Program-made: the position numbers and the translations under genes
Part shown: positions 1 to 64,000 of the stretch, in pieces
How the letters are laid out: every line of letters begins with the position of its first letter
Numbering within the stretch: the stretch's first letter is position 1
NCBI GenBank assembly: GCA_964016885.1
Contig: OZ024741.1
Coordinates: 101,370,001 to 101,434,000, forward strand
Reading direction: 5' to 3'
From: Eledone cirrhosa
Lineage: Eukaryota
DNA length: 64,000 nucleotides
The notes under the pieces: generated by a model
What the model was told of the DNA's origin: nothing
Database searches by the model: none
What the model saw: only the letters and a program-made list of their open reading frames with translations

Positions 1-3000
1 ATCATAAGTCAGAGGCCTATACTATCGCTTACCTGGTTGCCTTTCGATATGACTACGGAATTCTGGAGAGTTGAAGAGAGAAAAATCTGGACGCTCAGTG
101 ACAATGCCAAAGACAAAGTCACCTCGTGGACGAGAATGCAAGCACTCCTCCTTGTTTCGGCCACGGATGGCTAACATAACCCCCCCCCCCCCCCCCCCCT
201 CCCACCGCCCCCACCCTCCAAACGCAATCCAAAACTTCAGAGTTGGTACCATGAATGTAGGCACCTTAAAGGGTCGTTCTAACGAGGTTGTAGAAATGCT
301 TGAACGTAAGGAGGTTGATGTTTGTTGTATTCAACAGACCAGGTGGAGGGGAGGGTCTGCTAGATTCATCGTGGGTAAAGAACGATGCTATAAGCTTTTC
401 TGGGTGGGAAATGACAATGGGCTGGGTGGAGTAGGAATCATGGTAGCAGAAAAGTGGGCAGATAAGATAATAGACGTAAATAGAGTGAACGACAGAATAA
501 TTAAAATAAGACTTGTCCTCAATAGAACTACGGTGACAGTAATATCTGCGTACGCACCCCAATCCGGACTGTCCGGCACTATAAAAGACAGATTCTATGA
601 GACACTGATGCTCGTCACCTCCCAAATAACCGACAGTGACTATATAATTATTGTAGGTGACCTAAATGGTCACGTTGGACAACATTGTGACGGCTATGAC
701 GGAATCCATGGAGGCTATGGTTTCGGTACTAGAAATGAGGAAGGCTCCAGAATCCTGGAATTCTGTGACGCAAATAACCTAACTATCTGTAACACTAACT
801 TCAAAAACGAGACAATCACTTGATCACCTATAGATCGGGGGAACACACAAGCTAGGTAGATTATATCCTTACCAGAAGACGTGACAGAGTGTCTGTTGTA
901 AACACTAAATCCCTCCCCCATGAAGAATGCACCTCCCAACATAGACTGATAATTAGCGACCTCATAGTCAGGACGAGACGTACTAGACAGCAGAAGAGGA
1001 CTATCCTCAGGAGAAAAATATGGAAGCTAAAGGACCCCACAACCAGAAATAAATTTCAAAGCATATTACTTGATGCTTTCGACAGTAAGGAAGAGCAATT
1101 AGAGTCGTATAATATAGAGGAACAGTGGGAATTCCTGAAAGCAAACCTGCTGACGGCGGCAGACAAAGTCTGTGGCTGGAGCAGGCCTGTAGGTAGGAGG
1201 AGAGTAATATGGTGTTGGAACAGTAAGGTGGAGGAGTCAATTAAGGCCAAAAAGCAGGGCTTGGAAAGTATGGCGGGATGGGGGAAGTAGAGAAGACTAT
1301 CAAGTGGCTAGGAGACCAGTGTACTTCGCAAGAAGGGAAGCAGAGGAAAGAAAGTTCAAGCATGTTCTACAACATGAGGACCAAAAACGTGAGGTGTTCA
1401 GGATTGCTAGGCAATGTGTCAAGGGAAACTGTGATATTGTCCGGGAGAAGTGTGTACTTAACGATGATGGCGTACTTGCCATCACTGACGCTGATAAGAA
1501 GGTAGCTTGGAAGTGTCACTACGAAAGGCTGCTAAATGAGGAGAATAAATGGGAGAAAGACAGTCTCCCCCACATCGACCCAATAGAGGGACCAGCAGTG
1601 TTAGTCGAAGGTAATATAATAAGTAAGGCAATCAAAGATATGAAGACGGGTAAGGCGGCTGGGCCTTCGGAAATAGTTGCTGAGATGCTGAAAGCCTCTG
1701 GAACGGTGGGACACACCATGGTCACCCGGATAGTAAACCAAGTCATACAGAATGGGGTTGTTCCGAAGGACTGGCGTAGCAGCATCATCATTAACTGTTA
1801 TAAGGGTAAAGGAGATGCCCTAGATAGGAGTAACTATAGAGGCATTAAATTAATTGACCAGGTCATGAAGGTCACGGGAAAAGTAATAGCACAACTAATC
1901 AGAGAGAGAATTGATCTAGATGAAATGCAGTTCGGGTTTGTGTCAGGCAAAAGTACCACAGACGCTCTTTTCGTTGTACGACAACTACAGGAGAAGTACC
2001 TAGCTAAAAGTAAACCCCTATACTTAGCTTTTGTTGACTTGGAGAAAGCCTTCGACAGAGTTCCCCGTTCCATTATCTGGTGGGCTCTTAGAAAACTAGG
2101 TGTTGACGAATGGCTTGTGAGAGCTATAGAAGCCATGTATAAAGAAACAGTCAGCAAGGTTAGAATTAACAACGAATATAGTGAAGAGTTTAGTGTAAAA
2201 GTTGGTGTTCATCAGGGCTCTGTTCTCAGCCCCCTACTATTTATTATTGCCCTTCAGGCTATAAACAGTGGAGTTCAAGACCGGCTGCCCATGGGAACTC
2301 CTATACACAGATGATCTAACGCTCATAGCTGAATCAATGGCCGAGCTAGAGAAGAAATTCCAAACATGGAAGCACGGCCTAGAATCAAAAGGCCTTAAAA
2401 TTAACTTGGCTAAGACTAAAGTTCTAGTTTGTAGGAAAGAAAATAAGGCGCCGGTCCCTTCCGGGAAATGGCATGCTCAGTGTGTAGGAAAGGCGTAGGT
2501 AGAAACTCCATTTTATGTCCCAAATGCAAAGTATGGGTGCATAAAAGATGTAGTGAGATCACAGGTAAGCTAACTAAGAACATAGATTTTACATGTGGCC
2601 GGTGTTCTGGTGCAATAAGTAGCAGCAAGTGCCCACAAAATACTAGCTCTTTCAATTGCGCAGAGGGTTCTATAGAAATAGTGGACAGCATCCGTTACCT
2701 GGGTGACAAAATCAGCAGTGGGAGAGGGTGCTCTGAAAGTACAGTAGCTAGAGTCAGAAATGGATGGAAAAAGTTCAGAGAGCTTATACCACTATTAGCC
2801 GCTAAAGGGTTCTCCCTAAAAATGAAAGGCAGGTTGTATGATGCCTGCATACGAACAGCAATGTTGCATGGCAGTGAGACCTGGGCATTGTGTGCAGAGG
2901 ATATACGCAGACTAGAGAGGAACGAAGCATGCATGCTCCGCTGGATGTGTAATAGTAATATACGTGAACGGCAAAGCATAAACGAACTAAGGAAAAAATT

Positions 3001-3638
3001 AGAAATAAGAGGGATCAGATGTTGTTTACTCGAGAGAAGGCTACGTTGGTATGGTCACGTGATGCGCATGAAAGACGACAGCAGTATAAAAAAGTGCAGG
3101 GCAATAAAGATAGACGGTAGCCACGGAGTAGGCAGACCCAGAAAAACCTGGGACGACCTGATAAATTCTGACCTCACACACTTACACCTCTCCAAGACAA
3201 TGTCACTGGACCGAGATCTTTGGCGGTACTCAGTAACAGAGAAGACCCGCCTTGCCTAAATACAAAGTAAACCTATTACAGTCAGTAGGCATCTCTAACA
3301 AAATACGCCCCGTCACACCACCCCCACCCCATCCACACCGCCCCTTTCAATGTAAAGTTATGTTGGTGCCACAACATCCAGGCCGAAACAAATGAGATCG
3401 TGTAGGTGTCACGACAAAAAAACACAGTCCACGCTGTAATGTGGCCGTGTAGGCAACACGGTAAAAACCTCACAGTCCCACACTAAATGTGGTTGGTGTT
3501 AGGAAGGGCATCCAACTGTAGAAAACCTGCCAGACAGTCCTATGCGAGCAAGACAAGCACTCTTGCCTCAAGTGGGAATACCCCCGTCCAAACCCATGCA
3601 AGCATGGAACACGGACGTTAAACGATGATGATGATGAT
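1..3638 (+). mobile_element. RTE-clade non-LTR retrotransposon, family A, defective copy (5' end outside window)
   Basis: ORF pieces 71-823 (APE: GTMNVGTL, SAYAPQ, GDLNGHVG), 889-1290, 1304-2314 (RT: NYRGIKL, QFGF, VDLEKAFDRV, GVHQGSVLSP), 2268-2498 (YTDD) and 2468-3259 (LRWYGHV, GRPRKTW) are separated by frameshifts/stops. The 3' UTR ends in (GAT)5. Confidence 0.96.
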
Positions 3639-3645
3639 ATATAAG

Positions 3646-3668
3646 CAAACGGGATATTTCATTTGTTG
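3646..3668 (+). CDS. Putative 23-nt host micro-exon (duplicate of 21278-21300)
   Basis: AG|CAAACGGGATATTTCATTTGTTG|GTAATT. Read as phase 1 to phase 0 it gives (S)NGIFHLL. The acceptor context is weak. Confidence 0.3.
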
Positions 3669-3780
3669 GTAATTCAACAAATATATTTGTTTATAACTGA
3701 TTCGTAGCACTCGACAGGTTTTCTGGAGTATAATATTAATGATATTAAATAAATGGAAACTATATTTATAAAACCATATT

Positions 3781-4671
3781 TATTCTATTATATATATTTC
3801 AAGGGTATCAAAACTTTGGTATGCACTCATCAGATAAAATACAAAGTTTGTTTTATAAATATTGACATATCCAGGAAAGTGATCTTAATGGTTCAAGTTT
3901 TTCCTGGATAGTAAAATAAATTATATAATTTCGCTAAATTAACAATGTTCTGAAAACATTTTCAATGTCGGAGGAAAATATTTGAATCTACAAATTGTTC
4001 TTCTCTTACAATTTGAACTACGTCTTTTTCTTAAATATTTATGTAAAATGTAAAATCAACATCCTTTGTAATTCATCTTAGAAATGTAAACAATTAATAC
4101 GTGTGGTTTATTTCTATAAAATCACCAATAATACTTATACTTGCACACTTATTAATCTATATAGATATTTATATACTTACAACCTGTTACAATGTAATAA
4201 GATAAAATGTACTTACAACCATAATTCTTCATATAATATAATTGATTGTATATATAATATTATAACTCATAATATAGCTAAATATATTTTTTAAATTCTG
4301 GAATCCTATTCCACCATTCCTACAAACTTTTAATTCTTTTTAAATTCATGTAAATACAAGCTTTTCTTTCTTTCTCTTACTTCTTCCTACACATACATAT
4401 ATATATCCTAATAATTATTTAAATTTACCTAGCGTCTAAAAATAACGTTTTTTTCAGCCCTATACTTTAACCTCATTTGCATATTTATCTTAATAATTTG
4501 AAATATTTGACTTTTCCTCTCTTTCCCCTTTTTCCTTTTACTATCCAGGAAAAACTTGAACCGTTAAGATCACTTTCCTGGATATGTCAATATTTATAAA
4601 ACAAACTTTGTATTTTATCTAATGAGAGCGTACCAAAGTTTTGATACCCTTGAAATATATATAATAGAATA
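3781..4671. repeat. Fold-back element with ~136-bp inverted arms (3781-3916 / 4536-4671), probably PLE pseudo-LTRs
   Basis: The arms are near-perfect reverse complements, and each contains a hammerhead-like core. Confidence 0.8.
3782..3840 (-). ncRNA. Minimal type I hammerhead ribozyme motif (PLE-type)
   Basis: Minus strand reads ATTTTAT-CTGATGA-imperfect stem II-GAAAT-ATAT..-ATA-ATAGAAT. Stem I is 7 bp with one G.U and loop III is palindromic. The partner arm has CTAATGA. Confidence 0.6.
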
Positions 4672-4807
4672 TTATGTTTAATTATTAATATTTTCTTCTT
4701 GAGTCATATCCCCATCGAAGGTGAAGCATTCATTTTGCTTTTTCTAATATTAATATATTTGGAGCTAATTATTTCTATTTACTGTTTCATTCTTTTTATG
4801 ATATTAG

Positions 4808-4867
4808 CAACCAGACGAAAGTTATTCACCAAACTCTAAACAGTATGGTTCAAGGCCTCCATTTCAG
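4808..4867 (+). CDS. Putative 60-nt phase-0 host exon QPDESYSPNSKQYGSRPPFQ
   Basis: Pyrimidine tract + TAG acceptor, 20 open codons, CAG|GTATGT donor. Confidence 0.72.
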
Positions 4868-4976
4868 GTATGTATATATATATATATTTACTTTATATTT
4901 ACTTTTTCATTCTTTTATATATTCATATATATATATTTACTTTATATTTACTTTTTCATTCTTTTTATATTATTAG

Positions 4977-5036
4977 CAACCAGAGGGAAGTTATTCACCA
5001 AACTCTCAACAGTATGGTGCAAGGCCTCCATTTCAG
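4977..5036 (+). CDS. Putative 60-nt phase-0 host exon QPEGSYSPNSQQYGARPPFQ
   Basis: Tandem paralog of the previous exon, with the same acceptor and donor and the frame preserved. Confidence 0.72.
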
Positions 5037-5211
5037 GTATGTATATATATATATTTATATATTTATAGCCCTGTGGACTGGTTATATTTTCTACGATGCA
5101 GGAGTTTTAACAATTATACATTGCTTATTTATACTAGACCGCCGAGTCCATTTCTTTAATCTGAAAAGAGTGTTCACCACAACATATATATATTTGTGTG
5201 TGTTTGTATGA

Positions 5212-5500
5212 CATCATCAATGATCAACATCATCATCACCGTTAAACATCTATTTTTCCATGCTTGCATATATGTTAGACAGCTGTCACATTACATATTC
5301 AAGCCAGACTGATCAGGTGTCTAAGTCCTGCTCATATGCTTTATTTTGGCATAGTTTCTATAGCTAGATGCCCTTCCTAATGCTAACCATTTTATAGTAT
5401 GTGCTGGGAGCATGGTTTCTATGGCTGGATGCCATTCCTAACACCAACTACTTCACAGAGTGTACTGGGAGCATTTTATCATCACTGCGACACTACCACC
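5212..5500 (-). mobile_element. Degenerate RTE-derived short element (3' tail plus two copies of the GGTGTTAGGAAGGGCATCCAGC-like motif)
   Basis: Shows a (CAT)n tail, the ccatgcttgcat 3' stem, and the gatgcccttcctaa motif twice. Confidence 0.6.
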
Positions 5501-5514
5501 TTACATGGTGGACT

Positions 5515-6505
5515 ACATGCTCTCACCACCTCTGTCCATGATTTTTGTGGTCTTCCACTACTGCGTCTTCCTTCTACTGGGAGTTCTTGACACTTCTTTA
5601 CCCAGCGGTCATCCTCCATGCGCATCGCTTCTCCATACCAACGCAATCTTCTCTCCCGCACACTACAGCTTATCCCACTTCTTCTTTTTGTATCTTCGAA
5701 GCATGTGGTTATATGACAGTTTCCCATTTCTTTACACAGTCCTTTGCATTATTATTAAATTTTGCGAGGTCTTTTAAGCTGCACTGGTTGGGTAGTAGAG
5801 GGCAAACAAGGCAGTGCTGCATTGTATGGTCCTCTTCTCCGCATTCGCAGATGGTTTTAGGCCGGTCTTGTAGCCCCATCTGGCCATAGCAGCTTTTGAT
5901 CATCCCATTCCTGTTCTCAGGTGGTTGAGTGTCTTCCACTGGACCCATGGTGCTTCAGAAGTGGGGATTCCCATGTCAATAGGAGAGGAGTTATTCTCTT
6001 GCTTTCTAGTCCATAGTTTCTCTGTCACCTCGTCTATGCCTGGTCGTTCACGCACATTGACATTACACATCCATTGGAGCATGCTTACTTCATTTCTCTC
6101 CCGCCGTCGCATATCCTCCGCAGTTGCTGCCCATGTCTCACTACTATGCAGCATCGTGCATCTCACACAGGCATCATATAACCGGCTTTTCATTTGTAGG
6201 GAGAAACCCTTTGTGAACAGAGGAAGCAGCTCCCTAAACTTCTTCTAACCCCTCCTTATTCTAGATACTATGACCTCGGAACACCCTCCTCCCTTGCTAA
6301 TTTGATCACCTAGGTATCAGAAGCTATCAAACACCTCTATAGATCCTACCTGCATTTGAAAAATGTGTCTATCGCTGCGACTTCTACTGTCAAATTTCCC
6401 TGAACATCAACTGCATATGTAGTTTTCCCTACATGTTAGTTTGCCTGCTATCCCACTACATCTTCTGTGTAACCAAGATCTGCATTGTGTACATTCTATA
6501 GAATT
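5515..6505 (-). mobile_element. RTE family C fragment (3' part of RT); host of the Gypsy and Ingi-like insertions
   Basis: Peptides RLYDACVR..HSSETWAATAEDMRR and RLRWYG..EDDRWVKKCQELPVEGRRS match the copy at 44366-47650. It continues at 15749. Confidence 0.9.
5678..6005 (-). mobile_element. 3' fragment of a different LINE (Ingi/Vingi-like C-terminus)
   Basis: WKTLNHLRTGMG...CECGEEDHTMQHCLVCP (CCHC knuckle)...CVKKW then stop, followed by a short A/AAG-rich tail. It interrupts the RTE-C reading frame. Confidence 0.6.
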
Positions 6506-6888
6506 TGTAGCGCTGTCTAGACAGGGAAGTAGCTAGAGTTACTTCCTGTCGAAAGTCTAGAACCCTCTTTGCAACTTCCGGAAAGAGGATATAAATAGCA
6601 GCAACGCAGTCAGCTCTATCTCTTTTGGCGCCTTCCTTCAAACCAACAACACTGAAGATAAGCATGTTAACTTTTCTCTAACCACCTATCATGGATCTGG
6701 ACTATACCTAATTATGTACGAGAATATTTGTGTACAACAATTATAACATGGAGCTACAATAAAAATGAAGACTTATATTCGATATGGTGTTTTGTAAAAG
6801 ATCTTATTCTTTTCTGTATAAAATTTAGTAGTTAGATTCCGGTGACATTTTCTCGAGTAAATAACCCTGGTTCTAGCAGAACACTAAA
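6506..6888 (+). repeat. Gypsy 5' LTR
   Basis: TGTAGCG...CACTAAA, a direct repeat of 15374-15748 with scattered substitutions and one small indel. Confidence 0.95.
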
Positions 6889-6889
6889 A

Positions 6890-6903
6890 TGGTGACCCGA
6901 CGT
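6890..6903 (+). promoter_or_regulatory. Primer-binding site, tRNA-Trp-like
   Basis: TGGTGACCCGACGT lies immediately after the LTR and is complementary, with one C missing, to the tRNA-Trp 3' end ACGTCGGGGTCACCA. Confidence 0.75.
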
Positions 6904-7165
6904 AAAGAAACACCAACAAAATAAAAAATGAAAATTTCCGGATAAGCATTAAGCATTTCAACAAAGCCTGCGTTTTGTATTCGCCATTTTGCTTCCTCCG
7001 TGTTACATCACTTCAACTATTCATGTTACCACCACGTGCGCATATATTTTTTAAAAAATAACTAAATTTCTTTCAAATGTGTTGTCATTGGCTGATTCAA
7101 GGAAGTTAAACCACATGTGCGGCATTTAAAAAAAAAGAACATTTCACCCGGCGGCTACTACATTC

Positions 7166-7975
7166 ATGATGAGCAATTCTTCGCTACCGACGTATTCAGG
7201 TGATGCAGAGTTGTGGTTTGCACAACTAGATTCGTATTTTGTTGCACATGGCGTCCAAGCGGTACAACAAAGGTTACACGTGCTCATACTCATAAGCGGA
7301 ATCCCTGCCTCGCTCGCCGTGTCAGTAAAAGATATCACAGATACCCCACAAGGCGTCACTTACGAGACCCTTAAGGCAGAAGTGCTCAGACGGAACAGCC
7401 GTTCGTCTGAGAGCAAATTTCGTTCCTTGTTGGAGGAGGAAAACCTGGGAGATAGAACCCCGTCCTAGTTTTATGGCGCATCCGGGAACTGAGCGACTCA
7501 ACAGCAGAGACAACTCTTTTGTAAAACAATTCTTCTTCTCCCGTTTGCCAACAAATGTGCAGACCATACTGGCAAATATAGTCGACACCAGTTCTCTGGA
7601 CCAAATTGCAGCCTCAGCGGACCGCATAATGGAATTTTCTCGAGTACCTACTTTGGCAGATCCACACATTGCTTCTTCTACTTTTAAAGCACAGCCTGTT
7701 CCACTTCGTGAGGACTCTATAATTGAGAGCCATTGACGTGCTAACTCGTCAAGTGACGTCCGCGAAGTCGTTCTCCTTCTTTTCATCGTCGCGCCAATAC
7801 CCCCGCCAACAACTCGTCTTTATGTTGGTATCACGTGCATTTATTGAAAAGGCGAATGATTGTATTCAACCCTGGAGAGTCTGTGCACGGCAGATCTCTT
7901 CCCCATTAATTCTCCTTATCGTGCCTTTTTCATAAAAGATCGAATTTCAAACAAATCGTTTATGGTCGACAGGAT
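7166..7975 (+). pseudogene. Gypsy gag and N-terminal protease, disrupted
   Basis: LPTYSGDAELWFAQLDSYF, LGDRTPS*, FFSRLPTNVQTIL, then FIKDRISNKSFMVD cut at the catalytic D(T)G motif by the RTE-B insertion. Confidence 0.85.
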
Positions 7976-10900
7976 ATCATCATCATCATCATCATCACCG
8001 TTTTACGTCCGTTCTTCCACGCTAGCATGGGTTAGACGGGTTGTCCTGTTGTGTGCAGTGTCTGGTCGGCTGACCATGCCTTGCTCATACAGGAACTGAT
8101 CTGGCTTGATTTCTACAGCTGGATGCCCTTCCTAACACCAACCTCATTTACAGTGAGTGCTGGGTGCTTTTTCGTGGCGCCTACACGTCCACTTTACAGT
8201 GTGGGCTGGGTGCTTTTTTGCCGTGGCACCTCCACGACCACCTTGCGGTGGGGGTGTGTGGGGGCATATTGTTTATATGCTTCAGCATGTACCCATGGGA
8301 GGTCGGGTACTCTGTATTACTGCGTGACGCCAGAAGTCACGGTCGTGTGTCATTGTCTTTGAGAGGTGTAATTGGGTAAGGTCGGCTTTTATCACCTCAT
8401 CCCAGGTCATCTTGGGTCTCCCCACTCCGCGGTTTCCATCAACTTCTAGTGCTCTGCACCTTTTTATGCAGCTGTCATCCTTCATACGCATCACATGTCC
8501 ATACCAGCGCAACCGCCTCTCCTGCAAATAGCATTTGATTCCTCTTATGCTCAGTCTCTCTCTCAATTCATTTATGCTTTGTCGTTCACGTATATTACTG
8601 TTACACATCCATCGGAGCATGCAGGCTTCGTTTCTCTCTAATCTACGTAAGTCTTCCACCTTCAGCGCCCAGGTCTCACTACCATGCAACATCGCTGTTC
8701 GGATACACGCATCATACAGTCTGCCTTTCATTCTGAGGGAGAAGCCTTTTGCAGCTAGCAGTGGTAGTAGTTCCCTAAACTTCTTCCATCCCGTTCTTAC
8801 CCTAGTTATTGTACTTTCTGAACACCCACCTCCGTTGCTAATTCGGTCACCTAGGTAGCAGAAGCTGTCTACTGTTTCTACAGGGCCCTCCCAGAGATTG
8901 GTGGTACTTGTTTCCTGTGGCTGTTTGCTGCTTGCTGTTTCAGCACAGCTGCTGCATGTGAATCCTACATTCTTAATTAAGCTTCCTGAGATCCCGCTAC
9001 ACCTCTTGTGTACCCATTGTTTGCATTTGGGGCAGAGAATGAAGTTCCTACCTACTCCTTTCCTACATACTGAGCAAGGCCATTTCCCTGAGGGGATCTG
9101 GGTTCTGTTTTCTCGTCTACTTACAAGGACCTTAGTCTTTGTCATGTTGACTTTGAGACCCTTTCTCTCTAGTCCCTGCTTCCAGGTTTGGAATTTATTC
9201 TCTAGTTCTACTATAGATTCAGCTATGAGTGCGAGGTCATCAGCATACAGGAGTTCCCATGGGCATCCGGTCTTAAACTCCTCCGTTATTGCCTGCAGAA
9301 CTATGATGAACAGGAGAGGGCTAAGAACAGAGCCCTGGTGGACCCCAACCTGTACGCTAAATTCCTCGCTATACTCATTGCTAATCCTAACTTTGCTGAC
9401 TGCTCCCCTATACATGGCTTGTACCGCTTTCACAAGCCATTCATCTACTCCTAGTTCTCTAAGAGCCCACCAGATTACAGCACGTGGAACTCTGTCAAAG
9501 GCTTTCTCAAGGTCGACAAATGCCAAGTAGAGTGGCTTACTTTTAGCTAGGTACTTTTCCTGTAATTGCGTCACAAGGAAGAGGGCATCAGTGGTGCCTC
9601 TTCCTGGTACAAACCCAAATTGCATCTCGTCTATATTCACCCGGTCCCTAATCAGCTGTGCTATAACTCTTTCTGTTACTTTCATGACCTGGTCCATCAA
9701 CTTTATACCTCTATAGTTTCCTCTATCTAGTGCATCGCCTTTACCTTTGTAGCAGTTGACAATGATGCTACTGCACCAATCTTTTGGTATGGCCCCTTCT
9801 AGTATTACCTGGTTAACGATACGTGTGGTTATAGTGTGACCTACAGACCCAGATGCCTTCAGCATCTCGGCAGCTATACCCGATGGACCGGTTGCCTTCC
9901 CCATCTTCATATCTTTGATTGCCTTACTTACTACGCTGCTGCTGACTTGTACTGCTGGTCCCTCTATAGGGTCTACTTGGGGTAGGGTCTCTTCTTCCCA
10001 TGCATTCTCCTCATTTAGTAATCTATCATAATGACTCTTCCATGCATATTTCTTCTCAGCACTTGTGAGGGAAAGCTCACCTTTATCATTCCGGATACAC
10101 TTCTCTCCAATGACATCGCAACTATCTCTGACACACTGCCTCGCAATCTTGAATACCTCCTGTTTCTGGTCCTCACGTTGTAAAACATGCTTGAATTTTC
10201 TATCCTCTGCTTCCCTCCTAGCTAAGTATACTTGTCGCCTAGCTTCCCTCTTGGTCTCTATGTAATGTACCCTGCTCCCCTCGTTCTTCCATTCTTTCCA
10301 TGCCTGTCTCTTGGCCTTAACTGCTTCATCTACCTTATTGTTCCACCACCAAGTCACTCTCCTCCTGCTTGAGGTCTTACTCCAGCCACAGACCTCATCC
10401 GTCGCCTCTAGTAAATTATTTTTTAGGAACTCCCAGTTCTCTTCTACGTTAAATGTCTCTATCTGTTCTTCTTTACTGTTGTAGGCGTTGAGTAAAATAT
10501 CTTTAAATCTGTTACTGGTTGAGGGGACTTTCAGCTTCCAGATCTTTCTTCTCCAGGTTGGCCTCTGTTTCCGGGTTCGTCTAGTTCTGACCGTGAGGTC
10601 GCTGACAACTAAGCTATGTTGGGATGTACATTCCTCACTAGGGAAGGCTTTTGTGTTTACGATCTGTCACGTCCTCTGATGAGGATAAAATCTAACTGAC
10701 TAGAGTGCTCCCCTGATCTATAGGTGATCAGGTGGTTGTCGGGTTTTTTAAAGTTTGTGTTACATATCGACATGTCATTGGCGTCGCAGAATTCTAGAAG
10801 TCTGAATCCTTCCTCATTCCTTGTGCCAACTCCATGGCCTCCATGTACTCTATTGAAGCCGTCGCAGTGTTTATCTACGTGTCCGTTAAAATCTCCTGCG

Positions 10901-12058
10901 ATGATTAGGAAGTCCTTGTCGTCTGTTAGAGCAGTAGTGTGTATTAGGGACTCGTAAAACCTATCCTTAAGTTCGTCTGGCAGCCCCGATTGGGGTGCGT
11001 AAGCTGATATTATTGTGGTAATTGTCTTATTCAGGACTAGTCTGAGTTTAATGATTCTTGCATTTACCCTGTACACTGAGATTACTTTATCTACCCACTT
11101 GTCAGCTAATAGTATACCTACACCACCCATCCCATCGTCATTTCCCACCCAGAAAAATTTGTAGCACTGGCTTTTTCCTACAAGGACTAGTCTCTTGCAC
11201 ACAGCATACATCAACTTACTTTCGCTCTAGCATTTCTAAGATTTCTCCTGCTCTTCCTTTCATTGAGCCTACATTGATGGTACCAACTCAGAGTTTTGGG
11301 CATTTGTCGACACTCGTAGGGGAGGGTCTCTGGGTTGGCGCTTCACGTGGGTGCTTGGTAGCTCGCAGATTCATATTTCATCTATTGATTCAGAGTTGCT
11401 CAAATGTATTCTCAGCTCATCCATCCATAACGGTGGGAAAATTGAGGGCTAGAAGAACAGTGGTGGTGGGGTAGTGGCAGGGTGTGTTCGGCTGCGCCAG
11501 AGGAGGAGAGAGTTAGTTAGGTAGGTAGTAGCAGCAGCAGCAGTGGAAATGGCATGCTGAGGTTTGATTGGTTGAATCGGCTATCGTGGTGTGTGGGGGT
11601 GGGTGGGAGGGAAATTGTGAGGTAGGCACTGAGGGTCGCATGGTAAATAACCGAGAGAGATACAATATAATTAGAATACCGCATGGTAAATATCCAAGTT
11701 AATACACCAGTAAAATTAACAATAATAACGTCATGAAAACTACTAAGAAACCTTCGAAAATTTATCGATAATACAGCAGGAAAACAGCATTAATATTAAC
11801 AACAATATATAGACTAAAATACCTTCGAAGATTAGTATGGATGGATGGCTGGAACGAATTGAAATCAACTCTAATGATACATTTTAGCAGATAAGGGGAA
11901 AAGTGTCTTGTCTCTTCAAAAGTTTGAGAATGAATGAGGTTCGATAGGTTAGAGATAGGGTAGTAATCCTAAAGAGAGGCATAGAGAGGGGGGGAGGGGG
12001 TAGGCACTGAGGGTCGCATGGTAAATAATGAGGTTCGATAGGTTAGAGATAGGGTAGT
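7976..12058 (-). mobile_element. RTE family B, near full-length, inserted in the Gypsy protease
   Basis: ORFs 8282-10357 (RT, YADD) and 10657-11214 (APE), a (GAT)n tail at 7976, and a 5' region with internal direct repeats. Confidence 0.95.
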
Positions 12059-15000
12059 TGGCCCCTTCGTTTCAGCTGTACCAAGCCAAATTTTTCCGGT
12101 ATTTCCTTGTAACCAGTCTCCTATAAAAACTTATGGACAAATATCTCTATCATTGGACCTAGCTTTGCATCGGGATTTCAAATGGATTTTCGTTGTAGCG
12201 GACCTACCCCACCCTATTCTCGGTGCGGATTTTTTACACCACTACTCACTGTTAGTAGATGTCAGGAAACAGAAACTTGTGGATGGCACCACATCTTTAT
12301 CTACACCTGCTCGTGGTTCTACTGTTGCCACCATAAGTCTCGGGTGTTTCATAGCTGCCTCTGGAAACCAGTTTCATTCCCTTCTTGCCTCATTTCCCGA
12401 GTTAACTGACATTTCATTTAAACCGAATCAAGTAGTCCACTCGACTCAACATTTTATTACAACAACTGCTCCGCCTGTTTTTTCTTGGCCACGTAGGCTG
12501 GCTCCAGACAGGCTAAAAAAAGCCAGGGATGAGTTTGATCACATGCTTCAACTTGGTCTTATACGACCGTCCACCAGCCCATGGGCCTCCCCGCTTCATT
12601 TGGCTCGTAAGGGTGAAGCAGATTTTAGACCTGTGGGTGATTATAGACGACTTAACGTTATCACAACACCTGATCATTATTCTCTACCAAATTTACAGGA
12701 TTTTTCATCCGTTCTGCATGGATGCAAGATATTTTCTAAAATAGATTTGGTACGCGCTTACTATCAAATACCCATGCATCTGGAAGACATACCAAAAACA
12801 GCTGTGACCACCCCTTTTGGTTCGTTTGAGTTCCTATCCATGCCTTTTGGTTTGAGGCATGCTTCTAGTACGTTCCAGCGTTTTATCGATGAAGTCACAC
12901 ATGGATTGGATTTCGTGTTTGCTTACGTTGATGATTTCCTGATAGCCAGTGATTCGGATGAACACCATCATCAACATCTATCTCAGTTATTTCAACGTCT
13001 CCAATCGTACCAAGACAGAATCAACCCAGCTAAATGTGTGTTTGGTGCAGATTCACTGGAATTCCTCGGACACCTTATAGATTCAGAAGGCATTCGTCCT
13101 TTGCCAGCTAAAGTAGAGGCGATTCAGCAATTAGCATCACCAACATCCTTGAAACAATTACGCCATTTTTTAGGATTAATTAACTTTTATTGTCGCTTTA
13201 TTCCTAACCGTGCGGATAAGTTATTCCCCTTGACACAGTTTTTAAGAGCTGCAAAAAAGAAAGATGAAAAAATTTCACTTTCTGCCGATGCATTGCAGTC
13301 TTTTAAATCCGTCAAGTCTGAGCTATCTAAAGTTTCCTTCCTTGCCCATCCTGTTGCAAATGCGAGACTTTCCTTATCTGTTGATGTATCTGATAGTGCT
13401 GTTGGCGCAGTTTTGCATCATGTAATCGTTCACCAAGTTCAACCATTGGCATTTTTCTCTCGCCAATTAAAACCAGCAGAACAGAGAAACAGCACCTTTA
13501 ACAGAACTTTTGGCGATTTATCTTGCCGTGAAGCACTTCCACCACCTTTTGGAGGGGCGGGAGTTCACGATATTCACGGACCACAAACTGTTAACATTCG
13601 CTTTACAATCCAAGTTCGACAAGTACTCTCCGAGAGCGTATAGGCATCTGGATCTCATCTCACAGTATACCAGTGACATTCGTCACATAGCTGGAACTTC
13701 CAACATACCTGCAGACGCACTATCTCGACTTTCTGTGTGTTCTCTTGCGTCTCCTGCACATATCGATTTAGTTGCCATTGCAACTGACCAACCTACTTTG
13801 GATTCGCTGGACATTTCCTCTGACCAGTTCTCCTGCTGCAAATTGGAATATTTACCTCTTCCATCTTCTGAAGGGAAAATTCTCTGCGATGTTTCTACTG
13901 ACTCACCCAGACCACTTGTTCTCCTTGTCACATCCTGGCACAGCTGCCACGGTGAAGCTTATTACGGCTCGATTCTTCTGGCCTAATATGCGTCGTTTAA
14001 TCATCGGTTGGGCACGTTCTTGCTTGAAGTGTCAGCGCTCTAAGATTCATCGGCATGTCCGCGCTCCACTTGGGAAATTCAGCCCGCCAGACACACATTT
14101 CCATCATATACACATGGATATTGTTGGTCCATGGCCCGTTAGTTGTGGATTCACATACATATTGACTTGTATCGATCGTTTCTCTCGGTGGCCTGAAGCC
14201 ATACCCCTCATGGACATAACAGCAGACTCCGTTGCCCGAGCTTTCATTTCCAATTGGATTGCTCGTTTCGGTGTTCCTACTAAAATAACTACGGATCGTG
14301 GATGCCAATTTGAGGCTTACTTATTTCGTGAAATATTACGACTCTTGGGTGCTCATCACATCCATAAGACCAACTATCACCCAGCCTCCAATGGAATGAT
14401 CAAGTGGATTCATAGACAGTTGAAAGCTGCACTTCGCGCTACTCCTGATCCACAACGTTGGACTGAATTTTTGCCTATCTTGCTTCTTGGTTGTCGTGCT
14501 GCCATTAAGACAGATTTAGGTTTTTCTTCTGCTGAACTTCTTTATGGTACCACATTGTCTCTTCCTGGACAAATGTTAGCACCAGTGGATTCATCACATC
14601 TTGACCCAGCATCATATGTCACCAGGATCCCTTCGTATTTCTCGGATCTTCCACCGATGAACCCTCGTGACCAATCTATTTCTTCTGCTGTCCCATCAGA
14701 CATCTCTACGTGGACACACATTTTCATATGGAATGATTCCGTCAGGGGACCTCTTACGTCACCTTATAATGGACCTTTTCGTGTGCTATCGCATACACCC
14801 AAACATTTCACAGTGGCTGTCAATGGGCGAAAAAAGACAATATCCATTGACAGAGCAAAAAAGGCTTTCTCCGAAAGTCTCATCACACTGCCTGATACAC
14901 CTCATACATACACTCCTACACCAACACTTTCACCTCCACCGCAAACGCCACATACCACACAACCAACCTTATGTCACACGAGGTGGCAGGACGGTAAAAT

Positions 15001-15145
15001 GGCCACGAAAACTCTCAAAAACAATATACATTTAAACCCCAGTGGCATTAACATACCTCTTCTTTTTCAGTTTTCAGATAGAACTAGTGTCAGAAAAGTC
15101 TGTACACTAGTTATGTATGAACTATTTGACTTTGAAAAACATTGA
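12059..15145 (+). pseudogene. Gypsy pol (rest of protease, RT, RNase H, integrase), frameshifted
   Basis: ILGADFL, SPWASP, DYRRLN, YVDD, FLGH, TDHK, ADALSR, HMDIVGP, IDRFSRW, TDRGCQF and GPF motifs across ORFs 12153-13643, 13510-13986 and 13772-15145. Confidence 0.95.
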
Positions 15146-15373
15146 TTTTACCATTGAGCATCAATATTCTCTGCTCCTTTGTATGACTATGATTTATCAT
15201 TCGTTACATTCAAACATTCTTTGTAAAAATGCATTACTTGGTTTATGCTCATTTTGCTATTTGCTTGCTCATGTTTTATTCATTCATGTTCTTGTACCTT
15301 TTGTTTTGCTCCTCATGTTCTCGCTATAATGATTTCATTTGGTCATTCGACTTCTCGTCTGAGAGGGAAGTCT

Positions 15374-15748
15374 TGTAGCGCTCTCTAGACAGGGAAGTAG
15401 CTAGAGTTACTTCCCGTTGAAAGTCTAGAACCCTCTTTGCAACTTCCGGAAAGAGGATATAAATAACGGCAACGCCGTCAGCTCTCTCTCTTTTGGCGCC
15501 TTCCTTCGAACCGACAACACTGAAGACAAGCATGTTAACTTTTCTCTAACCACCTATCATGGATCTGGACTATACCTAATTATGTACAAGAATATTTGTG
15601 TACAACAATGGAGCTACAATAAAAATGAAGTCTTATATTCAATATGGTGTTTTGTAAAGGATCTTATCCTTTTCTGTATGAAATTTAGTAGTTAGATTCC
15701 GGTGACATTTACTCGAGTAAATAACCCTGGGTCTGGCAGAACACTAAA
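15374..15748 (+). repeat. Gypsy 3' LTR
   Basis: Direct repeat of 6506-6888, preceded by the polypurine tract. Confidence 0.95.
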
Positions 15749-16000
15749 CATTTATGCCAGCTCCTTTTGTACATATCGAACATGGCCATTTCCCTGACGG
15801 AATCAGAGTTTTGTCCTCTTTTCTACTTATCAACACTTTTGTCTTAGCTAGGTTCACTCTCAGTCCTCTTGATTCCAATGGCTGTTTCCATAGCCAGAAT
15901 TTATTCTCTAGCTCCTCTACTGATTCTGATATAAGAACCAGATCATCAGCATAGAGAAGTTCCCATGGGCAGCCAGTCTTAAACTCCTCTGTTATGGCTT
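15749..16000 (-). mobile_element. RTE family C fragment, continuation of 5515-6505
   Basis: AITEEFKTGCPWELLYADD...GKWPCSIC. It joins 6505 seamlessly once the Gypsy and one TSD are removed. Confidence 0.92.
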
Positions 16001-16004
16001 TCTT

Positions 16005-16381
16005 CATTTTGCATTATTAAAACATTTGTTATTAGGTTAAATTGTTTTTCGTTAAAACTCCTGCATGCTAATTCTTGAGCATATTGGTTTAGGTCGCTTC
16101 TGTCCTTGCTAAAATAAGGGATACAACTGATTATTTTTGGTGTCGCTTGTGTGTAAAAATATTATAGTCTGTGGTAATGGGCATAACTCTACTTTCCTTT
16201 AGTGTTGAAAAATTATGTTGCAAGTGAGTTCAATCTTGGTTTAAATTTTCTGATAAAGATTTTATCTTTATTAATTCGACCTTGTTCTGTGATTTCATAA
16301 CTACATTGGTACAATGGGAAAACATCGAAATTTGGCAGCGTTTTGCCTCTGCATTCTTCTATATGTTTGCTTAGAGGGATC
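16005..16381 (-). mobile_element. Penelope-like element fragment (GIY-YIG C-terminus and 3' region)
   Basis: Manual translation IPLSKHIEECRGKTLPNFDVFPLYQC...GRINKDKIFIRKFKPRLN resembles PLE endonuclease ends. Confidence 0.7.
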
Positions 16382-16389
16382 TTCAATGC

Positions 16390-16900
16390 CACTGGCTAGA
16401 TATAGTCAGGGTTCCTCTACAAAGTTCCGTGGCTCTGATACTATAGATTTGGATGGAGGATAGAAACTCCACTATTCAGGTGTGGCACCAGAAATGACTG
16501 CACAGGTGAGAGTGGGGATACTCATAAGCCCCTGGCTGTCAGAATGCGTTATGGACTGGATCCCATTAAGAGGGAGAATTTGCCTCTTAGAGCTTAGGCT
16601 GAAAGATAGGTCTCTGTGGGAGGTGCAAGTTTATGCACCAAACTAGGAATCCGAATACAGACCCTTCCTTGGGGAAGTCACTGCAGCGTTATATGAGTTA
16701 CAACTGAGTCATATATCCTGATGGGAGACTTCAATGCACATGTTGGTACAGACCACCTGACATGGATTGGAATGGTGACCCCCCCCCCCATTTCAAATAT
16801 GAATGGAAAGGCCATATTAGACTTCTGTTCTAGCAATGAACATCTTCCAGTACAGAGACATCCATAAATATACATTGTATAAGGAGAATCAGGGACAGAG
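16390..16900 (+). mobile_element. Degenerate APE fragment of another RTE-type LINE
   Basis: STKFRGS..LDGG*KLHYSGV..VGILISP..VQVYAPN..LMGDFNAHVG. Confidence 0.75.
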
Positions 16901-16964
16901 ATCAATAATTGCACACTACATCTCATTCCTCCTATACACAGTTTTTCTTTCAGCTCATTTCTAG

Positions 16965-17017
16965 ATATGTTAGAGGAGAAGCAGAAAAGAAGTTTGTACA
17001 TGTTGTACGTCTTCATT
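16965..17017 (+). CDS. Putative 53-nt host exon (YVRGEAEKKFVHVVRLH)
   Basis: TTTCTAG acceptor and GTATGT donor. It is open in the frame that splices in phase to 21278-21300. Confidence 0.35.
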
Positions 17018-17096
17018 GTATGTTCCTGTTATTCAAACAAAATACTTCCTTTGTTATCATGTTTGTATAATTGAGGTCTAATTATATATATATATA

Positions 17097-17797
17097 TATA
17101 ACCTTACCTTCTCGCTAACCTTAATTCTGTCGTATTTTCAAAACAAAACAAATCCTTCTTATATATTCTTTTAAATATATTTTGTTATGCTGGTTAAATT
17201 TTATGCCAAATTTTGAGTGCTTTATTTAAACTCTTAACCTCTGCTCCATCCTATCTTCTCCCCCCCCCCCCCCTCTATACATATAAGGTAAACCCTACCA
17301 AGTACGAAAAATTCAGAATCGCCAAATCCCTTTTCTGGTATGGCTGTTTCCATCGTATAATGTAACATACAAATATTTTCTCCATTCTCCTCTCCATTTT
17401 AATGCATTAGTCCATCCATTCACCATTCTCTATCATATTTTCCAATCTTTGTCTTTCTACTCGATACACTGTCGTATTTTCCAAAACAAATCTTGTGTTT
17501 TTGTTTATGCTTGTTAAATTATGCCCAAAATACGGAGATCCTATTTATAACCTTACCTTCTCGCTAACTACCCAACATCCCTCCCTCCCGCCCCCACGCA
17601 CCACCATTATTACGTGGACCAATCATAAGTCAGAGGCCTATACTATCGCTTACCTGGTTGCCTTTCGATATGACTACGGAATTCTGGAGAGTTGAAGAGA
17701 GAAAAATCTGGACGCTCAGTGACAATGCCAAAGACAAAGTCACCTCGTGGACGAGAATGCAAGCACTCCTCCTTGTTTCGGCCACGGATGGCTAACA

Positions 17798-17831
<34 letters not shown>

Positions 17832-20800
17832 CCACCGCCCCCACCCTCCAAACGCAATCCAAAGCTTCAGAGTTGGTACCATGAATGTAGGCACCTTAAA
17901 GGGTCGTTCTAACGAGGTTGTAGAAATGCTTGAACGTAAGGAGGTTGATGTTTGTTGTATTCAACAGACCAGGTGGAGGGGAGGGTCTGCTAGATTCATC
18001 GTGGGTAAAGAACGATGCTATAAGCTTTTCTGGGTGGGAAATGACAATGGGCTGGGTGGAGTAGGAATCATGGTAGCAGAAAAGTGGGCAGATAAGATAA
18101 TAGACGTAAATAGAGTGAACGACAGAATAATTAAAATAAGACTTGTCCTCAATAGAACTACGGTGACAGTAATATCTGCGTACGCACCCCAATCCGGACT
18201 GTCCGGCACTATAAAAGACAGATTCTATGAGACACTGATGCTCGTCACCTCCCAAATAACCGACAGTGACTATATAATTATTGTAGGTGACCTAAATGGT
18301 CACGTTGGACAACATTGTGACGGCTATGACGGAATCCATGGAGGCTATGGTTTCGGTACTAGAAATGAGGAAGGCTCCAGAATCCTGGAATTCTGTGACG
18401 CAAATAACCTAACTATCTGTAACACTAACTTCAAAAACGAGACAATCACTTGATCACCTATAGATCGGGGGAACACACAAGCTAGGTAGATTATATCCTT
18501 ACCAGAAGACGTGACAGAGTGTCTGTTGTAAACACTAAATCCCTCCCCCATGAAGAATGCACCTCCCAACATAGACTGATAATTAGCGACCTCATAGTCA
18601 GGACGAGACGTACTAGACAGCAGAAGAGGACTATCCTCAGGAGAAAAATATGGAAGCTAAAGGACCCCACAACCAGAAATAAATTTCAAAGCATATTACT
18701 TGATGCTTTCGACAGTAAGGAAGAGCAATTAGAGTCGTATAATATAGAGGAACAGTGGGAATTCCTGAAAGCAAACCTGCTGACGGCGGCAGACAAAGTC
18801 TGTGGCTGGAGCAGGCCTGTAGGTAGGAGGAGAGTAATATGGTGTTGGAACAGTAAGGTGGAGGAGTCAATTAAGGCCAAAAAGCAGGGCTTGGAAAGTA
18901 TGGCGGGATGGGGGAAGTAGAGAAGACTATCAAGTGGCTAGGAGACCAGTGTACTTCGCAAGAAGGGAAGCAGAGGAAAGAAAGTTCAAGCATGTTCTAC
19001 AACATGAGGACCAAAAACATGAGGTGTTCAGGATTGCTAGGCAATGTGTCAAGGAAAACCGTGATATTGTCGGGGAGAAGTGTGTACTTAACGATGATGG
19101 CGTACTTGCCATCACTGACGCTGATAAGAAGGTAGCTTGGAAGTGTCACTACGAAAGGCTGCTAAATGAGGAGAATAAATGGGAGAAAGACAGTCTCCCC
19201 CACATCGACCCAATAGAGGGACCAGCAGTGTTAGTCGAAGGTAATATAATAAGTAAGGCAATCAAAGATATGAAGACGGGTAAGGCGGCTGGGCCTTCGG
19301 AAATAGTTGCTGAGATGCTGAAAGCCTCTGGAACGGTGGGACACACCATGGTCACCCGGATAGTAAACCAAGTCATACAGAATGGGGTTGTTCCGAAGGA
19401 CTGGCGTAGCAGCATCATCATTAACTGTTATAAGGGTAAAGGAGATGCCCTAGATAGGAGTAACTATAGAGGCATTAAATTAATTGACCAGGTCATGAAG
19501 GTCACGGGAAAAGTAATAGCACAACTAATCAGAGAGAGAATTGATCTAGATGAAATGCAGTTCGGGTTTGTGTCAGGCAAAAGTACCACAGACACTCTTT
19601 TCGTTGTACGACAACTACAGGAGAAGTACCAAGCTAAAAGTAAACCCCTATACTTAGCTTTTGTTGACTTGGAGAAAGCCTTCGACAGAGTTCCCCGTTC
19701 CATTATCTGGTGGGCTCTTAGAAAACTAGGTGTTGACGAATGGCTTGTGAGAGCTATAGAAGCCATGTATAAAGAAACAGTCAGCAAGGTTAGAATTAAC
19801 AACGAATATAGTGAAGAGTTTAGTGTAAAAGTTGGTGTTCATCAGGGCTCTGTTCTCAGCCCCCTACTATTTATTATTGCCCTTCAGGCTATAAACAGTG
19901 GAGTTCAAGACCGGCTGCCCATGGGAACTCCTATACGCAGATGATCTAACGCTCATAGCTGAATCAATGGCCGAGCTAGAGAAGAAATTCCAAACATGGA
20001 AGCACGGCCTAGAATCCAAAGGCCTTAAAATTAACCTGGCTAAGACTAAAGTTCTAGTTTGTAGGAAAGAAAATAAGGCGCCGGTCCCTTCCGGGAAATG
20101 GCATGCTCAGTGTGTAGGAAAGGCGTAGGTAGAAACTCCATTTTATGTCCCAAATGCAAAGTATGGGTGCATAAAAGATGTAGTGAGATCACAGGTAAGC
20201 TAACTAAGAACATAGATTTTACATGTGGCCGGTGTTCTGGTGCAATAAGTAGCAGCAAGTGCCCACAAAATACTAGCTCTTTCAATTGCGCAGAGGGTTC
20301 TATAGAAATAGTGGACAGCATCCGTTACCTGGGTGACAAAATCAGCAGTGGGAGAGGGTGCTCTGAAAGTACAGTAGCTAGAGTCAGAAATGGATGGAAA
20401 AAGTTCAGAGAGCTTATACCACTATTAGCCGCTAAAGGGTTCTCCCTAAAAATGAAAGGCAGGTTGTATGATGCCTGCATACGAACAGCAATGTTGCATG
20501 GCAGTGAGACCTGGGCATTGTGTGCAGAGGATATACGCAGACTAGAGAGGAACGAAGCATGCATGCTCCGCTGGATGTGTAATAGTAATATACGTGAACG
20601 GCAAAGCATAAACGAACTAAGGAAAAAATTAGAAATAAGAGGGATCAGATGTTGTTTACTCGAGAGAAGGCTACGTTGGTATGGTCACGTGATGCGCATG
20701 AAAGACGACAGCAGTATAAAAAAGTGCAGGGCAATAAAGATAGACGGTAGCCACGGAGTAGGCAGACCCAGAAAAACCTGGGACGACCTGATAAATTCTG

Positions 20801-21270
20801 ACCTCACACACTTACACCTCTCCAAGACAATGTCACTGGACCGAGATCTTTGGCGGTACTCAGTAACAGAGAAGACCCGCCTTGCCTAAATACAAAGTAA
20901 ACCTATTACAGTCAGTAGGCATCTCTAACAAAATACGCCCCGTCACACCACCCCCACCCCATCCACACCGCCCCTTTCAATGTAAAGTTATGTTGGTGCC
21001 ACAACATCCAGGCCGAAACAAATGAGATCGTGTAGGTGTCACGACAAAAAAACACAGTCCACGCTGTAATGTGGCCGTGTAGGCAACACGGTAAAAACCT
21101 CACAGTCCCACACTGTAAATGTGGTTGGTGTTAGGAAGGGCATCCAACTGTAGAAAACCTGCCAGACAGTCCTATGCGAGCGAGACAAGCACTCTTGCCT
21201 CAAGTGGGAATACCCCCATCCAAACCCATGCAAGCATGGAACACGGACGTTAAACGATGATGATGATGAT
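17097..21270 (+). mobile_element. RTE family A full-length defective copy, duplicate of 1-3638
   Basis: Has the same frameshifts and stops and the same 3' flank as the first copy. The 5' UTR is bounded by a 23-bp direct repeat (17097 and 17546). Confidence 0.96.
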
Positions 21271-21277
21271 ATATAAG

Positions 21278-21300
21278 CAAACGGGATATTTCATTTGTTG
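21278..21300 (+). CDS. Putative 23-nt host micro-exon
   Basis: AG...|GTAATT. It is phase-compatible with 16965-17017 upstream and with the phase-0 exons downstream. Confidence 0.3.
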
Positions 21301-21412
21301 GTAATTCAACAAATATATTTGTTTATAACTGATTCGTAGCACTCGACAGGTTTTCTGGAGTATAATATTAATGATATTAAATAAATGGAAACTATATTTA
21401 TAAAACCATATT

Positions 21413-22304
21413 TATTCTATTATATATATTTCAAGGGTATCAAAACTTTGGTATGCACTCATCAGATAAAATACAAAGTTTGTTTTATAAATATTGACAT
21501 ATCCAGGAAAGTGATCTTAATGGTTCAAGTTTTTCCTGGATAGTAAAATAAATTATATAATTTCGCTAAATTAACAATGTTCTGAAAACATTTTCAATGT
21601 CGGAGGAAAATATTTGAATCTACAAATTGTTCTTCTCTTACAATTTGAACTACGTCTTTTTCTTAAATATTTATGTAAAATGTAAAATCAACATCCTTTG
21701 TAATTCATCTTAGAAATGTAAACAATTAATACGTGTGGTTTATTTCTATAAAATCACCAATAATACTTATACTTGCACACTTATTAATCTATATAGATAT
21801 TTATATACTTACAACCTGTTACAATGTAATAAGATAAAATGTACTTACAACCATAATTCTTCATATAATATAATTGATTGTATATATAATATTATAACTC
21901 ATAATATAGCTAAATATATTTTTTAAATTCTGGAATCATATTCCACCATTCCTACAAACTTTTAATTCTTTTTAAATTCACGTAAATACAAGCTTTTCTT
22001 TCTTTCTCTTTCTTCTTCCTACACATACATATATATATCCTAATAATTATTTAAATCTACCTAGCGTCTAAAAATAACGTTTTTTTTCAGCCCTATACTT
22101 TAACCTCATTTGCATATTTATCTTAATAATTTGAAATATTTGACTTTTCCTCTCTTTCCCCTTTTTCCTTTTACTATCCAGGAAAAACTTGAACCGTTAA
22201 GATCACCTTCCTGGATATGTCAATATTTATAAAACAAACTTTGTATTTTATCTAATGAGAGCGTACCAAAGTTTTGATACCCTTGAAATATATATAATAG
22301 AATA
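21413..22304. repeat. Duplicate of the hammerhead-containing fold-back element at 3781-4671
   Basis: Near-identical sequence, with arms at 21413-21548 / 22169-22304. Confidence 0.8.
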
Positions 22305-22440
22305 TTATGTTTAATTATTAATATTTTCTTCTTGAGTCATATCCCCATCGAAGGTGAAGCATTCATTTTGCTTTTTCTAATATTAATATATTTGGAGCTA
22401 ATTATTTCTATTTACTTTTTCATTCTTTTTATATTATTAG

Positions 22441-22500
22441 CAACCAGACGAAAGTTATTCACCAAACTCTAAACAGTATGGTTCAAGGCCTCCATTTCAG
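22441..22500 (+). CDS. Putative 60-nt phase-0 host exon QPDESYSPNSKQYGSRPPFQ (duplicate)
   Basis: Identical to 4808-4867. The adjacent RTE insertion changes the donor to GTATCA. Confidence 0.6.
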
Positions 22501-22502
22501 GT

Positions 22503-24389
22503 ATCATCATCATCATCATCATCAACGTTTAACGTCCGTGTTCCACGCTTGCATGGGTTTGGACGGGGGTAGTCCCATTTGAGGCAAGAGTGATTGTCTT
22601 GCTCGCATAGGACTGTCTGGCAGGTTTTCTACAGTTGGATGCCCTTCCTAACACCAACCACATTTACAGTGTGGGTCTGGGAGGTTTTTACCGTGTTGCC
22701 TACACGGCCACATTACAGCGTGGACTGTGTGTTTTTTTGTCGTTACACCTACACGATCTCATTTGTTTCGGCCTCGATGGCGCGGCACCAACATAACTTT
22801 ACATAGAACGGGGTGGTGTGGATCGGGTGGGGGTGGTGGTGGTGGGACGGGGTGTATTTTGTTAGAGATGCCTACTGGCTGGAGTAGGTTTTACTATATA
22901 TTTAGGTAAGGCGGGTCTTCTCTGTTACTGAGTACCGCCAAAGGTCTCGGTCCAGTGACATTGTCTTGGAGAGGTGTAAGTGTGTGATGTCGGAGTTTAT
23001 CAGCTCGTCCCAGGTTTTTCTAGGTCTGCCTATTCCGTGACTACCGTCTATCTTTATTGCCCTGCACTTTGTTATACAGCTATCGACTTTCATGTGCATC
23101 ACGTGTCCATACCAACGTAGCCTTCTCGCGAGTAAACAACATCTGATCCCTCTTATCTCTAATTTTTTCCTTAGTTCGTTTATGCTTTGCCGTTCACGTA
23201 TATTACTGTTACACATCCAGCGGAGCATGCAAGCTTCGTTCCTCTCTAGTCTGCGTATATCCTCTGCACACAATGCCCAGGTCTCACTGCCATGCAGCAT
23301 TGCTGTTCGTATGCAGGCATCGTACAACCTGCCTTTCATTTTTAGTGAGAACCCTTTAGCAGCTAATAGTGGTATAAGCTCTCTGAACTTTTTCCAACCA
23401 GTTCTGACTCTAGCTACAGTACTTTCAGAGCACCCTCCCCCACTGCTGATTTTATCGCCCAGGTAACGGAAGCTGTCCACTATTTCTATAGAACCCTCTG
23501 CGCAATTGAAAGAGCTAGTAGTTTGTGGGCACTTGCTGCTACTTATTGCACCAGAGCACCGGCCACATGTAAAATCTATGTTCTTAGTTAGCTTACCTGT
23601 GATCCCACTACATCTTTTATGCACCCATACTTTGCATTTAGGACATAAAATGGAGTTTCTACCTACGCCTTTCCTACACACCGAGCACGACCATTTCCCA
23701 GAAGGGACCGCCGCCCTGTTTTCTTTCCTACAAACTAGTACTTTGGTCTTAGCCAGGTTAATTTTAAGTCCTTTTGACTCTAGGCCGTGCTTCCATGTTT
23801 GGAATTTCTTCTCTAGCTCGGCCATTGATTCCGCTATGAGTGTCAGGTCGTCTGCGTATAGGAGTTCCCATGGGCAGCCTGTCTTGAACTCCTCTGTTAT
23901 AGCCTGAAGGGCAATAATAAATAGTAGTGGGCTGAGAACAGAGCCCTGATGGACGCCAACTTTTACGCTAAACTCTTCACTATATTCGTTGTTAATTCTA
24001 ACCTTGCTGACTGTTTCTTTATACATGGCTTGTATAGCCCTCACAAGCCATTCGTCAACGCCTAGTTTTCTAAGAGCCCACCAGATAATGGAGCGGGGGA
24101 CTCTGTCGAAGGCTTTCTCCAAGTCGACAAAAGCTAAGTAGAGGGGTTTACCTTTAGCTAGGTACTTCTCCTGTAGTTGTCGTACTATGAAAAGAGCGTC
24201 TGTGGTACTTTTGCCTGACACAAACCCGAACTGCATTTCATCTAGGTCAATTCTCTCTCTGATTAGTTGCGCTATTACTTTTTCCGTGACCTTCATGACC
24301 TGGTCGATTAATTTAATGCCTCTATAGTTACTCCTATCTAGGGCGTCTCCTTTACCCTTATAACAGTTAACGATGATGCTGCTATGCCA
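22503..24389 (-). mobile_element. RTE family A, young 5'-truncated copy
   Basis: Uninterrupted ORF 22902-24296, nearly identical to the 3' part of the intact copy at 49420. Confidence 0.96.
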
Positions 24390-24482
24390 ATATTTACTTT
24401 ATATTTACTTTTTCATTCTTTTATATATTCATATATATATATTTACTTTATATTTACTTTTTCATTCTTTTTATATTATTAG

Positions 24483-24542
24483 CAACCAGAGGGAAGTTAT
24501 TCACCAAACTCTCAACAGTATGGTGCAAGGCCTCCATTTCAG
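24483..24542 (+). CDS. Putative 60-nt phase-0 host exon QPEGSYSPNSQQYGARPPFQ (duplicate)
   Basis: Identical to 4977-5036, with an intact AG and GTATGT. Confidence 0.7.
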
Positions 24543-24548
24543 GTATGT

Positions 24549-24851
24549 ATCATCATACGTCCGCTTTTCCCTGCTTGCAAGGGTGGGACGGGAACTGATT
24601 CTGGCTTGATTTCTACAGCTGGATGCCCTTCCTAACACTAACCTCATTTACAGTGAGTGCTGGGTGCTTTTTTGCCGTGGCACCTCCACGACCACTTTGC
24701 AGTGGAATGATAGGGACCCCAGTCCCTATCATCTCATTTCTACAGCTGAGTAAACTGGAGCAAGGAAACAACACATCACCCGGTCTGAGAATTGAACTCA
24801 CAACCTTTCGATTGCAGGACCAATGCTCTAACCACTAAGCCATGTGCCTCC
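24549..24851 (-). mobile_element. tRNA-derived SINE with RTE-derived body and tail (small internal deletion)
   Basis: A box TGGCTTAGTGG and B box GAGTTCAATTC. The 3' end matches the RTE family C tail. Confidence 0.88.
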
Positions 24852-24897
<46 letters not shown>

Positions 24898-24899
<2 letters not shown>

Positions 24900-25264
24900 A
24901 AAATAACAGATTAAAGTTTAAGCAAAGAATTGCTGCTTTCACCCTTAACGGGATCTTCTGAAACTAACAAAGTCAATCTGTAAACGCAGAACTGGATATT
25001 TCAAAAAACGTTGCAACCAGAGGAAGACAGGAAGACGATACTTTGGTTCGTGGGAATGTTCGCTGGCTAAGAACGGGAAAAAACGAATATAATACGTCAT
25101 TAATAGGAGCGGTAAAAAACAATTACGTGCAAAGACAGAACCACGTTTATGGTATAATAGAGGTCATAGACTAATGTTCTCTTAGGTGGTGCATAGAGAC
25201 GTTCTCTGGCGATGAAAGGGTGAAAGCAGCGATTCTTTGCTTAAACTTTAATCTGTTATTTTAA
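24898..25264. repeat. Fold-back element with ~49-bp inverted arms (24898-24946 / 25216-25264)
   Basis: aaaataacagattaaagtttaagcaaagaat... and its reverse complement. Confidence 0.8.
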
Positions 25265-25381
25265 TAAATATTTGCTCTACGGTTCTTATATATTTGATAT
25301 ATATTTATCCTTATCGAGCCCTCTTTGGATTTTAGTCTTCAAATTTATTATTATTACTATATATATATATATATATATATA

Positions 25382-26241
25382 TAAATATATGTGAAAAAAT
25401 GGGGAGAAGAATACTGCATGGTTGCACATGGATAACATGTTATAAAATGAGTCCCTCATCAGTGATTTATCAACGGTCATAGGTATTTCATTGCATTAAA
25501 AATCATATACCTCACGTTGGCGCAATAATAACTAAAATAAGTTATTAGGACAATTAAAACGCGTAAAGCGAGTGAGACAAGTAAACAACACAGAGGAAAG
25601 CTAACCGAAGATAGGAAAGACACAAGCTACATAGTTATTCTATCAGTATAATCTGGGTGAATATATGAGCGAGTAGAAAATAGACCTTTCGAGATGAATC
25701 CAATGTAAGAAAGAAGGAAAATCGTTAACATCGCGAACGGGGGGAAGTGAGAAGGGGAGAAACAGTGAGTGAGTGAGTGGAAGTGTGAGGAAGAGGTCAG
25801 TAGAGAGAAAGTGTTAACTGACATGACAGAGGGGACGAAAGAAAGTAAGAGAAACAGAGAACGTGGGAGCAGTAAGAGAGAGAGAGAGAAAAACAGAATC
25901 ACAGTTTAGGTAAATATATGTGAAAAAATGGGGAGAAGAATACTGCATGGTTGCATATGGATAACATGTTATAAAATGAGTCCCTCATCAGTGATTTACA
26001 AACGGTTATAGGTATTTCTTTGCATTAAAAATCATATACCTCATGTTGGCGCAATAATAACTAAAATAAGTTATTAGGACAATTAAAACGCGTAAAGCGA
26101 GTGAGACAAGTAAACAACACAGAGGAAAGCTAACCGAAGATAGGAAAGACACAAGCTACATAGTTATTCTATCAGTATAATCTGGGTGAATATATGAGCG
26201 AGTAGAAAATAGACCTTTCGAGATGAATCCAATGTAAGAAA
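25382..26241. repeat. 331-bp direct repeat (25382-25712 / 25911-26241), pseudo-LTR-like
   Basis: Two near-identical copies with a 198-bp purine-rich spacer, embedded in (TA)n. Confidence 0.85.
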
Positions 26242-26424
26242 TATATATATATATATATATATAGTATTAGTTATACTATTTATGGTTATGTAAATACAAA
26301 ACCTTATGCAGTTATAAGTATTTTACACACACCCTAAATAGTGGTAGGCAGTAATGTATTACTACCTTATTACCAGTAAGTTAAGTAGCTCAATGTAAAA
26401 ACATCAGATGATTTACAGAGCAGT

Positions 26425-27253
26425 TATATGAAATATAAGAATCAAAGAACTGTTCAAAACATTATTGTGCTTACAGCTGTTTCCTCCAAACCGAGGTTTG
26501 GATTCTTCGGAGCAATTTATTAATGCATGGACAGTTATATGACCTCCTTTTCACACTTCCGGGTGGTATTCAATGGCATTTCTCGAAACGTAACAGCCTC
26601 CTGTATTGAACTAAAGAACACCAGACTACGATCTCTAACTGGATTGTCGTGGATTATGTGAAGGGCATATAATCGAAAAATACACTCCCCTGACCATGAA
26701 AATGCCGAAGTACATGAAATACTTGACATCCCTTCGCTGTGCATCTCCAATACTTTTAACACTTTTAATGCTTGCACTATTTTTAATGCTTATAATATTT
26801 CTCCACACACAGACTATATCAATCATATAAAGAATTTGCCACCAGATCTACCAACCTAACACTCTTGTTTACCTACCTAAGTGCCTCTACCACACATATC
26901 TCTCTGCCACACTATATAAACAAGACGCACATGCGTGCCACACATATAACATTTGCACTATATAACCGCTTATCTTCATGTTGTATTTTAACCTGTATTT
27001 TTGATTTTTGATTGTACCTCTTAATATAAATGTAATCTCGAAGTGTGTACTGCCACTCTAAATTCTGTAATGAATGTTGACCCACAATGTTTGAATATGT
27101 ATCAATGTTTGAATATGTATCAGTATGTCTCTCGGCTGAAAAGGAGGTCATATAACTGTCCATGCATTAATAAATTGTTCCGAAGAATCCAAACCTCGGT
27201 TTGGAGGAAACAGCTGTAAGCACAATAATGTTTTGAACAGTTCTTTGATTCTT

Positions 27254-27265
<12 letters not shown>
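26425..27265. repeat. Fold-back element with ~129-bp inverted arms containing a hammerhead-like motif (PLE-like)
   Basis: Arms at 26425-26553 / 27137-27265. Motif TGCT-CCGAAGA-aTCCAAACC/GGTTTGGAg-GAAAC-AGCT-GTA-AGCA. Confidence 0.8.
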
Positions 27266-27296
<31 letters not shown>

Positions 27297-27359
27297 CCCT
27301 GTGGACTGGTTATATTTTCTACGATGCAGGAGTTCTAACAATTATACATTGCTTATTTA

Positions 27360-29793
27360 TACCCAAGATCTGCATTGTGTACATATTGTAGAATTTATGC
27401 CAACTCCTTTTCTACATATCGAACAAGGCCATTTCCCTAACGGAATCAGAGTTTTGTCCTCTTTTCTACTTATCAACACTTTTGTCTTAGCTAGGTTCAC
27501 TCTCAGTCCTTTTGATTCCAACGGCTGTTTCCATAGCCAGAATTTATTCTCTAGCTCCTCTACTGATTCTGATATAAGAACCAGATTGTCAGCATAGAGA
27601 AGTTCCCATGGGCAACCAGTCTTAAACTCCTCTGTTATGGCTTGGAGAACTATAATGAACAAGAGTGGACTGAAGACCGAAACCTGATGTACTCCTACTT
27701 GTATCTGGAATTCCTCACTAATCTCCATTCCTACTCTCACTTTACTGACAGCACCTCTGTACATAGCTTGCACTGTCTTCACAAGCCATTCCTCTACACC
27801 TAGTTTTCTTAGGGACCATCAGATGACAGATTGAGGCACTCTATCAAAGGCCTTCTCTAGGTCAACAACAGCTCAGTATAGTGGCTTATTTTTCTCTAAG
27901 AACCTCTCTTGTAGTTGTCTCATTAAGAAGAGGGCATCTGTTGTACTCTTCCCAGCCACAAAACCAAACTGCATCTCATCTAATTTTGCCCTTTTTCTAA
28001 CTAGTTGCGCTAGTATTCTTTCTGCCACTTTCATAACCTGATCCATCAGTTTTATGCCCCTATAATTGCTCCAGAGCATCCCCTTTACCTTTGTAGCAAT
28101 TTATAAGAATATTGCTGCACCAGTCTTTGGGTACGACTCTGCCATATATAGCTTGATTGATGATGCGTGCAACCTGTTTAGTTCCTACTTCTGATGCCTT
28201 CAGCATCTCAGCAACTATCCCTGACAGTCCAGCGTCGTAACCATTTTTCATTTCCTTAATTGCCTCTTTGACCCTATAGTTGTCAATCTCAATTATCAAT
28301 CTGTCGGGTCTACTGGGGGTAGTTTCTCTCTCTCCCATTCATTCTCAACATTTATCAGTCTCTCATAATGACATTTCCAGGCATCCTTTTTCTGAGCCAC
28401 AGTGACACTAAGTGCACCAGCGTCATTTCAGACACACTTATCTCCAACAACATTCTGATTTACTCTGACACACTGCCTTGCAATGTGGAACACCAACGTC
28501 TCTGATCTTCTTGTCGCAGAACATTGGCAAACCTCCTACTCTCGGCTTTACTGCGTGCTAAGTACACCTGATGTCTAGCCTCTCTTTTAGCGGCTGAGTT
28601 TCGGTCTCTACTCCCACCATTTTTCCAAGCATTCCATGCCTGTCTTTTGTCTTTAATGGCTCTGTCTACCGTGTTGTTCCACCACCAGGTCACCTTGTCT
28701 GGTTGGAGCTCAGCTCCAGCCACAAGTTTCTTCAGTAGCCCGCAGTAAGTTGTCATGTAAGAAATTCCAGTTATCATCTATACCATACGATTCTAACTTG
28801 TCTTCTTTTTCTTCATACATATCTTGAAGAGCTTTCCTAAATTTATATTTTAGTGAAAGGTCTTTTAGCTTCCAGACCTTCCTTTTCCACACCTTCCTGT
28901 GTGTCTCATTTTGTCTTTTGCTTATTGAGATGTCACTAACAACTAACCTATGTTGGGGGGTATATTCTAACTAGCAAGAAGTCAATCTGGCTTCTGTGCT
29001 CGCCTGATTGGTAGGTTATTAGGTGGTTGGTAGGTTTCTTGAAGTTAGTGTTGCAAATGGTTAGTTCACTTGCATCACAAAATTCAAGAAGCCTCACTCC
29101 TTCGTTTCTTGAGCCATAACCATCCTTCTCTTCTTTACCTAGGCCCGCTTGGGGAGCATAGGTAGAGATAATTGTCAGCAGTCTATTTCTTACAATTAAT
29201 CTAATCTTAATTATTCTATTACTGACTCTAACTACCTCTATTGTCGTATTGATCCACCTCTTGGCCAGTAAAATGCCTACCCCACCTAACCCATCATCAT
29301 TTCCTACTCAGAAAAGCTTATAGCTAAGCTGTTTGCCTGAGATTAGTCTTGATGAGGCACCACTCCATCTCACCTCTTGCAAGCAGCACACATCCACGTC
29401 TTCTCTCTAGCATCTCCACCATCTCACCAGATCTACCTGTCAGGGTGCCAACATTAAGTGTGGCAACCCTGAGATGCGATGTTTTTTGTTATTTCTTCCT
29501 TTTCTGCAAAGAAAAATTGTTTATAATCATGTTGTTGTGCGATTACTTAATGACGATCGGGGGGTTCTCACACATGGCTGCACCAGCCACCCCACTACCG
29601 TGCGCAGCCTTAACATGGTTAGTGTTATTGCTGTTTATGCAGTTATTGCGATATATATTTGTTGGTGTGCTCATAATTTTTTTGGCATTAATATACTGGT
29701 TGGATGCCCTTCCTAACACCAGCACCACTTTACAGCATGGACTGTGCTTTTATTTGTGCCACCAGCACTAGAGAGGTTGTCTTACTGGACTCA
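27360..29793 (-). mobile_element. RTE family C, degenerate, 5' end present
   Basis: APE and RT fragments (27357-27782, 27873-28079, 28060-28338, 28460-28892). The 5' UTR at 29690-29793 is homologous to 44396-44500. Confidence 0.92.
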
Positions 29794-29846
29794 GTATTTG
29801 TATATATGTACGTGTTTAATCTAATTATTTCTTGTATTGTTATCAG

Positions 29847-29945
29847 CAAAAGTATCCAACAGCAGGTCGACGCGGTTATCATGAACAACATAATACAAAT
29901 ACCCGATATTATTCCAGGCAATCGAATTTCAGATCAACTAACACT
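29847..29945 (+). CDS. Putative 99-nt phase-0 host exon QKYPTAGRRGYHEQHNTNTRYYSRQSNFRSTNT
   Basis: CTAAT branch point, T-rich tract, CAG acceptor, 33 open codons, perfect GTAAGT donor. Confidence 0.75.
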
Positions 29946-30464
29946 GTAAGTATATTAACATCTTTAATTCATTTATATGGATTGTCATTTTAAAGTCAAG
30001 TTTCCATCTTAAAAATAAGTCATAACTATCTAACAATGTAATAAATTAGTATCATCATACTTTTTACCCTTTTGATATGAAACTGCCTGAAACCACTCCT
30101 GGTTTGACAATACAAAATTGCTTATTTTAAAGTGTAAAAAAAAAGAAAAGGAAAAATCTTCCACTCTAATTCTATGTAAGAACCTTTGTTAAGTTATGTT
30201 CCAAACAGCAATTTAATAATAACAATGGTAGTGATATTATTAAATCTTTACATATGCAAGAGTAGTAGAAAACAATTTGTCAAGGTGCCATGCAATGGGA
30301 CTGAATCTAAAATCATGTGGCTGTGAAGCAAACTCTTTAACAACACAACCATGTCCTTGTGCCTGTGTGTGTGTGATGCCACCAAAGTCAATTGCAATGG
30401 AACCGAACCCAAACTTAACCTCAAATCGTGATTGTAAAACAAACATGCATTTCTACCTATATAT

Positions 30465-31300
30465 ATAGTAACCAGGGTAAGAATGGGATGGAAGAAGTTC
30501 AGGGAGCTACTATCATAGCTAGCTGCAAAAGGCTTTTCCCTCAAAATTAAAGGCAGACTGTATGATGCGTGCATATGAACAACAATGTTGCATGGTAGTG
30601 AGACTTGGGCGTTGTGTCCAGAAGACTTGCGTAAATTAGAAAGAAATGAAGCTTGCATGCTCCGATGGATGTGTAATACTAATATACACGAACGGCAAAA
30701 TATAAACGAATTGAGAGAGAGACTAAGCATAAGAGGAATCAAATGCTGTGGGCAGGATAGGAGATTACGTTGGTATCGACATGTGATGCGTATGGATGAC
30801 AGCTGCATAAAAAAGGTGAAGAATGCTCAAAGACGATGGAAGCCTTGGAGTGGGGAAACCCAAAAAGACCTGGGATAAGGTGATAAAAGCCAATCTTGCT
30901 TAATTGCATCTCTCAAAGATGATGACACAGGACCGAGACCTTTAGCGCCACACAGTAATACAGAAGACCCAACTTCCCGTGGGTACAAGCCGAAGCTGAA
31001 GTATATATACAGTATGCCCCCCTCCCCTCCCACTGTAAAGTCGTGTAGGTATCACAACAAAAAGCACTCAGTCTACATTGTAAAAGGGTCATGTAGGCAA
31101 CACGACAAAACCACCTAGTACTCACTCTAAATGAGGTTGGTGTTAAGAAGGACATCCAGCAGTAGAAATCACGTCCAAATCAGTTCTGTATTAGCAAGAC
31201 ATGGTCACCTGACCTGACATTGTCCACAACAGGACAAATTGTTTAACACATGCTAACGTGGAAAAATAGGCATAAAACTGATGATGATGATAATGATGAT
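30465..31300 (+). mobile_element. RTE family B-like 3' fragment, old
   Basis: MLHGSETWAL..LERNEACMLRWMCN, a B-type 3' UTR and a (GAT)n tail. Confidence 0.88.
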
Positions 31301-31458
31301 ATATATATTTATATATATATTTATATATATTAGAAAGTGTTGGGGCCCAATGGCTGAGGTCTGGCCGTTTCAGTAGCTAATTCCAGTCAAACTCTACTAT
31401 CCCATGTATTTAGTATTCTGCTGAATAATGGTCTTATTAGTTTAAAACTGGTAAAATC

Positions 31459-31519
<61 letters not shown>

Positions 31520-31521
<2 letters not shown>

Positions 31522-31652
31522 ATTGTTTCTACTTTTGACACAAGGCCAGCAAATACCCAGTGTATTACTGGTACTTTATTTTATCGACCCCGTAAGGATG
31601 AAAGGCAAAGTTAACCTCGGCGGAATTTGAACTCAGAATGGAAAGGGCCGTA
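31520..31652 (-). mobile_element. SINE fragment with Nin/Deu-like central domain
   Basis: Minus strand GAGTTCAAATTCCGCCGAGGTTAACTTTGCCTTTCATCCTT..GGGGTCGATAAAATAA..GTACCAG. Confidence 0.65.
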
Positions 31653-31974
31653 ACTCTTTGTGTCAAAGCATGGCGTATTTATACTTATATATGAGTTATA
31701 TATAATTATAAATATTATTAAGCACTACCCAATTACCAGTAAGAGAAAAAGCTCAATGTAAGTTATCCAATGTATTACAGAGCAGAGATACATGAGTTGG
31801 ACAAGGATATGATGTAACTATTCTAATAGTTATATCATATCCTTGCATGTCATAAGAAGTGACTAAAAGGATTAGCAGTTTTAAAACACTGCTTCAAAAA
31901 GCCTTGTCCAACGTATGACAGCATGGAAAAGTTAATGTAAAGATGATGGTGATGATGATATTTATATATACATA

Positions 31975-34230
31975 TATGAGGAAGTGTGTAGAGCTGTCAA
32001 CACTACACGAGCTCATAACATCGTGCTTGTTCTGGATGACTTCAATGCACATCTGAGTAAGGAGAGCAGTAAAGATCCTTGCTAGTACTTCCATAACAAC
32101 ACCAATCAAAACGGAAGACTACTGAGGGACAACCTGCTGGAGGCGAACTTGATGGCAACCAACCTATGGTTTAGGACGAATCCGGGGAAGATGTGGACCT
32201 ACATCTCTGATATGCACCTGTCCAAGTCCCTGATTGATTTCAGTACACTGGGCAGTGACCACCAGCTTGCTATGAATGAGGTCTGGATGAGCTTAAGAAA
32301 GAGTAAGGCTTAGCCCCAGAGAGTGATCTATGATTGGGGAGCTTTCAAGGAAGATGATAAGCTACAGGAGAAGTGAGGAACAGGTTCAGTGCTCTTTGTG
32401 GAGAGGCAGAGGAGAGAGAGATTGGAGGGACTGAGGAGGTACGGATACTTCACCAATGCAGTGGTAGAAGCAAGTGAGGTCCTGGTGCTGAGGAGAGAGA
32501 AGAGGAAGAACGTCAGCTCTGCAGACCCAAAAGTGTGTGCGGCCAGAGAACACCTGAAAGCTGGCAAGGAACAATTCTATGCTGAACCTACGGAGGAGAG
32601 GAAGGAGAACTTGAAGGTGATGAAGGAAGAACTCTGTACCACTTACATTGAGGCCAGAAAGGAAGCGCTGATAGAGAAGATGAGAAGTGTGGAGAGAGTG
32701 GTTGACAGGCGTAGGTGTAAAGAGAGCTGGATGATCATCAATGAGATCACTGAGGAAGAGAGGGAATTCAAGTCAGATCCAGGGAACAGGGCTCGAGGAT
32801 GGGAAGAGGATATGGCTGGACCATTTTAAGACTCTACAAGAAGAGCCGCCTTCTACAGCCCAGAACATTGGGGAGATCAGACAGCTGTTTGAGGAACTGA
32901 TATTGAGACAGGACCCTTCACCAGAGAGGAGCTTCAGAGTGCTAGGAAGAAGATCAAGGAGGGCAAGGCCCATGGAGAAGATGGAGTGGCATCAGGGGTG
33001 ATGAAGAAGTGTGATTTTGATGATATCATCCTGGAGTTCTGTAACCAGGCACTGGAGAAGGGAGTTGCCCTGGATCAGTAACATTGTCCCAGTGCCAAAG
33101 AAAGGATATCTCTCTAACACCAACAACTACAGAAGGATCTCACTGACGTCACTTGTGGCAAAGACCCTCAACAGGATGATTTTTAATAGGATCCAGCCCA
33201 ATGTGGAGAAGAAGCTCAAAGACAACCAGAACGGCTTCAGAGAGAGAAGATCAACCACCAGTCACATCCTAATGTTGAGGAGAATTTTAGTTGGAGCTGG
33301 AGCCTCCCTGCTGTTATGGTTTTCATTGACTTTAGGAAGGCCTTTGATTCGGTGGACTGTCATTGGCTCCCTATCTTTTCATCATCGCAGTGGACTATTA
33401 TATGCGCCTTGTACTGGAGAAACACCAGTACTCTGGCTTTACTGTAGCACTGGCGCAGAGCAGGAGAGTTAAGGCTAGAAAGATATTAGATGCTGACGAC
33501 ATAGTTCTGGTGACAAACACACAGTAAAGGAGGCAGAGGAGTTGATGTAGGAGATGGAAACTGTGTCGATGAGTATGGCGCTGAGAATGAATGAGAGTAA
33601 GACGAAGTATCTGGTAGAGAACATTAAGGCAGAGAAGATTATAAATGTAGGCAGGAAGCCGCTAGAGTTGGTTGAGGACTTCCTGTATCTGGGAGCAAAA
33701 TTGGGAACACACAGGATGATGTAGTTGAGAGAAAGAGCAAAGACTGGGCGGCGTGCCACAGTTTGAGGTTGGTGTGGAAGTCGAACCTTCGGAAAGACCT
33801 GAAGACCTGTCTCTTCATTGCTACAGTGGAGTCTGTGCTGCTGTACGGATCTGAGACTTGGACACTGACCAAGAGACTCACTCAGATGGTGGATGGGTGC
33901 TACACAAGAATGCTGAGGATGGCTCTGAACATTAATCAGAATTCAGAGCTGTACGGGAGCCTCCCAAAAGTCAGCTTGAAAGTAGCACAGAGGAAACTGA
34001 GGTTAGCCGGACATACCGATATTCAGAGTTGACACTGCACTTAGTGGTCCTGTGGGAGCCCCTACACAGACACACTAGAAGAGGGAGACCAATGATAACA
34101 TATATTGATGCTCTAAGGACAGACACTGGTCTCTGGGAGATGCAGGATGTGGCAGCGATGGTGAAGGACAGAGACTGCTGGAGAGAACTCATACATGGAT
34201 CTCGGGAATTTTACCCGCCATAGATAGATA
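31975..34230 (+). mobile_element. Degenerate RTE-clade LINE of a distinct family (D)
   Basis: DFNAH, GSDH, NNYRRISL, NQNGFR..RSTT, DFRKAFDS, VESVLLYGSETW and GRP motifs, ending in (TAGA)n. Confidence 0.85.
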
Positions 34231-34250
34231 TTAAAGTTTATGTATATATA

Positions 34251-34476
34251 TAGTTTATATTAGAGTTTATAAACTTAACATGTATGTGCAACCTTAGGTT
34301 TCAGGGCCCAGTTGTGGTTACCACTGTGTAGTGGAGTAGTGGTTCTAAAACTGGCCTCCCCCGTCAGGTGCAAAACAATTTGAACCACTACTCTACTATA
34401 CAGTGTTAGCTATAATTAGACTAAAAAACCTAAGGTTGCGCATACATGTTAAGTGTATGAACTTTAATATAAACTA
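34251..34476 (+). repeat. Long imperfect hairpin, 95-bp arms and 36-nt loop
   Basis: 34251-34345 pairs without gaps with 34382-34476. Confidence 0.85.
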
Positions 34477-35075
34477 AATAAGCTCTCTTGTATTAGATTG
34501 AGTTCTTTTAATTTTTATCTCTGAATAACCTGCATATACATACATTTATATATATACTTGTACGGTTGTATCATCATCATTACTGATTAATGTCTATTTT
34601 CCATACTTGCATCGGTTAGACAGCTTTTGCATGCCCAACTTCCCTTGATAGCCTAAAAGAAGGGATGTTTATATACTGCTTGGAGCCAGTTGGTAGGTGG
34701 ATAGTGCCTGTCATTTTGTGGTGTGCCAGGCTTTCCTAGGTTGGTTGGGAAAATATTGGGGACACTGATTCAATAGGGAAGGTGAATCTGCCAAGGTTCA
34801 TCCTAGCTTTCTATGCTTGCATAGTTCAAACAAAGAGGTCATGCATATACTAGCAAGTGAGAGCCTGAGAGTGGTTCTATTTCTCTGCTTCTTCAAATTT
34901 AAACTGGGTGGGTGGGGGATGTTCAGAGGCATGCTAACTAAGAATCCAGGAGTATACTGGTAGGGGGTAGGTGTGACCCTAGTGTTGTACACCTCTCTGC
35001 TTCAGAATTTTGTATGTATGTATTTATATATATGTATATATTTAATCTAATTAATTTTTGTATTGTTATCAACAG

Positions 35076-35165
35076 CAGTATCAAACAGCAAGTCGAGGCA
35101 ATTATGATACATATACAAATAGCCAACCTTATCCAAGACGTTCTAATCACAGATCAACTGACTCT
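35076..35165 (+). CDS. Putative 90-nt phase-0 host exon QYQTASRGNYDTYTNSQPYPRRSNHRSTDS
   Basis: Diverged paralog of 29847-29945 with a homologous upstream intron (tttaatctaatta...tgtattgttatc), a CAG acceptor and a GTAAGT donor. Confidence 0.75.
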
Positions 35166-35490
35166 GTAAGTCACACTCTATTATTCCATGTATTGGGTAT
35201 TCTGCTGAATAACGGTCTTACTAGTTTAAAACTGGTAAAATATATATATATATAGTCTATCACATGAGAGACTGTATATATATAGTCTATCACATGATAG
35301 ATTATATATATATATATAAATATATATAATCTATCATGTGATAGACTATATAAACCCATGCTAGCATGGAAGATAGACGTTAAACGACGATGTTGATGAT
35401 GATGATGATGATGATATATATATTCATATCTATATGTTAAATATAGATATAAATATATATATATGTGTGTGTATATATATATTTATATAT

Positions 35491-35523
<33 letters not shown>

Positions 35524-38500
35524 GTCCCTGTTCCACGCTTGCATGGGTTTGGACGGGGGTTTTCCCACTTGAGGCAAGAGTGGTTGTCTTGCTCGCATAG
35601 GACTGTCTGGCAGGTTTTCTACAGCTGGATGCCCTTCCTAACACCAACCACATTTACAGTGTGAGGCTGGGACGTTTTTACCGTGTTGCCTACACGGCCA
35701 CATTACAGCGTGGACTGTGTGTTTTTTTGTCGTGACACCTACACGATCTCGTTTGTTTCGGCCTGGATGTTGTGGCACCAACATAACTTTGCATTGAAGG
35801 GGGCGGTGTGGATGGGGTGGGACGGGGGTGTATTTTGTTAGAGATGCCTACTGACTAGTAGGTTTTACTTTGTGTTTAGGTAAGGCGGGTCTTCTCTGTT
35901 ACTGAGTACCGCCAAAGGTCTCGGTCCAGTGACATTGTCTTGGAGAGGTGTAAGTGTGTGAGGTCGGAATTTATCAGCTCGTCCCAGGTTTTCCTGGGTC
36001 TGCCTACTCCGTGGCTACCATCTATCTTTATTGCCCTGCACTTTGTTATACAGCTGTCGTCTTTCATGCGCATCACGTGACCATACCAACGTAGCCTTCT
36101 CTCGAGTAAATAACATCTGATCCCTCTTATTTCTAATTTTTTCCTTAGTTCGTTTATGCTTTGCCGTTCACGTATATTACTATTACACATCCAGCGGAGC
36201 ATGCAAGCTTCGTTCCTCTCTAGTCTGCGTATATCCTCTGCACACAGTGCCCAGGTCTCACTGCCATGCAACATTGCTGTTCGTATGCAGGCATCATACA
36301 ACCTGCCTTTCATTTTTAGGGAGAACCCTTTAGCGGCTAATAGTGGTATAAGCTCTCTGAACTTTTTCCATCCAGTTCTGACTCTAGCTACTGTACTTTC
36401 AGAGCACCCTCCCCCACTGCTGATTTTGTCACCCAGGTAACGGAAGCTGTCCACTATTTCTATAGAACCCTCTGCGCAATTGAAAGAGCTAGTATTCTGT
36501 GGGCACTTGCTGCTACTTATTGCACCAGAGCACTGGCCACATGTAAAATCTGTGTTCTTAGTTAGCTTACCTGTGATCCCACTACATCTTTTATGCACCC
36601 ATACTTTGCATTTGGGACATAAAATGGAGTTTCTACCTACGCCTTTCCTACACACTGAGCATGCCATTTCCCGGAAGGGACCGGCGCCTTATTTTCTTTC
36701 CTACAAACTAGAACTTTAGTCTTAGCCAGGTTAATTTTAAGGCCTTTTGATTCTAGGCCATGCTTCCATGTTTGGAATTTCTTCTCTAGCTCGGCCATTG
36801 ATTCAGCTATGAGCGTTAGATCATCTGCGTATAGGAGTTCCCATGGGCAGCCGGTCTTGAACTCCTCTGTTATAGCCTGAAGGGCAATAATAAATAGTAG
36901 GGGGCTAAGAACAGAGGCCTGATGGACACCAACTTTTACGCTAAACTCTTCACTATATTCGTTGTTAATTCTAACCTTGCTGACTGTTTCTTTATACATG
37001 GCTTGTATGGCTCTCACAAGCCATTCGTCAACACCTAGTTTTCTAAGAGCCCACCAGATAATGGAACGGGGGACTCTGTCGAAGGCCTTCTCCAAGTCGA
37101 CAAAAGCTAAGTATAGGGGTTTACTTTTAGCTAGGTACTTCTCCTGTAGTTGTCGTACAATGAAAAGAGCGTCTGTGGTACTTTTGCCTGACACAAACCT
37201 GAACTGCATTTCATCTAGATCAATTCTCTCTCTGATTAGTTGCGCTATTACTTTTTCCGTGACCTTCATGACCAGGTCGATTAATTTAATGCCTCTATAG
37301 TTACTCCTATCTAGGGCGTCTCCTTTACCCTTGTAACAGTTAACGATGATGCTGCTACGCCAGTCCTTCGGAACAACCCCATTCTGTATGACTTGGTTTA
37401 CTATCCGGGTGACCATGGTGTGTCCCACCGTACCGGAGGCTTTCAGCATCTCAGCAACTATTTCCGAAGGCCCAGCCGCCTTACCCGTCTTCATATCTTT
37501 GATTGCCTTACTTATACTACATTCGACTAACACTGCTGGTCCCTCTATTGGATCGATGTGGGGGAGGCTGTCTTTCTCCCATTTATTCTCCTCATTTAGT
37601 AGCCTTTCGTAGTGACACTTCCAAGCTACCTTCTTATCAGCGTCAGTGATGGCAAGTACGCCATCATCGTTAAGTACACACTTCTCCCCGACAATATCAC
37701 GGTTTTCCTTGACACATTGCCTAGCAATCCTGAACACCTCACGTTTTTGGTCCTCGCGTTGTAGAACATGCTTGAACTTTCTTTCCTCTGCTTCCCTTCT
37801 TGCGAAGTACACTGGTCTCCTAGCTTCCCTCCTGGCCACTTGATAGTCTTCTCTACTTCCCCCATCCCGCCATGCTTTCCAAGCTTGCTTTTTGGCCTTG
37901 ATTGACCCCTCCACCTTACTGTTCCACCACCATGTTACTCTCCTCCTGCCTACAGGCCTGCTCCAGCCACAGACTTCGTCTGCCGCCATCAGCAGGTTTG
38001 CTTTCAGGAATTCCCACTGTTCCTCTACCTTGTACGACTCTAATTGCTCTTCCTTACTGTCGAAAGCATCAAGTAATATTCTTTTAAATTTATTTCTGGT
38101 TGTGGGGTCCTTTAGCTTCCATATTTTTCTCCTGAGGATAGTCCTCTTCTGCTGTCTAGTACGTCTCGTCCTGACTATGAGGTCGCTAATTATCCGTCTA
38201 TGTTGGGAGGTGCATTCTTCATGGGGGAGGGATTTAGTGTTTACAACAGACACTCTGTCACGTCTTCTGGTAAGGATATAATCTACCTGGCTGGTATGTT
38301 CTCCTGATCTGTAGGTGATCAAGTGATTGTCTCGTTTTTTGAAGTTAGTGTTACAGATAGTTAGGTTGTTCGCATCACAGAATTCCAGGATTCTGGAGCC
38401 TTCCTCGTTTCTAGTTCCAAACCCATAGCCTCCGTGGATTCCGTCATAGCCGTCACAATGTTGTCCAACGTGACCATTTAGGTCACCAGCAATAATTATA

Positions 38501-39340
38501 TAGTCACTGTTGGTTATTTGGGAGGTAGTGAGCATCAGTGTCTCATAGAATCTGTCTTTTATAGCGCCAGGCAGTCCGGATTGGGGCGCGTATGCAGATA
38601 TTACTGTCACAGTAGTTCTGTTTAGAACAAGTCTTATTTTAATTATTCTGTCATTCACTCTATTTACATCTATTATCTTATCCACCCATTTTTCTGCTAA
38701 CATGATTCCTACCCCACCTATCCCATTGTCATTCCCCACCTAGAAAAGCTTATAGCAGAGTTTTTTACCCACAATGAATCTAGCAGACCCGCCCCTCCAC
38801 CTGGTCTCTTGGATACAGCAAACATCAACCTCCTTACGTTCAAGCATTTCTACAACCTCGTTAGAGCGGTTTTTTAAGGTGCCTACGTTCATGGTACCAA
38901 CTCTGAAGTTTTGGATTGTGTTTGGAGGATGGGGCGCAGGGAGGGGTGGGGGGAATGAGTTTGGGGTCCGCGGCCGAAACAAAGAGGGGGGGGGGGCCTT
39001 GCCCCTTCGTCCGGCAGCATGAGGTGAATTTGTCGTTATCTTTGGCATTGTCATCGAGTGTCCAGATTCTTCAGACTCTCCAGAAATTCCTTAGTCCATC
39101 CATCATATCGAAAAGCAGCCAGTAGTGATAGCATAGGCCGTTGACTCGTGATTGGTGCAAATAGTAAAGGTGGAGAGTGGGGGTGGGAGGGAGTGATATG
39201 GGGTAGTTAGCAATGAGGGAGATTATTTAGAACCAGCGTGGAGAAGATTAATTTAAAGCAACAATAGCAACGATTGTAGATATATATGGATGAATGAACG
39301 AGGTTTTAAGGAGACAAGAAGAAAAAACATTATTTGCCAG
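35491..39340 (-). mobile_element. RTE family A near full-length copy with divergent 5' part
   Basis: ORFs 38740-39054, 36637-38739 and 35876-36667 (one stop, one frameshift), and a (GAT)n tail. The 5' boundary is approximate. Confidence 0.95.
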
Positions 39341-39546
39341 CTAAATTAACTATAGGGATATAAAATATACAGAAGCGAAAACCAATCCCAACTAAACAGT
39401 GAGTGTGTTTTATTATTATTTCTGGCAATGTTATAACAATATGACCCTCCCCAAATATAACAATATTTTGTTTCAACACACGATTTTATATTGAAAACCT
39501 TGCAAAATAAATTCATCGCCATATATATATATATATGTATATAAAG

Positions 39547-39878
39547 GGACATGGCTTAGTGGTTAGAGCATTGGCCTTGAAATCGAAAGGTTATGAGTTC
39601 AATTCTCAGACCGGGTGATGTGTTGTTTCCTTGAGCAAGACACTTTATTTCACATGGCTCCAGTTTGCTCAGCTGTAGAAATGAGATGATAGGGACTGGG
39701 GTCCATATCATTCTACTGCAAAGTGGTCGTGGAGGTGCCACGGAAAAAAAGCACCCAGCACTCACTGTACATGAGGTTGGTGTTAGGAAGGGCATCCAGC
39801 TGTAGAAATCAAGCCAGAATCAGTTCCCATCCCACCCTTTCAAGCAGTGAAAAGTGGACATAAAAGGATGATGATGAT
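39547..39878 (+). mobile_element. Full-length tRNA-derived SINE (CORE/Meta-like middle, RTE-derived 3' half)
   Basis: A/B boxes, TCCTTGAGCAAGACACTT core, GGTGTTAGGAAGGGCATCCAGC motif, RTE-C-type tail and (GAT)n. Confidence 0.9.
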
Positions 39879-39927
39879 ATATAAAAACAGTACTGTACAA
39901 GTCATTCAAAGAATCTATGTATTCTAG

Positions 39928-39982
39928 CAGTTTTCTATGTTAAACAAATGAGATACTGATTTGTTCAAATCGATTTGAATTG
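39928..39982 (+). CDS. Possible stop-containing host exon (QFSMLNK*)
   Basis: TTCTAG acceptor, starts with a Gln codon like the phase-0 exons, TGA at 39949-39951, GTGAGT donor. Confidence 0.35.
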
Positions 39983-40367
39983 GTGAGTACTTTAATGTTA
40001 TCCTATATTAAGCTGTTGAATCATTATTTTTTCTGTGCTCTCCTCCTTGGGACTGTTGCCTTACAACAATTTAACAGATGTATTTTATATATATATATAT
40101 GTTCGGAAAAGATTTTCTTGGTAAAAACAGGAGTAAGCAGGAGAAAGCTCTCAACAATCATTGTTTTTAGTTACGATGGAGAATTTTATAAAAATAACAA
40201 AATAAGATGCTGAGGTTACATATATTGTTTAATCATAATAATTATTTCCACGGTTCTCCATGCAATCGAGATGTTCTTCATGCATTTGCTGTTGATTATG
40301 AGAACGGTTTCCTCAGATGAAAATCGATATATTTGATATGTTGCTGGCAGGAAAACACACATCATAA

Positions 40368-40590
40368 TGCTGTAGAAATGAGATGATAGGGACTGGGGTC
40401 CATATCATTCTACTGCAAAGTGGTCGTGGAGGTGCCACGGAAAAAAAGCACCCAGCACTCACTGTAAATGAGGTTGGTGTTAGGAAGGGCATCCAGCTGT
40501 AGAAATCAAGCCAGAATCAGTTCTCATCCCACCCTTGCAAGCAGGGAAAAGCGGATGTAAAGTGATGTTGATGATGATGTTGATGATGAT
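40368..40590 (+). mobile_element. 5'-truncated copy of the same SINE
   Basis: Matches the 3' two-thirds of 39547-39878. Confidence 0.88.
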
Positions 40591-40663
40591 CACGATACAT
40601 TAATGGAGCCATAGACTCTTGTCGTTCCCTGTAAGTAATGTGCTCAAAGGAGAGGAAATCCTG

Positions 40664-40983
40664 AGCTCTTTAAAATACAATATATTGAAAAGGTAACGCA
40701 CTAGAGAGAGATACAGTGAGCTATTAATAAAACAGGGAAAAACCACCAGTGTATGGAATCTATAACCTATGAAAGGCAGAGTATAGGGACGATAATTAAA
40801 AATATAAATTAAAGCGTAAATAAATATATTTATGCTTTAATTTATATTTTTAATTATCGTCTCTATAGTCTGCCTTTCATAGGTTATAGATTCCACACAC
40901 TGGTGGTTTTTCCCTGTTTTATTGATAGCTCACTGTATCTCTCTACTGTGTTACCTTTTCAATATATTGTATTTTAAAGAGCT
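40664..40983. repeat. ~320-bp near-perfect palindrome with almost no spacer
   Basis: agctctttaaaatac...taaata|tattta...gtattttaaagagct, centred near 40824. Confidence 0.9.
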
Positions 40984-41002
40984 ATAACTATATAACTATA
41001 TA

Positions 41003-41084
41003 ACACACATAGAAATCCAAAGTGATCTGTTTCGCCAGTGAGTTGTTGACAGAAATGAAATAACCCCGGTTCATCAGCGTGTGT
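41003..41084 (-). ncRNA. Type I hammerhead ribozyme motif, slightly degenerate
   Basis: ACACACG-CTGATGA-stem II (CCGG../..CTGG)-GAAAC-AGATC/GATTT-CTA-TGTGTGT. Stems I and III pair. There are mismatches at 10.1/11.1 and 15.2/16.2. Confidence 0.65.
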
Positions 41085-41315
41085 AAGGCTATACATTTCA
41101 GACAACACTAAGAGAATTTTTAAAGCGACCGTCCAGCTACACGTGGGAGAGAGAAGTCGCAGCGTGTTTAAGGGCAGTGAATCAGTGGCCTCTGAGGGAC
41201 AAGCTGCTAGAAAGGGCAGCCCCAAAACCACTAAGAGAAGTGTGCACAACCAGAGAGTGAGGAAAGACTGTTATAAGGAGCAAAATATCACGATACATTA
41301 ACGGAGCCATAGACT

Positions 41316-41413
41316 ATGTATATATATATGTATATGTATATGTATATATGTATGTATATATGTATATATGTATATGTATATATATATATGTATATATACA
41401 TATATATATATAC

Positions 41414-41491
<78 letters not shown>

Positions 41492-41560
41492 GTATATATA
41501 TGTATATATATATGTATATATATATATATGTATATGTATATATATATATGTATATATATG
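41316..41560. repeat. (TA)n/(TATG)n microsatellite
   Basis: Direct inspection. Confidence 0.97.
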
Positions 41561-42119
41561 AAGAAGAAGTTTATGAAACGGAAATGCGGGTATAAAGAAT
41601 TTACTAAGTAACAATTGTTTCTATAGTGTGTGGGTTACCTATACCTCGCTATTTGTATAATATAAAAATATTATCATAAATCGTAGGTACACTGTAAGAG
41701 AACACACCATGTCGTCAGACCTTTATGGTAGAATGATAGGAGAATATTTTATACACTAGATATGTGAGAAAGTAGGAGGTAGGAAGGGAAGCGAGTAAGG
41801 GGGAGGTAGTCTTAGGATTCAAGACTGTCAGAGTAGAGATTATATAGAAGAAAATGTTTTGGCAGCAGTTAGCTAAATGAGGCGTGTTAGGGTTGGCGGG
41901 GGAAGTAAATTCTTCTAGTGGTGGTGTTTGGACAAAATTTAGTTAAAGGGGTCAATGTAGTACAGAATTATAGACAAGTTATTGGGGCTATTATAGTAGC
42001 AGGATATTTCTAAAGGGGTCTAAAAAACAGTGTTTAGTGCTATTATTATATAAAGCGATATCGTGTGTATAAACATATAAAAATATGAAATAAAAATAAT
42101 AAAAATTTGCAAATTGTGG

Positions 42120-42815
42120 TGTAAAAAGATAACATTACATGCATTTAATAAAAAGAAAAAGTCGTTTTTAAACGATGGTTACAGTAAAGTGAACGTTCAA
42201 TTTTGCTGTTCAAAAGTTTGTTTTCCGACGTTAAAATGCAGTATATCTCCATATTGCATAATTTACAAAATTGGTGATTTTGCTTATATGCTGGCGCAAT
42301 GAAATAATTTGCCAATCAAGGGAGAATGCTTGATTGTTCTTCCGAAGCTGCCAGGCTTTATCGGCGAGGGTTGTTACGGAGCGCATTTTGGTTTCGGCGA
42401 TGTTGGTTTCGGCGAGCTTTGAAAGATGTTGCGGTACATCCGACGTAATACCATTTGTTGGTTCCGGAATTTATTGTACATCGGTAGACAATATTGCGTG
42501 TTAGGCATGGGTTATTCAATGGGCACGAACCTGGTTTAGTGCAGTTACAGTTATTTTTATGTTTTGCAGTAGTATCCTGGATAGTTTGGTGGGGTTGTAG
42601 CTGCGTGTTAGTGCGTTGTATGTCGCTATGCTGGTGCGCTGTCTCATTAGGGATGTATTTATTTAGTATTGTTGAGTTGAGTTTTTTAATTAGTTGTTCT
42701 ATGTTAGGTGCAGTGGAGTATGAGAGTCTAATGGTGCGCTAGTTTAAGATTTTATAGTATTTATGTGAAGTTGTAAAGTGTTTATTAATCAGTGTATAGA
42801 ATTGTGAGATAATCT
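42120..42815 (-). mobile_element. Penelope-like element, GIY-YIG endonuclease region
   Basis: Manual translation LSYSTAPNI...CNCTKPGSCPLNNPCLTRNIVYRCTI...YYVGCTATSFKAR..H. Confidence 0.85.
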
Positions 42816-42844
42816 TTGATCAGTGTATAGAATTGTGAGATATC

Positions 42845-43345
42845 TTTGATATAGATGAATACTATTCCTCTATTTCACCTGAAACTCTGCATAAGGCCCT
42901 CTCATTCGCTAAGGTTAACTCGGACCTCACAAACGAGGATATTAATATTATACTTGAAGCTAGACGCACAGTAGTCCATTTTGAAAATAGTTATTGGGTC
43001 CGCAGGGATAGACCCTCGGAATTTGATATTACGATGGGTTCTAATGATTCGGCGGAAGTTACGGATTTGGTTGGAATCTATATAGCTCACAGACTCCAGA
43101 GCGAATTTATTGACCTCCACGGCGGAATCTACCGTGATGATGCACTCCTATTAGTCAAAAATATGAACAAACAAAACCTAGAAAGGCGACGTAAAAACAT
43201 TAGGAAACTTTTCTTAGAACTAGGACTTAGTATTACCTTCGAACACAATCTTAAAGTGGTCAATTTCTTGGATGTCACCTTCAACCTTAATAACGGTAAT
43301 ATAAAGCCATTTCACAAACTTAATGAAAATCTCAAATACGTTACT
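42845..43345 (+). mobile_element. Penelope-like element, RT region (inverted relative to its endonuclease)
   Basis: FDIDEYYSSI...FDITMGSNDSAEVTDLVG...GIYRDD...VNFLDVTFNL. Confidence 0.88.
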
Positions 43346-44179
43346 GCTACCCATCACGACTGTGGCAGTCAGCCGAAAGCCAGAGGGGATGGGAGGGTGT
43401 TAGTTTTTATAGGTCATAATACCTTTCACTAAGCGTTGACAGCAAGACTGACCATCAACTCATAAGGGAAAATAAACTTAATTCTAGGTACCATGGTTTT
43501 ACATTGGAAGTTAAGAGTGAGAGTTGGAAATAAAAATTAAAAATTAAAATCCTAAATCAAATATCAGAGATTATAAATTAAACAATTAAAAAAATTAAAA
43601 AATTCAAAATTCAAAAATTTTTAAAGTGATAATTCGGATTGAGTAAAAATATAGATTGAAGTGAGTAAATAATATGGAGAGAGATGTTTAAGTAATAAGT
43701 TCTGAGAGGGATTCTAGTGTCACAGTTACTCTATCCACATATTGAATGACAGTGCCGTACATTATAACGGAGGGCAAACTACAGGGTTCAAGGCATTAGT
43801 CAATCTGGTACAGTCATAATTTCCATCACATGGAACAAAATCAAAGAAAAACAGACATAAAGTACACAAAAGAAAAGAAAAGAACAGAACCAATAGTGAA
43901 TAAATGCAAAAACACAGAGTACATATATGCAAAATGATCCATATGATTGTCCATTTGTCCATGTATAGATTGAATTGAGGGGGCTTCTGTTCAAATGCGA
44001 TTTGGTGCAGGAAAATTGGGGTTTATCTTATTTTTTGTTTCCGCGTATTTATCCTGCCGAAAGTTACTATTATGCCCGTCCAGTGTCAGGGGTTTTCATC
44101 TCCATGGTAGAGGGAATTTCCGGGGTAGCTCTTGGTTGGTTCCTCTCTTCTCCACCATATCGGTTACATCATAGAGCGC

Positions 44180-44288
44180 TCAACTAATTGGAGCTAAATT
44201 ATTAGGGTAAACATTCAAGCACTCAACATATTTTTTCCACATAGGAGTGATGGAGTAAATATCGAATAATTTAGCTCCAATTAGTTGA
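44180..44288. repeat. Small fold-back with perfect 24-bp inverted arms
   Basis: tcaactaattggagctaaattatt / aataatttagctccaattagttga. Confidence 0.8.
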
Positions 44289-44332
<44 letters not shown>

Positions 44333-44365
44333 TGTATATATATTTATATATATATATGTATATAT

Positions 44366-47300
44366 GCTGTAAAATGGAGGGGTAGAGAGGGCCCTTGAGT
44401 CTAGTAAGACATCCTCTCTAGTGCTGGTGGCACAAATAAAAGCACCCAGTCCATGCTGTAAAGTGGCGCTGGTGTTAGGAAGGGCATCCAACCAGTGTAT
44501 CAATGCCAAAAAGCTTATCAGCACAGCAACAAAACAGCATAGAAAAAAATATGAAGACGTCGCATCTCAGAGTTGCAACACTTAATGTTGGCACTCTCAG
44601 AGGTAGATCTGCTGAAATAGCGGAGATGCTGGAGAGAAGGCAGGTGGATGTGTGCTGCGTGCAAGAGGTGAGATGGAGAGGTGCCTCTGCGAGACTAGTC
44701 GTAGGCAAGCGTCTTAGCTATAAGCTATTCTGGGTAGGTAAGGATGATGGGTTAGGGGGAGTAGGCATTTTCCTGGCTGAGAAATGGATCAATAAGACAA
44801 TAGAGGTAGTTCGAGTTAGTAATCGAATAATTAAGCTTAGATTAGTTGTAGGTAGGAGACTACTGACAATCATCTCGGTCTATGCTCCCCAAGCAGGCCT
44901 AGGCAAAGATGAGAAAGACTGCTTTTATGAGCAACTTTTGCAAACAACCACAATGAAAGAGGACGGAGACATCGTTATGCTAGCAGGAGACTTCAATGGT
45001 CATGTTGGACAGCTCCAGGATGGTTACACTGGGGTACATGGTGGGCATGGTTACGGTTCAAGAAATGAAGAAGGAGTGAGACTTCTTGAATTTTGTGATG
45101 CAAGTACATTGACTATTTGCAACACAAACTTCCAGAAACCTGCCAATCACCTAATAACCTACAAATCTGGTGAGCACATAAGCCAGATTGACTTCCTGCT
45201 AGTTAGGCAGCGGGACAGGCAGATAGTGTCTAATACCAAGGCATACCCTGGGGAAGAATGTACCCCACAGCATAGGTTAGTTGTTAGTGATATCTCAGTA
45301 AGCAAGAGATGGAATGAGCCATATAGGAAGGTGTGGAGAAGAAAGGTCTGGAAGCTAAAAGACCTTTCACTAAAATTCAAATTTAGGAAAGCCCTTCAAG
45401 ATGTATATGACGAAAAAGAAGACGATTTAGAGACGTATGACATAGATAATAACTGGAAGTTCTTACGTGACAACTTGCTGAAGGCTACTGATGAAACTTG
45501 TGGCTGGAGCAGAGCCCCAACCAGACAGAGAGTGACCTGGTGGTGGAACAGCAGTGTAGATAAGGCTATTAGAGACAAAAGACTAGCATGGAAGGCTTGG
45601 AATAAGGGTGGGAGTAGGGAAGAATATACAGCCACTAAGAGAGAAGCTAGACGTCAGGTGTACTTAGCACGCAGGGAGGCAGAGAGTAGGAGGTTTGCCA
45701 ATGTTCTGCGACGGGAAGATCAGAGGCGTGCGGTGTTCCACATTGCAAGGCAGTGTGTCAATGCAAATCAGGATGTTGTTGGTGATAAATGTGTCCGGGA
45801 TGATGCCGGTGTACTTAGTGTCACGAATGATCAGAAAAAGGAGGCCTGGAAATGTCATTATGAGAGGCTGATGAATGTGGAGAACAAATGGGAGAGAGAG
45901 AAATTACCCTTGGTAGATCCGACAGAGGGACCAGCTATTGAGATTGACGAATATAGGGTCCAAGAGGCGATTAGGGAAATGAAAAATGGTAAGGCGGCCG
46001 GACCATCGGGAATAGTTGCTGAGATGCTGAAGGCATCAGGGGACGTAGGCACTAAACTGGTTGCACGCATAATCAATCAGGCTATATATGGTGGTGTCAT
46101 ACCCAAAGACTGGTGCAGCAGTATTCTCATAAATTGCTACAAAGGTAAAGGGGATGCTTTGGAGAGGAGCAATTATAGGGGTATAAAACTGATAGATCAG
46201 GTTATGAAAGTGGCAGAAAGGATTTTAGCACAACTAATTAGAGAAAGGGTCAAACTAGATGAGATGCAGTTTGGTTTTGTGCCTGGGAAGAGTACAACAG
46301 ATGCCCTCTTCTTGGTGAGACAAATGCAAGAGAGGTTCTTAGAGAAGAATAAGCCACTATACTTGGCCTTTGTTGACCTAGAGAAGGCCTTTGATAGGGT
46401 ACCCCGATCTGTCATCTGGTGGTCCCTAAGGAAGCTGGGTGTTGAGGAATGGCTTGTAAGGACAGTGCAAACTTTGTACAGAAGTACTCTCAGTAAAGTC
46501 AGGGTAGGAATGGAGTTTAGTGAGGAATTCCAGATACAAGTAGGAGTACATCAGGGTTCGGTCCTCAGCCCGCTCTTGTTCATTATAGTCCTCCAAGCCA
46601 TAACAGAGGAGTTTAAGACTGGCTGTCCATGGGAACTTCTCTATGCTGACGATCTGGCTCTTATGGCAGAATCAGTAGAGGAGCTAGAGAATAAATTCCG
46701 GCTATGGAAACAGCAGTTGGAAGCAAGAGGACTGAGAGTAAATCTAGCTAAGACAAAAGTGTTGATGAGTAGAAAATAGGACAAAACCCTGATTCCGTCA
46801 GGGAAATGGCCATGTTCGATATGCAGAAAAGGAACTGGCATAAATTCTATAAAATGCACACAATGTAGGTCCTGGGTACACAAGAGATGTAGCGGGATAG
46901 CAGGCAAACTAACAGGTAGGGAGAAATATGTATGCAGTAGATGTACAGGGAAATTAGACAGTAGAAGTCGCACTGATAGACACATTTTTCAAATGCGAGA
47001 GGGCGCTATAGAAGTGGTGGATAGCTTCCGGTACCTAGGAGATCAGATTAGCATGGGAGGAGGGTGTTCCGAGGCCATAGTATCTAGAATAAGGACGGGT
47101 TGGAAGAAGTTTAGGGAGCTGCTTCCTCTGTTGACGAAGAAGGGTTTCTCCCTGCGTACGAAAGGCCGGTTGTATGATGCCTGTGTGAGGAGCGCGATGC
47201 TGCATGGTAGTGAGACATGGGCAGCTACCGCAGAAGATATGCGACGGCTGGAGAGAAATGAGGCAAGCATGCTCCGTTGGATGTGCAGTGTAAATGTGCG

Positions 47301-47620
47301 TGAACGACCCAGCATAAATGTGTTGAGAGAGAAACTGTGTCTGAGAGGGATAGAATGTAGTGTACGGGAGAGGAGACTGAGGTGGTATGGACATGTGATG
47401 CGCATGGAGGATGACCGATGGGTGAAGAAGTGCCAGGAAATGCCAGTTGAAGGAAGACGTAGTAGAGGTAGACCACGAAAAACATGGGCGGAGGTGGTGA
47501 GAACAGACCTCAGATCATTGAAGCTCACGGTGGAGATGACGAGGGACCGTGACGAGTGGAGAGATGCTGTGCTGAATAAGACCCGTCCCACCCTTGCAAG
47601 CAGGGAAAAGCGGACGTAAA

Positions 47621-47650
<30 letters not shown>
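44366..47650 (+). mobile_element. RTE family C, full-length, one premature stop
   Basis: ORF 44503-46779 continues in frame past a single TAG to 47619. Very short 3' UTR and a (GAT)n tail. Confidence 0.96.
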
Positions 47651-47652
<2 letters not shown>

Positions 47653-47721
47653 ATATATATGTGTATATATGTATATATATATATATGTATATATATTTAT
47701 ATATATATATGTATATATATG

Positions 47722-47752
<31 letters not shown>

Positions 47753-47889
47753 GTATATGTATATATATGTATATGTATGTATATATATATATGTATATGT
47801 ATATATATATATGTATATATATATATGTGTGTATATATATATATATGTATATGTATATATATGTATATATATATGTATATATATATATG

Positions 47890-47939
<50 letters not shown>

Positions 47940-47971
47940 TATATTATATATGTATATATATATTATATATG

Positions 47972-48037
<66 letters not shown>

Positions 48038-48053
48038 TATATATGTATATATG

Positions 48054-48118
<65 letters not shown>

Positions 48119-48153
48119 GTATATCTATATATGTATATCTATATATGTATATC

Positions 48154-48207
<54 letters not shown>

Positions 48208-48245
48208 TGTATATATCTATATATGTATATCTATATATGTATATC

Positions 48246-48312
<67 letters not shown>

Positions 48313-48419
48313 ATATGTATATATATATATATGTATATGTATATATGTATATATATATATGTATATGTATATATGTATATATATATATATATATGTATAT
48401 ATATGTATATGTATATATG

Positions 48420-48450
<31 letters not shown>

Positions 48451-48489
48451 GTATATGTATATGTATATATGTATGTATATGTATATATG

Positions 48490-48520
<31 letters not shown>

Positions 48521-48523
48521 GTG

Positions 48524-48556
<33 letters not shown>
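47651..48556. repeat. ~900-bp compound (TA)n/(TATG)n microsatellite
   Basis: Direct inspection. Confidence 0.98.
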
Positions 48557-48558
<2 letters not shown>

Positions 48559-48926
48559 CATCATCATCATCATCATCACCGTTTTACGTCCGTTCTTCCA
48601 CGCTAGCATGGGTTAGACGGGTTGTCCTGTTGTGGGCAGTGTCTGGTCGGCTGACCATGCCTTGCTCATACAGGAACTGATCTGGCTTGATTTCTACAGC
48701 TGGATGCCCTTCCTAACACCAACCTCATTTACAGTGAGTGCTGGGTGCTTTTTCGTGGTGCCTACACGTCCACTTTACAGTGTGGGCTGGGTGCTTTTTT
48801 GCCGTGACACCTCCACAACCACCTTGCGGTGGGGGGTGTGCGGGCATATTGTTTATATGCCTCAGCATGTACCCATGGGAGGTCGGGTACTCTGTATTAC
48901 TGCGTGACGCCAGAAGTCACGGTCGT
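48557..48926 (-). mobile_element. RTE family B, 5'-truncated (essentially 3' UTR only)
   Basis: Nearly identical to 7976-8348. Confidence 0.93.
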
Positions 48927-49419
<493 letters not shown>

Positions 49420-49814
49420 ATCATCATCATCATCATCATCATCAACGTTTAACGTCCGTGTTCCACGCTTGCATGGGTTTGGACGGGGGTAGTCCCACTT
49501 GAGGCAAGAGTGATTGTCTTGCTCGCATAGGACTGTCTGGCAGGTTTTCTACAGTTGGATGCCCTTCCTAACACCAACCACATTTACAGTGTGGGTCTGG
49601 GAGGTTTTTACCGTGTTGCCTACACGGCCACATTACAGCGTGGACTGTGTGTTTTTTTGTCGTGACACCTACACGATCTCATTTGTTTCGGCCTCGATGG
49701 CGCGGCACCAACATAACTTTACATAGAACGGGGTGGTGTGGATCGGGTGGGGGTGGTGGGACGGGGTGTATTTGTTAGAGATGCCTACTGGCTGGAGTAG
49801 GTTTTACTATATAT

Positions 49815-52800
49815 TTAGGTAAGGCGGGTCTTCTCTGTTACTGAGTACCGCCAAAGGTCTCGGTCCAGTGACATTGTCTTGGAGAGGTGTAAGTGTGTGA
49901 TGTCGGAGTTTATCAGCTCGTCCCAGGTTTTTCTAGGTCTGCCTATTCCGTGACTACCGTCTATCTTTATTGCCCTGCACTTTGTTATACAGCTATCGAC
50001 TTTCATGCGCATCACGTGTCCATACCAACGTAGCCTTCTCTCGAGTAAACAACATCTGATCCCTCTTATCTCTAATTTATTCCTTAGTTCGTTTATGCTT
50101 TGCCGTTCACGTATATTACTGTTACACATCCAGCGGAGCATGCAAGCTTCGTTCCTCTCTAGTCTGCGTATATCCTCTGCACACAATGCCCAGGTCTCAC
50201 TGCCATGCAGCATTGCTGTTCGTATGCAGGCATCGTACAACCTGCCTTTCATTTTTAGTGAGAACCCTCTAGCAGCTAATAGTGGTATAAGCTCTCTGAA
50301 CTTTTTCCAACCAGTTCTGACTCTAGCTACAGTACTTTCAGAGCACCCTCCCCCACTGCTGATTTTATCGCCCAGGTAACGGAAGCTGTCCACTATTTCT
50401 ATAGAACCCTCTGCGCAATTGAAAGAGCTAGTAGTTTGTGGGCACTTGCTGCTACTTATTGCACCAGAGCACCGGCCACATGTAAAATCTATGTTCTTAG
50501 TTAGCCTACCTGTGATCCCACTACATCTTTTATGCACCCATACTTTGCATTTAGGACATAAAATGGAGTTTCTACCTACGCCTTTCCTACACACCGAGCA
50601 CGACCATTTCCCAGAAGGGACCGCCGCCTTGTTTTCTTTCCTACAAACTAGTACTTTGGTCTTAGCCAGGTTAATTTTAAGTCCTTTTGACTCTAGGCCG
50701 TGCTTCCATGTTTGGAATTTCTTCTCTAGCTCGGCCATTGATTCCGCTATGAGTGTCAGGTCGTCTGCGTATAGGAGTTCCCATGGGCAGCCTGTCTTGA
50801 ACTCCTCTGTTATGGCCTGAAGGGCAATAATAAATAGTAGTGGACTGAGAACAGAGCCCTGATGGACGCCGACTTTTACGCTAAACTCTTCACTATATTC
50901 GTTGTTAATTCTAACCTTGCTGACTGTTTCTTTATACATGGCTTGTATAGCCCTCACAAGCCATTCGTCAACGCCTAGTTTTCTAAGAGCCCACCAGATA
51001 ATGGAGCGGGGGACTCTGTCGAAGGCTTTCTCCAAGTCGACAAAAGCTAAGTAGAGGGGTTTACCTTTAGCTAGGTACTTCTCTTGTAGTTGTCGTACTA
51101 TGAAAAGAGCGTCTGTGGTACTTTTGCCTGACACAAACCCGAACTGCATTTCATCTAGGTCAATTCTCTCTCTGATTAGTTGCGCTATTACTCTTTCCGT
51201 GACCTTCATGACCTGGTCGATTAATTTAATGCCTCTATAGTTACTCCTATCTAGGGCGTCTCCTTTACCCTTATAACAGTTAACGATGATGCTGCTATGC
51301 CAGTCCTTCGGAACAACCCCGTTTTGTACGACTTGGTTAACTATGCGGGTGACCATGGTGTGTCCCACCGTGCCAGATGCCTTCAGCATCTCAGCAACTA
51401 TTTCCGAAGGCCCAGCCGCCTTACCAGTCTTCATATCCTTGATTGCCTTACTTATTATACTCCCCTCGACTAACACTGCTGGTCCCTCTATTGGGTCGAT
51501 ATGGGGGAGACTGCCTTTCTCCCAATTATTCTCCTCATTTAGAAGCCTTTCATAGTGACACTTCCAAGCTACCTTCTTATCAGCGTCGGTGATGGCAAGT
51601 GTGCCATCGTCGTTTAGTACACACTTCTCCCCGACAATATCACAGTTTTCCTTGACGCATTGCCTAGCAATCCTGAACACCTCACGTTTTTGGTCATCGC
51701 GTTGTAGAACATGCTTGAACTTTCTTTCCTCAGCTTCCCTTCTTGCTAAGTACACTTGTCTCCTAGCTTCCCTCCTGGCCACTTGATAGTCCTCTCTACT
51801 TCCCCCATCCCGCCATACTTTCCAAGCCTGCTTTTTGGCCTTAATTGACCCCTCCACCTTACTGTTCCACCACCATGTTACTCTCCTCCTGCCTACAGGC
51901 CTGCTCCAGCCACAGACCTCGTCTGTCGCCAACAGCAGGTTTGCTTTCAGAAATTCCCACTCTCCCTCTATATTGTCCGACTCTAAATGTTCTTCCTTAC
52001 TGTCGAAAGCATCAAGTAATATGCTTTGAAATTTATTCCTGGCTGTGGGGTCCTTTAGCTTCCATATTTTCCTCCTGAGGATAGTCCTCTTCTGTTGTCG
52101 AGTACGTCTCGTCCTGACTATGAGGTCGCTAATTATCAGTCTATGTTGGGAGGTGCATTCTTCATGGGGGAGGGATTTAGTGTTAACAACAGACACTCTG
52201 TCACGTCTTCTGGTAAGGATATAATCTACCTGGCTTGTGTGTTCCCCGGATCTATAGGTGATCAGGTGATTGTCACGTTTTTTGAAGTTAGTGTTACAGA
52301 TAGTTAGGTTATTTGCATCACAGAATTCCAGGATTCTGGAGCCTTCCTCATTTCTAGTACCAAACCCATAGCCTCCATGGATTTCGTCGTAGCCGTCACA
52401 ATGTTGTCCAACGTGACCATTTAGGTCGCCTGCGATAATTATATAGTCACTGTCGGATATTTGGGAGGTAGTTAGCATCAGTGTCTCATAGAATCTGTCT
52501 TTTATAGTGCCGGGCAGTCCGGATTGGGGTGCGTACGCAGATATTACTGTCACCGTAGTTCTATTGAGGACAAGTCGTATTTTAATTATTCTGTCGTTCA
52601 CTCTATTTACGTCTATTATCTTATCTGCCCACTTTTCTGCTACCATGATTCCTACTCCACCCAGCCCATCGTCGTTTCCCACCCAGAAAAGCTTATAACA
52701 ACGTTTTTTACCCTCAATGAACCTAGCAGACCCACCCCTCCACCTGGTCTCTTGAATACAACAAACATCGACCTCCTTACGTTCAAGCATTTCTACAACC

Positions 52801-53255
52801 TCGTTAGCGCGACCCTTTAGGGTGCCTACATTTATGGTACCAACTCTGAAGTTTTGGATTGCGTTTGGGGGTTGGGGGCGGTGAGGGGCGGGGGGCGATG
52901 GGGTTATGTTAGCCGTCCGCGGTCGAAACAATGAGGAGTGCTCGCATTCTCGTCCAAGGGGTGAATTTGTCTTTATCTTTGGCATTGTCGCTGAGCGTCC
53001 AGATTTTTCTCTCTCACCTCCACTCTCCAGGATTCCGCAGTCCATCCATCCATCATATATCGTATATCGAAAGGCAACCAGGCAAGCGATAGTATAGGCC
53101 TCTGGTTTCTGATTGGTCCGCGTAATAATACTGGTGATACGTGGGGGCTCTGTTTTATGATTGGTCCACGTAATAGCAATGGTGGTGTGTGGGGGTGGGA
53201 GGGAGGGGTGTTGGGTAGCTAGCAAGAAGGTAATGATTGAGATGGGTCTATGCAT
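49815..53255 (-). CDS. APE endonuclease + reverse transcriptase (with internal C4HC3 finger), 1146 aa; true start may be a downstream Met
   Basis: GTINVGTL, CIQETRW, YAPQ, GDLNGHVG, QFGF, DLEKAFDRV, QGSVLSP, YADD, FRYLG and LRWYGHV all lie in one frame. Confidence 0.95.
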   Translation of the reverse strand: MHRPISIITFLLATQHPSLPPPHTTIAITWTNHKTEPPRITSIITRTNQKPEAYTIACLVAFRYTIYDGWMDCGILESGGEREKSGRSATMPKIKTNSPLGRECEHSSLFRPRTANITPSPPAPHRPQPPNAIQNFRVGTINVGTLKGRANEVVEMLERKEVDVCCIQETRWRGGSARFIEGKKRCYKLFWVGNDDGLGGVGIMVAEKWADKIIDVNRVNDRIIKIRLVLNRTTVTVISAYAPQSGLPGTIKDRFYETLMLTTSQISDSDYIIIAGDLNGHVGQHCDGYDEIHGGYGFGTRNEEGSRILEFCDANNLTICNTNFKKRDNHLITYRSGEHTSQVDYILTRRRDRVSVVNTKSLPHEECTSQHRLIISDLIVRTRRTRQQKRTILRRKIWKLKDPTARNKFQSILLDAFDSKEEHLESDNIEGEWEFLKANLLLATDEVCGWSRPVGRRRVTWWWNSKVEGSIKAKKQAWKVWRDGGSREDYQVARREARRQVYLARREAEERKFKHVLQRDDQKREVFRIARQCVKENCDIVGEKCVLNDDGTLAITDADKKVAWKCHYERLLNEENNWEKGSLPHIDPIEGPAVLVEGSIISKAIKDMKTGKAAGPSEIVAEMLKASGTVGHTMVTRIVNQVVQNGVVPKDWHSSIIVNCYKGKGDALDRSNYRGIKLIDQVMKVTERVIAQLIRERIDLDEMQFGFVSGKSTTDALFIVRQLQEKYLAKGKPLYLAFVDLEKAFDRVPRSIIWWALRKLGVDEWLVRAIQAMYKETVSKVRINNEYSEEFSVKVGVHQGSVLSPLLFIIALQAITEEFKTGCPWELLYADDLTLIAESMAELEKKFQTWKHGLESKGLKINLAKTKVLVCRKENKAAVPSGKWSCSVCRKGVGRNSILCPKCKVWVHKRCSGITGRLTKNIDFTCGRCSGAISSSKCPQTTSSFNCAEGSIEIVDSFRYLGDKISSGGGCSESTVARVRTGWKKFRELIPLLAARGFSLKMKGRLYDACIRTAMLHGSETWALCAEDIRRLERNEACMLRWMCNSNIRERQSINELRNKLEIRGIRCCLLERRLRWYGHVMRMKVDSCITKCRAIKIDGSHGIGRPRKTWDELINSDITHLHLSKTMSLDRDLWRYSVTEKTRLT

Positions 53256-54034
53256 TTAACAAGCGATTAACAAAAATACAAAATTTGTTCAGTTAAATAC
53301 GTCCAAAAACCTAATCGTATTTAGCACTTAATAGAAACAGAAAATGTAGTTTGTTTTAGCGATAGAATGGCTATTTGGACTTGAAATACGAAATGTGGAT
53401 TGTTTTGAAAATACGCTAGGAGAGAGAGAGAGAGAGATGAAGTCTGTACATTACGTTTACATGAGAGTTTCGTTTGGACAGCAGGCAAAGAAATGAAATT
53501 TGGCGAAGTGAATTCCTATCATATATTTATAGGGAGAGAGAGAGAGAGAGAGAGAGTGCGAGGGTAGGGGGCCACATGATGGCTGTGGGTGTTAGGCGTT
53601 TGACCGCCCCGTGCCTTCGAAGAAGGAAGAAGGAAAGGATTTTGCTTTTTTGTTTTGAAGATACGCTAGAATTAGGGATTTGGGTTTGAAAATACGTTAG
53701 GAATTAAGGTTTGAAAATAGCTAGCAAGAAGGTAATGATTGAGATGGGTCTATGCATTTAACAAGCGATTAACAAAAATACAAAATTTGTTCAGTTAAAT
53801 ACGTCCAAAAACCTAAACGTATTTAGCACTTAATAGAAACAGAAAATGTAGTTTGTTTTAGCGATAGAATGGCTATTTGGACTTGAAATACGAAATGTGG
53901 ATTGTTTTGAAAATACGCTAGGAGAGAGAGAGAGAGAGAGATGAAGTCTGTACATTACGTTTACATGAGAGTTTCGTTTGGACAGCAGGCAAAGAAATGA
54001 AATTTGGCGAAGTGAATTCCTATCATATATTTAT

Positions 54035-54070
<36 letters not shown>

Positions 54071-54544
54071 CGAGGGTAGGGGGCCACATGATGGCTGTGG
54101 GTGTTAGGCGTTTGACCGCCCCGTGCCTTCGAAGAAGGAAGAAGGAAAGGATTTTGCTTTTTTGTTTTGAAGATACGCTAGAATTAGGGATTTGGGTTTG
54201 AAAATACGTTAGGAATTAAGGTTTGAAAATAGCTAGCAAGAAGGTAATGATTGAGATGGGTCTATGCATTTAACAAGCGATTAACAAAAATACAAAATTT
54301 GTTCAGTTAAATACGTCCAAAAACCTAAACGTATTTAGCACTTAATAGAAACAGAAAATGTAGTTTGTTTTAGCGATAGAATGGCTATTTGGACTTGAAA
54401 TACGAAATGTGGATTGTTTTGAAAATACGCTAGGAGAGAGAGAGAGAGAGATGAAGTCTGTACATTACGTTTACATGAGAGTTTCGTTTGGACAGCAGGC
54501 AAAGAAATGAAATTTGGCGAAGTGAATTCCTATCATATATTTAT

Positions 54545-54582
<38 letters not shown>

Positions 54583-55056
54583 CGAGGGTAGGGGGCCACA
54601 TGATGGCTGTGGGTGTTAGGCGTTTGACCGCCCCGTGCCTTCGAAGAAGGAAGAAGGAAAGGATTTTGCTTTTTTGTTTTGAAGATACGCTAGAATTAGG
54701 GATTTGGGTTTGAAAATACGTTAGGAATTAAGGTTTGAAAATAGCTAGCAAGAAGGTAATGATTGAGATGGGTCTATGCATTTAACAAGCGATTAACAAA
54801 AATACAAAATTTGTTCAGTTAAATACGTCCAAAAACCTAAACGTATTTAGCACTTAATAGAAACAGAAAATGTAGTTTGTTTTAGCGATAGAATGGCTAT
54901 TTGGACTTGAAATACGAAATGTGGATTGTTTTGAAAATACGCTAGGAGAGAGAGAGAGAGAGATGAAGTCTGTACATTACGTTTACATGAGAGTTTCGTT
55001 TGGACAGCAGGCAAAGAAATGAAATTTGGCGAAGTGAATTCCTATCATATATTTAT

Positions 55057-55092
<36 letters not shown>

Positions 55093-56070
55093 CGAGGGTA
55101 GGGGGCCACATGATGGCTGTGGGTGTTAGGCGTTTGACCGCCCCGTGCCTTCGAAGAAGGAAGAAGGAAAGGATTTTGCTTTTTTGTTTTGAAGATACGC
55201 TAGAATTAGGGATTTGGGTTTGAAAATACGTTAGGAATTAAGGTTTGAAAATAGCTAGCAAGAAGGTAATGATTGAGATGGGTCTATGCATTTAACAAGC
55301 GATTAACAAAAATACAAAATTTGTTCAGTTAAATACGTCCAAAAACCTAAACGTATTTAGCACTTAATAGAAACAGAAAATGTAGTTTGTTTTAGCGATA
55401 GAATGGCTATTTGGACTTGAAATACGAAATGTGGATTGTTTTGAAAATACGCTAGGAGAGAGAGAGAGAGAGATGAAGTCTGTACATTACGTTTACATGA
55501 GAGTTTCGTTTGGACAGCAGGCAAAGAAATGAAATTTGGCGAAGTGAATTCCTATCATATATTTATAGGGAGAGAGAGAGAGAGAGAGAGAGAGTGCGAG
55601 GGTAGGGGGCCACATGATGGCTGTGGGTGTTAGGCGTTTGACCGCCCCGTGCCTTCGAAGAAGGAAGAAGGAAAGGATTTTGCTTTTTTGTTTTGAAGAT
55701 ACGCTAGAATTAGGGATTTGGGTTTGAAAATACGTTAGGAATTAAGGTTTGAAAATAGCTAGCAAGAAGGTAATGATTGAGATGGGTCTATGCATTTAAC
55801 AAGCGATTAACAAAAATACAAAATTTGTTCAGTTAAATACGTCCAAAAACCTAAACGTATTTAGCACTTAATAGAAACAGAAAATGTAGTTTGTTTTAGC
55901 GATAGAATGGCTATTTGGACTTGAAATACGAAATGTGGATTGTTTTGAAAATACGCTAGGAGAGAGAGAGAGAGAGATGAAGTCTGTACATTACGTTTAC
56001 ATGAGAGTTTCGTTTGGACAGCAGGCAAAGAAATGAAATTTGGCGAAGTGAATTCCTATCATATATTTAT

Positions 56071-56106
<36 letters not shown>

Positions 56107-56580
56107 CGAGGGTAGGGGGCCACATGATGGCTGTGGGTGTTAGGCGTTTGACCGCCCCGTGCCTTCGAAGAAGGAAGAAGGAAAGGATTTTGCTTTTTTG
56201 TTTTGAAGATACGCTAGAATTAGGGATTTGGGTTTGAAAATACGTTAGGAATTAAGGTTTGAAAATAGCTAGCAAGAAGGTAATGATTGAGATGGGTCTA
56301 TGCATTTAACAAGCGATTAACAAAAATACAAAATTTGTTCAGTTAAATACGTCCAAAAACCTAAACGTATTTAGCACTTAATAGAAACAGAAAATGTAGT
56401 TTGTTTTAGCGATAGAATGGCTATTTGGACTTGAAATACGAAATGTGGATTGTTTTGAAAATACGCTAGGAGAGAGAGAGAGAGAGATGAAGTCTGTACA
56501 TTACGTTTACATGAGAGTTTCGTTTGGACAGCAGGCAAAGAAATGAAATTTGGCGAAGTGAATTCCTATCATATATTTAT

Positions 56581-56618
<38 letters not shown>

Positions 56619-57092
56619 CGAGGGTAGGGGGCCACATGATGGCTGTGGGTGTTAGGCGTTTGACCGCCCCGTGCCTTCGAAGAAGGAAGAAGGAAAGGAT
56701 TTTGCTTTTTTGTTTTGAAGATACGCTAGAATTAGGGATTTGGGTTTGAAAATACGTTAGGAATTAAGGTTTGAAAATAGCTAGCAAGAAGGTAATGATT
56801 GAGATGGGTCTATGCATTTAACAAGCGATTAACAAAAATACAAAATTTGTTCAGTTAAATACGTCCAAAAACCTAAACGTATTTAGCACTTAATAGAAAC
56901 AGAAAATGTAGTTTGTTTTAGCGATAGAATGGCTATTTGGACTTGAAATACGAAATGTGGATTGTTTTGAAAATACGCTAGGAGAGAGAGAGAGAGAGAT
57001 GAAGTCTGTACATTACGTTTACATGAGAGTTTCGTTTGGACAGCAGGCAAAGAAATGAAATTTGGCGAAGTGAATTCCTATCATATATTTAT

Positions 57093-57132
<40 letters not shown>

Positions 57133-57246
57133 CGAGGGTAGGGGGCCACATGATGGCTGTGGGTGTTAGGCGTTTGACCGCCCCGTGCCTTCGAAGAAGG
57201 AAGAAGGAAAGGATTTTGCTTTTTTGTTTTGAAGATACGCTAGAAT
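53216..57246 (-). repeat. Tandem array of 502-512-bp units (7 full + 1 nearly full)
   Basis: Units start (+ coordinates) at 53216, 53718, 54230, 54742, 55252, 55756, 56266 and 56778. They differ essentially only in (GA)n length. Confidence 0.97.
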
Positions 57247-57327
57247 GTATATATATATGTATATATGTATATATGTATATACGTATATATATATATCTAT
57301 ATATGTATATATGTATATATATATATC

Positions 57328-57359
<32 letters not shown>

Positions 57360-57464
57360 TATAATATATGTATATATATATATATATGTATATATGTATA
57401 TATATATATAATATATGTATATATATATATATATAATATATGTATATATATATGTATATATGTA

Positions 57465-57506
<42 letters not shown>

Positions 57507-57633
57507 GTATATATATATAATATATAAATATATGTATATGTATATATGTATATATATATATATATGTATATGTATATATGTATATATATATATATGTATA
57601 TGTATATATGTATATATATATGTATATATGTAT

Positions 57634-57665
<32 letters not shown>

Positions 57666-57870
57666 GTATATGTATATATGTATATATATATATATATGTA
57701 TATATATATGTATATATATATATGTATATATATATGTATATATATATATGTATATATATATATGTATATATATATATGTATATATATATATGTATATATA
57801 TATATGTATATATTATATATGTATATATATATTATATATGTATATATATTATATATGTATATATATATAT
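57247..57870. repeat. Compound (TA)n microsatellite
   Basis: Direct inspection. Confidence 0.98.
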
Positions 57871-58386
57871 ATGAATTAGTTTAGCGAGGTTTTTTATATG
57901 AAATCGTGTGTCGAAACAAATATTATACTTGGGGAGGGTCATATTTGTGTAATATTGCCAGAATTAATAGCAGAACACACTCACTGTGAAAAAATGGCGT
58001 AGACATACAACACAAAAATGGTGTAAACATACAACACAAAAATGGCGTAAACATACAACACAAAAATGGCTTAGACGTACAACACAAAAATGGCGTAGAC
58101 ATACAACACAACAGGAGGAAAAAAAAAAAATATATAACACCACTGGCGATGTTGCAGATGTGCAACGAAAGATTTATGTAAATTATGTAAACTATATATA
58201 TGTGTTTGTGTCTATATTGTATCTGTATTATTTTTGACCGTCGGTTAGTCAGTGGCAACATTGAGGACCGATTAAGTTAGATCGCAGATATAAAAGACAG
58301 CGAGAAGCGAAAACCAACCAAACAGTGAGTGTGTTCTGTTATTAATTCTGGCAATATTACACAAATATGACCCTCCCCAAGTATAA
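57871..58386. repeat. Fold-back repeat (~63-bp arms, ~57924-57986 / ~58323-58386) enclosing a 24-bp x5 minisatellite; related to ~39360-39515
   Basis: Inverted arms, the unit aaaaatggcgtagacatacaacac at ~57989-58110, and a homolog near 39.4 kb. Confidence 0.8.
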
Positions 58387-58520
58387 CTATATATATATGT
58401 ATGTATATATATTATATATGTATATATATTATATATGTATATATGTGTATATCTATATATGTATATATGTATATCTATATATGTATATATGTATATCTAT
58501 ATATGTATATATGTATATCT

Positions 58521-58856
58521 ATCATCATTTCATTTTACATCCGCTTTTTCCCTGCTTGCAAGGGTGGGATGGGAACTGATGCTGGCTTGATTTCTACAGC
58601 TGGATGCCCTTCCTAACACCAACCTCATTTACAGTGAGTGCTGGGTGCTTTTTTGCCGTGGCACCTCCACGACCACTTTACAGTGGAATGATAGGGACAC
58701 CAGTCCCTATCATCTCATTTCTACAGCTGAGTAAACTGGAGCAATGTGAAATAAAGTGCCTTGCTCAAGGAAACAACACATCACCCGGTCTGAGAATTGA
58801 ACTCACAACCTTTCGATTGCAAGGCCAATGCTCTAACCACTAAGCCATGTGCCTCC
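58521..58856 (-). mobile_element. Full-length tRNA-derived SINE
   Basis: Same family as 39547-39878. Confidence 0.9.
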
Positions 58857-59594
58857 ATCTATATATGTGTATATGTATATATATATATCTGTATATATAT
58901 GTATATATGTATATCTGTATATGTATATATGTATATCTATATATGTATATATGTATATCTATATATGTGTATATGTATAGCTATATATGTATATAGGGAG
59001 AGATGACCCCTTAGCCTTTGTCAAGGCAGATTTCTAGGAGAAGGAAAACTCTGATATAACACCTGCAACCCTGATGGTATCCAATGATGTTGACTTGTTC
59101 TTCTTTTTGGTAAATATCATCTTGGTTAAGAGAGTGGGACTGGCTTTGTGCAGTGCCTTTGCTCACTATAAAAGCTTCACGGCACAGGCATTGCTTTATA
59201 TCTGGAGATCTCTCTGCATTTGTCGTCACATGGTACCATGGGCCCAGCACTATGTGTCAATAATTGTCACAAGTGTAGTGTTTGTACCAGAGTTTTCAAG
59301 TCGCTGGCTGGACTAAAAAGTCACACTCGTTCAGCGCATCGGTGGGGGTTCTCCTACATGGATATAAAGTAGTGGCCATACTCGAAAACGAGTTGGCAGC
59401 CTCCATATGTATATCTATATATGTATATCTATATATATGTATATCTATATATGTGTATATGTATATCTATATATGTATATATGTATATGTATATCTGTAT
59501 ATGTATATCTATATATGTATATATGTATATGTATATATGTATATCTATATATGTATATATGTATATCTATATATGTATATCTATATATGTATAT

Positions 59595-62500
59595 ATCATC
59601 TTCATCATCATCATCGTTTAACGTCCTTGTTCCACGCTTGCATGGGTTTGGACGGGAGTTTTCCCACTTGAGGCAAGAGTGGTTGTCTTGCTCGCATAGG
59701 ACTGTCTGGCAGGTTTTATACAGCTGCATGCCCTTCCTAACACCAACCACATTTACAGTGTGGGACTGGTAGGTTTTTACCGTGTTGCCTACACGGCCAC
59801 ATTACAGCGTGGACTGGGTTTTTTTGTCGTGACACCTACACGATCTCATTTGTTTCGGCCTGGATGTTGTGGCACCAACATAACTTTACATTGAAAGGGG
59901 GCGGTGTGGATGGTGTGGGAGTGGTGGGACGGCGGTGTATTTTGTTAGAGATGCCTACTGACTGTAGTAGATTTTACTTTGTATTTAGTTAAGGCGGGTC
60001 TTCTCTATTACTGAGTACCGCCAAAGATCTCAGTCCAGTGACATTGTCTTGCAGAGGTGTAAGTGTGTGAGGTCGGAATTTATCAGGTCGTCCCAGGTTT
60101 TTCTGGGTCTGCCTACTCCGTGGCTACCGTCTATCTTTATTGCCCTGCACTTTTTTATACTCTCGAGTAAACAACTTCTGATCCATCTTATTTCTAATTT
60201 TTCCCTTCGTTTATGCTTTGCCGTTCACGTATATTACTATTACACATCCAGCGGAGCATGCAAGCTTCGTTCCTCTCTAGTCTGCATATATCCTCTGCAC
60301 ATAATGCCCAGGTCTCACTGCCATGCAACATTGCTGTTCGTATGCAGGCATCATACAACCTGCCTTTCATTTTTAGGGAGAACCCTTCAGCGGCTAATAG
60401 TGGTATAAGCTCTCTGAACTTTTTCCATCCATTTCTGACTCTAGCTACTGTACTTTCAGAGCACCCTCCCCCACTGCTGATTTTGTCACCCAGGTAACGG
60501 AAGCTGTCCACTATTTCTATAGAGCCCTCTGCGCAGTTGAAAGAGCTAGTATTTTGTGGGCACTTGCTGCTACTTATTGCACCAGAGCAGCGGCCACATG
60601 TGAAATCTATGTTCTTAGTTAGCTTACCTGTGATCCCACTACATCTTTTATGCACCCATACTTTGCATTTCTGACACAAAATGGAGTTTCTACCTACGCC
60701 TTTCCTACACACTGAGCATGGCCACTTCCCGGAAGGGACCGCCGCCTTATTTTCTTTCCTACAAACTAGAACTTTGGTCTTAGCCAGGTTAATTTTAAAG
60801 CCTTTTGATTCTAGGCCGTGCTTCCATGTTTGGAATTTCTTCTCTAGCTCGGCCATTGATTCAGCTATGAGTGTTAGTCGTCTGCGTATAGGAGTTCCCA
60901 TGGGCAGCCGGTCTTGAACTCCTCTGTTATAGCCTGAAGGGCAATAATAAATAGTAGGGGGCTGAGAACAGAGCCCTGATGGACGCCAACTTTTACGCTA
61001 AACTCTTCACTATATTCGTTGTTAATTCTAACCTTGCTGACTGTTTCTTTATACATGGCTTGTATAGCTCTCACAAGCCATTCGTCAACACCTAGTTTTC
61101 TAAGAGCCCACCAGATAATGGAACGGGGGACTCTGTCGAAGGCTTTCTCCAAGTCGACAAAAGCTAAGTATAGTGGTTTACTTTTAGCTAGGTACTGCTC
61201 CTGTAGTTGTCGTACAATGAAAAGAGCGTCTGTGGTACTTTTGCCTGACACAAACCCGAACTGCATTTCATCGAGGTCAATTCTCTCTCTGATTAGTTGC
61301 GCTATTACTTTTTCCGTGACCTTCATGACCTAGTCGATTAATTTAATGCCTCTATAGTTACTCCTATCTAGGGCATCTCCTTTACCCTTATAACAGTTAA
61401 CGATGATGCTGCTACGCCAGTCCTTCGGAACAACCCCATTCTGTACGACTTGGTTAACTATCCGGGTGACCATGGTGTGTCCCACCGTGCCAGATGCCTT
61501 CAGCATCTCAGCAACTATTTCCGAAGGCCCAGCTGCCTTACCCGTCTTCATATCCTTGATTGCCTTACTTATTATACTACCCTCGACTAACACTGCTGGT
61601 CCCTCTATTGGGCCGATGTGGGGGAGACTGTCTTTCTCCCATTTATTCTCCTCATTTAATAGATAGCCTTTCATAATGACACTTCCAAGCTACCTTCTTA
61701 TCAGCATCGGTGATGGCAAGTACGCCGTCATCATTAAGTACACACTTCTCCCCGACAATATCAAGTTTTCCTTGACACATTGCCTAGCAATCCTGAACAC
61801 CTCACGTTTTTTGTCCTCGCGTTGTAGAACATGCTTGAACTTTCTTTCCTCTGCTTCCCTTCTTGCGAAGTACACTTGTCTCCTAGCTTCCCTCCTGGCC
61901 ACTTGATAGTCTTCTCTACTTCCCCCATCCCGCCATACTTTCCAAGCCTGCTTTTTGGCCTTAATTGACCCCTCCACCTTACTGTTCCACCACCATGTTA
62001 CTCTCCTCCTGCCTAGAGGCCTGCTCCAGCCACAGACTTCGTCTGCCGCTATCAGCAGGTTTGCTTTCAGGAATTCCCACTGCTCCTCTATATTGTACGA
62101 CTCTAATTGCTCTTCCTTACTGTCGAAAGCATCAAGTAGTATGCTTTTAAATTTATTTCTGGTTGTGGAGCCCTTTAGCTTCCATATTTTTCTCCTGAGG
62201 ATAGTCCTCTTCTGTTGTCTAGTACGTCTCGTCCTGACTATTAGGTCGCTAATTATCAGTCTATGTTGTGAGGTGCATTCTTCATGGGGGAGGGATTTAG
62301 TGTTTACAACAGACACTCTGTCACGTCTTCTGGTAAGGATATAATCTACCTGGCTTGTGTGTTCCCCGGATCTATAGGTGATCAGGTGATTGTCACGTTT
62401 TTTGAAGTTAGTGTTACAGATAGTTAGGTTATTTGCGTCACAGAATTCCAGGATTCTGGAGCCTTCCTGATTTCTAGTACCAAACCCATAGCCTCCATGG

Positions 62501-63611
62501 ATTTCGTCGTAGCCGTCACAATGTTGTCCAACGTGACCATTTAGGTCGCCTGCAATAATTATATAGTGACTGTCGGTTATTTGGGAAGTAGTGAGCATCA
62601 GTGTCTCATAGAATCTGTCTTTTATAGTGCCGGGCAGTCCGGATTGGGGTGCGTACGCAGATATTACTGTCACCGTAGTTCTATTGAGGACAAGTCTTAT
62701 TTTAATTATTCTGTCGTTCACTCTATTTACGTCTATTATCTTATCTGCCCACTTTTCTGCTACCATGATTCCTACTCCACCCAGCCCATCGTCATTTCCC
62801 ACCCAGAAAAGCTTATAGCATCGTTTTTTTTACCCTCAATGAATCTAGCAGACCCACCCCTCCACCTGGTCTCTTGAATACAACAAACATCGACCTCCTT
62901 ACGTTCGAGCATTTCTACAACCTCGTTAGAGCGACCCTTTAAGGTGCCTACATTCATGGTACCAACTCTGAAGTTTTGGATTGCGTTTGGAGTGTGTGTG
63001 TGTGTGGGGGGGGGGGTTATGTTAGCCATTCGCGGCCGAAACAAAGAGGAGTGCTCGCATTCTCGTCCACGAGGTGAATTTGTCTTTATCTTTGGCATTG
63101 TCGCTGAGCGTCCAGATTTTTCTCTCTTCCGTAGTCCATCCATCCATCATATATCGAAAGGCAACCAGGTAAGCGATAGTATAGGCCTCTGGCTTATGAT
63201 TGGTCCACGTAATAATAATGGTGGTGCGTGGGGGCGGGTGGGAGGGGTGTTGGGTAGTTAGCGAGAAGGTAAGGTTTGAATGAGGTCCTCGTATTTAACA
63301 AGCGCTAACAAAAATACAAGATTTGTTTTGTTGAATACGACAAAAACCTCGTATTTAACAAGCAATAACAAAAAATACAGATTTGTTTTGGGAAATACGA
63401 CAAAGCTACAGTAGGATTTGGCAAGATTGGATTCGGGGAAGAGAAAATGCTATAGAATTGTCGGAGGGTTGGACTGGATACGAATGGAGTGTGGAAATGG
63501 TAGAAAAATGTGTACATTACGTTACATGATATACCGTGAAGAAAGCAGCGATGAATTTGGCGAATGTGATTTACTTGAAGGGTTTATCTTATATATATAT
63601 AGATAGAGAGG

Positions 63612-63648
<37 letters not shown>

Positions 63649-63780
63649 GGGGAGGATAGGTTTGGCCGCATGATGTAGATATTGGGGTGGCTGACCGCGA
63701 ACCCTCATGAAGTAGGGGAGGGGGAGAAGATAGTAGGAGCGGGAGTTTAGAGTTTTTGAAGTAACAAATATATTTAAAAA
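59595..63780 (-). mobile_element. RTE family A full-length defective copy
   Basis: ORF pieces 62772-63143, 61690-62802, 61330-61674, 60874-61326 and 60194-60901. The 5' UTR is homologous to one monomer of the 53216-57246 array. Confidence 0.95.
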
Positions 63781-63878
63781 TATATATGTATCATCATTTT
63801 AAGATCATTTTAATATATATACATACATACATATGCATATATATATATACATATATATGTATATATGCATTTATATAC

Positions 63879-63932
<54 letters not shown>

Positions 63933-64000
63933 TTATATATTTATATATATATATATAAATATATAAATATATATTTATATTCATTTCATTTTATGTCCGC

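Follow-up and report, generated by a model that had tools for sequence, protein, structure and literature searches.

TRPT1 (Tpt1/KptA, PF01885) catalyses either the removal of a 2′-phosphate or 5′-ADP-ribose capping. The human and mouse enzymes (7yw3 and 7yw2) contain approximately 250 residues. The SYGQ/RGG prion-like domains of the FET family, in which Tyr is set among S, Q, G and N together with RG pairs, lie beside RNA-acting domains. According to PMC9458441, tRNA splicing in animals leaves no 2′-phosphate and Trpt1 knockout mice have no phenotype. RNA binding that does not need catalysis is described for the Egalitarian EXO domain and EXD1 in 10.1101/2025.08.03.668247, and PMC3632108 describes disordered modules of human genes encoded by phase-symmetric exons with internal tandem duplication.

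In a 64-kb window of Eledone cirrhosa contig OZ024741.1 (the whole stretch of DNA analysed, 64,000 nucleotides), six short segments are probably coding exons of a long octopod TRPT1 and would encode most of a disordered tail predicted to recruit the enzyme to granules. The predicted E. cirrhosa protein (approximately 760–770 residues) has the domain, the four catalytic residues and the fold (Foldseek E 1e-19 with the orthologue model) in common with human and mouse TRPT1, but is extended by a tail of low complexity, a linker rich in K and E, and a domain resembling exonucleases. Long molluscan proteins sit in the databases as uncharacterised records; those of O. sinensis (XP_029643220.1), O. 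bimaculoides (XP_014768469.1), Argonauta (GAB1601401.1) and Ostrea (XP_056020546.1) share the architecture and the tail composition, and the octopod records among them are orthologous to the E. cirrhosa protein. The E. cirrhosa tail is about twice as long as these octopod tails, can hardly be aligned with them in sequence, and is visibly a product of exon duplication. Phase-symmetric exons, disorder and internal tandem duplication are common to this tail and the human modules; unlike the human cases of PMC3632108, the exons here lie on the tail of an enzyme and can be traced stepwise through transposon-rich introns. The likeness to the FET family is one of composition only (a Tyr every ten residues, RG pairs, an adjoining RNA-acting domain); the tail has more Pro and Arg, there is no RRM or zinc finger, and no sequence homology is claimed. 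The C-terminal domain differs from Egalitarian and EXD1 in its fusion to Tpt1 and its missing first acidic motif. Literature searches for TRPT1/Tpt1 in octopus, cephalopods or molluscs gave no relevant paper, nor did searches for TRPT1 with prion-like or for octopus retrogenes, and no paper among the matches listed paired the Tpt1 name with Egalitarian or EXD1. The exon-duplication mechanism is already known; the TRPT1 architecture is apparently not in print.

Candidate exon segments

All six plus-strand segments (Table 1) were re-read. Each is preceded by AG and followed by GT, has a length divisible by 3 and is open in frame 0 with Gln as the first codon, as originally described, although the donor at 22500 is weakened to GTATCA. 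Its hand-set score is 5.2, as compared to 11.1 for the other three 60-nt exons, because a LINE has inserted 4 nt behind it. Acceptor scores are low for exons 35076 (6.1) and 107528 (3.0). A splice-score filter over 143 kb returned eight plus-strand candidates, all eight belonging to these exons, and five on the minus strand; exons 35076 and 107528 fell under the cut-off. Splice scores alone are thus a weak discriminator of these exons.

The exon family is not a dispersed repeat, one of the conditions under which the original prediction was to be abandoned, but is confined to one locus. A 31-nt pattern from the 60-nt exon (up to two mismatches) has four matches in the 2,996-Mb genome, all in the window (control 0), and the long-exon genome search found the query itself, the 93-nt copy and one further match at E 7. 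No additional decayed copies were found in 264 kb (nhmmer), no BLAST link beyond 8–9 nt connects the short and long types, and none of the four tail exons searched matches Pfam. The sole match of the 99-nt exon among 1.84 billion representatives, a repetitive Aeromonas protein, was judged to be due to chance.

Table 1. Features of the locus. Adding 101,370,000 to an extended coordinate, used for parts beyond the window, gives the position on contig OZ024741.1.
Feature	Position	Strand	Remarks
Probable 5′ part of long TRPT1 gene (whole window)	1..64000	+	Splicing predicted
Candidate ATG exon	extended -3354..-3319		Outside window
60-nt exon, type a, QPDESYSPNSKQYGSRPPFQ	4808..4867	+	Sequence, splice score, genome pattern search
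60-nt exon, type b, QPEGSYSPNSQQYGARPPFQ	4977..5036	+	Type a repeated in tandem 169 bp downstream
Second unit of head-to-tail segmental duplication	15997..27643	+	First unit, extended -1617 to 15996
60-nt exon, type a	22441..22500	+	Sequence as 4808 copy; weakened donor
Truncated LINE copy	22503..24389	-	In short intron between second pair of 60-nt exons
60-nt exon, type b	24483..24542	+	Sequence as 4977 copy
99-nt exon, QKYPTAGRRGYHEQHNTNTRYYSRQSNFRSTNT	29847..29945	+	
90-nt exon, QYQTASRGNYDTYTNSQPYPRRSNHRSTDS	35076..35165	+	Aligns to residues directly ahead of domain in O. sinensis TRPT1
Third long exon copy, 93 nt	extended 107528-107620	+	Outside window
Six Tpt1 domain exons	extended starts 108994, 109830, 111571, 112794, 118645, 121152		
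Linker exon	extended 126977		
K/E-rich exon	extended 140276-140854		
Exonuclease-like exons	extended 142026, 147948, 154465		

The probable host gene

A TRPT1 gene with exons of a Tpt1/KptA (tRNA 2′-phosphotransferase) domain is located 45–95 kb past the window, in frame with the segments. The hidden host gene of the original prediction has thus been found, and in place of an unrecognised, possibly structural protein the domain exons, the orthologue alignment and the tree point to the long octopod TRPT1. The first domain exon (108994) is in phase 0 and has no start codon of its own; going upstream, the first candidate exon, at a distance of 1.4 kb, is the 93-nt copy. The model is open over 406 codons with no stop and, with the 3′ exons, comprises 757–759 codons (candidate ATG, seven exons, domain and C-terminal region). 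The intron from 35165 to 107528 would span 72 kb. Judged from sequence, splicing of the segments into the TRPT1 transcript is very probable.

A first database search with one domain exon matched only oyster and snail proteins. Four of four domain exons match consecutive parts of PF01885 in order, only the longest passing the cut-off alone; the sixth domain exon gives no match alone, yet aligns to the orthologues. The residues equivalent to the human catalytic four (R40, H41, R86 and R150, numbered after PMC10415124 and the alignment to 7yw3) are present (SILRH, KQRF, GRNH and NHVIL; GRNH was placed by counting 20 residues by hand from the HGT His), as are the HxT and NxV NAD+ motifs. In a 34-row tree the domain groups with long TRPT1 of O. 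sinensis, O. bimaculoides and Argonauta (support 100/99), and its identity is 63–69% to the long Octopus/Argonauta forms versus 44–51% to short octopod forms. A tblastn search with the part of the orthologue that runs from the domain through the C-terminus shows the linker and C-terminal exons to be common to the octopod long forms. Intronless Tpt1 paralogues at five places in the genome form a separate octopod clade. The idea that they are retrocopies preserving the spliced tail was rejected; they have no tail and, as noted, branch apart.

The predicted N-terminal tail

The predicted tail of approximately 180 residues is rich in Q, S, Y, P, R, N and G (QNSYGRP 0.75, hydrophobic 0.05, Tyr 0.10), matching the tails of O. 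sinensis, O. bimaculoides and Argonauta (0.77–0.81, 0.05–0.06 and 0.10–0.13). Together with a pLDDT below 50 for residues 1–64 of the O. sinensis orthologue, this agrees with the low-complexity, disordered module proposed at the outset. Such a tail is found in 14 of the 14 long molluscan forms examined (QNSYGRP 0.62–0.81), seven of which have an internal repeat (73–100% identity), and two of the three Octopus/Argonauta long forms have repeats of their own, of 21 residues in O. bimaculoides and 22 residues in Argonauta. Homology of the exons to the orthologue tails is weak (p <0.05 in 3 of 45 exon-by-species tests, none with a 60-nt exon). Combinatorial splicing of these exons is possible: none of 128 exon subsets contains a stop, and NCBI isoform models of Ostrea, Magallana and Dreissena differ by in-frame N-terminal cassettes. 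The isoforms of O. bimaculoides (X1/X2) and Liolophura (X1–X3) differ outside the tail only.

It is unlikely that the transcript includes only one or two copies (for example, the 93-nt exon plus a single 60-nt exon) while the others are skipped and decay with their frame still intact. A shorter tail would be nearer to those of O. sinensis (72 residues) and O. bimaculoides (98 residues), but the tails of bivalves and a chiton are as long as 166–514 residues. The damaged donor of the 22441 exon, for which skipping is predicted, would also fit this reading, as would a pN of 0.26 that is not below the pS of 0.15 (a difference of little weight at approximately 20 synonymous sites), and under neutral decay the three long copies would all stay open with P 0.16–0.20. 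However, these copies differ by 23–26%, keep GTAAGT and an in-frame acceptor, and vary in length by multiples of 3; the joint P for open frame and GTAAGT under neutral decay is 0.015–0.019. The earlier observation that the 99/90-nt pair has diverged with frame and splice sites retained stands. On the favoured reading, in which the segments are coding exons of TRPT1, selection seems to maintain the reading frame, the composition and the splice sites, but not the sequence itself.

Divergence of the exon copies

The exon copies have changed no more slowly than the sequence flanking them, and the changes suggest positive selection on the tail exons. Exons 29853–29945 and 107528–107620 differ at 22 of 93 sites versus 12 of 283 in the downstream intron (Fisher P 2e-7), although gene conversion of that intron accounts for the contrast equally well because the upstream flanks of the long exons (7/46, 7/53 and 9/46 sites) differ at a level near pS. 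The same pair has 19 non-synonymous and 3 synonymous changes, and all four changes between the 60-nt types a and b are non-synonymous. Diversifying selection in a host–transposon or host–virus conflict, with duplication supplying fresh variants, could be read from these counts and from the dispersed intronless paralogues; we regard it as rather doubtful. Conversion is likely in a nearby block because divergence within one unit is 0.35% versus 4%, and the few synonymous sites again limit the pN–pS comparison.

Growth by duplication

The exons are phase 0-0 and homologous to one another together with their intron flanks. Since every intron at the locus is in phase 0, local and segmental duplications would add whole exons without loss of frame. 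The proposed growth by symmetric exon duplication holds, but half of the 60-nt copies arose in a single segmental duplication and not in exon duplications of their own: the 60-nt exon formed one tandem pair, which was then doubled. All four 60-nt copies are present, but as only two distinct sequences, because a 6.5-kb block was duplicated. This block is 99.4% identical (23 of 6,508 columns differ, plus six gaps).

That level would also fit alleles, and the second pair could be two haplotypes assembled in series, leaving a true number of two 60-nt exons. We consider this quite improbable. The junction at 15997 lies inside a LINE, with 4-nt microhomology and no assembly gap, divergence reaches 4% in other pieces of the unit, and each unit later gained its own transposon insertions, one of them an LTR element whose two LTRs are 93% identical. 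Reads of three runs (one sample, behaving as genomic DNA) gave no junction-bridging piece at 15997 among the matches listed. Another small gene, or a non-coding transcript, between TRPT1 and its head-to-head upstream neighbour NOP53 is a very improbable source of the exons: the domain is distant and no transcript was seen, but a long-exon copy lies just ahead of a domain lacking a start codon, orthologues bear such a tail, and no other host gene was seen in the interval, where the 27 scanned of 67 low-copy ORFs gave no non-transposon Pfam family.

Proposed function and the C-terminal domain

As a long TRPT1, the enzyme is predicted to transfer RNA phosphate ends to NAD+, by either of the two known reactions. 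The catalytically degenerate C-terminal domain would be likely to bind RNA, and the disordered tail may recruit the protein to RNA-rich granules. Of these steps the granule role has the least support and is rather less than an even prospect. A broader proposal, in which molluscan TRPT1 is a germ-granule/piRNA-type enzyme (prion-like tail, RNA ADP-ribosylating domain, Egalitarian/EXD1-like RNA-binding pseudo-nuclease) whose tail has been adjusted, under adaptive pressure, by cassette splicing and by duplications that arose independently more than once, with the octopod family enlarged by retrogenes, seems distinctly unlikely. A lineage in which Tpt1 has gained both an RNA-binding fold of exonuclease type and a prion-like tail, the latter duplicated again and again, offers a concrete test, namely where the protein is located and which RNAs are capped, and the locus is a clean record of a disordered tail growing exon by exon.

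Profile and model comparisons suggest that long molluscan TRPT1 has an undescribed DEDDy exonuclease-like C-terminal fold minus the first catalytic motif. In the column assigned by eye to motif I (D-x-E), Asp occurs in none of the 11 rows listed and Glu in one. The octopod domain has no match under E 0.01 to the non-octopod profile, and hhalign of octopod versus bivalve domains gave E 0.089, with 1 of 20 shuffles scoring higher. A profile of 31 long forms matches 9uju_C (E 2.5e-12) and 5fis (E 2.2e-9), that is, the Egalitarian EXO domain and EXD1 of the DEDDy superfamily, and Atlas gives PF01612 at 0.88 and 0.91. Among the Foldseek matches listed for the O. sinensis model, ranks 22–40, after the Tpt1 entries, are chains bearing 3′-5′ exonucleases (best E 8e-5); the best fold matches of the domain are the apicoplast polymerase exonuclease, Rrp6 and RNase D.

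Exon copies and their splice signals

All six short in-frame segments of the original prediction (60 nt at 4808, 4977, 22441 and 24483, 99 nt at 29847 and 90 nt at 35076) are present exactly as described. They are a real feature whose host gene, a long octopod TRPT1, is identified, and the anatomy, frame, orthology and composition of exons and gene are shown. The four 60-nt copies are only two sequences, type a (4808 = 22441) and type b (4977 = 24483), separated by 169 bp; each of the four changes between them is non-synonymous. The concern that the segments might belong to a dispersed repeat family falls away, since a 31-nt exon pattern has four matches in the genome, all within the window. 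A third long copy lies outside the window (Table), and no further copies were found in 264 kb. The acceptors of the three long copies lie 6, 3 and 0 nt before a common Tyr codon, all in frame. A hand-set splice-site filter passed eight plus-strand versus five minus-strand candidates; the eight all correspond to these exons or to 24-nt stretches within them that keep the frame. Splice scores by themselves are insufficient to carry the exon case. In neutral simulation, P was 0.16–0.20 for three long copies all staying open and 0.015–0.019 when GTAAGT was also kept. In-frame inner acceptors at 4844, 5013 and 24519 would yield 24-nt forms of the 60-nt exons.

Features at the TRPT1 locus and Tpt1 paralogues in the E. 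cirrhosa assembly (G000; C, contig; L, stretch cut from it; extended, window numbering continued outside 1–64,000, with 101,370,000 added to give the position on G000:C2)
Feature	Coordinates	Strand	Remarks
Third long exon	extended 107528–107620	+	93 nt, outside window
Candidate start exon	extended -3354..-3319		36 nt; ATG ATG, AAA-ATG context
NOP53 and EndoG-like nuclease gene pieces	L007:5442–5624, L006:6082–6177, L004:7308–8760	minus	
LTR retrotransposon	window 6505–15748		first unit; contains fragments of RT, RNase H and integrase; its LTRs share 93% identity; nested LINE
LINE	window 22503–24389		second unit; 4 nt behind 22441 exon
Intronless Tpt1 paralogue	G000:C21:15650858–15651379 (L023)		complete, open frame
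Intronless Tpt1 paralogue	G000:C21:15636400–15636918 (L021)		complete, open frame
Intronless Tpt1 paralogue	G000:C3:57850107–57850625 (L024)		complete, open frame

Host gene

In a splice-site scan of the window flanks, plus-strand exons appear from 108994 onward (extended coordinates throughout). Four match consecutive parts of the Tpt1/KptA profile PF01885, and exons 118645 and 121152 complete the domain, with the catalytic residues intact. The first domain exon starts in phase 0 without a start codon, 1.4 kb 3' of the 93-nt copy; the 36-nt exon is the likely start of the reading frame. From there through 126977–127060, the model is open for 406 codons, and for 757–759 with the 3' exons, the last of which is tentative. 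In the model's reading, none of the 128 subsets of the seven exons contains a stop. The model could miss an exon at an assembly gap (200 N, 133320–133520, L017), which lies inside TRPT1 between the linker and the K/E-rich exons. A minus-strand exon candidate just beyond the 3' end (163435–163762, L020) would belong to another gene.

Going upstream, the first genes met are NOP53, whose minus-strand start is near -34400, and one for an EndoG-like nuclease; as NOP53 and TRPT1 are oriented head to head, they may share a promoter. Of 67 low-copy ORFs between the upstream genes and the Tpt1 domain, 27 were scanned and 8 matched families, all of transposon kind. The 72-kb intron holds PIF1 helicase pieces, probably a Helitron (L011:4614–6423), and a tandem array at window 53216–57246 has about eight 510-bp units at ~99% identity.

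Relatives and domain architecture

Long Tpt1-domain proteins occur in Octopus sinensis (607 aa), O. bimaculoides (641), Argonauta (601), Sepia (793), many bivalves and one chiton. The octopod proteins match the locus across domain, linker and C-terminus and group with it at 100/99 in a tree of 34 rows hand-picked from search matches. A low-complexity tail precedes the domain in 14 of 14 long forms examined, half of which (7/14) have adjacent repeats at 73–100% identity. The seven exons and three octopod tails are almost identical in composition. At the protein level, O. bimaculoides has a perfect 21-residue repeat and Argonauta a 22-residue one, near the 20 residues of the E. cirrhosa short exon. 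Sequence homology between exons and tails is weak; exon 35076 aligns to O. sinensis residues immediately before the domain (p 0.006), but only 3 of 45 alignment tests gave p < 0.05, none of them with a 60-nt exon. Isoform models from NCBI are distinguished by in-frame cassettes in the tail in Ostrea (48 aa), Dreissena (30, 39 and 57 aa) and four of seven compared in Magallana; models of O. bimaculoides and Liolophura show no such differences.

The O. sinensis AlphaFold model (mean pLDDT 62.8, pTM 0.36) has two folded parts, with residues 1–64 and 274–433 disordered. Foldseek ranks Tpt1 structures first; next come the 3'-5' exonuclease domains that belong to apicoplast polymerase, Rrp6 and RNase D, the best of them at E 8e-5. 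A profile built from 31 long forms matches Egalitarian's EXO domain at E 2.5e-12 and EXD1 at E 2.2e-9; PF01612 is matched weakly by 2 of the 31, and Atlas agrees with the exonuclease-like assignment. Speaking against that assignment, the octopod C-terminal domain gave no hit with a profile of 26 non-octopod rows. Acidic motif I, judged by eye, is absent.

Duplication, divergence and selection

Short-exon duplication holds for the tandem a/b pair; the second 60-nt pair came instead by segmental duplication of the first. The stretches -1617..4871 and 15997..22504 differ by 23 mismatches and 6 gaps over 6,508 columns, and other pieces of the unit (5038–5134/27266–27362 and 15750–16000/27393–27643) are at 96%. 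These mixed identities suggest an older duplication, later homogenised in part. At 15997 a LINE piece joins the unit's start with 4-nt microhomology. The units carry different insertions, an LTR element and a LINE, the latter weakening the donor of the 22441 exon by its position. A second tandem duplication in the 5' region (-30837 to -6495, L007–L010; 12.2 kb, 99.2%) contains no convincing coding exon.

Between exons pN is 0.26 and pS 0.15, so selection does not appear to hold the tail sequence. Copies 29847 and 107528 differ at 22 of 93 exon sites versus 12 of 283 in the downstream introns (P 2e-7). Positive selection on the tail exons is a lead only; gene conversion of the downstream introns explains the contrast equally well, because the upstream flanks of the long copies differ at 13–20% of sites, near pS.

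Spliced together, the exons would give a tail of ~180 residues. Their phase-0 symmetry would let duplication or skipping pass without a frameshift, and selection would keep frame and composition rather than sequence. FET-like behaviour is the basis for assigning recruitment to such a tail; the exonuclease-like pseudo-nuclease would bind RNA and Tpt1 would modify RNA ends. That long TRPT1 is an RNA-granule enzyme is a tentative reading, somewhat short of an even chance, drawn by analogy from the literature. According to PMC9458441 and PMC10415124, TRPT1 strips 2'-phosphates from RNA and adds ADP-ribose to RNA ends that carry a 5'-phosphate, ADP-ribose-capped RNA is XRN1-resistant and untranslated, and a stress-granule link is put forward for PARPs; in 10.1101/2025.08.03.668247 the exonuclease fold serves RNA binding in Egl and EXD1.

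The Tpt1/TRPT1 family is already known, as are disordered modules made by duplicated symmetric exons (PMC3632108). The literature searched, mostly outside subscription journals, yielded no description of the molluscan tail-Tpt1-linker-exonuclease-like architecture or of the octopod clade of short Tpt1 paralogues (intronless in E. cirrhosa). Passages of PMC11848433 had no bearing on either.

Paralogues

The three complete intronless paralogues (Table) fall in a clade of short forms common to Octopus and Argonauta (100/99) and are likely old retrogenes. At L024:5035–6009 (minus), the C3 paralogue carries a separate N-terminal tail, made up of four 18-residue repeats in a single open frame and paralleling the exon-built tail of long TRPT1. 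Between the two full C21 paralogues sits a 303-codon minus-strand frame (L022:1294–2202; G000:C21:15639333–15640115) with three tandem N-terminal Tpt1 halves and without the NAD+ half. Another intronless copy (G000:C14:40371707–40372217, L025) was matched as two neighbouring segments that seem to lie in different frames.

Follow-up and report, generated by a model that had tools for sequence, protein, structure and literature searches.

How LINE retrotransposons retain their promoter in the face of erosion by reverse transcription is in part an open question. Tandem promoter modules, the A-modules, are found at the 5' end of the Dictyostelium element TRE5-A. In the mouse and rat LINE-1 monomer promoters (L1Md A, Tf and Gf; L1Rn), a variable number of tandem units, the 5'-most one truncated, precedes a non-repeated tether of about 250 bp (PMC5381506), and longer arrays are reported for younger subfamilies (PMC9022269). 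Second-strand priming and unequal crossing-over have both been proposed for the duplication of mouse monomers, the mechanism being stated as unclear (PMC6454616), while in HeT-A the promoter in one repeat serves downstream sequence (PMC4700185). RTE-2_OV of Octopus vulgaris and Bov-B are described with a single endonuclease and reverse transcriptase (EN+RT) ORF, a microsatellite-like 3' end and TA-containing targets (PMC9115989, PMC13295347); RTE-2_OV has a 600-nt 5' UTR and a 1109-aa ORF with a C2H2 finger, and its published description never uses the word 'tandem'. Polymerases are reported to halt 1-2 nt ahead of a G-quadruplex (G4; PMC4282361), and in the dog-1/polymerase theta G4 deletions of Caenorhabditis elegans one junction is fixed within a few bases of the first G and the other is variable (PMC4654259). 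Searches of the open literature, outside Repbase and the subscription journals, listed no report of 5' tandem arrays in an RTE or of G4-anchored duplication in retrotransposons. What is new here is a rodent-L1-like array in another LINE clade, with duplications anchored at a G4-adjacent boundary.

In the window (the whole 64,000-nucleotide stretch of Eledone cirrhosa DNA that was analysed), eight tandem units of 466-512 bp occupy positions 53219-57246, immediately 5' of an RTE-type LINE with a single, intact ORF on the minus strand (Table 1). This array, far beyond chance expectation, agrees with the preliminary description of about eight tandem 5' monomers of about 510 bp, which had also named the element as the sole intact RTE present; its frame is the only full-length EN+RT frame among the 28 ORFs of at least 150 aa. 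The units start at 53219, 53721, 54233, 54745, 55255, 55759, 56269 and 56781 (plus-strand coordinates). Seven are full length (502-512 bp) and the 5'-most, of 466 bp, abuts a (TA)n run at 57246. Apart from one substitution in the ORF-proximal unit, the eight differ only in how long their two (GA)n tracts are. The window also holds a 6.5-kb segmental copy.

Table 1. Features of the element and its array (window coordinates).
Feature	Position	Strand
(TA)n target run, 3' side	48928..49419	
(GAT)8 tail	49420..49444	-
3' UTR	49445..49814	-
Third G4 motif, inside the 3' UTR	49745-49766	+
Conserved single ORF, 1056 aa from MPK: APE endonuclease, RT, PHD finger	49815..52985	-
Second G4 motif, in proline-rich codons; breakpoint of both copies in locus L162	52867..52903	+
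Alternative in-frame ATG, 20 codons upstream of MPK; the start may be here	53043-53045	-
Two 48-bp repeats with one CCAAT box each; candidate internal promoter	53112..53170	+
Exact ERSE-II-type motif, ATTGG-N-CCACG, in the first 48-bp repeat	53160-53170	+
Template-strand G4 motif with five G runs, the first 3 nt into the body	53191..53215	+
Unit 1, ORF-proximal, 502 bp; private base and one substitution of its own	53219..53720	-
Upstream ATG (MHRP...), in frame at this locus but not family-wide; incidental	53253..53255	-
TATA-like box 3' of a (CT)n tract in unit 1, repeated in every unit; putative function	53526..53531	-
Units 7 to 2, all six full (504-512 bp) and differing only in two (CT)n lengths; locus-private base at unit position 40 in all	53721..56780	-
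Unit 8, 5'-most, partial: 466 bp from unit position 49; element 5' end	56781..57246	-
(TA)n target run, 5' side	57248..57872	

Genome-wide, 181 exact unit-to-body and 799 exact unit-to-unit junctions were found, and the first 100 copies with an exact unit-to-body junction formed our census; locus L082, which has no exact junction, lies outside it, and L085, a chance match to the motif, was dropped. The preliminary description had taken the array for a trait of the lineage and had proposed a genome-wide count of monomers per copy. That count gives no internal junction in 43 census copies, one in 30 and 2-20 in 27, so that 57 of the 100 carry at least one, which upholds the inference. All 39 top-scoring unit loci lie directly 5' of a body at least 98.9% identical, which speaks against free satellite DNA. 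Arrays range from 0 to more than 20 units and reach 10 kb, the 5' edge always being truncated against the target. The share of copies continuing past successive junctions is 57/100, 27/57, 21/27, 18/21, 17/18 and 17/17; leader lengths thus form two populations, unlike plain truncation from one long master.

The element, which we take from its architecture to be an RTE, has one ORF with an APE endonuclease and RT, lacks ORF1 and ends in a short tandem repeat, (GAT)3-9 rather than poly(A) in 94 of the 100 census copies. The 1056-aa ORF is intact in 70 copies, with no further long frame upstream, and a TA-like 5' flank is present in 75 of 96. Protein relatives comprised EN-RT-PHD proteins at 54-64% and L1 and R2 structures, with no named RTE reference among them. 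The likeness to RTE-2_OV and Bov-B in ORF number, 3' end and target is, for RTE-2_OV, one of descriptions only; the ORF here is of different length and carries a PHD finger. As in rodent L1, tandem units of variable number with a truncated 5'-most unit precede a tether (233 bp to MPK here), but the likeness of the arrays is convergent, since the present element, with its single ORF, (GAT)n tail and TA target and without ORF1, belongs to another LINE clade. The unit, AT-rich at 38% GC and with two microsatellites, is an analogue and not a member of the CpG-island monomers of rodent L1. Leaders of at least 4 kb occur in 11 of 100 copies here, compared with mouse, in which 7 of 5765 loci exceed 10 monomers of approximately 200 bp. 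Unlike in the telomeric elements HeT-A and TART and in TRE5-A, what is repeated is a leader unit, neither the entire element nor its 3' UTR, and the insertions are scattered.

The upstream ATG had been described as an ORF start re-used by every unit, the upstream units carrying a uORF and the last alone opening into the 1146-aa ORF. At the window locus this is correct: seven of the units encode MHRPISIITFLLAIFKP* on the minus strand, and the proximal unit runs on into a frame of 1146 codons (53255-49815). Across the family the re-use of the start finds no support. The 1056-aa ORF is intact in 70 census copies; 61 of them have the ATG, which is in frame with the ORF in 20 of the 61 (one-third expected, p = 1.0) and reads open into it in 17 of the 70. 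Each unit holds five ATGs. A conserved ATG/uORF design was therefore rejected, the frame being as by chance and the MHRP ATG not being the family start codon.

Arrays are homogeneous within a locus and differ between sister copies with 0-2 body differences. Three identical 3.2-kb bodies carry leaders of 5974, 867 and 200 bp (L040, L148 and L114), and another identical pair carries leaders of 3301 and 449 bp (L122 and L120). Over the census, leader length was correlated neither with private body changes (rho -0.11, p = 0.28) nor with the length of the nearest sister (rho -0.06), and array length bore no relation to that of the 5' partial unit (Mann-Whitney p = 0.64). Locus-private 15-mers are fixed in every unit of 14 of 24 arrays; all 7 full units of the window array carry its private base, which is absent from the 31 other loci that cover the site. 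Homogeneity within loci, differences between sisters and private changes in all units indicate that arrays were probably re-amplified from one unit and not passively inherited, a pattern that fits the earlier notion of a self-regenerating array; the unit was likely re-multiplied locally, at or near each insertion. Of the private body changes, 39% are synonymous, compared with 26% under neutrality (132:208), so part of the apparent locus-private change arose in unsampled parents. Block duplications have a period of 8 in L086 and of 4 in L031 and L139. In L049 and L054 a tail deletion is common to the distal units but absent from the proximal one, a state that slip-back from the proximal end cannot produce; some multi-unit arrays are inherited.

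Older subfamilies approximately 10% apart keep the same tail-unit-body plan, and conserved blocks within the unit are recognizable across subfamilies, although the unit diverges faster than the body (71-85% against 91%). In one older subfamily, nine motif pairs lie 446-660 bp apart among the 100 matches listed, with junctions 0-11 nt from the unit/body boundary. Long arrays were found in the young subfamily only, which resembles the situation in rodent L1.

Six independent back-jumps, listed by hand after inspection of the data, end at unit positions 505-519, within 15 bases of one another (L048, L059, L052/L080, L128, L082 and L157), compared with seven elsewhere; the post hoc p-value is about 1e-7 under a uniform null and 4e-4 under a junction-spanning-deletion null. 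Several of these junctions can also be read as deletions. Small junction-spanning variants (L105, L108, L119, L178a and L179), being ascertainment-biased, are not part of the count. The first G run of the G4 begins 3 nt beyond the unit/body boundary. In L082, 1547 bp including 798 bp of host flank is triplicated, ending at this boundary, and since host flank is included the duplication happens on DNA. Duplications ending just before a conserved G4 motif would suggest stall-and-slip copying. Such anchoring is unlike rodent L1, and resembles the fixed and variable junctions of the dog-1/polymerase theta events, although those are deletions and the anchored events here are tandem duplications. 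Of 100 young copies, 85 keep the motif and 15 have it broken, small deletions within the tract being frequent; among older copies it is kept in 11 of 20. At least two junctions occur in 6 of 15 G4-broken and 21 of 85 G4-intact copies (p = 0.22); arrays being as frequent without it, either long arrays do not need the G4 or these copies lost it afterwards, and its role as a requirement finds no support. No back-jumps were seen among young copies at the equally strong second G4.

The unit is probably a promoter, a role predicted here. Six of 95 census 5' ends fall approximately 30 nt 3' of the TATA-like box (unit positions 227-233), against 1.3 expected. The 95 ends do not depart clearly from uniformity (Kolmogorov-Smirnov p = 0.12), the fullest 25-nt window holding 15 of them (p = 0.013) among several weak clusters, and seem dispersed, in contrast to those of mouse A monomers, which are phased to one site. 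Because ends are enriched near AAAT (26/95 against 14%), the clusters may be truncation hot spots. A self-cleaving ribozyme of a described type in each unit, as in retrozymes and Penelope pLTRs, was considered and rejected: the boundary gave no Rfam match up to E = 10 and no stable RNA structure (fold z-score -0.18).

We favour, at about an even call, the reading that a young RTE-type LINE carries an array of a ~500-bp unit, probably its promoter, which would be re-amplified from a single unit and so restore the 5' sequence lost with each move. Transcription would begin in an upstream unit, and daughters would drop the front of that unit but keep those downstream. Plus-strand synthesis, either of the second strand at insertion or in later replication, would stall at the minus-strand G4, and the nascent end would slip back, mostly to the identical tail of the unit upstream and in rare cases to a microhomology, so that a unit is added or a new junction created. 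Given two units, unequal exchange could enlarge and homogenize the array in blocks without the G4, and copies with at least two full units would be those whose daughters retain a promoter. The stricter version, in which an upstream TATA-type promoter is lost at every retrotransposition and rebuilt by design, the conserved G4 on the element's own cDNA stalling the second strand at a fixed base for slip-back by one unit, we hold to be unlikely. If it were true, retroelements would have a third way of keeping their promoter, next to internal promoters and LTRs, and monomer regeneration a concrete mechanism.

Alternatively, the array may be a neutral by-product, which is possible, if somewhat doubtful: the promoter would be the conserved C-rich/CCAAT block inside the body, acting on dispersed upstream starts, and the unit would be leader DNA duplicated by an unstable G-rich tract and two microsatellites. 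All 100 young copies and 16 of 20 older ones retain CCAAT, the corresponding counts for the ERSE-II-type motif being 97 of 100 and 12 of 20, whereas the unit diverges faster; 5' ends are dispersed, no more than one internal junction is present in 73 of 100 copies, and the region is prone to duplication (L082 and the segmental copy in the window). The persistence of the plan and of blocks within the unit across subfamilies, the restriction of arrays to this ~500-bp unit and the excess of ends past the TATA-like box speak against it. Improbable, in our judgement, is a first-strand mechanism in which RT, at the RNA 5' end or at a pause, jumps onto the 3' terminus of a short leader RNA that stops at the boundary, where polymerase II would be blocked by the template-strand G4, and so adds units at insertion. 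It predicts the same fixed right breakpoint, left breakpoints at 276 and 378 match 5'-end clusters, long arrays occur in copies without private body change, and end-to-end jumping is known for R2 RT (cited in PMC2881922); yet L082 repeats its own host flank, the period-4 and period-8 blocks demand multi-unit templates, and neither a ribozyme nor a stable structure was detected at the boundary by Rfam and folding.

Passive inheritance from a few long-array masters with randomly truncated daughters accords with the distal-type unit common to L049 and L054, with base unit types shared by members of a sub-lineage and with the existence of unsampled parents. It is nevertheless largely refuted and very improbable: no two of the long arrays compared are of the same type, private changes are fixed in all units of 14 of 24 arrays, and the continuation rate leaps past the second junction. 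That an assembler multiplied one unit is hardly credible; although some arrays hold 11-20 identical units, microsatellite length varies among the window units, loci on many contigs have their own unit type and length, block variants are ordered and older diverged unit pairs exist.

With convergence of a second LINE clade on a rodent-L1-like plan, this family offers a good system for studying monomer regeneration. Its roughly 180 very young copies mostly have intact ORFs, and with arrays of up to 10 kb and visible breakpoints, second-strand slip, RT jump and unequal exchange should become distinguishable. Short-read consensus sequences may mask 5' arrays in other LINE families. Distant relatives occupy 53 loci in metagenome contigs, which are short and collapsed; in the 11 looked at, leaders are mostly 130-580 nt and neither array nor C tract was seen. 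At one older locus (L163), three units stand with no body within the 2.6 kb examined. Counts of 18-mers along the element give 4078, 532 and 246 matches against the 181 junctions, a comparison confounded by subfamily breadth; the 40 extra 18-mer loci mostly represent related subfamilies sharing the leader, and 5 of 20 are cut just 3' of the MPK codon.

The intact RTE-type element is preceded by eight head-to-tail units (53219-57246), seven of 502-512 bp and the 5'-most of 466 bp, which confirms the array noted in the preliminary description. The units differ only in the lengths of two (GA)n tracts and in one substitution in the ORF-proximal unit, and the uORF reported for the upstream units, MHRPISIITFLLAIFKP*, is present in seven of them. 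At its other end the element finishes with a 3' UTR followed by (GAT)8, and the whole is embedded in a (TA)n run. Its assignment to the RTE clade rests on architecture. The PHD finger lies at residues ~796-839 of the 49815-52985 ORF, after the RT domain, and is common to many unnamed relatives at 54-64% identity.

The tandem array is a family trait. Exact-pattern counts gave 181 unit-to-body and 799 unit-to-unit junctions, with 0 for the controls. A single-unit query gave 133 matches and 39 scored loci among 403 candidates; at all 39, a set biased toward long units, 0.7 to 12 units adjoin a body at least 98.9% identical. In a census of young copies (the first 100 of the 181 unit-to-body junctions by coordinate order), canonical internal junctions number none in 43 copies, one in 30 and two to 20 in 27, where four arrays exceed the fetched stretch and three with variant junctions score as zero. 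Leaders reach at least 1 kb in 27, at least 2 kb in 18 and at least 4 kb in 11 of the 100. The family is very young: the 1056-aa ORF is intact in 70/100 copies, and for many the nearest sister is 0-5 bases away over 3.2 kb. An older subfamily, ~10% away, has a tail-unit-body layout like that of the young copies, its units measuring 446-660 bp, and two such copies are found in and beside the window. Four young copies (L070-L073; C1, 7.4-9.4 Mb) sit in a short-period satellite rather than (TA)n. Five of 20 sampled copies (L207, L212, L214, L215 and L216) are cut 5-30 nt past the MPK codon, here too at an A-rich stretch.

The arrays are likely re-amplified from a single unit. Divergence inside arrays is 0-0.3% for 12 of the 13 measured, and where sister bodies are identical, the leaders differ greatly and the unit types are not the same. 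Locus-private 15-mers are present in every unit of 14/24 arrays; the zero score of the window array comes solely from its truncated unit, in which the site is missing, and the array's private base occurs in 7/7 full units and at 0/31 other loci. Leader length tracked neither private body changes nor the sister's length in the census, nor did it track 5' partial-unit length. The share of leaders that continue past a given junction is near one half for the first two and exceeds three quarters beyond them, and variants recurring at period 8 (L086) and period 4 (L031, L139) indicate block duplication. Of the private body changes 39% are synonymous, where neutrality would give 26%, so part of the amplification may have taken place in unsampled parents; a distal-only deletion common to L049 and L054 implies that multi-unit arrays can pass via RNA too. 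At L091, L129, L138, L153 and L105 the units resemble mosaics of sister sub-lineage variants, and units change faster than bodies, for which template switching or gene conversion is possible.

The preliminary interpretation is supported in part: the array is family-wide and its pattern fits regeneration from one unit, but the proposal that each unit re-uses the ORF start is not supported. Of the 70 intact census copies, 61 have the MHRP ATG; it is in frame in 20 and opens into the ORF in 17, and 20 of 61 is the third expected by chance; this ATG is incidental. The conserved frame opens either with MPK (52985) or with an in-frame ATG lying 20 codons upstream of it. Each unit holds five ATGs, so a multi-unit RNA would hold many uORFs.

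Features of the window element, new tandem junctions at other loci, and neighbouring repeats
Feature	Position	Strand	Remarks
1146-codon frame	adjoins array on 3' side	minus	APE endonuclease, RT, PHD domains
Five-run G4 motif	53191-53215	plus (minus strand of the element)	3 bases past unit/body boundary; G4Hunter 2.56
Exact ERSE-II-type motif ATTGG-N-CCACG	53160-53170		consensus as given in PMC5890977
L048 junction	ends at unit position 515		twice, proximal only
L059 junction	ends at unit position 511		proximal only
L052 + L080 junction	ends at unit position 514/505		counted once
L128 junction	ends at unit position 511		three times
L082 junction	ends at unit position 508
L157 junction (older subfamily)	ends 7 nt inside body
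6.5-kb duplicate pair	15997-22504; second from 1.6 kb before window to 4872
Broken Ty3/gypsy-like pol frames	12543-15145		RT + integrase by eye
Two further RTE-like families	44503-47619; 8282-11211		67-74% identical to element, frames split

Breakpoints, taken as leader discontinuities, point to a fixed right breakpoint for a set of new tandem junctions. On a list made by hand and post hoc, 6/13 back-jumps fall in 19 of 912 bases (p ~1e-7, or 4e-4 with four boundary junctions taken as junction-spanning deletions); the remaining seven stop at other sites, for the most part between microsatellites or sub-repeats. Boundary-ending junctions resume at unrelated places with microhomology of 0-4 nt. 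At L082 a stretch of 1547 bp is perfectly triplicated, 798 bp of local host flank included, which places the event at the DNA level. Synthesis of the element's plus strand would stall right at the boundary G4, going by what is described in PMC4282361 and PMC4654259. This motif is kept in 85/100 young and 11/20 older copies, and at L162 one fragment and one deletion both break at a second G4 in proline-rich codons (52867-52903). Long arrays are at least as frequent when the boundary motif is broken (6/15 copies, against 21/85 intact), and no back-jump at the second G4 was seen among young copies, so the G4 likely seeds junctions and proximal duplications. Bulk array growth can proceed by homologous exchange, and promoter regeneration driven by the G4 appears unlikely.

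The unit itself is a candidate promoter on sequence grounds. Its blocks are conserved across subfamilies, the tail-unit-body plan is long-persistent, and a (CT)n tract followed by TATAAA has 6/95 5' ends ~30 nt downstream (1.3 expected); against this role, 5' ends are dispersed (KS p=0.12) and favour AAAT. They cluster at unit positions 65-89, 227-233, 377-393 and 436-453. Alternatively, the CCAAT/ERSE-II-type block inside the body, which is conserved better than the unit (motif kept in 97/100 young and 12/20 older copies), could be the true, internal promoter. The ERSE-II-type motif also makes a response of the element to ER stress possible. The unit tail reads antisense as a putative splice donor (53229-53236, plus strand, and every unit tail), AAG/GTAAT in the window and AAG/GTAAG in older copies, similar to the 5' splice-site consensus, and may mark an antisense transcript.

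The array is analogous to the monomer array of rodent L1 as described in PMC5381506, PMC9022269 and PMC6454616; unlike rodent L1, the element is without ORF1 and its unit is AT-rich, so it is not a member of that system. The mechanism of L1 monomer duplication is called unclear in PMC6454616, which mentions second-strand priming and unequal crossing-over as proposals. Set beside the element through its published description, octopus RTE-2_OV has a 600-nt 5' UTR, with tandem repeats unmentioned (PMC9115989), and 182 RTE insertions are counted as recently active in a recent repeat annotation of octopus (PMC13282606). A literature search, Repbase excluded, turned up no description of such 5' arrays for RTE elements. 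Elsewhere, in and beside the window, a 6.5-kb segment made up of an older RTE copy with its flanking sequence occurs twice, the two copies being 99.4% identical and separated by 17.6 kb.
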